Assembly: GCA_965228735.1 (NCBI GenBank)
Contig: OZ245838.1
Coordinates: 2,432,001 to 2,496,000, forward strand
Direction of reading: 5' to 3'
Source of the DNA: Planctomycetota bacterium
Lineage (GTDB): Bacteria; Planctomycetota; UBA1135; UBA2386
Length of the DNA: 64,000 bases
The position numbers and the translations under genes are program-made. Of this stretch, positions 1-64,000 are shown in pieces. The notes under the pieces were generated by a model. That model was not told where the DNA came from. It ran no database searches and worked only from the letters and a program-made list of their open reading frames with translations. Within the stretch, counting starts at the first letter, position 1, and each line of letters starts with the position of its first letter.

Positions 1-942
1 CATCGCCGCGGGCAGCGTCATCGGCAGCAGGTAAGCGCCGTACTCGGGTTCGAAGACGAGCTGCCGCACCGACACGTAGAGATACGGCACGAAGCCGATC
101 GCGAACGCGACGAACTCACGCCGCAGCGGCCGGCGGAACGGCGCGAGGAACACCAGCAACGACAGCGGCAGCCACGGCAGGATCCACTCCTGCACGAGGA
201 TGTCCCACGCGTAGTCGAGGCTCTGCGGTCGCCCGATGGAGCCTTCCTTCTGCAGCCCTTCGCCGAGTTCGGCCCAGTGCCCGTAGACGTGATCGAAGAG
301 CTGCGGCAGCACGAGGATCAGCCCGGCGTGCACGACGCCCGCCGTCGCGGCGAGCAGCACGTTGCGCGTCGTGACTCCGCGCCGCATCACGAAGAACGCG
401 AGCAGCCACGCGGGCAGCAGCGCCTGCTGACTGTGGATCAGGAACGGCAGGTGGCACATCGCGCCGAGCCGCGCCATACCGCCGAGCGACGGTGCCTTGA
501 TCTGCACGGTGAGCCACCAGAAGCACAGCCCCATCGGCGCGAGCATCGGGCCGTGGAACTCGACGACGGTCGCGAACGTGAGCGTCATCGGGGACGTGGC
601 GAACAGCGCGGTCGCGAACCGCGCGAGCCGCGGGTCCATGCCGAGCCGCCCCATGCCCGCACGCGCGCAGCCGACACCGATCGCCGCGCCGACCGCGGAG
701 AACCACACGCCGAGCTGCAGCAGTCCGGGTTCGAGGCCGACGAGCGCGAGCAGCCAGCGGAACGCGGACAGCGCCGGCAGATAGCCCGGATGCCACGGGT
801 GTGCGTCACCCTGGTCGAGCAGGCGCACGATGTCGATGCCGTCGACCTTGTAGAAGCTGTCGGCGCCGAGCAGCAGGTAGAGCACGAGCGCGCCCGCGGC
901 GAACGCGAGCACCTCACCCCAGCCGCGCCCCGATCGGCTCAT
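1..942 (-). CDS. Polytopic membrane protein, possibly GT-C (ArnT/PMT-like) fold; 3' end runs off the window
   Basis: Not in the ORF track because it is open at the edge. Manual translation from ATG 942 gives MSRSGRGWGEVLAFAAGALVLYLLLGADSFYKVDG...HPWHPGY...FATVVEFH..., with many hydrophobic segments and no stop before base 1. It lies 28 bp downstream of der. Confidence 0.6.
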   Translation of the reverse strand, partial: MSRSGRGWGEVLAFAAGALVLYLLLGADSFYKVDGIDIVRLLDQGDAHPWHPGYLPALSAFRWLLALVGLEPGLLQLGVWFSAVGAAIGVGCARAGMGRLGMDPRLARFATALFATSPMTLTFATVVEFHGPMLAPMGLCFWWLTVQIKAPSLGGMARLGAMCHLPFLIHSQQALLPAWLLAFFVMRRGVTTRNVLLAATAGVVHAGLILVLPQLFDHVYGHWAELGEGLQKEGSIGRPQSLDYAWDILVQEWILPWLPLSLLVFLAPFRRPLRREFVAFAIGFVPYLYVSVRQLVFEPEYGAYLLPMTLPAAM

Positions 943-970
943 CGCCTATCTCGAATCCTCGAAGGGCCCG

Positions 971-2302
971 TCACCGCTCGTCGAGGATGACCTTGTCGCG
1001 CTTGCGGAACACGATGCGGATCGGTACCTCGGTCACGCCGAACGCGTCACGCAGCGTCTGCTCGAGATAGCGCGCGTACTGCCCCTTGAAGACCTTGGGC
1101 TCGTTCACGAACACGAGCACGGACAGCGGCCCGGTGCCGATCTGGGTCCCGTAGAACAGCTTGGGGAAGCCGCCGCTCGAAGGCACGAGCTTCTCGCGCG
1201 CCTTCTGCAGCACCTCGTTGAGCTTGGCCGTCGGGATCTTGATCTGCGACTGCTCCCGCAGCTCGAACATGAGCTCGAGCGTCTGCACGACGTTGATGCC
1301 GTCCTTCGCCGACATGAACGACACGGGCGCGTGGTCGAGCCCGGGCAGCTGCTGCTTGATGTAGGCGTCCCACTTCTCGAGGTCGACCTCGGGCGCGAGG
1401 TCGATCTTGTTGCCGACGAGGATGACCGGCTTGTTGTGCTGCACGCAGTAGGCCGACAGCGTCTTGTCGACCTGGCTGATCGGCTCGCGCACGTCGAACA
1501 TGTGGATGCACACCCCCGCGCGGCGAATGCTCTCGTTGCTGCGCGAGTGCGCGAAGATCTCGATCGCGTGTTCGACGCTCTTCTTCTTGCGCACGCCCGC
1601 GGTGTCGATCGCCAGGAGCGTGCGGCCGTCGAGGCTGAAGACGACATCGACGGCGTCGCGCGTCGTGCCCGCGATCTCGGAGACGATCACGCGTTCCTCG
1701 CCCGCGAGTTGGTTGATCAGCGTCGACTTGCCCGAGTTGCGCTTGCCGATGACCGCGAACTGCAGCGTGTCGGCCGGCAGGTCGATGTCGGCATGGATGT
1801 CCTCCTCGGGGAGCTCCGCGAGGATGCGCTGCAGCAGGTCCGTGCAGCCGAACCCCTCCTTGGCGCTGATCGCGAGCGGCTCGCCGAAGCCGAGGCGCTG
1901 CCAGACGTGGACCTCGAGCTCTTCGTTCCACGACTCGATCTTGTTGGCGATGAGCACGACCTTCTTGTCGAGCTTGCGCAGCCGCTGCGCGACCATGTCG
2001 TCGCCGGGCACGCGCCCCTCCTTGCCGTCGACGACGAACAGCACGAGGTCGGCCGTCTCGATCGCGACCGCGATCTGGGTCTCGACGTGCTCCTTGAGCT
2101 GGGCCTCGTCGACGAGTCCGAGTCCGCCGGTGTCCGTGAGCTCGAACGAGCGGCCCTCGTGCGTCACCGTGGCCGAGATCCGGTCGCGGGTGACGCCCGC
2201 GGTCGGCTCGACGATGGACACGCGGCGGCCGACGAGCCGGTTGAGCAGGCTGGATTTGCCGACGTTGGGGCGGCCGACGATGCTGACGCGGGGAATGGGC
2301 AC
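971..2302 (-). CDS. der: Ribosome biogenesis GTPase Der (EngA)
   Basis: Two tandem G domains (GRPNVGKS/DTGG/NKIE and GKRNSGKS/DTAG/NKID) plus a KH-like C-terminus. GTG start chosen at 2302. Confidence 0.95.
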   Translation of the reverse strand: MPIPRVSIVGRPNVGKSSLLNRLVGRRVSIVEPTAGVTRDRISATVTHEGRSFELTDTGGLGLVDEAQLKEHVETQIAVAIETADLVLFVVDGKEGRVPGDDMVAQRLRKLDKKVVLIANKIESWNEELEVHVWQRLGFGEPLAISAKEGFGCTDLLQRILAELPEEDIHADIDLPADTLQFAVIGKRNSGKSTLINQLAGEERVIVSEIAGTTRDAVDVVFSLDGRTLLAIDTAGVRKKKSVEHAIEIFAHSRSNESIRRAGVCIHMFDVREPISQVDKTLSAYCVQHNKPVILVGNKIDLAPEVDLEKWDAYIKQQLPGLDHAPVSFMSAKDGINVVQTLELMFELREQSQIKIPTAKLNEVLQKAREKLVPSSGGFPKLFYGTQIGTGPLSVLVFVNEPKVFKGQYARYLEQTLRDAFGVTEVPIRIVFRKRDKVILDER

Positions 2303-2416
2303 GGGATTGGGGGCGAGCACGATACGGCGGGATCGCGGCGACCGCCAGTTGCCCGTTCTTTCCCGGGTGGGAACGTCGTCGCTAACGGTCGCGAGCGCCC
2401 GGACGTCAGACGCGCG

Positions 2417-3145
2417 ATGGACCCGATCCTCCGATCCGGCCGGTCGCTGCTCGCGGCCGGCGTCTGCGCTCTCGTCGTTCTCGCTCTCGTCGCTGCCACG
2501 GGCTGCACGAGCCACGCCGGCAGCGACCTCGACGCCCTGCTCGTGGCGCTCTCGACCGGGGAGACCTCCGCGACCGACCCGTGGTCCGACCCGCGCTGGG
2601 CCGCGCTGCGCGACGACCCCGAGATCAGGCCAATGCTGACGCGGTCGCTGCGGCAGCACGTCGAGGCCGTGGCCACGGAGTCCGACGGCGTGCACGAGGC
2701 CGTGATCACGACGGGGGACGAACCCGGCAAGCCGCTCGAGGTCATGGCCCGGGTGGTCGACGAAGGCGGCGACCCGGTCACCGGCGCGCTGCTGTTCGTC
2801 TACCACGCCGACCACGAGGGCCGCTACTCACCCGAAGCCACGGCTCCCGGCGACGGCGAACGCAACGCCCGCCTCTTCGCCTGGGTCACGACCGACGACC
2901 GCGGCGAATGCCGCATCCGCACGATCCTGCCCGGCCGCTACGGCGGCGCCCCGCCCCACTTCCACTTCGGCGTCCGCCGCGAACCCGGCGGCGAACGCCA
3001 GGGCGGCGGCCTCTACTTCGAGGGCGGCGACTGGCCGATCGACGCCGAGATCCGCAGCGACGCGCAGTCGGGCCCCGCGATCCTGGTCCCCGTCACCCGC
3101 ACGACGAGCGGCAAGTGGACGGCGACCGCAACGATCACACCGTGA
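2417..3145 (+). CDS. Putative lipoprotein with intradiol ring-cleavage dioxygenase-like domain
   Basis: Signal peptide ending VAATGC; motifs YHADHEGRY, RTILPGRY and PPHFHF. Confidence 0.7.
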   Translation: MDPILRSGRSLLAAGVCALVVLALVAATGCTSHAGSDLDALLVALSTGETSATDPWSDPRWAALRDDPEIRPMLTRSLRQHVEAVATESDGVHEAVITTGDEPGKPLEVMARVVDEGGDPVTGALLFVYHADHEGRYSPEATAPGDGERNARLFAWVTTDDRGECRIRTILPGRYGGAPPHFHFGVRREPGGERQGGGLYFEGGDWPIDAEIRSDAQSGPAILVPVTRTTSGKWTATATITP

Positions 3146-3150
3146 AGAAG

Positions 3151-3183
3151 GTGGCGGTACCGAACCCGTTTCGAATCCGCCAC
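3151..3183 (+). repeat. REP-like imperfect palindrome; intact copy of the intron target site
   Basis: GTGGCGGTACCGAACCCGTTTCGAATCCGCCAC, with a GTGGCGG/CCGCCAC stem. An inverted copy is split by the intron (3235-3250 plus 5243-5258). Confidence 0.8.
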
Positions 3184-3250
3184 CGCCAGCTCGGCGCCAA
3201 GGCCAATCGGAACGGCGATTGCGTGGGCGGCGCCGTGGCGGATTCGAAAC

Positions 3251-5242
3251 GCCGGGTGGCCCTGGGGGTCTCCCCCCAGGGCTCCCACAGATCCGGACGT
3301 GCGCGGCTAACGCATCCGGCTCGTCAGCGACAAGGGCTCGCTGCGTAGACCGACCGGGTCAGCCGGGGCGGAGGAAGCGGGTATGCACGCAGCAGTTGCT
3401 CGAAGCGGGCCCACGACATGTAGGCCGCCCGCGAGCGCCGGCTCAGCCACCGATGCCAGATGCGACGGGCCTCGTACCATACGCGACGTAACGCAGCAGA
3501 GTTGCCGGTCACGCCGAAGTAGAGGTAGTGCCCCCGTAGCTTCGAGCACAGGGTGGAGTACTGGACGCGGACCTTGTCGTGCCGATTGCGACGGCACCAA
3601 TCCCGTAGCCCAGTCAGGGTACGGGTCACGACGTGTCGTGTGGTGCGCCGCTGCACGGTCCATCGGCCGCGCCGGGAGCGTGACCAGTGATGGGTGAAGC
3701 CCAGGAAGTCGAAAGTGCCGCTCCCCGCCGCGCCGTCTTCGGGCGGTTGGAAGCGGACTAACCGGGTCTTGTCCGGATGCAGTGTGAGGCCGAAGCGCCC
3801 GAGCCTTTGGGCCAGGATCGACGACATCGCACGTGCATCGGCTTCGACGGCAAACAGGATCACGAAGTCGTCCGCATAGCGGACCAACTCCGCGCGACCG
3901 GCAAGCCTCGGCTTGACTTCCTCGACAAACCAACGGTCCAGCACTGCGTGCAAATAGATGTTCGCCAGCAGCGGCGAAATCACGCCTCCTTGTGGGGTGC
4001 CTTTGCGAGAGCGATGCAGCGCACCGTCCTCCTGCACCCCCGCCTTCAGCCACTTGTCGATCAGTCGACGGAACACTCCGTCGCGCACCCGCTGGTCGAG
4101 GATCGCTCGCAGATGGGTCGGCTCCAGGTTGTCGAAGAAACCTTGGATGTCGACTTCCAATAGCCAGCCGCCACCCATCGACATCGCATGCTTCCAAAGC
4201 GATTCCAGTGCCGTGTGCGGCGAGCGACCGGGACGGAAGCCGTGCGAGCAGTCCAAGAAGTCCTGCTCATATACCGCCTCCATCACTTGCGTCACCGCCC
4301 GCTGCAAGACCTTGTCCTCCAGCGTCGGCACTCCGATTGGACGCGTGCCACCCTTCCCTTTCGGGATGTGCACGCGCCGGACCGGTGGTGCGCGATAGCG
4401 CCCTGACTTCGCGCGTTCGTGCAGGTCCGCGAGGTTGCCCTCGAGATCCTGCTCGTAGTCGCGAGCCGTGACGCCGTCGACACCAGGAGCTTTGGACTTC
4501 TGCGTGCGGCGATACGCCTCCCGCAGAAGCGCGATGTCCATGTGGTGTGCCAGTGTGGTCAGGACCAGGTCTGGTCGCTGCCTCGCCAGCTCCGCTACCC
4601 GCCGGAGTTTCGTGGAGACCTGCTCGGAGCCCGTCGTCTCCGTGGTCGGTCCGTCCAGCGGTTCCTTGTCGCCGGTGACGCCCTTCCCTCCGCCGGGTCC
4701 CCGTGGGGCGGGTTCCCCGGACTCTTTGGTACTATGACGCACTCCGACTCCCTCGTTGGCGTCCCGCGTCGCTTCGTTTCCTTCGCTCGGCGGTACCGGC
4801 CGTGTGTCCGGATTCCTTGACGGCACCGACGCGGACACGACGTCGCGGCCCTGGAGAGTTGGTTTCCGGGCCCCAGCCGGAGTTGACGATCGGACCAATC
4901 GAGGGGATCCCAGGTTCCTGGGGAGTCCGATGGATGCGTGCGGTCGTTCTCAGGACCCCGGAGAGACTTCCGGGCCAAGCCGGTTGCGGCCCTTCCATGT
5001 TGCCTTCCGATGAACCCACCACGTCGGCTCTCTCGCTGTCGGTACTTTCGGGGCTCAGTCGCGCCGCCCACATCCTCGCTGTCTACGCTTCGCAGCGGCG
5101 GTTACCCGGTCGCCACGCAAGACTCGCTTCCGGCTGGTGGCTAGCCTTCGCCGGGCGGGTTTCGTCACCCGCGGGACTCCAATACGGGGTTCTCATTCCT
5201 GTCAGGTCATGATTTCTCCCGTCCAGGCTTCGCCTGGCGCAA
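3251..5242 (-). mobile_element. Complete group II intron, 1992 nt
   Basis: 5' end TTGCGCCAGG at 5242. Domain V GAGCCGGATGCG...CACGTCCGGATC at 3322-3290. Domain VI hairpin with a bulged A, ending ACCCGGC at 3251. EBS1 (5017-5012) and EBS2 (5045-5040) are complementary to the 5' exon. Contains an RT ORF. Confidence 0.93.
3324..4658 (-). CDS. ltrA: Group II intron reverse transcriptase/maturase without endonuclease domain; start uncertain
   Basis: APGVDG, IPKGKGGTRPIGVP, SHGFRPGRS, GTPQGGVISPLLANIYL, RYADD and FDFLGF, followed by a maturase X domain. The stop abuts domain V. Confidence 0.93.
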   Translation of the reverse strand: MDGPTTETTGSEQVSTKLRRVAELARQRPDLVLTTLAHHMDIALLREAYRRTQKSKAPGVDGVTARDYEQDLEGNLADLHERAKSGRYRAPPVRRVHIPKGKGGTRPIGVPTLEDKVLQRAVTQVMEAVYEQDFLDCSHGFRPGRSPHTALESLWKHAMSMGGGWLLEVDIQGFFDNLEPTHLRAILDQRVRDGVFRRLIDKWLKAGVQEDGALHRSRKGTPQGGVISPLLANIYLHAVLDRWFVEEVKPRLAGRAELVRYADDFVILFAVEADARAMSSILAQRLGRFGLTLHPDKTRLVRFQPPEDGAAGSGTFDFLGFTHHWSRSRRGRWTVQRRTTRHVVTRTLTGLRDWCRRNRHDKVRVQYSTLCSKLRGHYLYFGVTGNSAALRRVWYEARRIWHRWLSRRSRAAYMSWARFEQLLRAYPLPPPRLTRSVYAASPCR

Positions 5243-5267
5243 GGGTTCCGTACCGCCATGCCCGCCA

Positions 5268-6209
5268 TCACGTTCGCCGGTGGCGCCAGCGGTCGAGGCC
5301 GACGGCGACGATGATGATCGCGCCGACGAGCATCTCCTGCTGGTAGGTCGCGATGCCCTCGACGGTGCAGCCGTCCTCGAGCAGCGTCATCCAGAGCGCG
5401 CCGAGCAGCGCGCCGAGCACGGTGCCTTCGCCGCCCGCGAGGCTGCCGCCGCCGATCACGACCGCGGCGATGACCTTGAGCTCGAGGCCGATGCCGCCCG
5501 ACGGGCTGCCGGACCGCACGCGCGCGAAGAAGAAGACGCCGGCGAGCGCGGCCATGAGGCCGCAGAGCGCGTAGATCCGCAGCTTGACCCAGCCGACGGG
5601 CACGCCGCAGAGCCGCGCGTTCTTCTCGTTGCTGCCCGTCGCGTAGGCGTGGACGCCGAACGGTGTGCGCGCGAGGACGACGCCGAGAACGAGCGCGAGC
5701 AGGAGCGTGAGCCAGACGGCCGGCGCGAGCAGCAGCCACTCGGGATCGGGGACACTCTGCAGCCAATCCGGCAGCCAACCGGGGTCGGCCTGCACTTCGC
5801 GATTGCCGGCGAACCACTTCGCCAGGCCGCGCGCGATGCCCATCGTCCCGAGCGTCACGAGGAACGGGCCGATGCCGAAGCGCACGACGAGAACGCCGTT
5901 GAGCAGGCCGAGCAGCGTGCCGACGAGCAGCCCGACCGCGCACGACGGCACCACGCCCCACTCCGCCTGTCGCATCACGGCGGTCGTCACGGCGGACAGC
6001 GCCGCGACCGAACCGACCGACAGGTCGATCCCGCCGGACACGACGACGAACGTCATCCCGATCGCAACGAGCGCCACGATCACGGTGTGCGATGCGGCCG
6101 TGAGCAGGAACTGGCTCGAGAAGAACACGCCCGGCTTGCTCAACGCAAACCACACGAAGACGAAGAAGAACCCGATCAGCGGGCCGAGAACGGCGGGCAG
6201 ACGCTTCAT
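5268..6209 (-). CDS. Sugar (ribose-type) ABC transporter permease
   Basis: GGIDLSVGS, ELKVIAAVVIGGGSLAGGEG; multiple transmembrane helices. Confidence 0.92.
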   Translation of the reverse strand: MKRLPAVLGPLIGFFFVFVWFALSKPGVFFSSQFLLTAASHTVIVALVAIGMTFVVVSGGIDLSVGSVAALSAVTTAVMRQAEWGVVPSCAVGLLVGTLLGLLNGVLVVRFGIGPFLVTLGTMGIARGLAKWFAGNREVQADPGWLPDWLQSVPDPEWLLLAPAVWLTLLLALVLGVVLARTPFGVHAYATGSNEKNARLCGVPVGWVKLRIYALCGLMAALAGVFFFARVRSGSPSGGIGLELKVIAAVVIGGGSLAGGEGTVLGALLGALWMTLLEDGCTVEGIATYQQEMLVGAIIIVAVGLDRWRHRRT

Positions 6210-6219
6210 CCGAACGACC

Positions 6220-7758
6220 TCACGTGACTTCTCCTGTTGCGCTCGGGCCCGCGCTCGCCGCGACGCCGTCGCCGCCATCGCTGAGCATCGCCGCTTCGAG
6301 CAGCGCCTCCTGGGTCCAGTCCGTCGCGTTCCGGAACGCGCCGAGTCGGCCCTTCTGCATCACCGCGATCCGATCGCACAACCCGAGCAGCTCGGGCAGG
6401 TGCGAACTCACGACGAGGATCGCCGCACCATCGCGCGCGGCCTGATCGAGCAGGCCGTAGATCTCCTGCCGACTGCCGACGTCGATCCCGCGCGTCGGCT
6501 CGTCGAGCAGCAGCACGCGGCAACCGCTGTGCAGCAGCCGCCCGATCGCAACCTTCTGTTGGTTGCCACCGCTGAGCTCGCCGGCCGCCTGCTGCACCGA
6601 ATGGCACTTCAGGTTGACGCGCGCGCCGACCGCTTCCACCGCGCGACGCATCGCCGGCCGCTGCAGCATGCCGTTGCGACAGTGCGCGGCGAGCCGCGGC
6701 AGCGCGACGTTGGTGACGATCGGCAGGCTCGTCGCGAGCCCTTCCTGCTTGCGATCCTCGACGAGCAGGCCGACGCCGTGGCCCCACATCGCGGCCGGCG
6801 ATCCGACGAGCGGTTCGCCGGCGAGCTCCACCGCACCACCACGCCGATCGCGGGTGCCGAACACGGCCTCGAGCAGCTCCGTGCGGCCGGCACCCGCGAG
6901 CCCGGCGATGCCCGCGATCTCGCCGGCGCGCACCTCGAACGTCGCCGGCGCCGCCAGCGCATCGCTGTCGAGCTCGCGCACGGCGAGGACCGCGGCCCCG
7001 AACGTCACGCGCCGGTCGGGAAAGAGCTCGTCGAGCGGCCGCCCGGCCATGTGCTTCACGAGCAGACGGTCGTCCATCTCCCCGAGCACGCCGGTCGCGA
7101 CCTGGTTGCCGTCGCGCAGCACCGTGCAGCGATCGCAGACCGCGCGCACCTCGTCGAGCGCGTGGCTGATGTAGACGATGCCGAGCCCTTCGTCGCGCAG
7201 CTGCCGCACGACCGCGAACAGCCGTTCGACGTCGGCCGCGCCGAGCGAACTCGTCGGTTCGTCGAGCACGAGCAGCCGCGCGTCGGCGAGCACGGCCCGC
7301 GCGATCTCGACCATCTGACACGTGGCCGGCGACAGCTCGGCGACGCGCCGATCGGGCGCGAGGTCGCCGTGGCCGAGCCGCGCGAGCACGCGCTCGGCGT
7401 CCCTTCGCCTTGCCGCGCGATCCACGAACGGCCCGAGCGACCGCTCCCGCCCGAGCCAGAGGTTCTCCTCGACGGTCAGGTGCGGCAGCAGCGTGAGCTC
7501 CTGGAACACCATCGCGACGCCGCGCCCGAGCGCGTCGGCCGTCGAACTCGGCTCGTACGGGACCCCATCGAGCGTCATCGACCCGGCCTGCGGTCGCGTG
7601 GCACCCGCGAGCACCTGCATCAGCGAACTCTTCCCCGCGCCGTTCTCACCGAGGAGCGCGTGCACCTCGCCGGCCGCGACCTCGAGGTCGACACCGCCGA
7701 GCGCTTGGACCGGACCGTAGCGCAGCGCGATGTCGCGCATCTGGAGCAGGGCGGTCAC
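6220..7758 (-). CDS. Sugar ABC transporter ATP-binding protein (RbsA-like, two NBDs)
   Basis: GENGAGKS, LDEPT (twice), EDRK, LSGGNQQKV, DEPTRGIDVG. Confidence 0.94.
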   Translation of the reverse strand: MTALLQMRDIALRYGPVQALGGVDLEVAAGEVHALLGENGAGKSSLMQVLAGATRPQAGSMTLDGVPYEPSSTADALGRGVAMVFQELTLLPHLTVEENLWLGRERSLGPFVDRAARRRDAERVLARLGHGDLAPDRRVAELSPATCQMVEIARAVLADARLLVLDEPTSSLGAADVERLFAVVRQLRDEGLGIVYISHALDEVRAVCDRCTVLRDGNQVATGVLGEMDDRLLVKHMAGRPLDELFPDRRVTFGAAVLAVRELDSDALAAPATFEVRAGEIAGIAGLAGAGRTELLEAVFGTRDRRGGAVELAGEPLVGSPAAMWGHGVGLLVEDRKQEGLATSLPIVTNVALPRLAAHCRNGMLQRPAMRRAVEAVGARVNLKCHSVQQAAGELSGGNQQKVAIGRLLHSGCRVLLLDEPTRGIDVGSRQEIYGLLDQAARDGAAILVVSSHLPELLGLCDRIAVMQKGRLGAFRNATDWTQEALLEAAMLSDGGDGVAASAGPSATGEVT

Positions 7759-7766
7759 GGCAGCGC

Positions 7767-8735
7767 TCAGCGCCCGAGGATCGACAGGTCCGGCTCGAGC
7801 AGCAACTTGATCTTCGGGTCGTTGCGGTTGTCGGGGGTCGCGATGACGAGCTCGGTGTTCTCGACCTTGGGCACGGTCGCGCCCTTGATGTGCGCGACGA
7901 TGAGCTCGACGCTCCGCCGCCCCATCCCGACCGGGTCCTGCAGCACGAGCGCGTGGATGTGACCCTTCTCGAGTCCGCTCAGCAGCTCGGGGTTGGCGTC
8001 GAAACCGACGAACTTGACCTTGCCCGCCTTGCCCGCCGCGCCGAGCGCCGCGAGGAAGCCGTGCACCGTCGACTCGTTGGGGCAGAACACGCCGTCGACG
8101 CCGGGGTGCGCGAGCAGCAGCGAGTCGGCGCGCGTGCGCGCGGCCTCGACGCTCGGCGCGTACTGGCTGCTGTCCTTCACCTGCACGTCCGGATAGTCCT
8201 CGGCGAGCGCCGCGAGGAAGCCCTCCTCACGCGCCATCGTGCTCGCCGAACCCTCGGTGAACCGCAGCATGATCACGTCGCCCTTGCCACCGAGCAGTTC
8301 GCCGAGCTTCCGGCCCGCGGCCTCACCGGCCGCACGGTTGTCGGTCGCGACGAACGACACGTGCGCGTCGCCGTCGAGCGCGCTGTCGAACACGACGGTC
8401 GGCACGCCGTTGCCCCTGGCCTGCTCGACGGGCGCGCGCAGCGAGTTGGCGTCGACCGGCGCGAGCGCGATGCCCTGCACGCCGGACATCGAGAACGTCT
8501 CGATGAGCTTGATCTGCTCGTTCCGGTCGCCTTCGGTCGACGGGCCGCGCCACTCGATGTCGACGTCGAGCGCCTCGGCCGCCTGCCTGGCGCCGGCGTG
8601 CACCGACTGCCAGAAGTCGTGCGCCGTGCCCTTCGGCACGACCGCGATGCGCAGCCGACCATCCGCCTCGCCCCCGCACCCAGCTGACAGAACGACGAGC
8701 AGGGCCAGCAGGAGCGCCGCCGCCCCTCGCCACAT
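7767..8735 (-). CDS. Sugar ABC transporter substrate-binding lipoprotein
   Basis: Lipobox LSAGC; VPKGTAHDFW, VATDN, VGFD and LQDP motifs. Start 8735, alternative 8783. Confidence 0.9.
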   Translation of the reverse strand: MWRGAAALLLALLVVLSAGCGGEADGRLRIAVVPKGTAHDFWQSVHAGARQAAEALDVDIEWRGPSTEGDRNEQIKLIETFSMSGVQGIALAPVDANSLRAPVEQARGNGVPTVVFDSALDGDAHVSFVATDNRAAGEAAGRKLGELLGGKGDVIMLRFTEGSASTMAREEGFLAALAEDYPDVQVKDSSQYAPSVEAARTRADSLLLAHPGVDGVFCPNESTVHGFLAALGAAGKAGKVKFVGFDANPELLSGLEKGHIHALVLQDPVGMGRRSVELIVAHIKGATVPKVENTELVIATPDNRNDPKIKLLLEPDLSILGR

Positions 8736-8739
8736 GCCA

Positions 8740-8897
8740 GTAAGGAAACTTCCTACCAGAAACGAGTTAAGAGCGCGGCGCATGCCGAAGAGTCTGCCAC
8801 CGCACGATTTCTCGTCAACTATGCTCAAGTCCCGATAGGGATTGTCCGATGTCGGGACTGTGCCCGCCCAGGTAACCCCCCCCCCAGGGCACAGGAG
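8740..8897. promoter_or_regulatory. Divergent control region with dyad motifs, a C10 tract and an RBS
   Basis: Imperfect dyad GTAAGGAAACTTCCTAC (8740-8756); AGTCCCGA/TCGGGACT (8828-8859); CTGTGCCC/GGGCACAG (8858-8894); C10 at 8876-8885; AGGAG at 8893-8897. Confidence 0.5.
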
Positions 8898-8908
8898 AAC
8901 GACAACCC

Positions 8909-9571
8909 ATGTTGGTCCAGAACCCGCCAACGGGCCCCGCGAGTGCGAGTCGCGTGGACGCCCCGGCCGTCCCCCTCATCAACGTCGTCGAAGACGAGGC
9001 CGCCATCCAGGCGCTGTTCCGTAACATCGGCCGGATAGCCGGTTACGACGTCGCGACCTACAGCACGGTGGCCGAGTTCCAGAACTCGTTCGACAGCTCC
9101 CGCCTCGGCTGCATCGTCCTCGACCTCAACCTGCCGGACGGCTCGGGCATCGAGATCCTCGAGGGCCTGGCCGAGCAAGGCAACGACATGCCGGTCGTCT
9201 TCATGAGCGGCATCGCGCGGGTCTCCGAGGCCATCGCCGCGTTCCGCCTCGGCACGCTCGACTTCGTCGAGAAGCCGTTCGACCTCGACACCATGCTCGC
9301 CGCGCTGCAGCGCGCGATCGACACCGACAAGAAGCGCCGCGAGTCGGACGCGAGCCTCGAGACGGTCCGCACCCGCTTCGACCGCCTCAGCCCACGCGAA
9401 TGCCAGGTCATGGAGTTCGTCGTGCAGGGCTCGGCCAACAAGGAGATCGCAGCGCGGCTCGGACTCAGCCCGAAGACCATCGAGGTCCACCGCGCGAACG
9501 TGATGCGCAAGTCGGAGGCCAACTCGGTCGCCGAGCTCGTGCGCATGCACGTGCAGCTGACCAACAGCTGA
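8909..9571 (+). CDS. FixJ/LuxR-family response regulator (orphan)
   Basis: Receiver domain (VEDE, LDLNLPD, FMSG, KPF) plus LuxR HTH (LSPRE...NKEIA..LGLSPKTIEVHRANVMRK). Confidence 0.93.
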   Translation: MLVQNPPTGPASASRVDAPAVPLINVVEDEAAIQALFRNIGRIAGYDVATYSTVAEFQNSFDSSRLGCIVLDLNLPDGSGIEILEGLAEQGNDMPVVFMSGIARVSEAIAAFRLGTLDFVEKPFDLDTMLAALQRAIDTDKKRRESDASLETVRTRFDRLSPRECQVMEFVVQGSANKEIAARLGLSPKTIEVHRANVMRKSEANSVAELVRMHVQLTNS

Positions 9572-9584
9572 CCACTGTGCGCGC

Positions 9585-9621
9585 TCCACGGCGCCGCGTC
9601 GAGCGGTCGCGGCGCCGTGGA
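9585..9621. terminator. Perfect 14-bp GC hairpin between convergent genes
   Basis: TCCACGGCGCCGCG - 9 nt loop - CGCGGCGCCGTGGA. There is no U-tract, so terminator function is inferred from position only. Confidence 0.5.
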
Positions 9622-9673
9622 CCGCGCTCGGCTTCCCCCGGTCGGTAGAGCAGCCGGCCAGTAAAGCAGCCGG

Positions 9674-10441
9674 TCAGTAGAGCAGCGTCGCGAGCCGACG
9701 ACGGTACGCGTCCAGCCGTTCGTCCTCTTCCCCGACGGCCGCGAAGCACAGCAGCATCGCCTTGCGCGCGAGGCCATCGCGGAACGTCTTGTCCGCGGTG
9801 ACCGACGCGAGGATGCGCTCCATCGCCGGCTCGTAGTCGCGCACGAGGTAGTGCTCGCGCGCCGCCGCGAGCGCGGCTTCCGCCTCGTCGCCGCTGTCGG
9901 ACAGCGTCGCCTCGAGCCATTCGACGCCGCTGACCAGACGCTGGGCCTGATCGAACTCGAGTTCTTCCTCCTCCGGGAAGCCGTCGATGCCCTCGCGAAC
10001 GGCCGCGGCCTGCCCCTCGCGCGCGGCCGCCAGCATGCGGGCCAGCCGCGCCTTGGCGCTGTCCGGATCGACCTCTTCTTCCTCAGGCTCGGCGGCACCC
10101 GCGGACGCGATGCCGTGCTTGGTCAGAAACTGCCGCACCTCGGCCTCGGGCAAGGCCCCCTGGAAGCCGTCGGCCGGTCGCCCGTCCTTGACGAGCACGC
10201 AGAACGGAATGCCCTGCACCCCGAACGCGTAGGCCAGGTCCTGCTCCGTGTCGGAGTTGACCTTCCCGAGCGTGAACGCGCCGCCGTACTCGGCCGCGAG
10301 CTTCTCGAGCACCGGGCCGAGCGTCTTGCACGGGCCGCACCACTCCGCCCAGAAGTCGAGGAGAACGGGCGTCGTCGTCGTGCCCTCCACCACTTGCTGG
10401 AAGTTGGCGGCGGTGACATCGATCACGTGGGGACCTGCCAT
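9674..10441 (-). CDS. Thioredoxin-TPR chaperedoxin (YbbN/CnoX-like)
   Basis: LDFWAEWCGPCK, helical C-terminus ending YRRRLATLLY. Confidence 0.88.
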   Translation of the reverse strand: MAGPHVIDVTAANFQQVVEGTTTTPVLLDFWAEWCGPCKTLGPVLEKLAAEYGGAFTLGKVNSDTEQDLAYAFGVQGIPFCVLVKDGRPADGFQGALPEAEVRQFLTKHGIASAGAAEPEEEEVDPDSAKARLARMLAAAREGQAAAVREGIDGFPEEEELEFDQAQRLVSGVEWLEATLSDSGDEAEAALAAAREHYLVRDYEPAMERILASVTADKTFRDGLARKAMLLCFAAVGEEDERLDAYRRRLATLLY

Positions 10442-10538
10442 GACGCCGTTCGTAGGTCGCGGAGCCGGGCCGGTCAACGGCGATGTCGCGGCGGCGCGGT
10501 CGGAACCCGGCGCGGCCGCCGATCAGAACGCCCGACGG

Positions 10539-12038
10539 TCAGAACGAACCGACCGTGATGGCGAGCGCGTTGGACCCGCTCAGCGACGATAGCCCGCCGA
10601 GCGGACCGAGGTCGAGCTGCAAGAACTGGTGCACGAGCTGCTGCCCGGCGAGCGCGGGGTCGCGCGGGATCGCGAACCCGTGCCCGGCCGAGCCGTTGAC
10701 CGGCGCGACGAGCGCAACGGCGTCGGTGGTGGCCAGCAGATCACAGCCCGCGATCCCGCTCGGGTGCAGGGCCGACAACGGCGTCGCCTGCTGACCGAAC
10801 CCGACGACGAGCACTGCGAGCGCCGAGCCGGCGAATCCGCTCGCCTGCGAACGAAACTCCCCGCCGGCCCACGCCTGCCGCGTCACTGCCAGCGTGACCG
10901 GCCCGGCCGGCCCGACGCAACCGGTCGGGATCGTCGTCGCCGACGCCGGGCAGTTGGTCGTGATCAGCGCGACGCCGCGCGACGGCTGGCCGCCGACGAA
11001 GCTGAACTCGCCGGCCAGCGCGACCTCACCGTTCTCCGTCACCGTCGCCTCCCAGACCCGCGCGTTGACGCCCGTGCCGATCGCCCCCCACGCCGCGCCG
11101 TCGAAGCGCGCCACGCCGACGATCGAGACGCCACTGATCGAACTGAAGCTGCCGGCCGCGATGAGGTCACCGTTCGGCAGTTCGTCGAGCGAGCGGACGT
11201 CGGCGTTGAACGAACCCGGGTAGCCCGACCAGCTGCTGCCGTCCCAGCGCGCCACACCGCTCACCGCGACACCCCCGGCCGAGGAGAAGACCCCGCAAGC
11301 CACGATGTCGCCGGCCGCGGTCTCGATCACGTCGTAGCCCGTGCCGTTGAACCCGCCGCCGACGCCGCTCCACGCCGCGCCGTCCCAGCGCGCGATGTGC
11401 GCAGCGGGCACGCCGCCGACGTTCTGGAACTCGCCGACCGCATAGATGTCGCCGTTCTGCGCGGTCCGCATCGCGGTCACCCAGTCGTCGAACATGCCGC
11501 CGAGCTGATTCCAGGCAGTGCCGTCCCAGTGCATCACCGTGCACGTGCGAACGCCGCCCCCGCTCACGTTGCCGTCGACGACGAGGTCACCGTTCGGCAG
11601 CGTCGCCATCGCGCTGAAGTTGGGCATGTGACCAGGAACGGGCTCGGCCCCCGAACCGATCGGCGACCAGGACGTACCGTCCCAACGTGCGAAGTGGGTC
11701 GCGGTCGCGCCGCCCGCCGTCGTGAACAAGCCACCCGCCATGACGTCGCCGCCCGGCATGAGCAGCAGCGTGCCGACCGTGTTGTTCATGCCCGACCCGA
11801 GCGCGTTCCAGGAGCTGCCGTCCCACCGCGCGATGTAGCTGGCCGGCACGCCACCGGCGGCCGTGAACGCGCCACCGACGACGTGATCGCCGCCTGGCAG
11901 CGCGAGCGCGGAATAGCCGCGCATGCCGAAGAACAGCCCCCCGCCGGTCAGCCCGCCGAGCCCCTGGGTCGTGGTGGTGCATTGCGCACTGACGTGGGCG
12001 GCGAGGAGAACGAACGAAACGGCAGCGGTGCGAAGCAT
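10539..12038 (-). CDS. Secreted beta-propeller repeat protein (ARWDGxxW repeats) with the shared C-terminal module
   Basis: Signal peptide MLRTAAVSFVLLAAHVSAQ; repeats LPNGDLxxxGxF...ARWDGxxW; ends IPRDPALAG..HQ..SNALAITVGSF. Confidence 0.8.
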   Translation of the reverse strand: MLRTAAVSFVLLAAHVSAQCTTTTQGLGGLTGGGLFFGMRGYSALALPGGDHVVGGAFTAAGGVPASYIARWDGSSWNALGSGMNNTVGTLLLMPGGDVMAGGLFTTAGGATATHFARWDGTSWSPIGSGAEPVPGHMPNFSAMATLPNGDLVVDGNVSGGGVRTCTVMHWDGTAWNQLGGMFDDWVTAMRTAQNGDIYAVGEFQNVGGVPAAHIARWDGAAWSGVGGGFNGTGYDVIETAAGDIVACGVFSSAGGVAVSGVARWDGSSWSGYPGSFNADVRSLDELPNGDLIAAGSFSSISGVSIVGVARFDGAAWGAIGTGVNARVWEATVTENGEVALAGEFSFVGGQPSRGVALITTNCPASATTIPTGCVGPAGPVTLAVTRQAWAGGEFRSQASGFAGSALAVLVVGFGQQATPLSALHPSGIAGCDLLATTDAVALVAPVNGSAGHGFAIPRDPALAGQQLVHQFLQLDLGPLGGLSSLSGSNALAITVGSF

Positions 12039-12462
12039 TGATCGGCCTTGGGTCGTCGGGTCACGGACCAAAGGGCGGGTGCAAGCACCCGCTGGCGATC
12101 ACACGGTTTGTTCGGTTTCCGGCCGAGAACCGCCCGTTGTTGTTACGCCACCCACACGATCGGCCGAGATCGGAACGACTCTCCCCCCCTTTCAGGCCCC
12201 GAATCCCGGTTGGCACGGGAGTTGTTCTGTGTGGGTTGCCGGTCCGAGACCACCAAGTATTCCCAGGGATGGAATGCGTGAGAGAGGCGACCAAAGGTCT
12301 CGGGCCGGCACGTTTTTTCGGCGCGTGCCGGTGCTCTCCACCGAGCCCGCCATCAGCGCCGTGCGACCCCGACTGCCGACTGTCAGGCGGGGACTGTCGC
12401 CCGAAGCAGAGGTGGCTCCGTTCTGCCGAACCATGGTGGGTCCGATCAGGTGCCCGCGAACA

Positions 12463-12939
12463 TCATTCTTCCCCGCAGGAACTGGGAGATGACGCAGCAC
12501 CGCCAGTTGCGAGCGCGCGGCGCTTGCGCGTCGTGTACCAGACCGCGCCGACCGCGGCGAACGCCGAGAGCAGCGGAATCGCGAGGATGCCGAGTTCCTC
12601 GTAGCGAAACGGTGCGGGCAGCGCACCCGCACTCACGACCAAGAACGCAAGCCAGGTTGTCCGGTCGCGGGCACGCCCTCGCAGAAACGGTGCGACAGCG
12701 ATCAGCAGTAGCGCTGCGTGGAAGATCACGAACCCAGGTGGACTCTTGTCCCACGCGTACTGAAGCGACCATTCGAACCGAAACGCCCAGACCAGAAACA
12801 CGTGCGGCACGATCAAGAGTACGGTGAGCACCCCGAGTACGGGCCAGCGACGCCCGGCGATGCGCAGAGCGGTGTCCTTTGCGAGGACGATGTAGCCAGC
12901 GATCGCAAGGCCGAACGTGATTGCGTTGTGGTCGAGCAC
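12463..12939 (-). CDS. Hypothetical integral membrane protein
   Basis: About five hydrophobic segments in 158 aa. Confidence 0.6.
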   Translation of the reverse strand: MLDHNAITFGLAIAGYIVLAKDTALRIAGRRWPVLGVLTVLLIVPHVFLVWAFRFEWSLQYAWDKSPPGFVIFHAALLLIAVAPFLRGRARDRTTWLAFLVVSAGALPAPFRYEELGILAIPLLSAFAAVGAVWYTTRKRRALATGGAASSPSSCGEE

Positions 12940-13028
12940 GTGTCTTCAAGAGAGCCGTCGAAGGGTGCCAGGTCTGCACGGCATGACCGCAGCCACGCGG
13001 CCCCGAAACGACGGGTCGAAACGCGCAC

Positions 13029-13253
13029 TCAAGCGCGCCGTTGGTAGTCGGTGCAGTTTCTGATGTGGACCTCGTTCTTGAACGTCTCCGTCGATCCCCA
13101 CACGCAGAGGGAGCCGTCCGAGAAGAGCTTCTTGCAGTGATTGCACGTCGCGCACCGGGTGTCGGAACCGTCAGCGCTCGTCGTGCACCGGAACAGCAAC
13201 CAGAGCACGAGTCCTACCAGCGCCAGGCCAGCGATCTGCAGCAGGATGACCAT
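13029..13253 (-). CDS. Small membrane-anchored Cys-rich protein
   Basis: N-terminal TM helix, then CATCNHC...C...C; 74 aa. Confidence 0.6.
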   Translation of the reverse strand: MVILLQIAGLALVGLVLWLLFRCTTSADGSDTRCATCNHCKKLFSDGSLCVWGSTETFKNEVHIRNCTDYQRRA

Positions 13254-13303
13254 GTGGCCCCCATCGTAACAGAGCACTGCTGGCAGTCGGGCGATCGGCC
13301 GTC

Positions 13304-14887
13304 CTACCTATCGCGTACGCGACCGTAGCTCGCCGGCGCGCCCGCGGCCGGCGTCGAGGCCTCGATGAACTCCCGGATGTGCTGATTCGACGTCGCGAGG
13401 TCCTCGGCGCGCAGATACATCATGTGGCCGCTCTCGTAGCCCTCGAAGCGCATCCTGTCCTTCAGCCGGCCGCTGCGATCCAGGTTCCAGAGCACGTACT
13501 TGCCGGTGAAGTAGTCGGTCGCACCGTCGTAGTAGCCCGACTGCACCATGACGTGCAGGTACGGGTTCTGGGCCATCGCGCGCCGCAGCTCCTCGGCGAC
13601 GTCGTGCTCGTTGCGGCCCTCCCACGGATGGACCGGGCCGAACAGGTAGTATTGGAGATCGGTGTCGAACCCGAGCTCCTCGCGCAGGTAGTGATTGATC
13701 GCCGGTGCGAACGCGTGGTTCCAGGAGGTGAGCTCCGCCGGGTAGTCGTAGCGCTCGCCGGCGTCCTTGTGATCCCGACCAAGGTAACGCGAGTCGAGCC
13801 GCCCGATGGTGAAGCCCTCGTCGCGCAGCAGCTCTTTCCAGAACGCAGACGCGGGCACCGCCAGGTTGTGGTCGTGCACGAAGTCGACGGCGAGTCCGGA
13901 GTACCGCGCGACCTTGCGGGCGATCTCGTCGCGCGTCGCGGCGTCCAGGAAGCCCCCCTTGGAGATCGCCGGCAGGTATTCGTCCAGCGTGAAGGCTTCG
14001 GCCGCAGCGAGCAGCTCGGCGAGCTCCAGACTCTGGAGATCGGCGGCCAGCTGGCCGTGGTAGTGCGCGGCCGCGGCGTAGTAGGGCAGCTTGAGCACCG
14101 GCGAGCGCGGTGCCGGGCCCTCGGCGACCATGCCGAGACCGGTCGGCGACACCAGGATCACCCCGTTCAGATACATCCAGTGCCGGTCCTGGAGCCGGGC
14201 GGCCAGACCCGAGACCCGGGTCGTGCCGTAGCTCTCGCCGATCAGATACTTGGGCGAGCGCCACCGACCCCGGCGCGAGATGAAGACATCGATCCAAGCG
14301 GCGAGATAGGTGATGTCGGCCTCGACGCCGAAGAAGGTCTTGCGGTCGACCTCGTCGTCGAGCACGCGCGAGAACCCGGTGTTCGCCGGGTTGACGTAGA
14401 CGATGTCCGCGACGTCGAGGATCGAGTGCGGGTTGTCACGCACGCCATACGGCTGCACCGGGTATCCCTCGTCGTCGATCACCAGCTGTTTGGGACTCGT
14501 GTATCCGAGGTGCATCCAGAGCGAACCCGAGCCCGGGCCGCCGTTGAACGACACGAAGATCGGTCGGCGCGTGTCGTCCTTGACGTCGGTGCGCTCGTAG
14601 TAGGTGTAGTGCAGCGCGGCGACCGTCTTGCCATCGTCGCCGTAGACCGGCTGGGCGCCGGTGGTCACCCGGTAGGGCACCCGCTGGCCGCGGATCGTGA
14701 CCTCGGCAGTCTTGCTGAGCTCGAAGTCGGCTTCGAGCTTGCGCGCGGGCAGGTCGGACGGCTTCGAGCCCGACTTCACCTCGCCCATGCTCGGTTCTTG
14801 CGCCACGCCGGGCGTCGGCGCGGCGAGTCCCAAGGTCGCCCAGAGGGTCGTGACGATCAGAGGGGATCGGTAGGGAAACTCGGCCAT
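13304..14887 (-). CDS. Peptidase S10 (serine carboxypeptidase) family, secreted
   Basis: FNGGPGSGS, GESYG nucleophile motif, GYYD, GHMMY; signal peptide. Confidence 0.92.
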   Translation of the reverse strand: MAEFPYRSPLIVTTLWATLGLAAPTPGVAQEPSMGEVKSGSKPSDLPARKLEADFELSKTAEVTIRGQRVPYRVTTGAQPVYGDDGKTVAALHYTYYERTDVKDDTRRPIFVSFNGGPGSGSLWMHLGYTSPKQLVIDDEGYPVQPYGVRDNPHSILDVADIVYVNPANTGFSRVLDDEVDRKTFFGVEADITYLAAWIDVFISRRGRWRSPKYLIGESYGTTRVSGLAARLQDRHWMYLNGVILVSPTGLGMVAEGPAPRSPVLKLPYYAAAAHYHGQLAADLQSLELAELLAAAEAFTLDEYLPAISKGGFLDAATRDEIARKVARYSGLAVDFVHDHNLAVPASAFWKELLRDEGFTIGRLDSRYLGRDHKDAGERYDYPAELTSWNHAFAPAINHYLREELGFDTDLQYYLFGPVHPWEGRNEHDVAEELRRAMAQNPYLHVMVQSGYYDGATDYFTGKYVLWNLDRSGRLKDRMRFEGYESGHMMYLRAEDLATSNQHIREFIEASTPAAGAPASYGRVRDR

Positions 14888-15211
14888 GGCATGGACTCCT
14901 GCAGGTGGTCGACGACGCGGCGTGCGTCGCGGCGCCCGCAGAGGCTAGCAAACGAATGCGCCACCGGCGCCGTCTACTCCTCCAGCCTCTGTCGCAACAC
15001 GAGCACATCTTCATTCCCCCTGCCGTGCGCGAACTCTGCGCCGATTCGTCGCGTCGTTCTGATCAAGCCCCCACCACCCAAGAGGAACCTGCGGCGGCGG
15101 AACCACAACGGCTCGACGCTTCGGCGACTGCATGCCTCGATCGGTACGCTCAGCATGCAACTCACGCGATAGCTCGGACGGGCGCGAGCGCGGGCCCGGT
15201 TCCGTGATTCG

Positions 15212-16630
15212 CTACGGGAAGATCCCCCGCTCCGCGTAACTCTCCGCGATCTTACCGATCGCGACGGCCAGCGCCGCGGCGCGGTTGTCGGTGTTCCAAC
15301 GCTTGGCGCCTTCTCGCATCTGCTGGAATCCCGAGACCATCGTCTCCTCGAGGCCGGAGCGGACGAGGTCGCCCTCGGAAGCGCCGACCGACAGCTCGTT
15401 GACCAGTCCCGGGTCGAAGCTGTCGCCCGTGAGCTCTTCGACCGCCTTCAGCACGCCCCGGATCGACGAGCCGGCGAACCGCCGCTCCATCCGGCCGAAA
15501 CGGATGTGACTGAGGTTCTTGAGCCACTCGAAGTACGACACCGTGACGCCGCCGGCATTGAGGTAGAGATCGGGCAACACGAGGATGCCGCGCTCCTGCA
15601 GGATCGTGCCGGCCTCGGCCGTCGTCGGGCCATTGGCGGCCTCGGCGACGATGCGCGCCTGAATGCGCCGCGCGATGTCGGGCACGATCATGTTCTCGAG
15701 CGCCGCCGGCAGCAGGATGTCGCACGGCCAGGTCAGACCTTCGACGCCGTCCTTGCCACCCTCGATCTTGGTCTTGCCGTCGAACTCGAGCATCGAGCCG
15801 CCCTCGGCCCGCCGCGCGGCGATCGCCTCGAAGTCGAGCCCCTCCGGGTCGTAGAGCGCGCCCTCGAACTCGAGGATGCCGACGATCCGCGCGCCCTCGG
15901 CCGCGAGGCAGCGCGCGGCGTGCAGGCCGACGTTGCCGAGACCCTGGATCACGACGGTCTTGCCTTCGAGCCCCAGCGACAGACCGAGTTCCTGCATCGA
16001 TTCGGCCTCGGCGACCGTCTCCCGAATGCCGAAGTACACGCCGAGCCCGGTTGCCTCGACGCGGCCCCGCACGCCGCCCTGCGACACCGGCTTGCCCGTG
16101 ACGCAGCCCGCGGCGCCGAGCTCGCCGCGCGACATCGCGAAGTAGGTGTCCGCCATCCACGACAGCTCCCGGGCACCGACCCCCATGTCCGGTCCCGGCA
16201 CATCGACGCCGGGGCCGATGCAGTTGCGCAGCGTCAGCTCGTAGGTGAACCGGCGCATGATCCGCTCGAGCTCTTCGTCGCTGTAGCTCGACTTGTCGAT
16301 CTTGATCGCACCCTTCGCGCCGCCGTACGGAACGTCGACGAGCGCGCACTTGTAGCTCATCAGCGCGGCGAGCGCGGAGACCTCGTCCTCGGACGCCTGG
16401 GTGGTCAAGCGGATGCCGCCCTTCACGGGCTGCCGATGCAGCGAGTGGTGCGCGCGCCAGCCGTGGATCACTTCGATCCTGCCATCGTCCCGCTCGAGCG
16501 GGAAGGAGATGTGGTAGACGGCGTTGCAGGCCTTGATCTGCTCGGCGAGACCCGCCGGCAGATTGAGCAGCGCCGCGGCGCGGTCGAACTGCAGGTTGAC
16601 CTGCTCGAAGAACGGGATGTGGGCGGTCAT
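15212..16630 (-). CDS. gdhA: Glutamate dehydrogenase (Glu/Leu/Phe/Val dehydrogenase family)
   Basis: KGGIR, MSYKCA, PYGGAKG, VTGKP..GG..GR.EATG, QGLGNVG, EAANGP, NAGGVTVSYFEW. Confidence 0.92.
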   Translation of the reverse strand: MTAHIPFFEQVNLQFDRAAALLNLPAGLAEQIKACNAVYHISFPLERDDGRIEVIHGWRAHHSLHRQPVKGGIRLTTQASEDEVSALAALMSYKCALVDVPYGGAKGAIKIDKSSYSDEELERIMRRFTYELTLRNCIGPGVDVPGPDMGVGARELSWMADTYFAMSRGELGAAGCVTGKPVSQGGVRGRVEATGLGVYFGIRETVAEAESMQELGLSLGLEGKTVVIQGLGNVGLHAARCLAAEGARIVGILEFEGALYDPEGLDFEAIAARRAEGGSMLEFDGKTKIEGGKDGVEGLTWPCDILLPAALENMIVPDIARRIQARIVAEAANGPTTAEAGTILQERGILVLPDLYLNAGGVTVSYFEWLKNLSHIRFGRMERRFAGSSIRGVLKAVEELTGDSFDPGLVNELSVGASEGDLVRSGLEETMVSGFQQMREGAKRWNTDNRAAALAVAIGKIAESYAERGIFP

Positions 16631-16850
16631 GCGGTTGCCGGGCTTTCGGTGCCGAGAGGATGGTCGCCGCCGGATCATGGCACAAGTCGCGGGGCGCAAT
16701 TCCGGCCTCGCCGGCCACGGCCCGCGCCTCGCGTCGAACCCGAGCTCGCCAGCGCGGCGCAGTCCTCGGGCTCCGCCCACGTTACGCCGGGTTCGTCCGG
16801 CAGCCGATCTTGGGTGGTGCCGAGCCCGGCGACGGCTTATCCCTCGCCCC

Positions 16851-17459
16851 ATGAGCCCCCACGCCAAACCGGACACCGAAGCCCCGATCCACGACCTGAT
16901 CGCCGCCCGTTGGAGCCCGCGGGCGTTCGAGCAACGCGCCGTCGAGCCCGAGAAACTCCGCAGCATGGTCGAGGCGGCGCGCTGGGCGCCGTCGTGTTTC
17001 AACGAACAGCCGTGGTCGTTCCTGATCGCTCACGCTGACGATCGAGCCGGGTTCGACAAGCTCGCGCAGTGTCTCGCGGACGGCAACGCGTGGGCGAAGC
17101 AGGCCCCGGTGCTCGCGCTGACGGTCGCCCGGCTGAACTTCGACCGCAACGGCAAACCCAACCGGCACGCCTACCACGACGTCGGTCTGGCCGTCGAGAA
17201 TCTCGCCCTGCAGGCCGTCGACCTCGGACTGGCCGTGCACCAGATGGGCGGGTTCGACGCCGATCAGGCGCGCCGGACGCTTTCGATCCCCGATGACCAC
17301 GATCCGGTTGCGATGTTGGCGATCGGCTACGAGGGCAGCCCCGACGCGTTGAGCGACGACCTGCGCCAGAAGGAGGTCGCCGCCAGAAGCCGGAAGGACG
17401 CCGCGTCGTTCGTATTCGGCCCGGACTGGGGCAGCAGTCCGACGGCGCTCGGCCTGTGA
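16851..17459 (+). CDS. Nitroreductase family protein
   Basis: [27 protein letters not shown]. Confidence 0.92.
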
Positions 17460-17562
17460 CCGGCTGAGCCGTTTCGCCTGCGGCCGGGCGGCAGCGTGCG
17501 TCGCAGGCATCGCGGCATTCTCGCGGTCGACTTCCCGCGCGCGGCGTCCTATGGACCGCCCC

Positions 17563-17772
17563 ATGTCCGACCATGTCTACAAGAAGATCGAGCTCACGGG
17601 CTCGTCCGAGAACAGCATCGAAGAAGCCGTGCAGAACGCCCTGGCCCGCGCGCAGAAGACCGTTCGCAACATGCGCTGGTTCGAGGTCATCGACACGCGC
17701 GGTCACATCGATGGCGGCCAGGTCGCCCATTGGCAGGTGACCATCAAGATCGGCTTCACGCTCGACGAGTAA
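17563..17772 (+). CDS. Dodecin (flavin-binding protein)
   Basis: [24 protein letters not shown]...RWFEV...[12 protein letters not shown]. Confidence 0.93.
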
Positions 17773-17859
17773 CGCGCGTTCGCGGCGGTTGCCGGCGCAG
17801 CCCACAGCGAATCGACCGAGACGCTACACTTCGACGGTCGCCGCCCCGCGATCCCGCCC

Positions 17860-20544
17860 ATGCCGACCCGCTCGCTGCCGCCGTTCTGCCTGCTGTTGCT
17901 CGCCACTGCCTGTTCGCTGTCGCAGAGCGGGCGCGACCAGCCCCTGACGTTTCCCAACGAAGCGGCGAAGTGGCGCTACGAGCGCTACCTCGACGAGCAC
18001 GGCGCGATTCCGGCGCAGGCGTGGGAGCGGGCGGGCCGCGCGCGGGATCGAACTGTCACCGCGACCGCGATGTTGGATGACGGTCCGGGCATCAGCCCGC
18101 AAGCGTGGACGCAGCGCGGCCCGGACAACGTCGCCGGCCGCACGCGGTCGATCGCGATCGACCCGAGCAACCCGCAACGGATCTGGGTCGGCGCGGTCAG
18201 CGGCGGGCTCTGGAAGAGCGAGGACGGCGGTTCGACCTGGGCGCTCATCGACGACTGGTGGAGCAACCTGTCGGTCGGGTGCATCGCGCTGCATCCGAAC
18301 GACCCGGACCACATCCGGATCGGCACCGGCGAAGGGTTCTGGTCGCTCGCGCATCTGCAGCGCAGCTTCTCGCACTTCGTGCGCGGGGCTGGGATGTTCG
18401 AGAGCACGGATGGCGGGGCGACGTGGACGCAGGTGCCTGGCACCGCGACCTGGCAGCACATCACGCGTATCGCCATCTCCGAGGCCAACCCCAACGTGAT
18501 CCTCGCGTCGCGGCGACCCGGCGGCATCGCGCGGTCGACCGACGGCGGGCAGACCTGGACCGACGTCGCGACCGGTCTGGTCGCGAGTCCTTTCTCGTAT
18601 CAGGTGCTGTTCGATCCCAATGACGCCAGCAAGGCCGTGGCCCACCTCGCGCCCGCGTCGGTGGCGAGCCATCACGTGATCCGTTCGACGGACGGCGGCC
18701 TGACCTGGCAGTTCGCGAGCTCGGGCCTCGGCAGCGTGAGCGGCGAGTTCTCGCGCATCGAGCTCGCCTATGCGGCATCCGACCCTGGCATGGTCTACGC
18801 GTCGGTCGGCTCGAGCGGCAAGGTGTGGCGTTCGACCGATGACGGGCACACCTGGGTGCAGCGGACGGGCAGCACCAACACGGGAACGTCGTACTACTAC
18901 AACGCGCTGTGGGTCGATCCGACCGACAGCAGTCGGCTGCTCGTCGGCAGCACCCGCGTCCGCCGCTCCACCAACGGTGGACAGTCGTTCTCGACGATCG
19001 CCAACGGCTACATCATGACAACGGAACCGCACCCGGACGTGCACGCGTTCGTGCCGGCGCCGGGCTTCGACGGCTCGTCCAACCGGCGCGTCTACGTCGC
19101 GACCGACGGCGGCGTGCACGTCGCGGCCGACTACCTGACGGCGTCGACGAGCGGCGGCTGGACCGATCTCGACCGGACGATGCGCTCGACGCAGTTCTAT
19201 GCGGCGGCCGGCCATCACAGCGGTGACAAGATCATCGGCGGCACGCAGGACAACGGCACGCTGCGGGTCGCCGGTGCCAGCCCGACGGCCAACCTCGTGT
19301 TCGGCGGCGACGGCGGCCACGTGCAGATCGACCCGACCGACCCCAACTACAGCTACGGCGAGTACCAGTATCTCGGCGTGCATCGCTCGACCAACGGCGG
19401 CAACTCGGCGTCGACGATCACCGCCGGACTCGGCGATGTCGGCTCCGGCCGTTCGAACTTCATCGCGCCGCTCGAGCTCGACCCCAACGACCCTGATCGG
19501 CTGTATGCCGGCGGCCGCAGCCTCTGGCGCACGTCGAATGCACGCACGGGCGCCAACTGGTCCGCGATCAAGAGCAACGTCGGCAGCCTGATCGCGGCGA
19601 TCGCGATCACGCCCGGCGTGCCCGACCGCATCTTCGTCGGCCACAACGACGGCCGGCTCTACCGGACGACCAACGGCACGGCAGGTTCACCGACGTGGAC
19701 CGCGATCGATGACAACGCGGGCAACGACCCGTTGCCCGATCGCGTCATCACGCGGCTCGTCGTCGATCCCTCGAACCCGAACGTCGTCTACGCCTGCTTC
19801 GGTGGGTTCGCGACCGACAACGTCTGGCGTTCGAGCGACGCGGGACTGACGTGGACGGCGCGACCCGGCGCGAGTCCGTTCGCGCTGCCGGCTGCGCCGG
19901 TCTACGGACTCGCCGTGCACCCCGACGACGGCGATGTCCTGTATGCCGCGACCGAGGTCGGGCTGTTCGCGTCCGGCGATGGCGGCATGAACTGGTCGAC
20001 GACCAACGAAGGGCCGGCGAACGTCGTCTGCGAGGAGGTCACGTTCGCCCACGGCACGGGGCCGCGCCGGCTCGTGCTCGCGACGCTGGGCCGCGGGTTG
20101 TGGACCGCGGACGTGGTGCTGCCAACGGTCGCGACGTTCGGCACGGCTTGCGCGGGACACGGTTCGCCGCCCGTGCTCGGCGTCGACCCGCTGCATCCGG
20201 CGCGCGTCGGCCGCACGTTGACGTTGACGGCCACCGGTTTGCTGGCCGGTCAACCAGGAGCGTGGGTCGCGCTCGGCTTGTCCGACACCGCGTGGTCCGG
20301 CGGCGCCCTGCCCTACCCACTCGACGGCTTCGGCATGACCGGTTGCACGCTGCAGACCAGCGTCGAGGCCACCCTCATGGCGCCGGTCTCGGGCGCCGGC
20401 GAAGCGCAGTGGAGCCTGCCGATGCCGGCCGCGCCGAACCTGCTCGGGCTGCCGCTCTTCGCGCAGGCCTTCGGGGCCGAGCCGGGCGCCAACCCGGCCG
20501 GCTTCGTCACCTCGCGACCGCTGGCGATGACGTTGGGCTGGTAG
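17860..20544 (+). CDS. Putative lipoprotein with BNR/Asp-box (VPS10/GH74-like) repeats and the shared C-terminal module
   Basis: LATAC lipobox; GPDNVAGRTR; repeated SxDGGxTW; GGTQDNG; ATLGRGLW; C-terminal module. Confidence 0.82.
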   Translation: MPTRSLPPFCLLLLATACSLSQSGRDQPLTFPNEAAKWRYERYLDEHGAIPAQAWERAGRARDRTVTATAMLDDGPGISPQAWTQRGPDNVAGRTRSIAIDPSNPQRIWVGAVSGGLWKSEDGGSTWALIDDWWSNLSVGCIALHPNDPDHIRIGTGEGFWSLAHLQRSFSHFVRGAGMFESTDGGATWTQVPGTATWQHITRIAISEANPNVILASRRPGGIARSTDGGQTWTDVATGLVASPFSYQVLFDPNDASKAVAHLAPASVASHHVIRSTDGGLTWQFASSGLGSVSGEFSRIELAYAASDPGMVYASVGSSGKVWRSTDDGHTWVQRTGSTNTGTSYYYNALWVDPTDSSRLLVGSTRVRRSTNGGQSFSTIANGYIMTTEPHPDVHAFVPAPGFDGSSNRRVYVATDGGVHVAADYLTASTSGGWTDLDRTMRSTQFYAAAGHHSGDKIIGGTQDNGTLRVAGASPTANLVFGGDGGHVQIDPTDPNYSYGEYQYLGVHRSTNGGNSASTITAGLGDVGSGRSNFIAPLELDPNDPDRLYAGGRSLWRTSNARTGANWSAIKSNVGSLIAAIAITPGVPDRIFVGHNDGRLYRTTNGTAGSPTWTAIDDNAGNDPLPDRVITRLVVDPSNPNVVYACFGGFATDNVWRSSDAGLTWTARPGASPFALPAAPVYGLAVHPDDGDVLYAATEVGLFASGDGGMNWSTTNEGPANVVCEEVTFAHGTGPRRLVLATLGRGLWTADVVLPTVATFGTACAGHGSPPVLGVDPLHPARVGRTLTLTATGLLAGQPGAWVALGLSDTAWSGGALPYPLDGFGMTGCTLQTSVEATLMAPVSGAGEAQWSLPMPAAPNLLGLPLFAQAFGAEPGANPAGFVTSRPLAMTLGW

Positions 20545-20559
20545 CCGGCCCGATTGCCG

Positions 20560-21621
20560 CTACCGCCGCTGCTTCAGCAGCCCGACCATCGCCTCGCCCA
20601 TCGCCAGCCCGACGTTCATGTAGGTCTTGGCGTTGCCGCCGTAGTGCGCGTTGGAGCTCGAGCCCATGCTGAGCGGGTTGGTGTAGACGGTCGCGACGCT
20701 GCCCTTCAGCTTGCGGTTCTCGGCCAGATCGAACATGCCCTTCAGGATCAGCTCCTCGTTGCCCTTGGCCGACTTCTTGTCGGTCTGGCCGAGCGTCGCG
20801 CACACGAACTTCGCCTTCGGCGCGTCGAACTCCGCGCGCAGTGCGTCGACGAGCCGCACGAGGTTCTCGCCGTACTTGCTCGCGAGACCTTCGTCGTAGC
20901 GGTCCTTGTCACCCTGCCACCACAGGAAGCCCGCAACCTCGTAGCGTTTGGCGCCGGGGTAGTACTTGCCGAGGTCCTGCAGCACGGCCTTCGCGCGCGC
21001 GACGTCGCCGGCGAACTGACAGCCTGCCGTCCATCCGATCGGCTTCGGCTCGGTGCCCTTCTCCCATTTCATCGGGGTCTGGCCGTAGCCCGCGTAAACG
21101 AACGTCTTGCCGCTCTTCTGGTCCACGAACTCGAACGACTCGGAGCCCGGCGGCAGCAGGTCCCAGCCGAGACTGCGGTTGCCGATCGCGCTCTTCAGGA
21201 TCAGGACCGGCGCATCGATCGCGTTCCCGAGCTGGTGGCCGATGCCTTGTTCGATCCCGATCTTCTTGCCCGAGACCGTCAGCCAGTCGTTGCGCTTGAC
21301 GCGGTTCTTGCCGGGTCCGCCGCTGCCCATGACGTGCACGTTGCGCACGTCCCGGCGGCTCGTCCAGTTCCCCAACTCGTCGACCATGAACGGGTAGAGC
21401 CCTTCTTCCTTCACCGCGTGCTCGAGCGAACCCTCGCCACCCTTCACCTTGCCCATCTCGAGCGTGTTGGACTGCCCCATGATGATGAAGACCTGCACGG
21501 GCTTCGTCATCTTCGCGGGCTTGCCGTCGGGGTCCGGCAGGTCCTGCGCCGCTGCCGCCAGCGCGAGGCTGGTCGCGGTGAACAGACGGATCAGGACGCT
21601 CGCGGGGCTGGTCTCTCGCAT
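20560..21621 (-). CDS. Secreted SGNH esterase (sialate O-acetylesterase/SASA-like)
   Basis: FIIMGQSN, WWQGDKD, AHYGGNA; signal peptide. Confidence 0.85.
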   Translation of the reverse strand: MRETSPASVLIRLFTATSLALAAAAQDLPDPDGKPAKMTKPVQVFIIMGQSNTLEMGKVKGGEGSLEHAVKEEGLYPFMVDELGNWTSRRDVRNVHVMGSGGPGKNRVKRNDWLTVSGKKIGIEQGIGHQLGNAIDAPVLILKSAIGNRSLGWDLLPPGSESFEFVDQKSGKTFVYAGYGQTPMKWEKGTEPKPIGWTAGCQFAGDVARAKAVLQDLGKYYPGAKRYEVAGFLWWQGDKDRYDEGLASKYGENLVRLVDALRAEFDAPKAKFVCATLGQTDKKSAKGNEELILKGMFDLAENRKLKGSVATVYTNPLSMGSSSNAHYGGNAKTYMNVGLAMGEAMVGLLKQRR

Positions 21622-21725
21622 GGGGGTTGGTCGCGCACTGTAGCACGCCCCCTCGGGCGAGGCTCGGCTGCCGCAACCCGCTGCGCGTGAGCCCCACCGA
21701 TCACGTTCGCGGCGAACGGACGCCC

Positions 21726-22931
21726 CTACTTCGGCGCCGCCTCGTACCGATCCCGCAAGTCCTGCGCGCGCCGCTCCGCGTCCTTGGCGGCACGTGCGCG
21801 GCCGAGGAACTTGTCGATGCGCTTCGCGAACCGATCGTGCGTGCGGTCCTTGTAGGCCGGGAACAACACGGGGCGCCTGGCCTGCACCGCGAGCCACTCG
21901 CGCTCGTCCTTGAGTCGCGCGAGATTGTGCCCCGCTTTCTCGAGCTGCTTCTCGTGCTCGCGCGCGGCCTTGCCGGCGGTGCGCGGGAACGCGGTCGCGA
22001 GCGCATCGACGTATCGCAGGAACGCGCCGAACTCGCGCCGGCGCTCCGACGCCTCGCGCATCGCGCGCAGCCACGTCAGTTCGGTCTCACGGATCTTGTC
22101 GCTCAGGTACTGCGCGTCTGAACGCAGCATCCCGTCACCCGCGCGCTCGGCATCGTCGTGAGCGCGGTGCGCCAAGGCCGCCGCTTTGGACAACTCGCCG
22201 GCGTAGTACTCCTCGAGCGCCGCGCCGAGGTCGGCCCCGAGATCGCGCTCGATGCGCGCGGCGCCGAGGCGGGCAAGGGCGTCGTCGACCGCTGCCAGGA
22301 ACGCGCGCTTGTCCGCGACGGCGTCGCCGCTCCAGACGAGCTCGCCGCTGCGCCCGATCACGAACACGGTGCGGTGCGCGGGCCTGGCCGCGACGACGTA
22401 GGGACTCGTGCTCTCGCCCAGCGCGGCGATCGCCACGGGCCAGTCGAGCCCGGAATCGCTCGCATGCTGCTCGGCCCGCTCACCCGGGTCCATGATGGAG
22501 ATCGGCTGCAGGTCGCGATCCGCGTTGGCGCGCGCGAGGTCGCGAACGAGTCCCAGCACGTCGAGCCGCGACTCGGAGTCGCGCCAATCGATCGCGTGGA
22601 TCAGCAACACCTTGCCGTGGTGCCTGGCGAGTCCCGCTGCCGACTTGCCGCCGAGCAGCTCGTCGAGTTCACCGAGACCCTCGATCGGGCGGACGCCGTT
22701 GCCGTCCAGGATCTTGCCGATGACGCGGCTCGGACGTTCGTCGGCCCCCCGCCAGGTGTCGATGCCGAGCTCCGGCGCGGGCCGGCCGACGGCGAGCGGC
22801 AGCGCAGCGGCGCGCTCGTCCGCATCGGGCCTGGCCCCCTCCTGTGAAACGGTTGGCGCGGACAACGCGGCGGCAGCGAGCGCGAAGGCCAACGGGATAG
22901 CTCGGATACGACGGCGGGTTCCGGAAGGCAT
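21726..22931 (-). CDS. Secreted protein with degenerate thioredoxin-like (TlpA-like) domain and helical C-terminus
   Basis: Signal peptide; VGRPAPEL, GKVLLIH, TVFVIGRSGELVWSG; no CxxC. Confidence 0.55.
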   Translation of the reverse strand: MPSGTRRRIRAIPLAFALAAAALSAPTVSQEGARPDADERAAALPLAVGRPAPELGIDTWRGADERPSRVIGKILDGNGVRPIEGLGELDELLGGKSAAGLARHHGKVLLIHAIDWRDSESRLDVLGLVRDLARANADRDLQPISIMDPGERAEQHASDSGLDWPVAIAALGESTSPYVVAARPAHRTVFVIGRSGELVWSGDAVADKRAFLAAVDDALARLGAARIERDLGADLGAALEEYYAGELSKAAALAHRAHDDAERAGDGMLRSDAQYLSDKIRETELTWLRAMREASERRREFGAFLRYVDALATAFPRTAGKAAREHEKQLEKAGHNLARLKDEREWLAVQARRPVLFPAYKDRTHDRFAKRIDKFLGRARAAKDAERRAQDLRDRYEAAPK

Positions 22932-23166
22932 GGACGACTCAGGCTCGAGGATTCGGTGCCGGCGCGGGGTATGGCCGGCAGAACGGGGAATTGTTGCAGA
23001 GCGGGCGCATGCTGTGGTTCGCGGGCAGGACAACCCGGCGGGATTCGACTCTCCGAGCAATTGACGTACCGACGGTGGTCCGACGCTGCACGAACGACCG
23101 CGGTGACAGGTCGGAAACCCGCGATCCCGACGCCCGCCGATCCTGCCCACTGCCTATCGTCGGGCG

Positions 23167-23781
23167 ATGCTCCTGACCCGACACTTCGTCTTCATCCACG
23201 TGATGAAGACCGGCGGCTCGACGGTGCGCAAGACCCTGGAGGACATCGCGCCGCCGGAATGGCGGCTGCAAAGCGTCGCATTGCACCCGACCCATGCCGA
23301 CATCCCCGCCAGCCACGCGGAGCTGCCGCGACTCGCGTTCGTTCGCAATCCGTACTCGTGGTACGTGTCGTGGTTCCACTATCAGCGCGAGAAGGTGCGG
23401 GACGACTACTGGCTCCAGATCACCGACAACGGGCGACTCGGCTTCGCCGACAGCATGCGTCGGGCGCTCACCGGCAGCCCGGCGCTGGCCCTCGGCGAAG
23501 GACCGTTCCTGCAATACCTGTGGACGGCGCTCGGGCGCGGACTCGAGGGTGTGCACGTCGGCAGGATGGAACACCTGGGGCCCGATCTGCTCAGGATGCT
23601 GCGCAAATGCTGTGACCTGGAGCCGGCCATGATCGAAGCGATCGAGCGCATCCCCGTGCGGAACGCGAGCACCCACGCGCACTACGCGAGCTACTACGAC
23701 GACGAGCTGCGGCAGTTGATCGCCGAGAAGGACGGGCCGATCTTCGACCACTTCGGCTACGCGTGGGAGGACCGCGATTAG
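23167..23781 (+). CDS. Sulfotransferase family protein
   Basis: FVFIHVMKTGGST (5'-PSB), FVRNPYSWYVSW (3'-PB), YYD...D...FGY. Confidence 0.85.
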   Translation: MLLTRHFVFIHVMKTGGSTVRKTLEDIAPPEWRLQSVALHPTHADIPASHAELPRLAFVRNPYSWYVSWFHYQREKVRDDYWLQITDNGRLGFADSMRRALTGSPALALGEGPFLQYLWTALGRGLEGVHVGRMEHLGPDLLRMLRKCCDLEPAMIEAIERIPVRNASTHAHYASYYDDELRQLIAEKDGPIFDHFGYAWEDRD

Positions 23782-23797
23782 CCAGAATGGCTGGAGG

Positions 23798-24976
23798 TCA
23801 GGAGCCGCGCTGCGGCCGCCTGACCTTGGCGCGGTGGCTGAACGACGCCTTGACGTCGGGGCGCCCCATGTTGGCCACCGAGCAGTTCTCGCACACGTCG
23901 CGCAGCTGGAAGCCATACAGCTGGTTCCGCAGCTCCTGGTACTTCTCCCCGGTCCAGATCTGCTCGAACGTCTGGGTCTTGAAGTCACCGAACGTCGTGA
24001 ACTCGAACCAGCAGCCGCACGGGAACACCGTGCCGTCCGGGTTGACGTGGATGTAGAACCACGGGAAGTAACACGGCCGGTTGTGGTGCTCCTTCTCCTT
24101 GACCTTGAGCAGGAACTCGCGGTTCTTGTGATTCAAGTACTCGGCGACCTCGGGTGACATCGCGAGGTCGCCCGCATCGACGCCGGGGGCCAGCAGCGCA
24201 TTGCCACCACCCTCGTCGCTGCGCGCCTGGTCCGTGACCGGCTCGGCCGTGCGCATGTCATCGGCGATCGGGAACGGCAGCACGACGTTCATTCCGACCT
24301 CGTCCGCCACGCGGCGAGCCTCTTCGATCGTCTCGTTGCAGAGGCGCGGCTCGTTCATCAACGACTCGTCCTCGACGCCGAGGCCGCCGATGACCGCCAT
24401 GTGGACGAAGTTCATGTCGCGCACGCCGCGCTCCTTGAAGAAGCGGATCATCTGCGGCACCTCGCGGATGTTGCTGCGCATCAGCACGCAGGTGACCGAG
24501 ACGTGCGGCAGCTCGCTGCCGCGCGCCCGCTTGCGGTCAGCGATGATGTCGAAGCGACGCAGGAACGGCTCCCACTTCCCGGGCTTGCGGATCTTCTCGA
24601 ACGTCGCCTTCGTGGCGGCGTCGCAGCTGACCGTGAGGACGGGCATGCGACTGTCGATGATCGTGTCCATGATCGCATCGGTCATCGCCAGGCAGTTGGT
24701 GCTGAAGTGGAAGTTCGGCACCTCGTACTTGCGGCACAGTTCGAGCGCGCGCGGCAGCTCCGCAGCGAGCAGCGGCTCGGCGCTCGACGACAGCACCACG
24801 TCGTGAGCCCGCGGGAAGACCTCGCCGGCGACCTTCTCGAGCAGATCGCGCCCCATGGTGACCGGGCTCTCCTGGAACTCTGGATGCGCGAAGTGGCACA
24901 TCACGCAGCGCAGCTGGCAACGGGTCACCATGTCGATCTTGACACGGAGAAAGCGACCTTCTCTTAGCCTCGGCAT
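23798..24976 (-). CDS. Radical SAM protein with SPASM/twitch domain
   Basis: CQLRCVMC; C-terminal CYFPW...DGTVFPC...CENC. Confidence 0.9.
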   Translation of the reverse strand: MPRLREGRFLRVKIDMVTRCQLRCVMCHFAHPEFQESPVTMGRDLLEKVAGEVFPRAHDVVLSSSAEPLLAAELPRALELCRKYEVPNFHFSTNCLAMTDAIMDTIIDSRMPVLTVSCDAATKATFEKIRKPGKWEPFLRRFDIIADRKRARGSELPHVSVTCVLMRSNIREVPQMIRFFKERGVRDMNFVHMAVIGGLGVEDESLMNEPRLCNETIEEARRVADEVGMNVVLPFPIADDMRTAEPVTDQARSDEGGGNALLAPGVDAGDLAMSPEVAEYLNHKNREFLLKVKEKEHHNRPCYFPWFYIHVNPDGTVFPCGCWFEFTTFGDFKTQTFEQIWTGEKYQELRNQLYGFQLRDVCENCSVANMGRPDVKASFSHRAKVRRPQRGS

Positions 24977-25064
24977 CCAGGCGCGGGATGGTAATCGATC
25001 GGACGGGCCTGTCGAATGCCTCCTTCCAATCGGACTGGGCGTAATCGAGGAAAGGAGCGGACCA

Positions 25065-25442
25065 ATGAAGACGGACGACCGTCAGTACCTAGCGAGTCAC
25101 GAATGGTGCCTGCTCAGCGACGGAATCGCGCAGATCGGCGTGACGAGCGTCGGGCTGGCTCAGATGGCCGTTCCCGTGTTCCTCGATCTCCCCGCGGCGG
25201 GGACCGCCGTCGCAGCCGGTCGACCGTTCGCCGAGTTCGAGACGGCGCGCGGGGTCTTCGACCTGATCTCGCCCGTCAGCGGCGAGATCCTCGAGGTCAA
25301 TCACACGCTCGTCGAACGACTCGATGAGCTCGCCGCCGATCCGCTCACTGCCGGTTGGATGATCCGGGTCAGGTTCGAGTCCGCGGCACCGGAGCTGCTC
25401 GATGCGGCCGCCTACCAGCGGCACTGCGACACGTCGCCTTAG
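25065..25442 (+). CDS. Glycine cleavage H-protein-like, lipoyl Lys replaced by Arg
   Basis: AAGGAG RBS; YLASHEW, IGVT, SPVSGEILEVN, DPLTAGWM; ETAR in place of ESVK. Confidence 0.8.
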   Translation: MKTDDRQYLASHEWCLLSDGIAQIGVTSVGLAQMAVPVFLDLPAAGTAVAAGRPFAEFETARGVFDLISPVSGEILEVNHTLVERLDELAADPLTAGWMIRVRFESAAPELLDAAAYQRHCDTSP

Positions 25443-26395
25443 AGCCCACTTCGGGCTAGTGGATCCGGCCGCACGGGCACGGGCGGGATCTGCTCGGCAG
25501 GGAACTCGCCCTCGATCGAGAGGTCGAACAGCTTCGCATCGAACGGCCCCGCGCGACCGCTCGACCATATCTTGGACCCGAAGGTGACGTCTTCTGCGGG
25601 GTCGCCCCGGTGCTCGCCGAGCACCGTCCACGCCGCGTCGTCTCGGTGGAGCGATCGGACCAGGTCGCCGCGACGTTCGAGCCGGAACGCCCCCTCGCTT
25701 CCCGTCACCGGCACCGGGCTCCCGAACACCTCGTTGCTGAAGTTGGCCAGCAGTTCGTGCGGCGTGCCAAAAGAAGCCCGCCGTTGCGCGTAGTAGCGCA
25801 GGCGGGAAGGCAGGTCCTGCGCGAACAGCGCGAGGCAGACCGACGCCTCGCCGGGCTGCCAGTCGAGCAGCCGATAGCGCAGGGTCGCGACGAAGTCGCC
25901 GCGGACCAACGTCGGCACGTAGAAGCCGGACGAGGTGACCTCGCCGAGATCGCCGCGGTGCACCGTGATGCGCGCGTGATCCGCTCCGGCTATGACGTCG
26001 ACCCGGGCGCGCGCCGGAAAGCGGTACTTCGCGAGGCCGCGCTCGCGCAGGATGGGCGGCGCGCTGCCGAACGGCCACGTCAGCCCACCGCTGAGGTAGG
26101 AGTTGAACTCGATGAGCAACACGCGCATGCGCGCCACCGCGGTGCGGATCGAGTCCTCGGCGCGAGCCGTGGCGGCATCGTCCTCGACGCGACCGTCCGC
26201 CACCTCGTCCCAGGCCGTGCCCGCCTGCTGCAGCTCGGCCCGGAACGTCTTCAGCATGAGCGCCGCATCCGCGCCTTCCTGCGGTCGGAACGTCAGGTCC
26301 AGGCCCTCGGTTTCACCACCGACCTCACCCCGGATGTCGTGCTGTTCGCACGCTTCGAGGAAGGCGCGGCGCAGGCGTTCTGTGCGACTCGTCAT
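25439..26395 (-). CDS. Hypothetical protein (alpha/beta N-terminus plus beta-rich, ConA-like C-terminus)
   Basis: ATG 26395; GC3-rich frame; VRGDFVATLRY and GAFRLERRGD suggest a lectin-like sandwich. Confidence 0.55.
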   Translation of the reverse strand: MTSRTERLRRAFLEACEQHDIRGEVGGETEGLDLTFRPQEGADAALMLKTFRAELQQAGTAWDEVADGRVEDDAATARAEDSIRTAVARMRVLLIEFNSYLSGGLTWPFGSAPPILRERGLAKYRFPARARVDVIAGADHARITVHRGDLGEVTSSGFYVPTLVRGDFVATLRYRLLDWQPGEASVCLALFAQDLPSRLRYYAQRRASFGTPHELLANFSNEVFGSPVPVTGSEGAFRLERRGDLVRSLHRDDAAWTVLGEHRGDPAEDVTFGSKIWSSGRAGPFDAKLFDLSIEGEFPAEQIPPVPVRPDPLARSGL

Positions 26396-26608
26396 ATCGA
26401 GAATGGACCACGGCCCGACCACGCCTGGCACGAACCGGAGCGCGGCGCCAGGCGGCCGCCGAGGACGCACTCGATGAGCGCGATGTTCCTCGGCCCGGAA
26501 TGTAAGCGAACTCGGGGCACTCGCCAAACGGTGCACGTCACCGCGGGCAGCGTTCCTACGCGCGGACTTCCGGTGCGAACGCCGGCAACGCACCATTAGG
26601 CTGGCTGC

Positions 26609-27457
26609 ATGGTGGAATCAGGACAGGACCCATCGGGCGGCTTACGCGACAAGGTCGCCATCGTCACGGGTGGTGGCTGGAACATCGGGCGCGCGATCGC
26701 GCTGCGGCTCGCGTCTCGCGGCGCCAGGGTCGTCGTCGCATCTCGCCGAGCCGAACGGCTCGCCGCGGTGGTCGACGAGATCGAGCGCGCGGGCGGGAAC
26801 GCGCTCGCGGTAGCCTGCGACGTCACGCAGCTCGACTCGGTCGAGGACCTCGTCGCGCGGAGCGTCGAACGGTTCGGCACGGTCGACGCCATGGTCGCCT
26901 GCGCTGGCGGCAGCGGCGCGCACCTCCCGATCGATGAAGTCGATCCGAAGAGCTGGTGCCACGTGGTCGCGACGAACCTCTTCGGCACGTTCCACTGCGC
27001 GCGGGCCGTCCTGCCGACGTTCCGCAGGCAGGATCGCGGCGACATCGTGACGTTCACGGGTGGCGGCGCGTTCTTCCCCTGTCTGGGGCAGCACGCGACG
27101 GCATACGCGACCGCGAAGGCGGCGGTCTGCCGCTTCACCGATCAGCTCCAGGCCGAGCTGCTGGACACGGGCATTCGCGTGAACTGCATCGAGCCCGGCA
27201 TGGTCTGGAACCCGGACACCCTGGCGGCGATCGCCGCGGAGGAGGAGCGCACCGGTGTCCGCCACCCCGACCGGGACCGCAACCGATCGCCCGAGCTCGC
27301 GGCCGAGCTCGTCGAGTTCTTGCTGACCGACGCGGGCGCGACGGTCAGGGCGCGGATCCTGTCGGTCAACGACACGTGGTGGCGCGACCCGGCGCGAGTC
27401 GCGGCGATCGAACCGGACCTCGCGGCCTACCGCCTGCGGCGCAGCGAGCCATCGTGA
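26609..27457 (+). CDS. SDR family oxidoreductase
   Basis: VTGGGWNIG, YATAK, IRVNCIEPG. Confidence 0.92.
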   Translation: MVESGQDPSGGLRDKVAIVTGGGWNIGRAIALRLASRGARVVVASRRAERLAAVVDEIERAGGNALAVACDVTQLDSVEDLVARSVERFGTVDAMVACAGGSGAHLPIDEVDPKSWCHVVATNLFGTFHCARAVLPTFRRQDRGDIVTFTGGGAFFPCLGQHATAYATAKAAVCRFTDQLQAELLDTGIRVNCIEPGMVWNPDTLAAIAAEEERTGVRHPDRDRNRSPELAAELVEFLLTDAGATVRARILSVNDTWWRDPARVAAIEPDLAAYRLRRSEPS

Positions 27458-27521
27458 AGCCCACGTCGACGCGGTTTGCGCCGCGCCGGCGCGACGCCTC
27501 GATTCCGCGGACCTCGGCGTG

Positions 27522-28778
27522 ATGGCACCGTGCTACCATCGTCCCGTGCGATCCCTGCTGCTCGGCGCCTGGCTGACGACCGTCGTGACGGCGCAGGAAC
27601 CCGCAGTCGCGGCACCCGCTGCCACGGCCACGAGCGCGATGCTCACAGCGCTCGACGCGCTCGAACCACGGGATGGCTGGCTCGCGACGCCGCCCGGATT
27701 GCAGCCCGAACTGTGGCAGTACTACCGCGGCGCGTTCGGCATCGCGCCCGCCGGCAACGAACCCGACGAAGCCCGGGTCGCGCTCGGCCGGCTGCTCTTC
27801 TTCGACCAACGGCTGTCGCACGACCGCACGCTCGCGTGCGCGAGTTGCCACGACCCGCGGCACGCGTTCGCCGATCCGCGGCCGCGGTCGATCGGGATCC
27901 GCGGGCAGGTGCTCGCGCGCAACACGCCGACGATCATGAACGCCGCGCTGCAGAAGCGCTGGCTCTGGGACGGCCGCGCGAGTTCGCTCGAGGAGCAGGC
28001 CGCGGGCCCGCTCCTCAACCCGGCCGAGATGGGCATGCCCGACCGCGCCACGGTCGTCGAGCGGGTCTCCGAGGAGCCCGAGTACGTCGCGCTGTTCGAG
28101 CTCGCCTACGGCCGCGCGCCCGAGTTCGACGACGTCACGCGCGCGCTGGCCGCGTTCCAACGGACGCTCGTGTTCGTCGACGCGCCGTTCGACGCGTTCC
28201 GGGCCGGCGATGACGACGCGATCTCCGGAGCCGCGAAACAGGGATTCGAGCTGTTCGCCGAACACTGCCGCTCGTGTCACCCGGTCAGCCTGCGCGAGCC
28301 GCTGCTCGCGGACGGCAACTTCCACAACGTCGGCATCGGCTTCGACAGGGTCGACCACAAGGAACTGTCGCGGTCCGCATTCGCGCGCCTGCGCGCGGCC
28401 GGCACGGAGCCCGACGCGCCGGCCGGCGAGCTGCCGGCCGACGTCATCGGCGAGTTCGGCGAGCTCGGCCGCGCGCTCGTGTCCAAGCTCGAGTATCAGG
28501 TCGGCGCGTTCCGCACCGCGCAGCTGCGCAACGTCGCGTTGACCGCGCCCTACATGCACGACGGCTCGCTCACGACGCTCTGGCAGGTCGTCGATCACTA
28601 CCGGCAGGGCGGCAGCCCCAACACGTGGCAAGACCCGCGAATCGAGAAGCTGGACCTGACCGACGAACAGGTCGATCAGATCGTGGCGTTCCTGTTCACG
28701 TTGACGGACCGCCGCTTCGCCGCCGCGAACGCGCGCGCGTTTGCGGAACAGCAGCGGGGTCCGCGGCGGCGGCCGTAG
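27522..28778 (+). CDS. Di-heme cytochrome c peroxidase / MauG family; start uncertain
   Basis: LGRLLFFD, CASCH, RNTPT, WDGRA, CRSCH, LRNVALTAPYMHDGS. Confidence 0.92.
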   Translation: MAPCYHRPVRSLLLGAWLTTVVTAQEPAVAAPAATATSAMLTALDALEPRDGWLATPPGLQPELWQYYRGAFGIAPAGNEPDEARVALGRLLFFDQRLSHDRTLACASCHDPRHAFADPRPRSIGIRGQVLARNTPTIMNAALQKRWLWDGRASSLEEQAAGPLLNPAEMGMPDRATVVERVSEEPEYVALFELAYGRAPEFDDVTRALAAFQRTLVFVDAPFDAFRAGDDDAISGAAKQGFELFAEHCRSCHPVSLREPLLADGNFHNVGIGFDRVDHKELSRSAFARLRAAGTEPDAPAGELPADVIGEFGELGRALVSKLEYQVGAFRTAQLRNVALTAPYMHDGSLTTLWQVVDHYRQGGSPNTWQDPRIEKLDLTDEQVDQIVAFLFTLTDRRFAAANARAFAEQQRGPRRRP

Positions 28779-28798
28779 GGTGCTGCTTCGGAAGCGCT

Positions 28799-31700
28799 CT
28801 ATCGACCACCACCAGAGCGCGACGCCCCCGCGGGCACCGCACCGCGCTGCAGCCGCTTGGCCGCCGCCGGCACGATGTCCGGACGGCCGCGCTGGCGCTC
28901 GGCCTCGACGTCCTCGGCCAGCGCCTTCACGGCACGCTGCAGCTGGGCGTCCGGGCCGTTGGGCTCGTTCCAGAGCGGCAGGTCGGGGAGGCAGCCGTTC
29001 AGCTCCATGTCCTCACCCGTGCTCACGAGATACCAGCCGCGCATCGGCATCCGCACGCGGCTGCCGTCGACGAGGCTGACCGAGCCCGTGCTGATCACGC
29101 CGCCGCCCGTGCGCATGCCGACCACGCGGCCGCGGCCGAGCTGCTTGACGGCGTGGCTCAGGATCTCGGCGTTGCTGAACGAGTGCTCGTTGCACATGAG
29201 CACGATCGGCTTGCCCCAGCTGGCGTAGACCTTGCGATCGACGGGGTAGCCCTCGCCGCTGCCGCGCGACTGCGTGATCGCGTGCACCGGCTGGGTCAGG
29301 ATCGTCATGACGCGATCGGCCGTGCTGCCGCCGCCGTTGAAGCGGACGTCGATGATCAGGCCGTCCTTGCCGTGGCCGGCCGCGTAGATGTCCTCCTCCA
29401 TCTGGCGGAGGCTGCCCATGTTCATGCCGCGGATGTGCAGGTAGCCGAGCTTGTTGCCCGACAGCTCATCGACCTTGGCACGCGTGTTGTCGACCCACTC
29501 GTCGTAGAGCAGCCCGGCGACCGAGCTGACCGGTCGCACGGCCACCTCGCGTTCGGTGCCGTCTGCGGCGGCGACCACGAGCTCGACGTCGCGCGCCTGA
29601 TCCATGGTCAACAACGCGTCCAGGTCCGAGGTCGCGGTCAGGCGCTCGCCGTCGACGGCGCGCAGGGTCTCGCCGGCCGCGACGAGGCTGCGGGCCTGCG
29701 ACGTCGGACCGCCCGGGATCACGCTCGTGACCGGGAAACCCCGATCGGTCGGCGTTCCGAACCGCAGCCCGAGATGGTAGGTCGTCGGCGACCATGCGCT
29801 GGCCTCCGACGGCCGCGGCAGCGGTTCGTCACCGCCGCTGTGGCCCATGTGCGACGCGTTGAGCTCGCCGAGCATCAGGTTCATCAGGTCGTTGAACTCC
29901 GCGCGGCCGAGACACGACGCGGCGGCCGGCCGGTACTTGGCGCGCACGGCGTTCCAGTCCCGGTTGTTCATCTCCGGGTCGTAGAAGCGGTCACGCATCG
30001 CGCGCCAGCCCTGATCGAACGCCAGCTGCCGCAGCTCGGTCCAGTCGCGCTCCTCGCGCACGGAGAATTCGAACTTCTCGATCTTGCCCGAGGCCGACAT
30101 CGAGGCCGGCGTGCCGCCCCCACCGCCACGGAAGAACCGCCGCCGACCGCCCGCGGCAGCCGAACTCGATGAGCCGCTCGCGAGACCGACCATCTGGTTG
30201 CCTTCCTCGAGCCAGACTGCGCGCGACAGACCGCTGTCGGCGACCTTCTTGGGTCGACCGACCTTCGGGAACTCGACCGCGTAGATCCCGCGCTTGTTGT
30301 CGACCGTGGCCGAGAACAGCAGCTTCTTGCCATCGGGCGAGAAGATCAGGCCACCCTCGCGCGAGTCGGGGATCGAGATGCGATGGATGCGATCGAGCAG
30401 CCCGTCGAACTCGATTGCGACCTCGACCTTGGCCTTCTTCTCGTCGTCGTTCTCGTCGGCTGCCGCTTCCGCGGCCTTGCCCGCGCCCTTCTCGGCGTCG
30501 GCATTGGCGACGGCATCGCCGCTAGTGTCGGGCTTGGCGCCGTCCTTGCCCGGCTTGCCCTTGCCCTTCCGGCCCTTGCCCGGCTTGCTCTTCTTCATCG
30601 CGGCGAGGGCCTCCTCGAGCTTGCGGTCGCGCTCGGTCTGCTCCTCGACCTCACGCTCCAGGTTGACGTAGTAGACGTCGGTCTCGTCGTCACCGCGCGT
30701 CCCGGTGAACGCGATGCGCTTGCCGTCGCCCGACCAGACCGGCTGACCGTCGCGCGCCGGGTGCCGCGAGATGTTGAACGGCGACCGGCTGCGGTCGACG
30801 GGCGCGACCCAGACGTCGCTGTTGTAGTCGTCGTCCTGCGTGCTGTAGCAGACCCACTTGCCGTCGGGCGAGATGTCGTAGCTCGGACCCGACCACGTCT
30901 CGAGCACGAGCGTCGGCGCACCACCCGCGGCCGGCATCGTGTAGAGGTCGTGATCGCGCGTGAGGAACAGCGTCTCACCGTCGGGGCTCAGCCGCAGCGC
31001 GCGCTCGACCTCGCGGTCGTCGGTCACCTGCGTCGGCTCGAACGCCTCGCCCAGCCACCAGATGCCGTCCTCGTGCGGGCAGGCGACGGACCACAGATCC
31101 ATCTCGCCGCCCGCGTCACTGATGAACCACAGCGTCTTGCCGTCCTTGCTGAACACGAGGTCGGTCTCACGGCTCGGCGTCGTCGTCACCCGCACAGGCT
31201 CCTTGAGCACGCGATCCATGACGTAGACGTCCTCGCCGGAAACGAACGCCATCTGCTTGCCGTCCTGCGTGAACGCGACCGTCGCCGCACTGCTCTCGGT
31301 GCGGCGTTCGCGCTCGTGCGCGAACCGGTCGCCGGCCGCGACCAGCTCGATCTTCGCGACCTTGTCGTTCCGCGGATCGATGCGCACCAGCTCGAACAAC
31401 CGCCGCGCGATCATCGCCGAGCCGTCCTGCGAGAGCGCCGGGAACGCGATGCCGTCGTCGCTGCCGTCGGCCGCGCTGACATTGGTGACGCGACGCGCCT
31501 GCCCGCCGGCCAGCGCCCGGTAGTAGATGTCGAACGTGCCGTCCGGGTCGCTGAGGAAGTAGTAGCCCTCGCCGTCGGGCGCCCACATCGGATCGGTCTC
31601 GGCGACGTTCTGGAAGCCCTCGCGGTCCTCGGAGATGCGCGTGAGCTTCGCGGGCGTCGTCGCGAGATCGGCGAGCCACAGCTGTTCGGCCGAGGCGCCG

Positions 31701-32278
31701 CGGAAGCCCTTGCGCCACCAGCTCGTTCGCCCGCGCGTGAACAGCACCTTGCTGCCGTCCGGCGACAGCGCGGCCTTGCTGCAGCCGCTGTCGAACAGGA
31801 GCCGCTTGCCGCGTTCCCCCGCGACGTCGATCAGGTAGACCCGCTGCGACTCGCTGTAGTGGAAGTGCTCGTCCGTGCGCATCGCGACGACCATGTCCTT
31901 GCCGTCGTTGGCGAAGCCGATCAACCGCTTGCCGAGCGAGCCGTGCGTGATCTGCTCCGGCGCCCCGTCAGGCAGGGTCACGAAGTAGATCTGCCGATTG
32001 CCGCCACGGCTGCTCGTGAACGCGATGCGCTCACCGTCCGGATGGAACATCGGGTAGTCGTCGTCGCCCGGGTGCGTCGTGACCCGATGTGCCTCACCAC
32101 CGCTCGCAGAACTGACCCAGATGTCGCCGCGCCAGGCGAACGCGATCTGCTGACCGTCGGGACTGATCGCCGGGTGCCGCGGCACCAGGATGCGACGGTC
32201 GTCGTCGCTCTGCGCGAGCGCGGACGAGGCGAGGGACAGGGTCGTGCAGGCGATCGCGGCGAACAGGTTCGGAGTCAT
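28799..32278 (-). CDS. Tricorn-like S41 peptidase (TolB-type propellers, PDZ, S41 domain)
   Basis: Signal peptide; SPDG repeats; LGELNASH, DVRFNGGG, SFSNAE. Confidence 0.9.
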   Translation of the reverse strand: MTPNLFAAIACTTLSLASSALAQSDDDRRILVPRHPAISPDGQQIAFAWRGDIWVSSASGGEAHRVTTHPGDDDYPMFHPDGERIAFTSSRGGNRQIYFVTLPDGAPEQITHGSLGKRLIGFANDGKDMVVAMRTDEHFHYSESQRVYLIDVAGERGKRLLFDSGCSKAALSPDGSKVLFTRGRTSWWRKGFRGASAEQLWLADLATTPAKLTRISEDREGFQNVAETDPMWAPDGEGYYFLSDPDGTFDIYYRALAGGQARRVTNVSAADGSDDGIAFPALSQDGSAMIARRLFELVRIDPRNDKVAKIELVAAGDRFAHERERRTESSAATVAFTQDGKQMAFVSGEDVYVMDRVLKEPVRVTTTPSRETDLVFSKDGKTLWFISDAGGEMDLWSVACPHEDGIWWLGEAFEPTQVTDDREVERALRLSPDGETLFLTRDHDLYTMPAAGGAPTLVLETWSGPSYDISPDGKWVCYSTQDDDYNSDVWVAPVDRSRSPFNISRHPARDGQPVWSGDGKRIAFTGTRGDDETDVYYVNLEREVEEQTERDRKLEEALAAMKKSKPGKGRKGKGKPGKDGAKPDTSGDAVANADAEKGAGKAAEAAADENDDEKKAKVEVAIEFDGLLDRIHRISIPDSREGGLIFSPDGKKLLFSATVDNKRGIYAVEFPKVGRPKKVADSGLSRAVWLEEGNQMVGLASGSSSSAAAGGRRRFFRGGGGGTPASMSASGKIEKFEFSVREERDWTELRQLAFDQGWRAMRDRFYDPEMNNRDWNAVRAKYRPAAASCLGRAEFNDLMNLMLGELNASHMGHSGGDEPLPRPSEASAWSPTTYHLGLRFGTPTDRGFPVTSVIPGGPTSQARSLVAAGETLRAVDGERLTATSDLDALLTMDQARDVELVVAAADGTEREVAVRPVSSVAGLLYDEWVDNTRAKVDELSGNKLGYLHIRGMNMGSLRQMEEDIYAAGHGKDGLIIDVRFNGGGSTADRVMTILTQPVHAITQSRGSGEGYPVDRKVYASWGKPIVLMCNEHSFSNAEILSHAVKQLGRGRVVGMRTGGGVISTGSVSLVDGSRVRMPMRGWYLVSTGEDMELNGCLPDLPLWNEPNGPDAQLQRAVKALAEDVEAERQRGRPDIVPAAAKRLQRGAVPAGASRSGGGR

Positions 32279-32440
32279 TGGACGGTCTCGAAACGGGGTT
32301 GGGGTCGGACCCGGTATACCAAGGTCCTGGGCCCAGTCGGGCTTCGAGCCCCGAGCATGCAGTTCCGTTACGTTCGTGGCCGCGGCCCGTTCGCGGCATG
32401 GTGCGCACATGGCCGCTCCCCTAAGCTCCCGGCCGCCACC

Positions 32441-32970
32441 ATGGAGTCCGGACGAGGCGCGCCGAACGCAGAGCTGGCCGCGATGTTCGAGCGGCTGTAC
32501 GGCCGGCTGCAGGCGCGCGCCGGAGCGTTGCTCGCCGGCGAACGGCGCGGGCACACGCTCGAGCCGTCGGCGCTGCTGCACGAGGTCTACGTCCGGCTCG
32601 AGGGCACGGCCGGGCTGGAGTGGCGCAGCGCGACGCACTTCGAAGCGCTGACGGCGCGCGTCATGCGCCAGGTGCTCGTCGATCACGCCAAAGCCGCCAC
32701 GCGGCAGAAGCGAGGTGGCGGGGCGACCCGGGTGACGCTCGCAGAGACCCTGGTCGCGGGCGAGCCCGGGCTCGAGATCGAGATCCTCGCGCTGCACGAG
32801 GCGCTCGACCGCCTCGCCGAGGAGGACCCGCGCGCGGCCGGCGTGCTCGAGCTGCGGCTGTTCTCGTCGATGACGGTGCGCGAGGTCGCGACCGCGCTCG
32901 AGCTGTCGTACGACGAGGCCAAGAACGACTGGCTCTTTGCGCGGGCGTGGATCGCGCGCGAGCTGCGGCG

Positions 32971-32974
<4 letters not shown>
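32441..32974 (+). CDS. ECF sigma factor, planctomycete kinase-associated type
   Basis: HTLEPSALLHEVYVRL, MRQVLVDHA..KRGG, DWLFARAWI; ATGA overlap with the kinase. Confidence 0.9.
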
Positions 32975-35115
<2,141 letters not shown>

Positions 35116-35241
35116 ACCGCAGGTGGGGCCCTGGTTCGGGCCGCAGGGTGAGCCACGGTTTTTCTCGGATTCTCGCCCCACGTGGTCCCGCGATGTCGCG
35201 TCGCTGTCGGGTGCCTTTGCCCGATCGACCTCGCGACCAAC

Positions 35242-36366
35242 ATGATCCACCGCCTCCTCTCCCGTTGCCCGGCCCTGTTCACTCTCGCCCTCGTCCCGGC
35301 CCTCGCGTCGCAGACCCCGGTTGCGCTCGGGGACGCGGCCCGCGTGGCCAACATCACGAGCCCGGCCCAGAGCGACACCTACTTCTTCTCCGGCACGCAA
35401 GGGGACACGCTGCGCGTCGTGTTCAGCAGCCAGAACTCGGGCTACCCGAGCTACTCGTACTACCATCAGCTCGAACTGCGGCAGGGCACGACCGTGATCG
35501 GCAACGTGATCGCCGGTCTCGGCACCGAGACGGTGACGCTGCCCAACACCGGCTACTACACGCTGCACGTTCGCGCGCAGAACAACCAATCGACCGGTTG
35601 GTACGGCTTCAAGCTCGACCGGGTGAACGACCCGGTCGGCGCCGATCGCATGGCGCTCGACTGGAACCTCGAGGGTTCGCTGACGAGCGCGGCGGACTTC
35701 GCGGTGTACCAGATCCGGGCGGTCGCGGGCAGCCAGGCGCAGCTGACGTTCACGAGCGAGAACAGCGGCTACCCGAGCTACAACTACTACCACTACGCCG
35801 AGCTGCTCGGCGACGACGGCACGCAGATCGCGGCGGTGCAGGGCAACGGCGCGGCTCCGATCACGTTCACCGAGACCGGGGTCTACACGCTGTTCGTCGC
35901 CGCACAGAACTGGCAGAGCACCGGGTGGTACGCGGCCGCGCTCGAGTGTCAGTCGTGGCCGGTGACGGCGTGTGACGACGCAGCGCACAGCAGCAACTTC
36001 GGCGCGGGCCTGGCCGGGACCAACGGCGTGCCGAGCCTGACCACCGCAGCACCGCCGCAACTCGGCGCCATGCTCGATGTCAACGTCGGCAGCTCCGCGA
36101 CGCAGCCGACCACGGCGCTGCTGCTCATCGGCCTGAGCTCCGCGAACGATCCGCTGGCCGGCTACGGCGGCACGGTCCTGGTCGCCAACCCGACGCTGCA
36201 CGTGCTCTCCGGCGTGGCGCCGTCCGGCAGCACCCTGCAGTTCCCGATCCCCAACGACGCGCTGCTGCTCGGCCTCGGTTTCGCGGCGCAGAGTCTCGTC
36301 GTCGACGCGGGCGCGGTGAACGGGTTCGCGTTCTCGCCGGGACTGCTCGTTCTGTTGGGGAACTGA
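35242..36366 (+). CDS. Secreted protein with two tandem PPC-like beta domains and the shared C-terminal module
   Basis: Signal peptide; internal duplication NSGYPSYxYYH / TGxYTLxVxAQNxQSTGWY; ends IPNDALLLG..AQ..SPGLLVLLGN. Confidence 0.75.
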   Translation: MIHRLLSRCPALFTLALVPALASQTPVALGDAARVANITSPAQSDTYFFSGTQGDTLRVVFSSQNSGYPSYSYYHQLELRQGTTVIGNVIAGLGTETVTLPNTGYYTLHVRAQNNQSTGWYGFKLDRVNDPVGADRMALDWNLEGSLTSAADFAVYQIRAVAGSQAQLTFTSENSGYPSYNYYHYAELLGDDGTQIAAVQGNGAAPITFTETGVYTLFVAAQNWQSTGWYAAALECQSWPVTACDDAAHSSNFGAGLAGTNGVPSLTTAAPPQLGAMLDVNVGSSATQPTTALLLIGLSSANDPLAGYGGTVLVANPTLHVLSGVAPSGSTLQFPIPNDALLLGLGFAAQSLVVDAGAVNGFAFSPGLLVLLGN

Positions 36367-36404
36367 GCGGGCGGCAGCGCGGGATCTCACGCGCCGGCGA
36401 ATCG

Positions 36405-39400
36405 TCACTTCGTCAGCGTCATGTCGACCACGCCGCTGGCCGGGATCGACGCCCGCACGTTGCCGCTCCACCCGTCGGTCGTTCGGAACCGCAGTCGCAG
36501 CGTTCCCGCGGGCAACAGCACGCGCGCGGTCTCGTTGCCGGGCGGTCGTGCCAGATCGTGGCGCAGGACCTCGCGGCCGTCGGTGTCCTCGGCGATCAGG
36601 GTGCCGGTCCGCCGGCAGACGCCGGCCACCAGGAAACGTAGCTCGCACACGTGCGCGGGGTCGACACTCAGCTCGGCGCGTGTCGTCGATCCGCTCGTGA
36701 TCGCGAACTCGGCGGCGCCGACGAACGGCTTCGTCCCGCCACGCCGCAAGCTGACCCGATAGCCCGTCCCGGGCGGCAGGGTGTCCCACTGCGCCTGCTG
36801 ATTCGCGAGTCGAACGCTGCTCAGGAACCGCCCCTCGAGATACAGGTTGGCCACGCCGTTCGTGACATCACCGCCGGTGATGTTCACGACGGCACCGCCA
36901 GGTGTCGGGAGACGGACGTCGCCGAGGTCCACCGTCTGGTTCGGCAGCAGCTCGTGTTCACCGAGGTCGGCGATCACGACACCCTGGCGCCGCACCGCGA
37001 TCCGAATGCGCCCGGCCTTGCTCGGCCCGATGGCGAACTCACCGTTCTGCTCGACCCCGGCGAAATGGCCCATCGCTCCACCCACCCCGCTGCCGAGCGG
37101 CGTGACGGTCAGGTGCACCCGGGTCGCCGGCGCGCCATCCGCTTCGAGCAGCCGACCGCGCAGCCGCGCCGTTCTCGCCTCGCCCGGCGCGACCCGAAGA
37201 ACGAGCTCGGAGCCCACCGGCACGCCGCGTTGACCGACCCGCAGGGCGCCCTGACCCGGGTGCATGACCTCGGCGGTCACGGCATAGATGGCGTCCGCTC
37301 GCAGCGGGCCGATCATGAACTTGCCGCTGGCGTCCGTTCGGCCGGTCGCGTTGTCACGCTGCTGCCGCATGTTGGCGCAGGCGACGTACGCGCCAACCGC
37401 CGGCTTGCCGTCGACGCCGAGCACCACGCCGGTGATCGCCGGGCGCTTCGAGAGCAGCGGGTGCCAGGTGTATTCGGACCCCGACTCCAGCGTCAGCTCG
37501 GTCGTGCACGAACCGATCCCCTCCTTCCACGCCGTCAGCTCGACCGCGCCGCTCGGCAGGCTGTTCAGCTCGAAGCGACCGGCGGCATCCGTCGTGCTGC
37601 TCGACGACGCCAGCTCTGCGAGCGACCCGTGGTGCACCAACGCGTTCGGCACCGGCGTGCCGGTCTCGTCGGTCACGACACCGCGAACCGTTGGCGCGAC
37701 CTGCAGCCGCACGACAGCGCGGGTCACGGCGCTCGGCAGCAGCTCGTGCACACCATGCCATGGCGAGAAGCCTCTCGCCCGCACCTGCAAGGGCAACCTG
37801 CCGAGCGGCAGCGGCCCGAGCTCGGCCAGGCCACGCGCATCGGACGTACCCCGCTGCGGCGGCGGTGTCGCGCGGGTCATCGTCATGTCCAGCAGGTTTG
37901 GTGTCTCCGGCCCCGCGAGCACGTGGGCGTCGGCGATCGGCGAGCCCGCGGCATCGCGGACCTCGACGACCAGGGCGCTGCCTTCCGCCGTGAGCTGCAG
38001 CTCGACCTCGATGCCTTCGGGTGGCGCCGTGCCAGAACACGCGTAGATCGTCGGCGAAGGACCGAACCCGCGCTTGCTCGCCGACAGGCACTGCCGTTTG
38101 CCGAGGCGCGTCTCGAAGTTCCCGGCCGCATCCGTGCGGATCGTGTAGTTCCCGAACTGCCCGCGCCCGGGTCGACCGCCACGGGCCCGCGTCCGATACG
38201 TGATGTCGGAGGAGACCCAGACGTCGGCGTCCGGCACTCCGACGCCTTGTGGATCGACCACCTTGCCGCGCACGATGCCCCACGCTTCGAGCTCCAGGGC
38301 GACTGCGGTCGTCTCGCTCGATCGGACCGTCACCCGCTCGTGCTGGCCGGTGCTCGCGAACACCGTCACCTCGCCCACCGGAACATCCTCGATCGCGCAG
38401 CTCCCCGCGGCATCGGTCAACGCGCGCCGGGGCTGCAACTCCGCGAGCGACTCCCGCGCGCAGACGATCTCGATCGATTGCCGCACCGCCGGGGCGCCGT
38501 CGCTCTGCCAGCGCACCTGCACCTCGACTCGGCCAACGGGCGCCGTCGCGCCCCCTCGACTCCCGGAGGATGCCGCGGCGCGCATGGGTTCGCCCGACGA
38601 ATCGGTCGACGCATTCGGGTTGGCGGTGCTCGCGATCTCGGGACCACGACTCGCTGCCGGGTTCGACTCCGGCGCGATGGACTCCGCGCCGCGGTTGGTG
38701 AGCCACAACCCGAGCGCGACCAGGGCAGCGCCGATCATTCCGGCGAGGACCAGTTTCTTGTTCATGATTCCTGCTCCGAGCATGGCCGTCGCCCAGGTCG
38801 ACGCAGCCGGTGTCGTCGTCACGGCGAGTGGCTGGATCGCCGCGTCGCGCACGCGCGCGAGCACCGCCGTTCGTATCGCGGGCAACGCGTCGAGCGTCAC
38901 GGCCGTGGCGATCACGCTGGCAACAAAGCCGGACGGCAACCGCTTGCGCAGCATCTCCAGCCCGCGCGCGATCTGCGCTCGCACGGTCCCCGCCGGACGG
39001 TCGAGCAGCCTGGCGATCTCGTTGGCGCTCGATCCATGATCGAGATAGAGCTCCAGCACCGAACGATACGGCTGGCCGAGGCCGTCGCGGGCGCTCTCGA
39101 ACGCCGCGCGAAACTCCTGCAACTCCGCCGCTGCCGCCGGATCGCGATCCGGCTTCTCGAACGATCGGACGGGCCGCTGCGCCCGCCGACGTTCGGCCCG
39201 CGCGAGGTTCGCGACGATGCCGCACAACCACGGCATGACCGCGCGAGTCGTGTCGAACTCGGCGCGACGTTCGAGCGCAACGAGGAACGTGCTCTGCACC
39301 AGGTCCTCGGCACCCTGCCGGTCGTGGGCCAGGTAGGCCGCGATCTTCAGCAGCTCAGGCGCGGTGGCGTCGAACACGACACCGAGCGCGCGCGCATCGC

Positions 39401-39452
39401 CCGTCCGCAGGAAGCGACGGAACTGCCGATCGATTCGGGACAGCCGGAACAT
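36405..39452 (-). CDS. ECF sigma factor fused to a TM segment and carboxypeptidase-regulatory-like repeats
   Basis: AEDLVQSTF..PWLCGI (region 2); EIARLLDRPAGTVRAQIARG (region 4); TM helix; repeated GxVxDxxGxPV...TDAAGxF. Confidence 0.85.
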   Translation of the reverse strand: MFRLSRIDRQFRRFLRTGDARALGVVFDATAPELLKIAAYLAHDRQGAEDLVQSTFLVALERRAEFDTTRAVMPWLCGIVANLARAERRRAQRPVRSFEKPDRDPAAAAELQEFRAAFESARDGLGQPYRSVLELYLDHGSSANEIARLLDRPAGTVRAQIARGLEMLRKRLPSGFVASVIATAVTLDALPAIRTAVLARVRDAAIQPLAVTTTPAASTWATAMLGAGIMNKKLVLAGMIGAALVALGLWLTNRGAESIAPESNPAASRGPEIASTANPNASTDSSGEPMRAAASSGSRGGATAPVGRVEVQVRWQSDGAPAVRQSIEIVCARESLAELQPRRALTDAAGSCAIEDVPVGEVTVFASTGQHERVTVRSSETTAVALELEAWGIVRGKVVDPQGVGVPDADVWVSSDITYRTRARGGRPGRGQFGNYTIRTDAAGNFETRLGKRQCLSASKRGFGPSPTIYACSGTAPPEGIEVELQLTAEGSALVVEVRDAAGSPIADAHVLAGPETPNLLDMTMTRATPPPQRGTSDARGLAELGPLPLGRLPLQVRARGFSPWHGVHELLPSAVTRAVVRLQVAPTVRGVVTDETGTPVPNALVHHGSLAELASSSSTTDAAGRFELNSLPSGAVELTAWKEGIGSCTTELTLESGSEYTWHPLLSKRPAITGVVLGVDGKPAVGAYVACANMRQQRDNATGRTDASGKFMIGPLRADAIYAVTAEVMHPGQGALRVGQRGVPVGSELVLRVAPGEARTARLRGRLLEADGAPATRVHLTVTPLGSGVGGAMGHFAGVEQNGEFAIGPSKAGRIRIAVRRQGVVIADLGEHELLPNQTVDLGDVRLPTPGGAVVNITGGDVTNGVANLYLEGRFLSSVRLANQQAQWDTLPPGTGYRVSLRRGGTKPFVGAAEFAITSGSTTRAELSVDPAHVCELRFLVAGVCRRTGTLIAEDTDGREVLRHDLARPPGNETARVLLPAGTLRLRFRTTDGWSGNVRASIPASGVVDMTLTK

Positions 39453-39526
39453 GGATCACGGGTCCTTGCCCGTGCGTCCGATCATGCTGCACGAAATCCG
39501 GGCGCGTTCCCGGAACTACCGACGAA

Positions 39527-41702
39527 TCAATCGCCGATCACGAACGCCACGCCCGGCGTCAACCCGACCGCACTCGTGAGCGGATCGATCGTGCCGGCCT
39601 GCGCGTAGAACGTCAGGCCGCGGAACACCGGATCGTCCGGCAGTTCGAGCAGCTTGACCGCCAGGCCCTCGGCATCGGCGAACGCGAGCAGGCCGACCAG
39701 CTGCGGGCCGACGTCGAGCGTGCAACCGGGCACGAGCACGGTGCTGCCGGTCGAGCCGGACACGACGATGCCGCAGACGCCGAGCGGATCGGTCAGCACT
39801 TCGAAACCGAACTGCTCGCTGCCGATGGCCGGTCGCGTGCGCAGCGCCAATCGCGGTTCGGGCGAGCCGCAGCCGGAACCGAACGCCGACACGGCGGCCG
39901 GCGTGCTCGACCAGACCCGAACGAACTTGCTCTCGTTGAGCAGCAGCCGCTGCCGCGTCGAGTCGTAGGTCACGCGCGGGAAGTTGTTCGCTGCGAACTC
40001 GTCGTGCAGCAGCGTCCAGTCGACGCCGTCGTACGACCACAGTTCGCGCCGCGACGTGAAGTTCGCGGTGTTGTTGACGACGAGCACCAGACGTTGGGCG
40101 CCGTCGTCGTAGGCCATCGATGCCTGCGTGAGCACGTTGGCGGGTCCGGGCGCGGTCGAGGTGACGACCTGCTGCCAGTTCGACCCGTCCCACTCCCAGG
40201 TTTCGAGCCCCGCACCGCCGAACGACACGGTGCGCCCTCGCGCGCTGTCGTAGCCGAGCGCCAACACGCCCGGGCTCGGCGCGTTCGTCGGCTGCGGGTT
40301 CGTCCACGCCGCACCGTCCCACTCCCAGGTATCCGTCAGCGCCGTGTTGGCCGCATCGAAGCCACCGAACAGCACGGCGCGCGCGCGACCCGAATCGAAC
40401 GCGAACGCGGCCAGTCGACGCGGCGACGGGCTCGGCCCCGGTGGGTTGCGTTGCTGCCAGTTGGTGCCGTCGAACTCCCAGAGATCACCGACCTCCGTGT
40501 TGCCCGACTCGCCGCCGAACAGCACCCCGACCCCGCGCACCGAATCGAACGTCGACGCCGCCAACCAGCGGCGGGACGGCCGCACCGCCGGCGCGAGCAG
40601 CTCCCACTCGTTGCCGTTCCAGCTCCACGTCTCGTCGCTCTGGAGGACGGCGCTCACGTCGTAGCCGCCGAACATGGTCAGCCGATCGCGCCAGGAGTCG
40701 TACCACAGCGCGTAGTTGCCGCGCTGCCGCGGCCGCGCCTCGTCGTGCGCCGGCACCGCCTGCGCGCCGTCCCAGAGCCACGTCGACGTGAACGGGAAGG
40801 AGAACGCGTCGACCCCACCCGAGATCGCGACGCCGCCGCGATCGGGATCGAACCACGCCTTGGCGGCCGATCGCGCGATCGCCGGCTCGGAACCCGCGAG
40901 GCTCCACGTGCCGGATCGTTCTTCCCAGATCTCGTCCGACAGCCCCCATGCCGGCGCCGTCAGCCGCCCACCGGCCATCACGAGCGCCTGCCGTACCGGG
41001 TCGTAGGCGAACGCCACGCCACTGCGCGACAGCGGTGCACCGGTCGCGGGGATCGCGACCCAGGCGGCGCCGGTCCAGCGCCACAGGGTCACCGGCAACG
41101 CCTGGGACTGGGAACTCGCCATCCGCGCCATCACGACCGCACCGCGCTGGTGGTCGTAGGCCGCGATGTTGTCGAAACCGACCGGTCCGGAGCCGGCGAC
41201 CTGCGTCCACTGGTCGCCGTCGAGCTCCCAGGTGTCCTGCCGCCGGATCGTGCTGCTGTAGCTGGTATCGCCACCGAACAACACGGCCCGGTCGCGAACC
41301 TCGTCGTAGACCATCACGGCTCGTCCGCGACCGGTCGGTCGCGCCGCCGACGGCACGGCGCGCCACCGGCCGCCGTCCCAACTCCAGGTGTCGTCGAGGA
41401 AGGGCCCGCCGACCGGGGAGCCGCCGTACAACAGCACGCGACTGCGCGCCGGGTCGTAGACCATGTGGCCGAACGCCCGGTACGAGGGTGCGGGCTGATT
41501 GTCGACGACCGGGCGATGCAGCAACCCGAAGCGGTCGCGTTCCCAGACGTCGCCGTGATCGCCGAGGATGACCTCACGCTGACGCCGCGTGTCGAACGCC
41601 ATCGCGGCCCGCGATCGGTCCGGGCCGAAAAAGGAGCTGCCACTCCTGGGCCGAGGCGGTCGCAGAAGCGAGGGTCACGAAAAGCAAGAAAGTCACACGC
41701 AT
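39527..41702 (-). pseudogene. Kelch-like repeat secreted protein with the shared C-terminal module; +1 frameshift just after the signal peptide
   Basis: The signal peptide MRVTFLLFVTLASATASAQEW from ATG 41702 is one base out of frame with the 691-aa body. T5 run at 41632-41628. Repeats VLFGG...DTWxWDG. Confidence 0.75.
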
Positions 41703-41986
41703 GGTCTCGTCCCCAGGCTGGATTCACGAACAGGCTCAGCGCCGTCACGCCATCCGTCAACTCCCGTGCCGTTCGGCGCTCGACCGCACACGGCCCGCAA
41801 GAGCGCGGACGTGCGGCAAGCCCAGCCGGCGACCCGACGCCTGACGTGTCGGTCAAGCGACGCGCGGCTCACCGAACGGCCCTTCACGCCACCCGCCTCC
41901 CGCCAAGGAGCGACCGGTCCCGCCCGCCGGCCGCGAGAACCCGCGTTTTCTTGTCCAGCCGAGCGGGCGCCAACCACCGGGTTCGC

Positions 41987-42560
41987 ATGAACGTTCTCCG
42001 CGTCCTCGTCAGTTCTCTCGCCGCAGCGGCGGCGGTCGGCTCGACCCCGCTCCCGCCCCAGCAGGCCCCGATCCAGCAGGCACCCGCAGCCTCGGCGCAG
42101 GCGGCGATCGGCAGCTACCGGATCCCGGTGCACACCGCCGAAAGCGACTTCGGTCACGAGTACGGCATCTGGGCGGGCGCCCGCGACTACAAGGCGTCGT
42201 TCCACGACGGCATGACGTTCATCCCGCGGCTCGGCGGCGACTATCCGCACAACCAGCCGTGGTCGTGGCGCACGACCTCGGTGCGGCGTGGCGAACGCGA
42301 GCTGCTGGCTGCCGGCGAGGTGCCGAACCACACGTCACACGACTACCGCTACGAGTATGGGTTCGGCGCGTTCACCTAAGCCTACGACGTGCTCGAGGAC
42401 GGCCTCGAACAGACGTTCGTGTTCGACACGTTACCCGGCGAGATCCCGGCGGCCGTCAGCGGCGCCGTGACGCGCGCCTGTCGGCGCGAGCTGCACCGCC
42501 AGCTCGACGAGCTCGAGCCCCAGGACCGCGAGATCCTGTTGCTCCGCGGCATCGGGCAAT
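41987..42560 (+). pseudogene. Chimeric remnant: N-terminus of a secreted protein with an internal TAA, joined to an ECF sigma region-4-like fragment
   Basis: Signal peptide; YKASF..G.TFIPRLG; FT*AYDVLEDGLEQTFVFD continues in frame past the TAA at 42377-42379; then RRELHRQLDELEPQDREILLLRGI. Confidence 0.7.
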
Positions 42561-42677
42561 CGGGTTTCCGCCGTCCCGGCACCCGCGCGACGCACGCGAC
42601 TCCGACCCCGCCGTACAACCCGCGCCGCATCCGTTGCCGAGCTACGATGCGGATCGCTTGTTGCAGGAGTGATCGCC

Positions 42678-45200
42678 ATGGTGAGACGCACGTGCATCGG
42701 CGTGGCCGTATGGGCCGCGGCCGTCTGTCCCTCGATCGTCACGAGTTCGTTGTCGGCGCAATGCGGGCACACCTGGCAACCCGCCGGATCGACCGCGGGC
42801 CCCAACGGCCCGGTCACGGCAGTCGGTTCGTGGGACCCCGACGGCGCCGGCCCCGCTGCCGCGCGGCTCGTGATCGGCGGCGGCTTCACGACGGTCGGGA
42901 GCACCGTCGCCCACGGGGTCGCGGCGTGGGATCCGGTCACCGCGACCTGGTCGGCGTTCGGTGCCGGCGTCACGGGCGGGGTCCGCGCGTTCCTCGGCCT
43001 GCCCAACGGCGAGCTCGTCGTGGCTGGGAGCATCGACGCGGCAGGCGGCCAGCCGGTCGCCAACATCGCGCGCTGGGATGGCGCGACGTGGTCGCCGCTC
43101 GGCACCGGGGTCACCGGCGGCAACACCACGGCGATCGAGTCCCTGACCCTGCTGCCGAACGGCGACCTGATCGCCGGCGGCCGGTTCTCGAACGCCGGTG
43201 GCACGAGCGCGGCGAACATCGCGCGCTGGGACGGTTCGGCCTGGTCGGCGCTCGGCACCGGCCTGGGCTTCGTCACCGCGGTCGCCACGCTCACGAACGG
43301 CGAACTCGTCGCCGGCGGCTTCTTCGGCGCCAACCGTTGGACCGGCTCGTCGTGGTCCTCGTTGGGTTCGTTCACCGGCGGCGCCGGCATCGTGCCGAGC
43401 GTGAACGCGCTGACCGCGATGCCGACCGGCGAGCTCGTCGCCGCGGGCGGCTTCGACCGCATCAACGGCGCCCTCGTCGGCAGCGTTGCGCGCTGGAACG
43501 GCGCGGCCTGGTCGGCACTCGGCACGACCGGCGATCAGGCCGAGACGCTCGCCCGGATGCCCGGTGGTCAACTCGTGGCGGCCTTTCGCGACGTGTCGGT
43601 GGTCTGGCCGACGTTCTATCTGCGGCACTGGGACGGTTCCGCCTGGCAGACGATCGCAAGCGGCGCGGGAACGATCGCGCCAGCGATCACCGCGGTCGGC
43701 AGCGAGCTGTGGTCGGGTGGCGACTTCGACACGATCGGGGGCGCCGCGAGCCGGTACCTCGCGCGTTGGAACGGCAGTGTCTGGTCCGGCTTCAGCGGCG
43801 GCATGACGCCGGGCAGCTACGTGGCTGCGGCGACGACCTTGACCGACGGCAGCGTCGTCGTGGGCGGCGTGTTCCCGTCGATCGGGAACGTGTCCGTGCA
43901 GAACGTCGCGCGCTGGGACGGCACGACCTGGTCGGCCCTCGGCAGCGGCGCGGTCTCGGTGCGCGCGCTCGCCGAGCTGCCCGGCGGCGACGTCGTCGCG
44001 GCGGGCACGTTCTACTTCGGCGGGCAGCAGCACGAACTCGCGCGCTTCGACGGGGCATCCTGGACAGCGATTCCCGCGCAGACCAACGGCGACGTGCTCG
44101 CGGTCTCGGCCCTGCCGAACGGTGACCTCGTCGTCGGCGGCAGGTTCTCGTCGATCAACGGCGTCGCGGCCAACCTCGTGGCGCGCTGGGACGGCGTGGC
44201 CTGGCACCCGCTCGGTGACGGGCTCGGCATCACGATCTTCGAGGTCGCTGCGCTGGCCGTGCTGGCGAACGGCGACCTCGTCGCCGGCGGCACGTTCCTG
44301 CAGTCCGGCGGCGCGAGCGTGCAGTTCACCGCGCGGTGGGACGGCGCCTCGTGGACGCAGCTCGGAGCCAGCACCGACGGGCGCGTCTCGTGCCTGCTCG
44401 CGCGCCGCGACGGCCGCCTCGTCGCCGGCGGCGATTTCGGCACGGCCGGCGGCAGTCCGGCGAGCAACATCGCCCAATGGGACGGCTCGGCCTGGTCGCC
44501 GCTCGGCGCGGGCATGGGTCCCGGACCGTTCATGTCGCACGTGCATGCCCTGTGTGAACTGCAGAACGGCGACGTGGTCGCGGTCGGCGACTTCACGACC
44601 GCCGGCGGCGTCGCGGCGAACAACATCGCGCGCTGGGACGGGACGTCCTGGTCGCCGTTGGGCGCAGGCACCGACCGCCGCACGCTCGCCGTCGCGGAAG
44701 TCGCCGGTGACCACATCCTCGTCGGCGGGACGTTCACGACCGCGGGCGGCCTCGCAGCCACTGCAGCCGCCTTCGTGATTCCCGACTGCCCCGCAACCGC
44801 CGTCCCGTCCGGCGCCGGCTGCAACGCGGGCGCCGGCCCCATGGTGCTCGCGGCGGACACGCTGCCGTGGCTCGGCGGCACGTTCCGCGCGACGACGGCC
44901 GGCCTCGTCCCGGGCTCGCTCGCGTACGGCGTGCTCGGCTTCACGTCACCCGGCTACGCGCTGTCGACGATCCACCCCACCGGCGGCAGCGGGTGCTACC
45001 AGCTCGCGGGCGCGGACGCCGTCCTGCTGCTCGTGCCGACGGGCACCACGGCCTCGAGCCGCTTCACGCTGCCCCGCGACCCGGCCTTCGCCGGCATCGT
45101 CCTGCACCACCAGGTCATCCAGATCGAGTTCACGGCGAACTTCGCGCTCACCGGGATCACGAGCTCGAACGGCCTCGTGCTGACGACGGGCACCTGGTAG
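42678..45200 (+). CDS. Secreted beta-propeller repeat protein (ARWDGxxWSxLG repeats) with the shared C-terminal module
   Basis: AGGAG RBS, signal peptide, more than ten repeats; paralog of 10539-12038. Confidence 0.82.
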   Translation: MVRRTCIGVAVWAAAVCPSIVTSSLSAQCGHTWQPAGSTAGPNGPVTAVGSWDPDGAGPAAARLVIGGGFTTVGSTVAHGVAAWDPVTATWSAFGAGVTGGVRAFLGLPNGELVVAGSIDAAGGQPVANIARWDGATWSPLGTGVTGGNTTAIESLTLLPNGDLIAGGRFSNAGGTSAANIARWDGSAWSALGTGLGFVTAVATLTNGELVAGGFFGANRWTGSSWSSLGSFTGGAGIVPSVNALTAMPTGELVAAGGFDRINGALVGSVARWNGAAWSALGTTGDQAETLARMPGGQLVAAFRDVSVVWPTFYLRHWDGSAWQTIASGAGTIAPAITAVGSELWSGGDFDTIGGAASRYLARWNGSVWSGFSGGMTPGSYVAAATTLTDGSVVVGGVFPSIGNVSVQNVARWDGTTWSALGSGAVSVRALAELPGGDVVAAGTFYFGGQQHELARFDGASWTAIPAQTNGDVLAVSALPNGDLVVGGRFSSINGVAANLVARWDGVAWHPLGDGLGITIFEVAALAVLANGDLVAGGTFLQSGGASVQFTARWDGASWTQLGASTDGRVSCLLARRDGRLVAGGDFGTAGGSPASNIAQWDGSAWSPLGAGMGPGPFMSHVHALCELQNGDVVAVGDFTTAGGVAANNIARWDGTSWSPLGAGTDRRTLAVAEVAGDHILVGGTFTTAGGLAATAAAFVIPDCPATAVPSGAGCNAGAGPMVLAADTLPWLGGTFRATTAGLVPGSLAYGVLGFTSPGYALSTIHPTGGSGCYQLAGADAVLLLVPTGTTASSRFTLPRDPAFAGIVLHHQVIQIEFTANFALTGITSSNGLVLTTGTW

Positions 45201-45570
45201 GGCCGTCGCCTCGGGAACGACGCTGCGAGCCCCGCGAGCCCGTCGTCTCGATGCGATACGGCCCGGAGCGAACTTTCGGCATACGCAGTCCGGCGTATCG
45301 CACTGACGAACTACAGCGCAGGGCTCCTCGCCTCGACGCGCGGCCTGTCGGCTGCCACAGCGGTTCGCGATCGCGGTATGAAGCGCCATCGCGCTCGCGC
45401 CAACGGCGTCAGCGGCGCACGGCGCCCGACGATCCTGCCCGTTTCGCCGCGCTCCACCCCTGCCGCTCTGCCGGCCCAGCCGCGCCCCGGGCGGACCCCG
45501 TCCGGATCCGGGAACGCCGCTGCTCAGAACGGGACTCAGCGCGCCCCGCGAGAATGTCGACAACCGCTGC

Positions 45571-45987
45571 ATGCGAGTAGCCGACGTCATGACCACGAAG
45601 CCGCGGACGATCCGCCGCGACAAGCGGATGCAGGCAGTTCACACCATCATGGACTTCGGCTCGTTCCGACACGTGCCGGTCGTGGACGAGAACGGCTACC
45701 TCGTCGGCATCGTCAGTCAGACGGACCTGCTCGCGGCATCGGCCTCGACGATGGAGCCCGCGACGCCGCGCGCGCAGCGCGACCTGCTGCTCGGCTTCGT
45801 GCCCGTCGAGAAGGTGATGCAGCAGGACGTCGTCACCGCGCAACCCGACATGGGCGTCGTCGAGGCCGCCCAGCTCATGCGCGAGAAGCGCATCAACTGC
45901 CTGCCGGTGATCGAGGGCGCCCACGTGGTCGGCATCGTCACGGCGTTCGATCTGCTCGGCGCGATCGCGGCGGTCGGCCTGAGCTGA
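45571..45987 (+). CDS. CBS domain pair protein
   Basis: VADVMT..P, RHVPVVD..LVGIVSQTD, CLPVIE..VVGIVT. Confidence 0.9.
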   Translation: MRVADVMTTKPRTIRRDKRMQAVHTIMDFGSFRHVPVVDENGYLVGIVSQTDLLAASASTMEPATPRAQRDLLLGFVPVEKVMQQDVVTAQPDMGVVEAAQLMREKRINCLPVIEGAHVVGIVTAFDLLGAIAAVGLS

Positions 45988-46041
45988 GCCCGCCCCGCGA
46001 CCGACCGCGACCAGCAGGCGCCCTCGACGGTTGCGCCTCTC

Positions 46042-48096
46042 TCAATCGCCAACCCGCACGCGCAGCCCCGCCGACACGGCGAGACCGAGATACGGGCCGC
46101 CGGCCTGCGGGCCCGCGGCCTGCACGAACACGTCGACGCCACGCAGCCACGGCGCGGCGGGCAGCGGCAGCCCGATCGACGCGATGCCCGCCCCGTTGGC
46201 CTGGACCACCGCGGCCGTCAACGGGTTCCTGAGGTGCAGGTCGCAACCGTTGCCGAGCGGCGTGGTCATGGTGCTGGTGTCGACGGCGAACAACACGAGC
46301 CCGCTCAGACCGTCGGTATGGATCTGATGCGCGGCGTTGCCGATGCGCGGAAAGCCGCCGCTGTAGAGCGCCGGCGCGGGCGCACCGCAGCCAGTGCCGA
46401 CCGTCGCGTTGCCGGCCGGCGTCGCGGTGAAGGCGTGCATCTCGCTGCCGTCGAACGCGATCACGTTGCCGCGCAGCGGGTCGTTCGCGAGCCCGACCAG
46501 GTGCATCGGGTGCGCTGGTTGCGCGACCCACGTCGTGTTGACGAGTTCATGGGTCTGCGACACTCCGCCCGACGAACCCGTCAGCAGCACGTTGCCCGCC
46601 GGGGTGAACCCGAGCCCCCGGGCCCAGAACGCGTACGGCCCTCCCGTCGGCGGCAGCAGGGCGATCGACGCCCAGGCCCCGTTCCAGCGCCAGACCTGGC
46701 CCCCGGCCACGACCGCCGGATCCTGCTGCAGGCTGCTCGCGCCGAGAGCCGGGCCGGGTGGAGGCTGGGTCTGGAGCCCCGGCGAGAGGTCGGTCCAGGC
46801 CCCGTTCTGCCATTGCCACGTATCCGCCAACCCCGCGTTGGCAGCGTCGAGCCCGCCGAACAGGATGACCGACGCCGAGCCTGCATGCATGACGAGCGCG
46901 TGCTGAGAACGGGCCGGTGGCGCGCTGCCGCCCTGCTGCGTCCACTGCGCGCCGTCGAACGTCCAGGTGTCCCCGAGGACCTGATTCGATCCCGCCACCC
47001 CACCGAACATCACGAGCGCGCCCTGGCTGATGTCGTTGGCGACCGCCGCCCCGCTGCGCGAGCCGGGTCCACCGGCCGCGATCCGCGCCCACGTGTTGCC
47101 GTCCCACCCGTACGTGTACGGCTCCGCGTAGGACACGAGCTGATTGCGAATGACGTCGTGCACGGTCATCGTCGCGGCCTTGGGTTCGATCGCGAGATCG
47201 CTCCAGCCCGCGCCCGCACGCACGAAATCACGGTCGCCACCGAAGCGATCGAGCAACATCAGCGCCGCGCGCGTGCGATCCAGAACGAGCACCGGGTCGC
47301 TGCCCACCGGCTGGGCCGGGCCGACCGCCGGCGTCCAGTCGACGCCGTTCCAGTGCCAGCCGTCCTGCAACGCCCCAGCGGGTCCGCGCCCGCCGAACAT
47401 GAGCACCTGCCCGACCGCCGGATCGAACGCCATCGCCGACGACTCACGCGGTCCAGGGGAGTTGGCCGGGCTGCGCAGGCTCCAGGTCGTGCCATCCCAT
47501 TCGTGGGTCTCGGCGAGCCCCGTACCCGGGTTGGCGGCGAACGCGACCAATCTGCCACGGACGGGATCGGGGGCCGTCATTGCGCCGACGTGGCGAGGCC
47601 GCACGTCGGCCGCGAGCGCCGTCCACGCCGTCCCGCTCCAGAGGTAGTCCTGCGTCGTGGTCCCGACGACCGGCTGCGTCAACGCCACGACGCCGCCGAG
47701 CGCCGGATCGAAGCAGACATCCACCAACGGAGCGGCCAGGCCCGCGGTGACGGTGGTGGTCCAGGTCGCACCGTCCCACTCGGCGACGCCGATCGCCGCG
47801 GGGACGAAGCTGGTGATGCCGAGAACGACCGTTCGACCGCGCGCCGTATCGCCGGCGATGTCGTAGACGCCGAGGATCGTCGGCGGCACGGTCGTGACCT
47901 CGCGCCACGTCGAGCCGTTCCAGGCCAGGAGCCGATCGTCGGCGAGCACCAGCGGCCCGCCATCGGGTGCCGCGGCCGGGAAGACCGGCGCGTTCGACGA
48001 CGGTCGCTGCGTCCGGTCGACCCAGTTCTGGGCGGAGGCGCCGGACGCCGGGCCCGAGCCGACCATGAGAGCGATGAGGATCCCGACACGAGACAT
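46042..48096 (-). CDS. Secreted Kelch-like repeat protein with the shared C-terminal module
   Basis: Signal peptide ending ASAQ; EWDGxxW and MFGG...DTW repeats; paralog of 60187-62223. Confidence 0.8.
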   Translation of the reverse strand: MSRVGILIALMVGSGPASGASAQNWVDRTQRPSSNAPVFPAAAPDGGPLVLADDRLLAWNGSTWREVTTVPPTILGVYDIAGDTARGRTVVLGITSFVPAAIGVAEWDGATWTTTVTAGLAAPLVDVCFDPALGGVVALTQPVVGTTTQDYLWSGTAWTALAADVRPRHVGAMTAPDPVRGRLVAFAANPGTGLAETHEWDGTTWSLRSPANSPGPRESSAMAFDPAVGQVLMFGGRGPAGALQDGWHWNGVDWTPAVGPAQPVGSDPVLVLDRTRAALMLLDRFGGDRDFVRAGAGWSDLAIEPKAATMTVHDVIRNQLVSYAEPYTYGWDGNTWARIAAGGPGSRSGAAVANDISQGALVMFGGVAGSNQVLGDTWTFDGAQWTQQGGSAPPARSQHALVMHAGSASVILFGGLDAANAGLADTWQWQNGAWTDLSPGLQTQPPPGPALGASSLQQDPAVVAGGQVWRWNGAWASIALLPPTGGPYAFWARGLGFTPAGNVLLTGSSGGVSQTHELVNTTWVAQPAHPMHLVGLANDPLRGNVIAFDGSEMHAFTATPAGNATVGTGCGAPAPALYSGGFPRIGNAAHQIHTDGLSGLVLFAVDTSTMTTPLGNGCDLHLRNPLTAAVVQANGAGIASIGLPLPAAPWLRGVDVFVQAAGPQAGGPYLGLAVSAGLRVRVGD

Positions 48097-48202
48097 GCCG
48101 GGACATAGTTGTGCGACACTGCCCGGTAACCCGCGCAACCGCGGCCGAAGATCCCCGCCTCATGGGTCTCCGGCCGGAACCCCGTGCCGGTGGCGGCGAG
48201 GT

Positions 48203-50818
48203 TCAGTTGCCGATCCTGAGCTGCAGGCCGTTGGTCGCCGTCCGCCCGAAGCCGTTGGCCGCGAGGTCGCCGGGGAAGAGCTGCAGGTAGGTGCTCATGC
48301 CGAGCAGCGCCGTGTTCGCCGCGATCGGCAGCTGGCCCGTGTAGACGCCGTTCGAGTCGGCGAAGCCGTCGCGGACGAGATCGGGGCGGACGCGCAGGAA
48401 GCAGCCCGGCGCCTGGAACAACCCGAGGTCGGCCGGCAGCGCGTTGCCGAACCACGACGTGTTCGACTGGCCCTGCACGAGCCACACCGGCCGATCCGGG
48501 ACCAGGTTCGTGCCCGTGATCGTCACCGTGCTGCCGAGGCGCGGCGGCGTCGCCATCAGCGCGGGCGTGCCGTTGCTGCCCGCACACCCGGTGCCGAAGC
48601 TGAACACGCCCGGTTCGTGGATCGCCGTCGTCCACATCCCGCGGCCGTGGGTGCCGACGAGCAGCTTCATCGAGCCGTGCAGGAACGTGATGTCGTAGCA
48701 CGCGACGTCCGCCGGGCCGTCGTTCGACGACGACCAGGTCGCGCCGGCGTCCGAACTGCCGAACACGCCGACCTCGGTCGCGACGTAGACGAAGTCGAGC
48801 AGCAGCGGGTGCTGCGCGATGCCATAGACCGGCGCATCGGGCAGCTGTTCGGCGCCGGCACCCGTTCGGATCGACCAGCTCTGACCGTTGTTGTCGCTGT
48901 AGCGCAGGTTGCCGGCCGTGTAGCCGCCGAACGCGACCCAGGCCTTCGTCGGGTCCGCGCGATCGAGCAGGATGCGAGTGACCTGCTTGTTCGGCAGCAC
49001 GTTCAGCGAACCGTTGTTCTCGACGGTGACCCAGTTCGGCGATGGCGTGGTCGCGTTCGTCGTGCGGTAGATGCGACCGTCGTTGTAGCCGACCCACACC
49101 GTATCGACGTCGTTCGGCGCGACCGCGATCGCGCTGATGTTCGAGCCGATCGGCCCGCGAATCGAGGCCCAGATCGGCAGGATCGACTGTGGGTTGGCGC
49201 ATCGCCAGAGCGAACAGCCCCCCGCGTAGAGGTAGCTCGGGTCGTCCGTGGAGAGCACGAGCGGCGCGATGAAGTTGGTGCACCCGTTGAGGAAGTCGGT
49301 CAGCCCGGCCGTGATCTGGGTCACCGACTGCCCACCGTCGAGCGTGCGATGGAGGCGCATGTTCTGGGCCTCGCCGTAGATCACGTCGGGGTCGTTCGGG
49401 TCGATCTGCGACACGCCGCCGTCGTTGCCGAAGTAGATGTCCGCGCTGTTGCCGGTGGCGCTGTCGATCAGGTGGCTGCCGTTGTCCTGCGTGCCGCCGA
49501 CGATGCGCCCCGACGGGCCGTGACCCGACACGCCGTAGTACTGGACCGTGCGAAAGCCGGCATCGCGCCGTTGCCACCCCGAGCCGATCGTGACGTTGCG
49601 GATGTCGGTCGTCTGCCAGACGCCGCCGTCGGTGCACACGTAGAACGTGCGGTTGCTGACCCCGTCGTAGCCCGGATGCTCGACGAAGCGATGCACGTCG
49701 GAGTGCGGGTGCGCCGTGTTGATGCCCCCGCTGCCGATCTCCGTGAACGTCTGCCCGCCGTTCGAGCTGCGCCACAGCCGCACGTTGCCGACCACGACCC
49801 AGTTGGAGTTGGTCGGATCGACCCAGATCGCGTTGCAGTACCACGGGAACGAGTCGCCGTTGATCGGCGCCGTCGTGCGCTGCACCCAGCTCTGCCCCCC
49901 GTCGTCGCTGCGCCAGCACTGGAAACCCGCGATCACCGCGTACAACCGGCCGGACACGGACGGGGCGTAGGCGATCTCGATGCGCGTGCCCGGCGAGAAC
50001 CCGCCGGTCGCGTTCTGCCAGGTCAGGCCGGCATCGTCCGACCACGCGATGCCGTGCGGTGATGCGCCGCTCCCGCCGCCGCCCCAGTGCGCGACGCACC
50101 GGCTCGCGTCATTGGGATCGATCAGCACCTGCAGGCTCGAGCCCGGCCGCACGGTCGTCCAGCTCGCGCCGCCGTTCGCCGTGCGGCGGATGCCGCCGGC
50201 CGTGGATACGAGCATCACGTTCGGGTTCGCGTGCGAGACCGCGATGCGGTTGACGTTGCCGAACGCGATCGTCGTCGGCATCTGCGCCCACGTGTTGCCG
50301 GCGTTGGTCGACTTGAAGATCCCCGCGCCGAAGATCGCGTCGCCGTTGCCGTAACCCTCACCCGTCCCGGCGTAGATCACGTCGGGATTGCCGGGTTCGA
50401 ACGCGAGACAGGAGATCGCGAGGTTGCCCATGAAGTCGTCGAGCGGGAACCAGGTCTGCCCCGAGTTGTTCGACCGCCAGACGCCACCGCCGACCGAGCC
50501 GGCGTAGAGTCGCGAGGTCTGGGTCGGATGCACGAGCAACGTGCGGGACCGTCCGCCGATGTTGTCGGGCCCGTGCTCCGTCCACCCGAGGTTGCCGATG
50601 CCGCCACCGTCGGTCATTGCCGCGAAGTCGACGTTCACCTGGCGCTGCGCCAGCGCGTTCCGGCGGCCGTTCGGGTCGATGTTGCCGCGCTCGTCGCGCA
50701 TGCGCGCCAGACGGTACTCGAGCGCCTGCTCGGCCCCGCTCGGGCCGGGCTCGGCGGGCTGCGGCAGAGACTCGCAGCCGCAAAGCGCGAGCAGAGAGAT
50801 CCATACGATTCGATTCAT
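48203..50818 (-). CDS. Putative lipoprotein with BNR/Asp-box repeats and the shared C-terminal module
   Basis: MNRIVWISLLALCGC lipobox; GPDNIGGRSR, GGTQDNG, GTHGRGMW; paralog of 17860-20544. Confidence 0.82.
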   Translation of the reverse strand: MNRIVWISLLALCGCESLPQPAEPGPSGAEQALEYRLARMRDERGNIDPNGRRNALAQRQVNVDFAAMTDGGGIGNLGWTEHGPDNIGGRSRTLLVHPTQTSRLYAGSVGGGVWRSNNSGQTWFPLDDFMGNLAISCLAFEPGNPDVIYAGTGEGYGNGDAIFGAGIFKSTNAGNTWAQMPTTIAFGNVNRIAVSHANPNVMLVSTAGGIRRTANGGASWTTVRPGSSLQVLIDPNDASRCVAHWGGGGSGASPHGIAWSDDAGLTWQNATGGFSPGTRIEIAYAPSVSGRLYAVIAGFQCWRSDDGGQSWVQRTTAPINGDSFPWYCNAIWVDPTNSNWVVVGNVRLWRSSNGGQTFTEIGSGGINTAHPHSDVHRFVEHPGYDGVSNRTFYVCTDGGVWQTTDIRNVTIGSGWQRRDAGFRTVQYYGVSGHGPSGRIVGGTQDNGSHLIDSATGNSADIYFGNDGGVSQIDPNDPDVIYGEAQNMRLHRTLDGGQSVTQITAGLTDFLNGCTNFIAPLVLSTDDPSYLYAGGCSLWRCANPQSILPIWASIRGPIGSNISAIAVAPNDVDTVWVGYNDGRIYRTTNATTPSPNWVTVENNGSLNVLPNKQVTRILLDRADPTKAWVAFGGYTAGNLRYSDNNGQSWSIRTGAGAEQLPDAPVYGIAQHPLLLDFVYVATEVGVFGSSDAGATWSSSNDGPADVACYDITFLHGSMKLLVGTHGRGMWTTAIHEPGVFSFGTGCAGSNGTPALMATPPRLGSTVTITGTNLVPDRPVWLVQGQSNTSWFGNALPADLGLFQAPGCFLRVRPDLVRDGFADSNGVYTGQLPIAANTALLGMSTYLQLFPGDLAANGFGRTATNGLQLRIGN

Positions 50819-50823
50819 GACGA

Positions 50824-53082
50824 TCAGAAGTCGAGGTCGAGACCCAGCCGGCGGGTGAACGAGATGTCGGGCGCGAGCGCGCACGGCGAGACCCCGGGTG
50901 TCAGCACGGCCCACTGCACCTCGAACACCGCGCCGACGAACGGCGCGACGCTGCACGGCAGACTCCACGGGTAGCGCGCCGTGCCATTGATCGCAGGCAC
51001 GAAGACGCTCGCCACCGGATTCACGACCGAGCAGGCCGCGCAGCTCTGCGGCGGCCCCGGGAACGCGAACATGAGGATCGGCACCGCGCCGGCTGGCGCC
51101 CCCGCGAGCTCGATCCCAAACCGCGTGTTGCCGACCGCGTAGGGTCCGCCGCTCGGCGCGATCGCACCCGGCGTGCCGCACGGCGAACCACCGTAGGTGA
51201 AGGCGCCACCACCGAGCGCCTCGTAGCGCTGCGCGATGATGCTGCCTTCGAACGGCGGCGCGTCGTCAGCTTCGTGGAACACGATCAGCGCGCGGTCGCT
51301 GGCCGTCGCGCCGCCGCCGAACTCGCTCGCGATCGCCGGCGCGGACTCCACGTTGCGCAGCACGGTCGAGTTGACGCCGGTCAGCACGATCGGCTGACCG
51401 CACGGCGAACAGTCGAACGCGAGCTCGTGGCCGCGTACGTCGTAGTTGCTGGCACCCGGAAACACCTGATGACCGTGCAGCACGACGAACTTGTCGCGGC
51501 AGAACCCGACCGCAGGGTCGCGCGAGTCGAGCCCGGCGACGTTCTGCAGCGCGGTCTCGGCCGAGCTGTTGGCCAGCGTCATCGTGGCCGCGGTCCAACG
51601 CAGCGCCCGACACCAGACATCGCGTTCCCCGGCTGGCGCGGCGACCTCGCCCCGTTCGTAGGCGACGACGAACTGCGTGCCGTCACCGTCGACCGCGCAG
51701 CTCCCGAGGGATCCGCTGCCGAGCGGCGCGTTCACGACCACGACCCCGCTGCCGGCCAGGGAGCCGGCGGTGCTGCAGACGCGCGCTGCCAGCTGCGTCG
51801 CGCCGATCACCCCCTGGCGATAGCAGACCAGGTGATAGCGGTCCGACCCCGTGCGCGAGATCGCCGGCGCGCTCGCCAACGCGCTCGCCGTCACGACCGC
51901 AGTGTTGCCGACCTGCGGCGCGGCGCCGGGGGACGCGAGCGCGACGCGGGCCAGCCGGATGCCCTGACCGACGAGGTGGTAGACGACGAGCGCCGACGAC
52001 CCGGTAGCCGAGCGGTTGCCCGCGACTCCCGGATCGAGCGCCTCGCCGAACAGGTTTGGGATCAGGCTGACCGGGCTCGACACCGCGCCGTTCGACGCAT
52101 CGACCGAGCAACAGAAGATCGCCCACGGACTGAACGGCGAGGCCGCCTGCTGCCACGCGACGACGAACGAGTCGCGGTTGGCGATGTTGGCGATCGACGG
52201 CCCTTTGACCTGGACGGTGCCGCTCGTCACGACGACGAAGCCGCCGACCAGCGCGCCGCTGCCGTCGATGCGCTGGCCCCGCAGCGCCATCGACACCGCC
52301 GAGAACACGCGGCGATACACCACGAGGTAGACGTCGTTGGTCGCGTCGTAGGCGACGTCCGGCTCGCTGTCGTTCCATGAGTTGGAGCTCGCGAGCAGCT
52401 GGGTGCCGATCAGCGGATCGAGGACGAGCGGGTAGCTCGCCTCGTCGACGAACGCGGCCGGCAGCCGCATCTCGAGCACACCCTCGTCGAAACGGAGCTC
52501 GCCCGCGACGCGGCGACCGCTGGCATCGATGCCGGTGACGCCGCCGATCGTGACCCCGCCGACACCGTCGAGGCTCGCCACGAGCCCGTTCGGCCCGAGC
52601 TCCACGTTCGGCAGCGAGGTCGTCAGCCGATAGCGCACCACGAGGTCGCCGCCGCCGGGCACGGGTGCCTCGAACCGCCAGCTCAGCGCGACACCCTCCG
52701 GCGTCGCGGCGAAGCGCTCGACGGCGCTATCGCCGCGATCACATTCGATCGTCGTGCCCGTCACGCGCGGCGTCGCCGGCGCAGCGCGGCGCGTGACCGA
52801 ACGACCGAAGTCGAGGATGTCGAGGCGCAGTTGCTCGGTGCGATCGGCCGCAGCACCGAGCGCCGGCACGAACGTCAGGCCGGTCGCGTCGACGGTCGCG
52901 CGGTAGTCCCAGCCTGCAGCCTGGACACCCGCACCATCGGTCGCGGGCGCCACCGTCACGGCTTCGCGCAACGCCATGACCGGGGTTGCGTTCGCATCCG
53001 GCAGCGTCTGCGCGACGACGGTCGACGCGAGGCTCGACAGGCAGGCTGCGGCGACCAGAGTGCTCGTTCGAAGGCGGTTCAT
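50824..53082 (-). CDS. Large secreted protein (conserved N-domain ending YPLVLDP, beta-repeat middle, divergent C-terminal module)
   Basis: Signal peptide; ATGA overlap with the upstream paralog; PDVAYD..NDVYLVVY. Confidence 0.75.
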   Translation of the reverse strand: MNRLRTSTLVAAACLSSLASTVVAQTLPDANATPVMALREAVTVAPATDGAGVQAAGWDYRATVDATGLTFVPALGAAADRTEQLRLDILDFGRSVTRRAAPATPRVTGTTIECDRGDSAVERFAATPEGVALSWRFEAPVPGGGDLVVRYRLTTSLPNVELGPNGLVASLDGVGGVTIGGVTGIDASGRRVAGELRFDEGVLEMRLPAAFVDEASYPLVLDPLIGTQLLASSNSWNDSEPDVAYDATNDVYLVVYRRVFSAVSMALRGQRIDGSGALVGGFVVVTSGTVQVKGPSIANIANRDSFVVAWQQAASPFSPWAIFCCSVDASNGAVSSPVSLIPNLFGEALDPGVAGNRSATGSSALVVYHLVGQGIRLARVALASPGAAPQVGNTAVVTASALASAPAISRTGSDRYHLVCYRQGVIGATQLAARVCSTAGSLAGSGVVVVNAPLGSGSLGSCAVDGDGTQFVVAYERGEVAAPAGERDVWCRALRWTAATMTLANSSAETALQNVAGLDSRDPAVGFCRDKFVVLHGHQVFPGASNYDVRGHELAFDCSPCGQPIVLTGVNSTVLRNVESAPAIASEFGGGATASDRALIVFHEADDAPPFEGSIIAQRYEALGGGAFTYGGSPCGTPGAIAPSGGPYAVGNTRFGIELAGAPAGAVPILMFAFPGPPQSCAACSVVNPVASVFVPAINGTARYPWSLPCSVAPFVGAVFEVQWAVLTPGVSPCALAPDISFTRRLGLDLDF

Positions 53083-55364
53083 TGGATCGTGAGGCGAACG
53101 GCGTTCGTCAGGTCGGAGCCGAAGAGGAAGCAGCCCGGCGACAGCGGGTCGTGCACGAGCCACTGCAGGTACAAAGTCGCGCCGACGACGATCGAGCTGT
53201 TGGGGATCGCGGCCGCGAACGACGCCCGACCGGCGCCATCGGTCTGCGTCGCGACGACGAAGCCGAGGTACGGATCCGGTACGAGGCTGCAAGTGCCGCA
53301 CGGCTGCAGGCGGACATCACGACTGGCGACCAGCCACGCGAGCGCGAACGTGCGTTCGGTCACGGCCTGCGCCCGGAACCTCGCGTTGCCGCGGATCGCG
53401 CAGCTCGCGTACGCCTGCCCCGGCTCGTCACCGCAACCGCCGCCGACGTCGACCGTCAGCCCGTCGACCGCTTCCCACCGCTGCGCCAGCACGTCGCCGG
53501 TGCTGCTGCCACCCGAGTCGTACGACTCGAACACGAGCAGCGAGTGATCGCCCGCCCCGCCACCGGCGAGGTCGGAGCAGCCGGCCAGCTGGTAGTCCCA
53601 GGCGAAGCTGCCGTCGAGCCACGACTGCGTCGCCGACTCGCAGGCCGTGCACGTCAACGGATCGAGCGACCGGCAGTAGGTGTTGAACACGTTGCTGCCG
53701 TCCTGATCGGTCCAGCCGACGAGCACCGAGCCGCGCTGCATCACGACGGTCGGCGACGCCTCCGCATCGTCGGCATCGTCCGCGACCGGCTCGATCGGCG
53801 ACAGCACGGCGCTCTCGCTGAGGGCGCCCTCCTGCGGGTCCCACGCGATCGCGCGACAGACGATGTCGTCCTTGCTCGGCACCCCCGCTTCCTGCGTCTG
53901 CCAGGCCACCACCCAGGTGCGGCCGTCGCCGTCGACGGCCGGCCGCAGCTGGTCGTCGTTCGCGGTCGTCGCGAGGCCGAACTCCTCGAGCATCCCCAGA
54001 TTGCGATCGACGATCGTGAACGCCGGGTCGTGATCGCTGACCGAGTTCTGCACCTCGTAGACGATCATGTGGTGGCCGGTCCGACCGCCGCCGTTGCTGA
54101 TGCGCGGGCGATTCGGCGGCACCGCGGCGGAACTGTAGATCGTCGTCGGGTCGAACCGAACGAGCGTGCCGTTCGCCGCGTACTGGATCTGCGCCGCTCG
54201 AATGCTCGAGGAGCTCGTTTCGGCCCAGACGCAGATCGCGTCGTCGTCGGCCGTCGTCGCCTCACCGCCCAGGTCGGGCACGCGCTGGGTCGCGCTGCCC
54301 GTCGCGACCCCGATCTCGGCCGACACCGCGCCATTGCCGGCGGCGACGCCACGCGCGTAGATGTCACCGCTGCGTTCGTAGGCGACGACGAAGCCGGCGC
54401 GCAAACGAACGTTCGCGACCGCCGGATCGAACTCTCCCGTCGTGCTCAACTCGATGATGATCCGACTGCCGACGAGGCTGCCATCGCGTGCGATGCGCTG
54501 CCCATGGATGTCATGATCGACGGCCGAGTACGCGCGCTGGAACACCGCGAGGTAGAGGTCGTTGGTCAGGTCGAACGCGACGTCGGGGTCGCGGTCGTCG
54601 AGGTTGTTGCCGACGGCCTGGAACACCGACCCGATCAGCGGATCGAGCGTCAGCGGCAGCGCCGCATCGTCGACGAACGCGGCGGGCAGCCGCAGCTCGA
54701 GGATGCCGTCGTCGAACCGCAGTGAACCGGCGGCGTGGCGACCGTGCGCATCGACTCCCGTCACTCCGCCGATCGACATGCCGCCGACGCCGGGCAATGC
54801 GAGCCGCAGGCCGGCGCCGTCGGGGGTGACGGAAAACTCCGTGTCCAGGTCGCAGCGCACGACGAGATCGCCCGTGCCGCGGGGCAGGCGATCGAAGACG
54901 AAGCTCTGCTCGATACCGGCCGGCACGACGTCGTAGCGCTCGACGGCGGCCGCGCGGCGATACTCGACGGCCCCAGCGACGACGTGTCGCTCGGCCGGGC
55001 CGAACGGCGCGATGTCGGCACCGCGCCCACACCCGAGCGCGCGGATCGCGACGTCCATGTTGCGCGGCGCGGCCGCGCCGAGCGCCGGCACGAACACCGG
55101 GCCCGTCGAATCGAATCGCACCTTGTAGGCCGAGTCACCGGACGACCCGACGGCCCACAGCACCCCACCCCGTTCGAGCAATGAGGCGACGGGCGCGGCG
55201 TTGCCGATCGCGGTCGCCAAGCCAGCACGCTGCTGGACTGCCGGCTCGGCACCGGTCGGACTCGGCTCGGCGCCAGCCTGGGCCAGCGCGGCTGGCAACA
55301 GCCACACATGGAGCATGGCGCATCGAAAGGCTCGATCAGTTATCGAGCGTCTGAGGGGGTTCAT
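53079..55364 (-). CDS. Large secreted protein, tandem paralog of 50824-53082
   Basis: YKVRFD..GPVFVPALG, ERYDV..GIEQSFVFD, LPAAFVDDAALPLTLDPLIG; ends YLQW...TNAVRLTIQ. Start 55364 or 55317. Confidence 0.75.
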   Translation of the reverse strand: MNPLRRSITDRAFRCAMLHVWLLPAALAQAGAEPSPTGAEPAVQQRAGLATAIGNAAPVASLLERGGVLWAVGSSGDSAYKVRFDSTGPVFVPALGAAAPRNMDVAIRALGCGRGADIAPFGPAERHVVAGAVEYRRAAAVERYDVVPAGIEQSFVFDRLPRGTGDLVVRCDLDTEFSVTPDGAGLRLALPGVGGMSIGGVTGVDAHGRHAAGSLRFDDGILELRLPAAFVDDAALPLTLDPLIGSVFQAVGNNLDDRDPDVAFDLTNDLYLAVFQRAYSAVDHDIHGQRIARDGSLVGSRIIIELSTTGEFDPAVANVRLRAGFVVAYERSGDIYARGVAAGNGAVSAEIGVATGSATQRVPDLGGEATTADDDAICVWAETSSSSIRAAQIQYAANGTLVRFDPTTIYSSAAVPPNRPRISNGGGRTGHHMIVYEVQNSVSDHDPAFTIVDRNLGMLEEFGLATTANDDQLRPAVDGDGRTWVVAWQTQEAGVPSKDDIVCRAIAWDPQEGALSESAVLSPIEPVADDADDAEASPTVVMQRGSVLVGWTDQDGSNVFNTYCRSLDPLTCTACESATQSWLDGSFAWDYQLAGCSDLAGGGAGDHSLLVFESYDSGGSSTGDVLAQRWEAVDGLTVDVGGGCGDEPGQAYASCAIRGNARFRAQAVTERTFALAWLVASRDVRLQPCGTCSLVPDPYLGFVVATQTDGAGRASFAAAIPNSSIVVGATLYLQWLVHDPLSPGCFLFGSDLTNAVRLTIQ

Positions 55365-55585
55365 GTCTGGATCGAGGTCTCCCCGGGTTGGCGACCGCGG
55401 GGCGGCACACCGGACAGGGCCGCGGCAGTTTTCTGTCGCAGGTCCTGGCGCCTGCCGCGTCCCACCCGCGACACCGCGCGGACAGCTACACTGGTGACGC
55501 GTGAAGGCACGTTCCATGGCCCGGCTTTTGCGTGCTTCGCCCGGACCGCATTCGCTCTGCCTCGTTTGCTCGCGTCGGACGCACC

Positions 55586-55975
55586 ATGAAACAACCGCTG
55601 CCCCTTCTCCTCGTGACGGCCCTGGCCGCCTGCCACGCTTCCCCGAGTGCGCCGGCTCCGAAGCCAGTCGAAGTGAGCTACACGGAGACTCTGCCGCTGG
55701 CGGACCTCGTCGCGTCTGCCGCCTCGAGCCTCGCGGCACTCGGGGTCGAGGTGCGAAGTCAGTCGGTCGGCGACAAGACCGCGACGATCAGCGGGACCTC
55801 GCTGAACGGCGCCGCGGTGATGGTCGAGTTCGAGGCCATGACGCCGGACGCCACGCACCTGACCGTGCAGGTGACCGGTAAGCCGTACGGCCGGTGGCTG
55901 GCCGGGACCGCCGGGCGCCGGATCGTCCGAGCAGCCAAGGACCGAGTTCGGTCCCGTTCGCAATCGGAACAGTAG
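55586..55975 (+). CDS. Small putative lipoprotein
   Basis: MKQPLPLLLVTALAAC lipobox. Confidence 0.7.
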   Translation: MKQPLPLLLVTALAACHASPSAPAPKPVEVSYTETLPLADLVASAASSLAALGVEVRSQSVGDKTATISGTSLNGAAVMVEFEAMTPDATHLTVQVTGKPYGRWLAGTAGRRIVRAAKDRVRSRSQSEQ

Positions 55976-56052
55976 TCCCGCTGGCAGGACACCGTGTCCT
56001 GCGAAGCGGGGCGAACCACGCCACCATTTCCGAGAACGGCGAAGGCGTGCTG

Positions 56053-56316
56053 ATGTGGGCCGCGTTCAACGGCCTCGAAGCCGTCGTCGAACGCGCCCTC
56101 GACCTCGGCCTCCCGGTCAACCACCAATCCAACGACGGCGCCACCGCGCTCATCGATGCCGCCCGCCGCGGCCACCGCGCGATCGTCGAACGGCTGCTGC
56201 GAGCCGGCGCCGATCCCAACCTCGCGGACAAGGCCGGTCGCACCGCACTACGGCGCGCGCAGGAGAAGGGTCACGACGACATCGCCGAGTTGCTGCGGCA
56301 GCATGGTGGGCGGTGA
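56053..56316 (+). CDS. Ankyrin repeat protein, probably 5'-truncated
   Basis: LMWAAFNG, DGATALIDAARRGH..IVERLL.AGADPN, GRTAL. Confidence 0.75.
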   Translation: MWAAFNGLEAVVERALDLGLPVNHQSNDGATALIDAARRGHRAIVERLLRAGADPNLADKAGRTALRRAQEKGHDDIAELLRQHGGR

Positions 56317-56369
56317 GCCTGCGGCCGCTCGAAAGAGAAAGGCCGACAGGACCACGCCCCCGACCGCGA

Positions 56370-57410
56370 TCAGCGCCCGTTCATCGACATGAGCGGCGGC
56401 AACCCGTCGGCCCCGGCCTGCTCGTTCGTCGGCCGATGACGGAACCGCCGGCTCTGCCAGAACCACTGCTCTGGCGCTTCCTTGATGCCTTGGCCGAGCG
56501 CCTGATTGCAGCGAGTCGTGATCGCGACCAGGTCCTTCTCGCGATTGCCCGTGTTCGCGTCGCGAATGATGTCGAAGACGCGCAGGTGGTAGCGCATGCG
56601 TCCGGTTCGGATGAATGCGACCACGGCGATGGGAGCACCCGTCGCCAAGTGCAGCAGCGCCGGCGTGGCTACGGATTTGGCTGCCGTGCCGAAGAAGGGC
56701 GCGACGACGGCGCTGTGCTTGCCACCGCCGTCAGCGAGAATGCCGACGGACCGCTTCTCGCGCAGCGCCTTCTTCAGCACCCACATCACGTTCCGGCGGG
56801 CCACGACGACCTGACCCGTTCGGGTGCGCATGTCGATGATCAGGCGGTTCAGCGCCGGGAGTGGAACGGGACGGAACACCGACGTGATCGGCAGGCCGAG
56901 CAACGCAGCCGTCACGCCGCTGAGATCCCAGCTCCCCACGTGACCGGTCGCGAAGATCAGGCCGTTGCCTTCGTCGAAGAGGTCCTGGACCGGCTGGTAT
57001 TCCTCGAGGTTGAAGTGCTGGTTGACGTTCTGCTTGTTGGTGCGCCGCATCCGGCACGAGTCGATCACGAGCCAGCCAACATGCCGGGACCACTTCCAGA
57101 GGTGACGCTTCGGGCGGGTCGCGCCGAGCTGCGAACCGGCACGGAACGCGATCCGCATGTTGTGCCAATAGCCGCTCGAGCCGAGCCCCTTGCGATCGCG
57201 CAGGCTCCAGTAGCAGTACCACGGAATCGCCAGCAGGTCGCCGATGAGATAGGCGAGCCAGTTGGGCAGGATGGAGACGACCCAGATGACGAAGGTGAGG
57301 CCCGCGATCGCCAGCCGTTGCCAGATCGGCTCCCGGATCGGCTCGGCGCCTTTCTCGTTCGAGTCAGCGTCTTCCTCGTTCGGCTCGGGCGGCCGTGGTG
57401 CATCGATCAT
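56370..57410 (-). CDS. Lipid A lauroyl/lysophospholipid acyltransferase family (LpxL/HtrB-like)
   Basis: GHVGSWD (HX4D), VGILAD, PFFG, PEQWFW..RRF. Confidence 0.88.
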   Translation of the reverse strand: MIDAPRPPEPNEEDADSNEKGAEPIREPIWQRLAIAGLTFVIWVVSILPNWLAYLIGDLLAIPWYCYWSLRDRKGLGSSGYWHNMRIAFRAGSQLGATRPKRHLWKWSRHVGWLVIDSCRMRRTNKQNVNQHFNLEEYQPVQDLFDEGNGLIFATGHVGSWDLSGVTAALLGLPITSVFRPVPLPALNRLIIDMRTRTGQVVVARRNVMWVLKKALREKRSVGILADGGGKHSAVVAPFFGTAAKSVATPALLHLATGAPIAVVAFIRTGRMRYHLRVFDIIRDANTGNREKDLVAITTRCNQALGQGIKEAPEQWFWQSRRFRHRPTNEQAGADGLPPLMSMNGR

Positions 57411-57900
57411 GAAGTCGTCGCCTTGCGCTGATCGAATGAAGCGAAGGCCAGGATCGATTGGGTCACCACCGGCTGCAGAGGATACGCGAGCCGCCGACGA
57501 CCGTCAGCGTCCGTCCCCCGATTCGACGGGCAAACGGGCGAGAACGACCGCGGCTACCCGGCGCTCCGTGCTGTCTCCGGCCCGGGTGACCGCGCGTCGC
57601 AAGGACCTCTGCTGGGTCGCCGAGCCCGTCGCCGCGATCGCCATCGCCGCCTCCTCGTGGCGGTCGAGCCAGGCGCGGGCCCCGATCCTGCGACCTGAGG
57701 TCCGTGCCGGCAGGCGCTCTCCGCCACCGCCAAGATGCCCCCAAGCGACGGTTCTCGATCGGCGCCACCTCGCCTCCACTCCAACGCGGCTTCCCACTCA
57801 CCGTACAAAGCGCAGCGGCGCCAGCGATCCAGCACGTGCTCCGACGCGGACGCGTGACGGCAACGTCGGTGGCGAGGTAAGGTTTCGACGAGGAGTCACC

Positions 57901-58383
57901 ATGAAGACGCCACTGCTGGCCGCGGCCATCGCGATCGCGGCCCCGCTCTGCGCCCAGTCGCAGGCCTCTCTGAGTTCGATCAGCCCGCCGTGCCCGAGCG
58001 GCACCGGCGCTCCGAACCTGACCACGACGCTGCTGCCGCGGATCGGATCGACGTTCGGCGTCACGTTCCACAATCAGACCTGTCCGTTCGGTCAGGGCTG
58101 CTTCCTCGGGATCCCGCTCGTGTTCGTCGGCTTTCAGCAGACGAGCACCGGGCTCAGCGTGCCCGGCGTCAGCCTCGTCGGCAGCTGCACGATCGGCGTG
58201 AGTCAGGACATCCTGTTCCGCTACTCCTTCACCGGCCCCGAGTGGAGCACGATGCCGATCCCCAACCAGCCTTCGCTGATCGGCGTGCAGTTCTTCGTGC
58301 AGGGCGCGCGTGTCGACTCCTACCCGACAGGCAATGCCATCGTGCTGCTGACGAACGTGCTCGCCGGAACCGTCGGGACCTGA
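57901..58383 (+). CDS. Secreted protein consisting only of the shared C-terminal module
   Basis: GAGGAG RBS; MKTPLLAAAIAIAAPLCAQ, then directly PC...P.L...PRIG...SCTI...IPNQPSLIGVQFFVQ...TNVLAGTVGT. Confidence 0.8.
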   Translation: MKTPLLAAAIAIAAPLCAQSQASLSSISPPCPSGTGAPNLTTTLLPRIGSTFGVTFHNQTCPFGQGCFLGIPLVFVGFQQTSTGLSVPGVSLVGSCTIGVSQDILFRYSFTGPEWSTMPIPNQPSLIGVQFFVQGARVDSYPTGNAIVLLTNVLAGTVGT

Positions 58384-58416
58384 TCCGACCGCGCTCCGTC
58401 GGCCGCAACCCCGAAC

Positions 58417-59874
58417 CTACCGCCCGATGAGCCGGTAGATGTCGATGTCCCAGACGAACTTCAACGCGAGCAGCAGCGCGACGATCACGAGTCCGATCGC
58501 CGTGACGATGATGAACTCGCTCAGGAGTCGGGCCGCGAGCTGTTTCTGCCGCGAGGCCGGGACGCGCACGCGCACCGGGGCATCGGGATCGCGTCGGGAC
58601 GAGCCGCGGCCGGCGGCCGGGGTGGTGACGGTTCCGGGCAGCACGAGGCGGTCGAGGCGCTCGAGCAGTTCTTCGGCGTTGGCCGGCCGGTCTGCCGGGT
58701 CCTTCGCCATCATCGCGTCGATGATGAGTTGCTCGAGGTGCCACGGCACCTTGAGGCCGCGGCGCTGGAACGACTCGGGCTCCTCCCTGCAGTGCGCTCG
58801 CGCGACGTCGTCCTTCTCGCCGACGAACGGCGCGCGGCCGACCATCGCCGCATAGGCCGTGCAGCCGAGCGCGTAGAGGTCGGTGCGTTCGTCGACCGCG
58901 CGGCGCAGCACCTGCTCCGGGGCCATGAACGCGACCGTGCCGGCCGCGACCTCGCCGCTCGCGAGGCCGAGGTCGGTGAGCTTGGCGCGGCCCGTATCGG
59001 TCAGCAGGATGTTGGCCGGTTTGACGTCGCGGTGCACGAGGCCGCGGGCGTGCGCGGCCTGCAGCGCCGACGCCACGTCACGGATCATCGCGAGCACGTC
59101 GCGCCACTCCATCGGTCCGTGTCGGCGAACGTGTGCCGCGAGGCTGCCGCCGCGCACGAGCTCCATCGAGAGGTAGTGCACGTTGCCGTCGTGACCGACG
59201 TCGAACACCTGCACGAGGTGCGGATCCTCGATCGCCGCGGCCGCGCGGGCCTCGCGCTCGAACGCCGCGACGCGTTCTTCGGCGTCGTCCGCGTCGTCGT
59301 CGAGCCGGAGCACCTTGAGCGCGACCTCGCGACCGAGCCGCAGGTGCTCGGCGCGGTAGACGGTCGCGAAGCCACCGGCGCCGAGCTGTTCGAGCACGCG
59401 ATAGCCCGCGATCTTCACGTCGAGCTGCGGGGTCGTCGCCTCCTTGGTCGGCACCGACAGCTCGGCGGCGGTCGCCGCGATCGCGGCGTCGATCTCGTCG
59501 CCGCTCTCGGGATCCGGGTCTGGCTCCGGCTCCGACTCTGGCTCCGGCTCCGGCTCGCGCGCGGGCGGCGCCGCCTTCCCGGCAGCCGGTTCGAAGCGAA
59601 ACACCGCGTTGCCGAGCTTGCAGTGCTCGCCGGGCTCGAGGTCGCACTGGTCGACGCGTTCCCCGTCGAGCACGATCCCGTGCGTCGACGCGAGGTTGCT
59701 CACGCGGATCCGATCACCCGCGAGCACCACGACGCAATGCTCGCGCGACACGCTCTGGTCCTTGATCTGGATCTGGCACGACGACGCCCGCCCCACGGTC
59801 ATGAGCGCACCTTCGTGCAGCTCGAACCGCTGGCGCACGCCGCCCACGGTCGTCGTAACGAACGCGCCGCTCAC
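58417..59874 (-). CDS. FHA-domain Ser/Thr protein kinase with C-terminal TM segment
   Basis: VGR...VSREH...STHG (FHA); EP/DP linker; LGAGGF, HRDVKPAN, DLG, MAPE. Confidence 0.9.
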   Translation of the reverse strand: MSGAFVTTTVGGVRQRFELHEGALMTVGRASSCQIQIKDQSVSREHCVVVLAGDRIRVSNLASTHGIVLDGERVDQCDLEPGEHCKLGNAVFRFEPAAGKAAPPAREPEPEPESEPEPDPDPESGDEIDAAIAATAAELSVPTKEATTPQLDVKIAGYRVLEQLGAGGFATVYRAEHLRLGREVALKVLRLDDDADDAEERVAAFEREARAAAAIEDPHLVQVFDVGHDGNVHYLSMELVRGGSLAAHVRRHGPMEWRDVLAMIRDVASALQAAHARGLVHRDVKPANILLTDTGRAKLTDLGLASGEVAAGTVAFMAPEQVLRRAVDERTDLYALGCTAYAAMVGRAPFVGEKDDVARAHCREEPESFQRRGLKVPWHLEQLIIDAMMAKDPADRPANAEELLERLDRLVLPGTVTTPAAGRGSSRRDPDAPVRVRVPASRQKQLAARLLSEFIIVTAIGLVIVALLLALKFVWDIDIYRLIGR

Positions 59875-59976
59875 TCCGCGTTCGGATCCATCGTCCGCTC
59901 TACGACACCTTGCACCCCCGGACGTTACCGGCTCGAAGCTCGACCACCAGCCTCCGTCGCGGTGACCGCGACGCGG

Positions 59977-60096
59977 TCACTGGATCCGGATGGCGATCGC
60001 GTTCGACCCCGAGAGGCCGAGCGGCGTGCAGCCGGCCGGCTCGAGCAACAGCCACTGCGCGAACAGCGCGAGGTACCGGAACGACGGACTGTCGAT
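59977..60096 (-). pseudogene. Orphan 3' tail of the shared C-terminal module
   Basis: IDSPSFRYLALFAQWLLLEPAGCTPLGLSGSNAIAIRIQ*, with no plausible start or gene body upstream. Confidence 0.6.
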
Positions 60097-60186
60097 GTGC
60101 CGGAGATCGTCCTCGCGACACGCGGCCCGCCACAGGGCCGGCGTCGGCGTTAGACTCTGACCTCCACTCGTTCCTGAGGAGAAGTC

Positions 60187-62223
60187 ATGTTCCGAACCGG
60201 CGCCGGTCTGTTGTTCGCCTTCACCGCGCTCTCGTTGTGCCAGTCCGCCGCCGTCGCGCAGGCCGGCTGGGCCGAACGCGGCGCGCGCCCCCGCAGCTTC
60301 GCCGCGCTCTATCCCACGGCGGGCCGAGACGGCACGGCGCTGCTCGTGCGCCGCGGCATCGTGCGGCAGTGGGACGGCGCGCGCTGGGCGCGGGTCGCGT
60401 CGATCGCGCCCGCCGGCACCGGTGCGATCTCGAGCATGGTCTGGGACCACGACCGCGAACGCACGGTCGGCCTGAGCCTCGACCTCACCGTGTTCCCGTA
60501 TCAGGTCCGCACGTTCGAGCTCAGGGACGGCGTCTTCCAGATCTTCGCCGCCGTCCCCGGCAACCTGCCGATCGAGATGCACTACGACCCCGCGCTCGGT
60601 GGTGCCGTCGTCTTCTGCGAGACCGCGACCGGGACACAGGACTACCTCTGGGACGGCACGAGCTGGAACCCGCTGCCGGCCGACGTGCGGCCGGTGCACG
60701 TGCGGGGCGCGATCGTGGCGGACCGCCAGCGGCAACGACTGGTCGCGTTCACGCCCAACGCGCCGGGCCCCGGCGGTGAGACGTATGAATGGGACGGCAC
60801 GAGTTGGACCCAGCGGCAACCGTCGACGTCACCTTCACCGCGCGACGACACGACGATGCTCTTCGATCCCGCGACCGGCCTGACGATGCTCTATGGCGGC
60901 AGTGCGGGCGGAACGACGCTGCGCGACACGTGGTTCTGGAACGGCACGGACTGGTCGCAGAGCCCCACCAATTCGCCGCCGACCTCACGCGCGGTCGATC
61001 TCCTGCTCGATCGCACGCAGGGTATTCGCCTCGTCGACGCGGCCGCGATGAGAACGCGCGACTACCGGTGGAACGGCAGCGCGTGGGTTCCGGGCGCCGA
61101 GTCGCTGCCGATGGTCGAACACTCGCTGATCGGTAACGACCGCGCGCGCGGCGTGCTGACGATGCTCATGGGCGGGAACACGTACGACTGGGACGGGTTC
61201 GACTGGCACCTCATCACGACCAGCGGTCCGGGCCCACGCAGTTACACGACGCTGGCGTTCGATCCGAGCCGCAACGAGATGGTCACGTTCGGTGGCGTCG
61301 CCGGGTCGGTCTACCAGCTCGACACGTGGACGTTCGACGGCGCGCAGTGGACCCAGCAAACGACGAACAACGCGCCGAGCCGACGGCATTCGCATGCGAT
61401 GTTCACGAGCACCGCGCTGAACGGGGTCGTCCTGTTCGGCGGCGATAGCGGTCCGCTCTCGTTCGACGACACGTGGCTCTGGCAGAACGGCGCCTGGACC
61501 GAGCTGTTCCTGCAGGTGCGGCCGCCGGCTGGCGCGAGTGTGGGCACGGCCGGTCGGCCGGGTCAGACGCCCGTCGTCGCGGCGGGCGGTGAGCTGTGGT
61601 CGTTCGACGGCAGCTGGACGCTGATCGACGGCAACATCCCCTACCCGGCGATCGACCAGATCGGGCTGACCCGCGCCGGCGATCCCGTCGTCGCGACGCG
61701 CACCAACCTGTGCTACGAGTATCAGAACGGCATCTGGCTGGCCCGTGACGGCCCGGATACGGAGATCTCGGACCTCGGCTACGACCCGGTACGCGGCGAC
61801 ATCCTCGCGGTCGGCTTCGGCCACGAGGTCGTGTACTCGACCGAGCTCGCGACGAGCGCGACCGTCGGCCAGGCGTGCACGAACGATCGCTTCACGCTGT
61901 CGACGGCCGGCGACCCGTTCCTCGGCAACGGCGCGTTCCGCGTCCACGCGGACGGCGCGCAGGGCTTCGCGGTGTTCGCGTTCGGGTTCGCTTCGAATCC
62001 GAGCCCGCTCGGCAGCAGCTGCATCTCGTACCTGAGCAACCCGGTCTCGGCCGGCTTCGTCGGCACGAATGCCTACGACGTCGCGGCCCTGCCCGTGCCG
62101 ATCCCGATGCTCGGGGCGCTGCGCGGGCTGCGGCTCTACCTGCAGGCAGCCGGCCCGCAACCGAATGGTCCATTCGGCGGACTGGCGGTCTCGGCCGGGC
62201 TCGAGCTCGTGATCGGCGGCTGA
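60187..62223 (+). CDS. Secreted Kelch-like repeat protein with the shared C-terminal module
   Basis: GAGGAG RBS, signal peptide; shares QDYLW.GT.W..L.ADVRP.HV with 46042-48096. Confidence 0.82.
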   Translation: MFRTGAGLLFAFTALSLCQSAAVAQAGWAERGARPRSFAALYPTAGRDGTALLVRRGIVRQWDGARWARVASIAPAGTGAISSMVWDHDRERTVGLSLDLTVFPYQVRTFELRDGVFQIFAAVPGNLPIEMHYDPALGGAVVFCETATGTQDYLWDGTSWNPLPADVRPVHVRGAIVADRQRQRLVAFTPNAPGPGGETYEWDGTSWTQRQPSTSPSPRDDTTMLFDPATGLTMLYGGSAGGTTLRDTWFWNGTDWSQSPTNSPPTSRAVDLLLDRTQGIRLVDAAAMRTRDYRWNGSAWVPGAESLPMVEHSLIGNDRARGVLTMLMGGNTYDWDGFDWHLITTSGPGPRSYTTLAFDPSRNEMVTFGGVAGSVYQLDTWTFDGAQWTQQTTNNAPSRRHSHAMFTSTALNGVVLFGGDSGPLSFDDTWLWQNGAWTELFLQVRPPAGASVGTAGRPGQTPVVAAGGELWSFDGSWTLIDGNIPYPAIDQIGLTRAGDPVVATRTNLCYEYQNGIWLARDGPDTEISDLGYDPVRGDILAVGFGHEVVYSTELATSATVGQACTNDRFTLSTAGDPFLGNGAFRVHADGAQGFAVFAFGFASNPSPLGSSCISYLSNPVSAGFVGTNAYDVAALPVPIPMLGALRGLRLYLQAAGPQPNGPFGGLAVSAGLELVIGG

Positions 62224-62264
62224 TACGGACGGGGCAGGGTACAGCGGCAGGTTAGACTGCCGCG

Positions 62265-62744
62265 ATGCCGTCGCCTGCCCCCTCGGTCACCCTGCGCGCC
62301 GTCGTCGAAGCCGACCTGCAGGCACTGTTCGAGTTCCAACGCCAACCCGCAGCGAACGCGATGGCGGCGTTCCCGCCCCGGGGTCGCGATGCGTTCATGG
62401 CGCACTGGCGCGAGAACGTGCTCGGCAAGGACGACGTGACCAAGCGCACCGTGCTCTGCGACGACCGCATCGCCGGCAGTATCGTGAGCTACGCCGATGC
62501 GGACTCCGGGCGACAGCTCGTCGGCTACTGGATCGGCGAAGAGTTCTGGGGCCGCGGCGTCGCGACCAGAGCACTCACGTTGCTCGTCGAAGAGCTACCG
62601 GGGCGCCCGCTGCACGCGTTCGTCGCCACAACGAATGTCGGTTCCATTCGCGTGCTCGAGAAGTGCGCGTTCGAGCGCATCGGCAAGCAGCGCGGCAACC
62701 ACGGGGACGATACGGTCGAAGTGTTCGTCTACGAACTGCGCTGA
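62265..62744 (+). CDS. GNAT N-acetyltransferase (RimJ/RimL-like)
   Basis: VGYWIG..FWGRGVAT, NVGSIRVLEKCAF. Confidence 0.9.
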   Translation: MPSPAPSVTLRAVVEADLQALFEFQRQPAANAMAAFPPRGRDAFMAHWRENVLGKDDVTKRTVLCDDRIAGSIVSYADADSGRQLVGYWIGEEFWGRGVATRALTLLVEELPGRPLHAFVATTNVGSIRVLEKCAFERIGKQRGNHGDDTVEVFVYELR

Positions 62745-62762
62745 AGTGGGGCACGCACCGTC

Positions 62763-62972
62763 CTACGGCAGCACGCCGATCGCAACCGTCCCCGACAACC
62801 GCGGATCCCCGTCACCGAAGAACACGGCCTGCGCGAACAACGGCAGGCCGGCGAGCGCGGGGTCGTTCGGGATCGGGACGGTGTCGATCGTGATGCCGGG
62901 CGGCAGCAGCAGGAACTTCGCGACCGCGGTCGAAAGGTCGATCCCGACCGTGCCGAGATCGCCGTAGGGCAC
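62763..62972 (-). pseudogene. Orphan 3' half of the shared C-terminal module
   Basis: ...VPIPNDPALAGLPLFAQAVFFGDGDPRLSGTVAIGVLP*; no signal peptide, and the upstream sequence is unrelated. Confidence 0.6.
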
Positions 62973-63075
62973 GCGGTCTTCCGCCAACGAGTGAGCCGGA
63001 GCGACGTCGGGCCCGAACGACCGCCACCGGAGTATGATGGTCGGCGCGGCACGGTCGTTGCTGCGGATTTCTCCG

Positions 63076-64000
63076 ATGCCCCGCACGCGATCCGAACGCT
63101 TCCCGCGCTCCCGAACGGCCCGCGCCGCCCTGCTGGGCTGTGCCGTATCGCTCACGCTCTGCGCGGCGGCCGCGCAGACCCGCGGCGTGCTGCTCGACAG
63201 CAACGGCGAGCCGCTCGCCGCCGGCACGAACGTCGCGGCCGGGATCGTGGTCCTCGGCGTCGCCTACGGGCTCGACCCGATTCGCCCGCTCGTCGTCGGC
63301 GACGGGGGGACGTTCAGCCTGCCCGGCGGCGCTCCCCACTTCGGCCCCCGTGGCCCGCAATCCGTGTGGCTGCACGTGCGTCGCACCGTCGCCGGGAAGC
63401 GCGAGCGGATCCTCGTCGAGGTGACGGATACCGAGCTCGGTCGACTGCGGTTCGTCCCCGAGCAGCGCCTCGCGACCGGCGTGGTCGTCGACTCGCACGC
63501 CAAGGCCGTTCCGAAGCACGGTTACGGCCTGATCGTGGAAGAGGCCCCCGCCGGGGCTGCTGAGGACGGTGCCGCTGAGGCAAGGGCCGCCAACCGCAAT
63601 GCGTCCGAGAGGCTGTCGGTCCAGCGCACCATCGACCCGCAGTGGCGGCGCGGCGAGTTCGGTCGGTTCGAGCTCTGGGGCTGGCGCTGGCCCGGCGAGT
63701 ACCGGATGACGGCCCGCTACCTCGATCTGGAGCTCGAGAGCGCGCGCCACACGCTGCCGCTCGAGTTCGGTGATCACGTTCGCTTCGAGCTGCCCGCGAC
63801 GGGCTACCTGCAGGTCCAGCTGTCGTGTCCCGAGGGTTTCCCGGAGACGAAGGGCGCGTTCGCCGTGCTGCGCGCGCCGGACGAGACGAGCGCAGACCGC
63901 AGGGAGCAGCGGCGCTGGCTCATGGCGAAGTCGCCGACCAACCTGCGGGTACCCACGGGCACCTACGCGGTCCGAATCGAGCTCCATGGCCAGGTCGTGC
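63076..64000 (+). CDS. Secreted hypothetical protein with carboxypeptidase-regulatory-like motifs; runs off the window
   Basis: Manual translation MPRTRSERF...LLGCAVSLTLCAAAAQTRGVLLDSNGEPL...TGVVVDSH; no stop before 64000. Confidence 0.6.
   Translation, partial: MPRTRSERFPRSRTARAALLGCAVSLTLCAAAAQTRGVLLDSNGEPLAAGTNVAAGIVVLGVAYGLDPIRPLVVGDGGTFSLPGGAPHFGPRGPQSVWLHVRRTVAGKRERILVEVTDTELGRLRFVPEQRLATGVVVDSHAKAVPKHGYGLIVEEAPAGAAEDGAAEARAANRNASERLSVQRTIDPQWRRGEFGRFELWGWRWPGEYRMTARYLDLELESARHTLPLEFGDHVRFELPATGYLQVQLSCPEGFPETKGAFAVLRAPDETSADRREQRRWLMAKSPTNLRVPTGTYAVRIELHGQVV

Follow-up and report, generated by a model that had tools for sequence, protein, structure and literature searches.

Bacterial group II introns are believed to survive by occupying repeated sites where they do no harm. 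The window (the whole stretch of 64,000 nucleotides analysed here) holds a group II intron in one arm of an inverted repeat, with the partner arm empty beside it, and raises the question of how harmless such a site is. The earlier note interpreted the locus as a harmless homing site provided by a multicopy intergenic repeat. We address this interpretation through the intron, the repeat family and the state of the empty landing sites across the genome.

The intron and its class

The intron spans 3251-5242 on the minus strand (1992 nt), starts with UUGCG and ends with GGC. It is one of ten genomic copies, all of which share identical ends. The previously proposed excision of 3251-5242 does rejoin the target, as its removal in silico restores a 33-bp arm. 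An empty allele exists as well: in the conspecific run X8, a 37,054-nt contig joins 3250 to 5243 and skips exactly 1992 nt. The insertion is precise, with EBS/IBS pairing and without target duplication. Across four public runs mapped to the locus, intron depth was ~4 to 12x the flank depth, a rough sign that the intron copy number varies among runs.

Ribozyme domain I (4945-5163, minus strand) matches the Rfam model group-II-D1D4-6 (RF02005) at 123.5 bits, and in the same search the intron stayed below the gathering score of RF00029. Domain V (3290-3322, minus strand), with an AGC triad and a 5-nt loop, and domain VI with the 3' end (3251-3286, minus strand; bulged A at 3257) were read by eye. 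A single-sequence fold of domain I was uninformative (z -0.5) and did not locate alpha', which in class E introns lies at a stem-loop tip in DId3. Domain IV encodes an RT/maturase with a YADD motif (3324-4643, minus strand), which scores 344.7 bits with TIGR04416 (cut-off 300). RVT_1 is the sole Pfam match of the protein, and it has no endonuclease domain. Its start is a likely position only, because ACC-ACG stands where the ATG is usual (minus strand, 4641-4646), and the frame is open up to 4898. The ribosome site is also weakened there, and several relatives likewise lack the ATG at the usual position. A non-AUG start could possibly keep the activity of the intron protein low. No sigma-70 promoter match was found near the intron.

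The intron protein is 44-45% identical to that of a disrupted intron on pRmeGR4b, which matches the same Rfam model and is described in parts of PMC5894124 as the class E intron S.me.I4. By closeness of protein and RNA to this one reference, we file the intron under class E (IIE). Class F/g3 was rejected, with 34% protein identity to Ni.ha.I1, which matches Rfam D1D4-4. A quick protein tree of 54 rows gave no close sister of the intron protein.

Target recognition was assessed by covariation among 67 distinct related introns with resolved ends (78 were resolved in all). EBS1 (5017-5012, minus strand) pairs with exon positions -1 to -6 in 76-94% of them, in agreement with the previously proposed EBS1/IBS1 pairing. 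EBS3 (C at 4953, minus strand) pairs with the first base of the 3' exon in 88%. The proposed six-base EBS2/IBS2 pairing (EBS2 at 5040-5045, minus strand) holds for its four central pairs (5044-5041 with -9 to -12), which covary in 61-72% of the 67 introns, but not for the outer two, which show no covariation in this set. The first (5242) and penultimate (3252) intron bases covary too: G..A in 46, U..G in 20 and G..G in one of the 67, with U..G in the copy studied.

The landing site in the window

On the minus strand, the 5' half of the occupied arm lies at 5243-5259 and includes IBS1 (5243-5248), an unpaired base (5249) and IBS2 (5250-5255). The 3' half lies at 3235-3250, with IBS3 at 3250. 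Sequence comparison identifies the plus-strand arm at 3151-3183 as a perfect landing site that is empty and lies on the leading-strand template. This intact inverted copy had been noticed before. It is not a separate neighbour, however: the two arms form one 117-bp doublet, joined through a 51-bp spacer (3184-3234) of fixed length and variable sequence across copies. The restored arm and its partner differ solely at -7, between IBS2 and IBS1, as noted earlier. The two arms belong to one element, so each doublet carries a built-in control that the earlier note had missed.

The placement of the insertion in a hairpin loop between convergent genes was also correct: the arm is predicted to fold into a hairpin (z -4.4), and its 5-nt loop contains the insertion point. 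A gene with a dioxygenase-like domain (PF00775; 2417-3145, plus strand) converges on the doublet, and an ABC permease gene (PF02653; 5268-6209, minus strand) reads into the intron in sense. An EngA/Der-type double GTPase gene (971-2350, minus strand) lies upstream of the dioxygenase-like gene.

The target is a REPIN-like repeat family

The target is indeed a multicopy intergenic repeat and not a local duplication of a hairpin. The genome (7.19 Mb, one contig) contains 134 arms at 75 places, arranged as 59 inverted doublets and 16 singles. Arms are 33 bp long, and 53 of the 59 doublets have an 84-bp period. Doublets are predicted to form hairpins (z -7.5 and -6.8), and their length-constrained spacers have an average identity of 39%. 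All arms are extragenic according to gene calls made in this analysis, with 33 doublets in convergent, 21 in tandem and five in divergent contexts. A MITE of a DDE insertion sequence was rejected as the nature of the repeat, given target-site duplications of ≥3 nt in 0/59 doublets.

A RAYT-like gene beside such repeats, which had been suggested as a check, exists. It is the single HUH-Y1 gene of the genome (6715991-6717019, one copy), with sister repeats and a half arm of the target family on its flanks. The protein was found with NCBIfam NF047646, below the cut-off of this model; Pfam Y1_Tnp gave no RAYT match in the genome, and homologues of the gene are named RayT by JGI. Homologues occur in 31 of 60 relatives. 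In several of these they are flanked by repeats with a TAC-S-GWACC core preceded by A or G. The shared core begins with GTAC (TAC in relatives), not with the GTAG or GTGG tetranucleotide of REPIN hairpin feet, and the outermost base of the arm varies. A search of 60 relatives did not recover the target repeat. The target family matches the REPIN description given in parts of PMC3116915, and we infer that its doublets are mobilised by the RAYT.

The RAYT-like protein (locus L001:1492-2520) has a long C-terminal helix-turn-helix region, and its gene adjoins a Rho-like gene. This long-tailed family is REP-flanked across the host order, in contrast to the long-tailed TnpA-Y1 subclasses described as not REP-associated in parts of PMC6006769. 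Some single or half arms of the target family are followed immediately by a sister repeat doublet, which gives the impression of an insertion into the arm (e.g., genome positions 5701274, 5848565, 6118565 and 6788823).

Occupancy follows the replication strand

The ten intron copies comprise eight intact ones, which differ at a single base, and two broken by IS elements. We take these elements to be IS3- and IS256-like. All ten copies sit in the repeat, at the same base of the 33-bp arm, and none in unrelated sequence. With the origin at 4.57 Mb and the terminus at 1.25 Mb, both from GC skew alone, nine of the ten lie in the arm whose sense strand serves as lagging-strand template (p=0.021), hereafter the attackable arm. 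The orientation bias anticipated for an endonuclease-less intron is thus borne out. A lagging-template bias is known for RmInt1 and RmInt2 and, in moderate form, for class E (parts of PMC1802570, PMC4615759 and PMC8919778). Transcription may also play a part in occupancy, since the upstream gene reads in the same sense as the intron in nine of the ten cases. The one copy outside the attackable arm is in sense with its flanking genes.

Several loci deserve separate mention. An occupied doublet at genome positions 339693-344507 has a 14-bp spacer, lies between divergent genes and holds an intron broken by two IS elements. Site 6550593 has an IS-broken copy in the studied genome and an intact copy in locus L159. 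Only two of 53 doublets (genome positions 1603913 and 6838624) have identical spacers; both are occupied, and gene conversion from the intron across the spacer is possible at these two sites. The genome encodes two other RTs, a single-copy group II-type protein (L239:1467-3140) and a 643-aa RT beside an integrase gene (L240:1443-3374).

Empty landing sites are damaged mostly on one strand

Occupancy goes with an intact landing site. The intron is present in 0/36 doublets with a damaged attackable arm versus 9/23 with a perfect one (p=6.5e-5). A change at -12 alone characterizes 36 sites in attackable orientation (25 of them in sister repeats), and all are empty. Homing is not saturated, as the attackable arm is perfect and yet free of the intron in 14 doublets.

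The two arms of empty doublets differ strongly in damage. Among the 49 empty doublets, the landing site was damaged in the attackable arm only in 32, in the other arm only in two, in both in four and in neither in 11 (p=7e-8). Loss of the landing site is thus far commoner in attackable arms than in their partners, a pattern suggestive of some cost of insertion, to the host or to the repeat. The multicopy site of the earlier note stands, and its harmlessness is doubtful. The asymmetry of damage is as directly observed as the target, the copy numbers, the strand bias and the insertion polymorphism at the site in the window.

Most changes fall on two neighbouring positions. Position -12 was changed in 17/67 attackable versus 3/67 other arms and position -11 in 20/67 versus 2/67, so that 37 of the 43 damaged attackable arms are altered at one or the other of these two adjacent bases. 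The excess also reaches -10, -9 and IBS1: with -12 and -11 intact, other paired positions were changed in 6/21 empty attackable arms versus 2/61 (p=0.003). Variable positions outside the pairing (+2, +6, +8, -7, -16 and -17) are symmetric between the two arm sets. Positions -12 and -11 were never both changed (0/67; p=0.0014), and mismatches in the core were under-dispersed, with none in 24, one in 40 and two or more in three attackable arms (p=8e-6). Both patterns point to a single change per arm. All six substitution types occur, and most changes are transversions.

The split in the covarying core was 17:0 and 15:1 in the two replichores. By gene context it was 15:0 for convergent, 7:0 for co-oriented, 8:0 for counter-oriented and 2:1 for divergent doublets. 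The direction of transcription is not supported as the cause of the asymmetry, given that the split holds in three gene contexts.

Related repeats without the intron do not share the pattern. Sister repeats in the same genome (110 and 109 arms, in overlapping sets) had no asymmetry at the matching positions. The intron-free relative G013 is a one-contig genome with RAYT homologues and no RT match. Its matching bases were changed in 1/42 versus 2/62 arms, again without asymmetry; these 104 arms were read from 70 fetched stretches (a pattern search listed 113), and replichores were set from 40 stretches of 20 kb. A stray asymmetry occurred at +15 in G013 (7/42 versus 0/62; p=0.0013), and a reverse one at -13. 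The control repeats are not built like the target family, and they may be of more recent origin.

Among the genomes of related introns examined, none combined a REP-homing intron with a sufficient number of arms to serve as a replicate. Related introns have multicopy targets in G062 (15 matches), G032 (19) and G065 (27, at the ends of a ~1-kb element), weakly so in G063 (4) and G064 (5), and not in G061 (2); these targets were too few or too fragmented for a strand test. Most related introns have non-palindromic targets unrelated to the one studied here. Related introns at loci L013, L026, L031, L237 and L046 include cases in a perfect palindrome, directly behind another intron and at the ends of a ~1-kb element. 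One target in this set is presumably an attC-like site.

Probable escape from homing and alternative explanations

Selection for escape from intron homing probably explains the changes in attackable arms of this one genome. The fuller scenario is an arms race of nested mobile elements, which we favour with a little less confidence. Here, a REPIN family spread by a RAYT would resist a group II intron through landing-site mutations, only in the lagging-template arm and mainly at two bases outside the RAYT motif. By analogy with RmInt1 and RmInt2, the intron RNP would reverse-splice into the single-stranded lagging template through EBS1, EBS2 and EBS3 pairing, and the nascent lagging strand would prime reverse transcription. 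A single IBS mismatch might then suffice to block homing. Insertion could burden the host with 2 kb of sequence, lost repeat function and recombination between identical copies, or it could end the replication of the repeat itself by the RAYT. Escape alleles would accumulate at -12 and -11 because these bases belong to the EBS2 core yet probably lie just outside the TAC-S-GWACC motif kept by the RAYT-linked repeats of this lineage.

Evidence from RmInt introns is mixed. In parts of PMC4075523, 86% of events had all five EBS2 pairs, indicating nearly full EBS2 pairing. RmInt2, however, is described in parts of PMC4615759 as homing despite IBS2 mismatches, which counts against escape. The present expansion also looks young, with copies differing at one base, beside at least 36 independent changes. 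The greater age of damaged doublets predicted by the simplest survivor model was not seen: other differences averaged 1.75 in doublets with a damaged arm versus 1.77 and 1.3 in perfect ones (p=0.38). Clustering at two bases (37/43) would also suit the scar of a site-specific nick.

Such a scar could be left by the RAYT itself. The enzyme would nick or insert the lagging-template arm beside -12 and -11, repair or target-derived bases would leave one change, and the intron would fill the arms that stayed intact. Enzymes of the Y1 type in the IS200/IS605 family act on the lagging template (parts of PMC6006769), and the changes cluster, in mutually exclusive fashion, just 5' of the conserved motif. 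Yet repeats with the same core are almost invariant at these bases on both strands, in this genome as in G013, and the excess of changes extends to -10, -9 and IBS1. Target-derived bases should moreover often produce double changes, and none were seen. We consider a RAYT scar unlikely.

An earlier invader with an overlapping target, either an older wave of similar introns or a REP-targeting IS, could have selected the changes before the present intron arrived. The near-identity of intron copies in four runs would fit a late arrival. Extinction and recolonisation are described for group II introns (parts of PMC3522654), and IS elements target REPs (parts of PMC1525189). Against such a succession, neither a diverged intron remnant was found in the genome nor any other large insert in the arms, and the damaged positions match the covarying EBS pairs of the present intron. 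A previous invader seems as improbable as a RAYT scar.

An origin without selection, through a mutation hot spot specific to one strand, a site of methylation or restriction, or a weaker constraint on one of the arms, is very unlikely. Positions -12 to -7 do form a six-base palindrome, and other hot positions exist in the arms (e.g., +6). However, where the partner arm begins, the identical six bases occur on the same strand without being a target, and they were changed in only 2/67; the mirror half of the palindrome was changed in 8/67, versus 37/67 for the landing site. The variety of substitutions and the limit of one change per arm also speak against such an origin, and a sequencing artefact would not be expected to flip with the replichore. 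Avoidance of a restriction site is not supported, as the palindrome is not under-represented in the genome (553 seen, 434 expected).

If selection for escape from homing is the correct explanation, the damaged arms record directly, in the genome, how targets escape from retrohoming. They would also prove, from natural variation, that homing of class E introns requires EBS2. Sites regarded as safe would then not be free, targets would evolve resistance and the sequence of REPINs would be shaped by an enemy. The alleles found in nature provide a ready mutant series for EBS2 in class E homing and for mapping the needs of the RAYT.

Relation to known systems

Class E introns such as S.me.I4 and Cl.be.I2 share with the studied intron the Rfam D1D4-6 type, the lack of an En domain and, as read by eye, the 5-nt domain V loop (parts of PMC5894124 and PMC3753933). 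The studied intron differs in having U and G, not G and A, at the first and penultimate bases and in its REP target. The same sources describe the class E EBS2 as not required for splicing in vitro, and its role in homing is there only a proposal. The damage pattern supports a role of EBS2 in class E homing.

RmInt1 in ISRm2011-2 similarly homes to a multicopy site, fills the lagging template first and needs nearly full EBS2/IBS2 pairing (parts of PMC1802570 and PMC4075523). According to parts of PMC1802570, the wild-type target is retained in every empty ISRm2011-2 copy of strain 1021, whereas most empty attackable arms here have lost it. A close published analogue is the class D intron RmInt2 in the inverted repeats of ISRm17 in Sinorhizobium meliloti GR4 (parts of PMC4615759). 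It is also endonuclease-less, with identical copies, a target present twice in opposite orientation and a lagging-template bias. The intron studied here is of class E by our assignment, and its target is a non-coding REP doublet and not the ends of an IS. Strand-specific decay of empty targets is not reported for RmInt2 in the consulted parts of PMC4615759.

The target family resembles REPINs and RAYT systems in its inverted REP doublets, fixed spacer length, extragenic location, lack of target duplication and single repeat-flanked HUH-Y1 gene (parts of PMC3116915, 10.1101/119735 and PMC6006769). It departs from them in a GTAC/TAC instead of a GTAG core and in a long-tailed transposase that scores below the NF047646 cut-off. 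REP-targeting IS elements (ISPpu9/10, ISPsy8 and IS1397; parts of PMC1525189) likewise break REPs at a fixed point, in contrast to the RNA-guided retrohoming proposed here, with 10/10 copies at one base. A table in the same source places two of nine P. putida group II introns beside REPs. Homing into REPs alone is thus a variant of known behaviour, considering these introns and the RmInt2 analogue.

It is debated whether saturation of sites or selection sets the limit for group II introns (parts of PMC3522654). Strand-specific decay of empty homing sites was not found in the literature searched, which did not extend to subscription journals. What is new here is the strand-specific damage to landing sites in the attackable arms of empty doublets. 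Every target has a mirror-image control 84 bp away, and a single genome is therefore enough to read what the intron does to its targets. The same paired-arm test is applicable wherever a genome has inverted repeats that contain an intron or IS.

Follow-up and report, generated by a model that had tools for sequence, protein, structure and literature searches.

The window analyzed here, a 64,000-nucleotide stretch of DNA from an uncultured planctomycete, raises the question of why 11 exported proteins with different passengers should end in the same module, and of what that module does. An earlier reading, made from the letters alone (the sequence-only reading), had proposed a signal or docking domain analogous to T9SS CTDs and dockerins.

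A shared C-terminal module in the window

The tails of all 11 genes could be aligned over 125-141 aa, with 19-34% identity to the first row of the alignment, and all 11 were matched (E 5e-32 to 4e-7) by an HMM built from 80 tails taken entirely from outside the window and run against 84,342 ORFs (Table 1). Reversed-sequence controls gave 0 matches to the module HMM. These results bear out the shared module proposed in the sequence-only reading, as well as its two orphan tails (59977 and 62763), both of which matched a module HMM and neither of which has a gene body upstream. Export signals were visible in 11 of 11 carriers after start correction, and the two signal types described earlier both occur: a lipobox in 17860 and 48203, and an SPI-type signal in the other window carriers. 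Gene 39527 has its signal peptide, with the ATG at 41702, in a different frame from the body because of a frameshift close to a run of T at ~41635.

Table 1. Positions of module copies and module remnants in the window, with E values of their HMM matches.
Feature	Positions	Strand	HMM E value
Module of gene 10539-12038 (499 aa, SPI signal, DUF5122/Rax2-type propeller)	10542..10949	-	8.9e-26
Module of gene 17860-20544 (894 aa, lipobox, Asp-box/Vps10 propeller)	20122..20541	+	7.4e-32
Module of gene 35242-36366 (374 aa; passenger without Pfam match)	35977..36363	+	4.7e-20
Module of Kelch-type gene 39527-41702 (frameshifted)	39530..39904	-	3.1e-17
Module of gene 42678-45200 (DUF5122/Rax2-type propellers)	44787..45197	+	2.8e-26
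Module of Kelch-type gene 46042-48096	46045..46422	-	2e-19
Module of gene 48203-50818 (871 aa, lipobox, Asp-box/Vps10 propeller)	48206..48619	-	5.3e-32
Divergent module of gene 50824-53082 (without Pfam match)	50827..51213	-	4.4e-7
Divergent module of gene 53079-55364 (without Pfam match)	53082..53468	-	1.5e-8
Module of gene 57901-58383 (160 aa; signal peptide and module, nothing else)	57958..58380	+	1.1e-14
Module of Kelch-type gene 60187-62223	61843..62220	+	1e-17
Orphan remnant, last ~40 codons of module, no upstream gene body	59977..60096	-	2.5e-4
Orphan remnant, last ~69 codons of module, no upstream gene body	62763..62972	-	4.2e-7

The passengers proved as diverse as had been noted, comprising DUF5122/Rax2-type, Asp-box/Vps10 and Kelch-type proteins and some without a Pfam match. 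The S10, S41, SGNH-like and peroxidase proteins of the window lack the module; together with the 21726 protein, 0 of 5 matched the HMM. The earlier statement on the exported enzymes of the window thus holds but cannot be extended to the whole genome, where CXXCH heme motifs occur in seven carriers and an S8-type motif in one. No dedicated machinery was found in the window, in agreement with the sequence-only reading.

Carriers across the genome

In the source genome (G000), 320 of the 5,376 called genes encode module carriers, which account for 8.5% of coding residues. A signal peptide heuristic was positive for 220 of 246 carriers, compared with 1,715 of 4,407 other proteins, and no transmembrane-like stretch follows the signal in 245 of 252 carriers. 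A lipobox is also present in nine carriers, two of them in the window. The passengers are highly varied (98 families among 274 passengers), and 19 carriers are short, several of these, including 57901, consisting of signal and module alone. Each carrier has exactly one module; two copies were found in 0 of 320.

The extreme C-terminal placement described earlier applies to 294 of the 320 carriers but not to the remaining 26, of which 14 are N-terminal or internal carriers and 12 are extended. Placement away from the extreme C-terminus recurs in other genomes (P0125; L111, L134, L251). The last residue of the module is variable, being spread over 19 amino acids. Mean module-module identity within one genome is 26%, and there has been little recent shuffling of modules among passengers that are unrelated (six pairings reaching at least 42% identity were listed among 270).

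Predicted fold and chemistry

Structure models made from the module of gene 17860-20544 were all-beta, and on this basis the module, of ~135 aa, is predicted to form a disulfide-stapled Ig-like beta-sandwich. The best structural match (Z 8.7, rmsd 2.3, 85 aligned) was to generic Ig domains, none of which stood out, and Foldseek returned no match to the model at E≤0.001. A lipid pocket suggested by the top Foldseek matches (GM2 activator and NPC2) was dropped because those matches were too poor (TM 0.31-0.37, rmsd 11-12). The two module cysteines co-occur: of 313 modules, 184 have both, 89 have neither and 40 have one. The module is unusually hydrophobic (mean GRAVY +0.39 vs. -0.11 for passengers), with 184 of 270 modules lying above the 95th percentile of passenger windows in this comparison, and charged residues make up 8.5% of modules vs. 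15.5% of passengers. The passengers themselves are mostly propellers and low-charge domains, with 14.8% charged residues compared with 23.5% in the genome's other exported proteins.

Such hydrophobicity might be expected if modules were the building units of a surface layer that assembles itself, with a module-module lattice displaying the passengers. The proteins made of signal and module only, the large share of coding residues taken up by carriers and a weak Foldseek match to the Deinococcus HPI S-layer (E 4.9e-3) are consistent with this explanation. We nevertheless consider it improbable, given that the within-genome module identity is low for a co-assembling lattice and that an unrelated dockerin tail takes the place of the module in one genome, G027.

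Exchange with dockerin-like tails and lipid anchors

Of 121 genomes sampled from the order, 120 have the module and one, G027, does not. The case for a lineage-wide swap is based on this single genome, whose assembly is fragmented into 240 contigs. G027 has 31 Dockerin_1 matches, whereas any other sampled genome of the order has at most two, and 29 of the 30 G027 dockerins that were fetched sit 14-21 aa from the stop. Ten G027 dockerin passengers had a homologue in G000; eight of these matched a module carrier (five by HMM and three by eye), while the remaining two matched non-carriers. Contamination as the source of the G027 dockerins was ruled out by the agreement in composition between their loci and clade-typical genes of the same genome (r 0.95). 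Searches with three profiles did not find a divergent module in G027, and an Ig domain in the G027 tail proved unrelated to the module (hhalign probability <1% for module vs. tail).

A similar exchange was evident in homologues of the passenger of gene 17860. Among the best 120, the module forms the tail in 98 and a dockerin-like tail stands in its place in 20, with two being partial; the dockerin-like tails follow the same junction motif as the module. An EF-hand-like loop pattern was found in 0 of 100 non-dockerin rows of this set. Dockerin type I (PF00404) and the GC-type dockerin (NCBIfam NF041540) of other Planctomycetota likewise sit singly at the end of many exported proteins that are otherwise unrelated, and are exchangeable with the module both at one junction and across a lineage. 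By contrast, dockerins are helical calcium-loop units of ~60-70 aa, whereas the module is modeled as an all-beta sandwich of 135 aa. PF00404 had no match in G000, and Pfam cohesin (PF00963) had none in G000 or G027. The one-for-one exchange bears on the role of the many cohesin-less dockerins of planctomycetes.

Lipid anchors appear to be exchanged as well, in two proteins of G000. Gene 1245429 carries the module ahead of a region shared with lipoprotein 2655148 (E 4.5e-194), in which this region comes after a lipobox and stalk, and gene 4698122 encodes a signal, the module and a domain shared with lipoprotein 2699600 (E 4.6e-9). In both, the module occupies the place equivalent to the lipoprotein anchor and Big_5 (PF13205) stalk of the clade's large surface-type lipoproteins, although that anchor is a covalent lipid on an N-terminal cysteine and the module is a folded domain without a lipobox.

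A putative surface anchor

In G027, which lacks the module, proteins of this kind are closed by a dockerin-like tail, and the module therefore likely holds proteins on the cell surface. The explanation we favor, to which we assign roughly even chances, is that the module tethers ~320 proteins, uncleaved, to the outside of the envelope through a hydrophobic face, a role that lipid anchors or dockerin-like tails fill in relatives. Carriers would first be exported by Sec, as the signal peptides seen in their sequences suggest, and would then fold and form disulfides in the periplasm, in keeping with the predicted fold and the paired cysteines. They would cross the outer membrane, probably by the general type II secretion system common to all carriers tested, and may finally dock non-covalently on an outer-membrane lipid, a glycolipid or an unrecognized partner protein. 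An uncleaved, position-independent anchor, if true, would be usable as a display tag. Several points count against the anchor: a pure anchor would be redundant for the nine carriers with a lipobox; the 92% C-terminal placement is also predicted by a translocation signal; and the dockerin-like tail of G027, whose own role is putative, has no Pfam cohesin partner either.

We infer the surface location of the carriers from cargo type and low charge only. Alternatively, the module might dock its passengers within the periplasm, on peptidoglycan, the inner leaflet or a periplasmic scaffold, with no cargo leaving the cell. Heme proteins are usually periplasmic, which speaks for such docking, and it gains further from the fact that the outer-membrane crossing of carriers is itself something we infer. 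Periplasmic enlargements in related deep-branching planctomycetes, as described in 10.1101/817700, point the same way. However, the propeller and low-charge passengers differ in charge from the genome's other exported proteins, and the typical periplasmic enzymes of the window lack the module, making a purely periplasmic role, in our view, quite unlikely.

Comparison with T9SS and sortase-type signals

Of the two analogies drawn in the sequence-only reading, dockerin-like docking gained direct comparative support from the tail swaps, while a T9SS-like cleaved signal was weakened by the N-terminal and internal modules, the lack of a fixed last residue and the lack of a co-occurring machine among the candidates tested. 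PEP-CTERM, MYXO-CTERM, LPXTG and similar sortase-type signals combine a short motif with a transmembrane helix and a basic tail. They are C-terminal and common to many exported proteins, as the module mostly is, but 245 of 252 carriers have no transmembrane-like window and the module model is all-beta.

The type A CTD of Bacteroidota (TIGR04183 / PF18962) is, according to PMC11285876, a terminal Ig-like sandwich on diverse Sec cargo, an arrangement like that predicted for module carriers. Heuristic counts also placed Gln first after the signal in many carriers, similar to the Bacteroidetes Q-rule (PMC5837995). Unlike the T9SS CTD, the module can be N-terminal or internal and its terminal residue is not conserved; it is about twice as long (the CTD model has 72 positions), has a disulfide-stapled insert and shows no sequence match. 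A genome search with TIGR04183 / PF18962 gave 0 matches, with the positive control silent too, and no T9SS CTD, with its compact 3+4 Ig-like sandwich, was among the 50 structural matches listed. PorV had 0 matches in G000, which is 93% complete, while its control matched in Bacteroides; SprA had 0 matches in G000, with its controls also without a match. Co-occurrence was assessed in 23 carrier genomes and 24 genomes with no or one module, plus G027. The PorU-like C25 peptidase was missing from five of the 23 carriers, including the single-contig G013, and found in 15 of the 24 others, and was rejected as module-specific. T9SS membership was rejected given that PorV was not found and that this peptidase does not co-occur with the module.

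We consider it very unlikely that the module is either a T9SS CTD that has diverged or an Ig spacer that is only structural and plays no part in targeting, even though its generic Ig-like fold would suit both. The former is contradicted by the failure of T9SS models to match the module and by the PorV and C25 results; the latter would be expected in tandem and internal copies, yet no carrier has two.

Search for export machinery or a receptor

Candidate machinery was sought in a comparison of G000 against a member of another class, G202, of whose 2.4-Mb genome 1.93 Mb was covered; this yielded 866 reciprocal best hits, and 68 of the 116 shared exported candidates were scanned in Pfam. A type II secretion/pseudopilin cluster with a giant GspK was present in all 23 carrier genomes tested. 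In G000, the type II secretin-ATPase-platform genes lie at 2,199-2,205 kb and the GspK-like tip protein has 1,735 aa; a secretin orthologue was found in four of four other genomes searched. Neither the giant GspK nor its 495-aa neighbor is module-specific, as both also occur in G027 and in 12 and eight, respectively, of the 24 others. Because 8-12 of the 24 genomes that have a single module or none possess the cluster too, the link between cluster and module is one of compatibility and no more.

Other candidates fared similarly. Five core secretin systems, including a two-secretin/TPR/ExbBD cluster, and three large lipoprotein families were rejected because all are kept in G027. The Big_5-stalk lipoproteins follow the clade, occurring in 22 of 23 carriers, in G027 and in two of 24 others; being kept in G027, they are not a module-specific partner. 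A barrel heuristic pointed to no obvious large novel channel. Among the candidates tested, no module-specific machinery or partner was found and none was lost together with the module, although a receptor lost from G027 may have lain outside this candidate set; co-occurrence profiling of outer-membrane and sortase-like candidates, which the sequence-only reading had suggested, revealed no dedicated machine that tracks the module among those tested.

These results bear on a further alternative, that the module serves chiefly to signal outer-membrane translocation and is recognized as a folded domain by the type II system (for example, by the 1,735-aa GspK-like tip) or by another translocon, with or without later release. 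Single-copy, mostly C-terminal placement, the lipobox in nine carriers, the seven folded heme proteins that carry the module, the presence of the giant-GspK cluster in every carrier genome tested and a predicted Ig-like fold like that of the T9SS CTD all agree with it. On the other hand, G027 swapped in an unrelated tail yet lost neither the GspK cluster nor any of the five core secretin systems, the module also occurs at the N-terminus or inserted within proteins, and no tested candidate was lost along with the module. We thus regard a mainly translocating role as possible but doubtful. Equally tentative is a reading that joins export to the favored anchor: the surface proteome of this planctomycete branch, up to ~6% of genes, may depend on an undescribed form of display in which a hydrophobic Ig-like domain serves as both the address for type II (giant GspK) export and an uncleaved anchor, replaceable by a dockerin-like tail. 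Wholesale replacement of the tag by an unrelated tail would then imply that the machine reads a property rather than a fold.

Sequence novelty and family size

The sequence-only reading could not name the module, and the databases searched hold no name for it either: 0 of 11 window tails matched Pfam or NCBIfam at E≤1, and the module had no match among PDB or plasmid sequences. A search of the freely accessible literature found no account of the domain. Since the family is very large and a database model is lacking, thousands of 'hypothetical' proteins could be annotated as one targeted class, and the module is a marker for what is likely the surface proteome of a planctomycete branch that is widespread and for the most part uncultured. 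Its matches in the ESM Atlas fall solely in unnamed Planctomycetota clusters, and the family comprises 29,435 clusters at 50% identity.

The module in the window and in its genome

Alignment confirmed that the tail which the sequence-only reading described in eleven genes of the window is homologous (125-141 residues), and all 11 were matched by a profile based on 80 tails from beyond the window (E 5e-32 to 4e-7). By profile search, the two orphan fragments likewise carry module sequence (E 2.5e-4 and 4.2e-7). Gene 57901 consists of the module and a signal peptide and nothing else, while the signal peptide of gene 39527 sits in a different frame from the body. The statement that the exported enzymes of the window lack the module held: it is absent from all five exported proteins considered, including S10, S41, SGNH-like and peroxidase proteins. 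Outside the window, enzymes with the module do occur. A further window gene (table), in which a signal peptide and a passenger (the remainder of a module protein, or carrier) resembling those of carriers are followed by a stop after 130 aa, is probably a truncated or frameshifted carrier.

The genome holding the window (G000) is a single contig of 7.19 Mb with 69% GC. Of its 84,342 stop-to-stop ORFs, 258 matched a first profile, which had no match among the reversed ORFs; in 236 of the 258 the match reaches to within 5 residues of the stop. Uniting eight profiles on our own 5,376 gene calls (no matches in the reversed control) yielded 320 carriers, a few of the short ones being fragments: 294 with a C-terminal module, 12 with an extension of 11-60 residues, and 14 with an N-terminal or internal module. 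None of the 320 has two modules. Modules in G000 share a mean pairwise identity of 26%, and comparison of the 274 passengers of sufficient length sorted them into families (98 families, 74 singletons). M28 and M12B peptidases, sorbosone dehydrogenase-type, RCC1, PKD, FG-GAP and many Kelch proteins were found among 54 homologues scanned, and seven G000 carriers have CXXCH motifs. Signal peptides were called in 220 of 246 carriers versus 1,715 of 4,407 other proteins by a simple, permissive heuristic that is sensitive to start calls.

By a permissive heuristic, Gln comes after most predicted SPI cleavage sites, in 252 of the 320 carriers and in some 700 other proteins. This resembles the Bacteroidetes Q-rule (PMC5837995), a paper whose main text does not mention Planctomycetes.

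Predicted structure and distribution

The module matched nothing in Pfam, NCBIfam or PDB sequences. AlphaFold2 predicted an identical all-beta fold from two alignments (pLDDT 97.4 and 97.2). Structure comparison places domains of the generic Ig and fibronectin type closest (top Z 8.7, rmsd 2.3, 85 aligned); about 40 residues, an arm and an insert, are unmatched in these neighbors. Since two conserved cysteines are retained or lost jointly (both in 184, neither in 89 and one in 40 of 313 sequences, which are related and not independent), a disulfide is indicated. As soluble exported domains go, the module is hydrophobic, with a GRAVY of +0.39 versus -0.11 for its passengers and -0.29 for other exported proteins, and 8.5% charged residues versus 15.5% and 23.6%. 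It has no transmembrane segment and no fixed last residue.

In a representative library 29,435 clusters match, with a C-terminal match in 149 of the best 150; source names and the Atlas suggest that the matches belong to Planctomycetota. Sampling 121 genomes of the order found the module in 120, and the less sensitive first profile detects it in 65 of 301 genomes of the phylum. G000 may belong to the OM190 / Saltatorellota branch, a tentative placement that draws on 10.1101/817700. Copy numbers in genomes of other classes range between 23 and at least 138; when 30 genomes were searched again with a cross-class profile, 22 had zero copies and three had one. In G202, a 2.4-Mb genome of another class, nine proteins without a profile match have a carrier as best G000 match; by eye, eight bear diverged module tails and one is a lipoprotein. 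Sequence comparison thus indicates that the module is retained across classes. Searching the literature for the domain or its lineage gave no description of it; the family is real, large and unnamed, probably a variant form of terminal surface-targeting modules.

Exchange with other tails and possible function

The 120 homologues that best match the 17860 passenger comprise 98 ending in the module, 20 with a dockerin-like tail instead and two partial sequences; none has a T9SS tail. The dockerin-like tails follow the same junction motif as the module, and three of 11 scanned matched NF041540 below cut-off. PorV was sought in G000 and not found; a search for SprA had no match either, but its controls likewise gave none. 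A T9SS CTD homologue, or an inert spacer, is a very improbable identity for the module.

G027, which alone among the order's sampled genomes lacks the module, is also the one genome there whose Dockerin_1 hits exceed two (31 at E<=1e-4, 39 at E<=1e-3). Of 30 fetched, 29 sit 14-21 residues before the stop, preceded by an Ig-like domain of about 95 residues that is unrelated to the module. GC and tetranucleotide profile of these loci agree with clade-typical G027 genes. For ten G027 passengers with a G000 homologue inside the fetched stretch, the best match was a carrier in five by profile and three by eye, and a non-carrier in two. Two G000 proteins have the module where the paralogous regions come after a lipobox and stalk. 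The sequences themselves show both the Sec export of carriers and these tail exchanges.

At G027 loci L333-L362, a tail of about 175 aa comprising the Ig-like domain, a dockerin-like calcium-loop pair and a conserved extension ends some 30 exported proteins. No Pfam match to cohesin was obtained in G027.

An uncleaved docking or anchoring domain, to which we give an even chance, is the best-fitting reading: the module is hydrophobic, occurs once per protein irrespective of position, and changes places with lipid anchors and dockerin-like tails. A folded translocation signal, which draws its support chiefly from the C-terminal position of 92% of modules and from nine carriers that double as lipoproteins, is less likely, and a self-assembling layer or periplasmic retention is in each case more doubtful still. 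As a docking or anchoring domain, the module would work like a dockerin tail and, more loosely, a T9SS CTD. The analogy drawn earlier survives to that extent; by the tested features the module belongs to neither family. Surface location, route and ligand of the carriers we infer.

Candidate machinery and neighboring genes

Phylogenetic profiling, proposed earlier as a way to co-occurring machinery, yielded no tested candidate specific to the module. The envelope clusters conserved between G000 and 1.93 Mb of G202 are a pseudopilin operon, five core secretin systems and large Big_5 lipoproteins. In a panel of 48 Planctomycetota genomes (23 with the module, G027 and 24 others), the GspK-like protein occurs in 36, all 23 module genomes but also G027 and 12 others; its 495-aa neighbor, which ends in paired CxxC motifs, occurs in 32 (23, G027 and 8 others). 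The Big_5 lipoprotein family tested, that of L221, occurs in 22 module genomes, G027 and two others, almost only in the module-bearing clade; G202 has a lipoprotein at the equivalent position. All five core secretins are retained in G027. C25 peptidase (18 of 23, 15 of 24, absent from G027) does not track the module. Every carrier thus has a general type II route at its disposal, though kinship by itself would produce such co-occurrence. The secretin/ExbBD cluster, whose synteny holds across classes, is possibly a proton-driven secretin system.

Selected features of the window and of G000
Feature	Location	Strand	Details
Group II intron with reverse transcriptase	window 3151-5163; ORF 3324-4898	-	Rfam RF02005 at 4945-5163
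Ser/Thr kinase genes	window 32441-35115, 58417-59874		
ECF sigma factor fused to membrane segment and carboxypeptidase-regulatory-like repeats	window 36405-39452	-	large G000 family
Probable truncated or frameshifted carrier	window 41987-42672	+	
Pseudopilin operon	G000:C1:1395000-1415000 (L220); G202 L126		1,735-aa GspK-like protein, unnamed 495-aa protein
Four large proteins	G000:C1:2689303-2703361 (L221)		between pilD and pyrB; two with Big_5, most with lipobox
Presumed type VI secretion-like cluster	G000:C1:3575119-3592811		baseplate, ClpV-, VgrG-, PAAR-like genes, pentapeptide-repeat proteins
Secretin/ExbBD cluster	G000:C1:6769699-6784599 (L222); G202 L116		two secretin-domain lipoproteins, TPR proteins, one ExbB/MotA, two ExbD

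Ser/Thr kinase genes lie beside G000 module genes above chance (21 of 61, where 6.2 would be expected), and ECF sigma factor families are likewise enriched; these neighbors suggest that cargo expression is regulated. The group II intron has eight more near-complete genome copies (98-100% identity) and one split copy, which adjoin a dispersed repeat of about 100 bp with dozens of copies, and it looks recently active.
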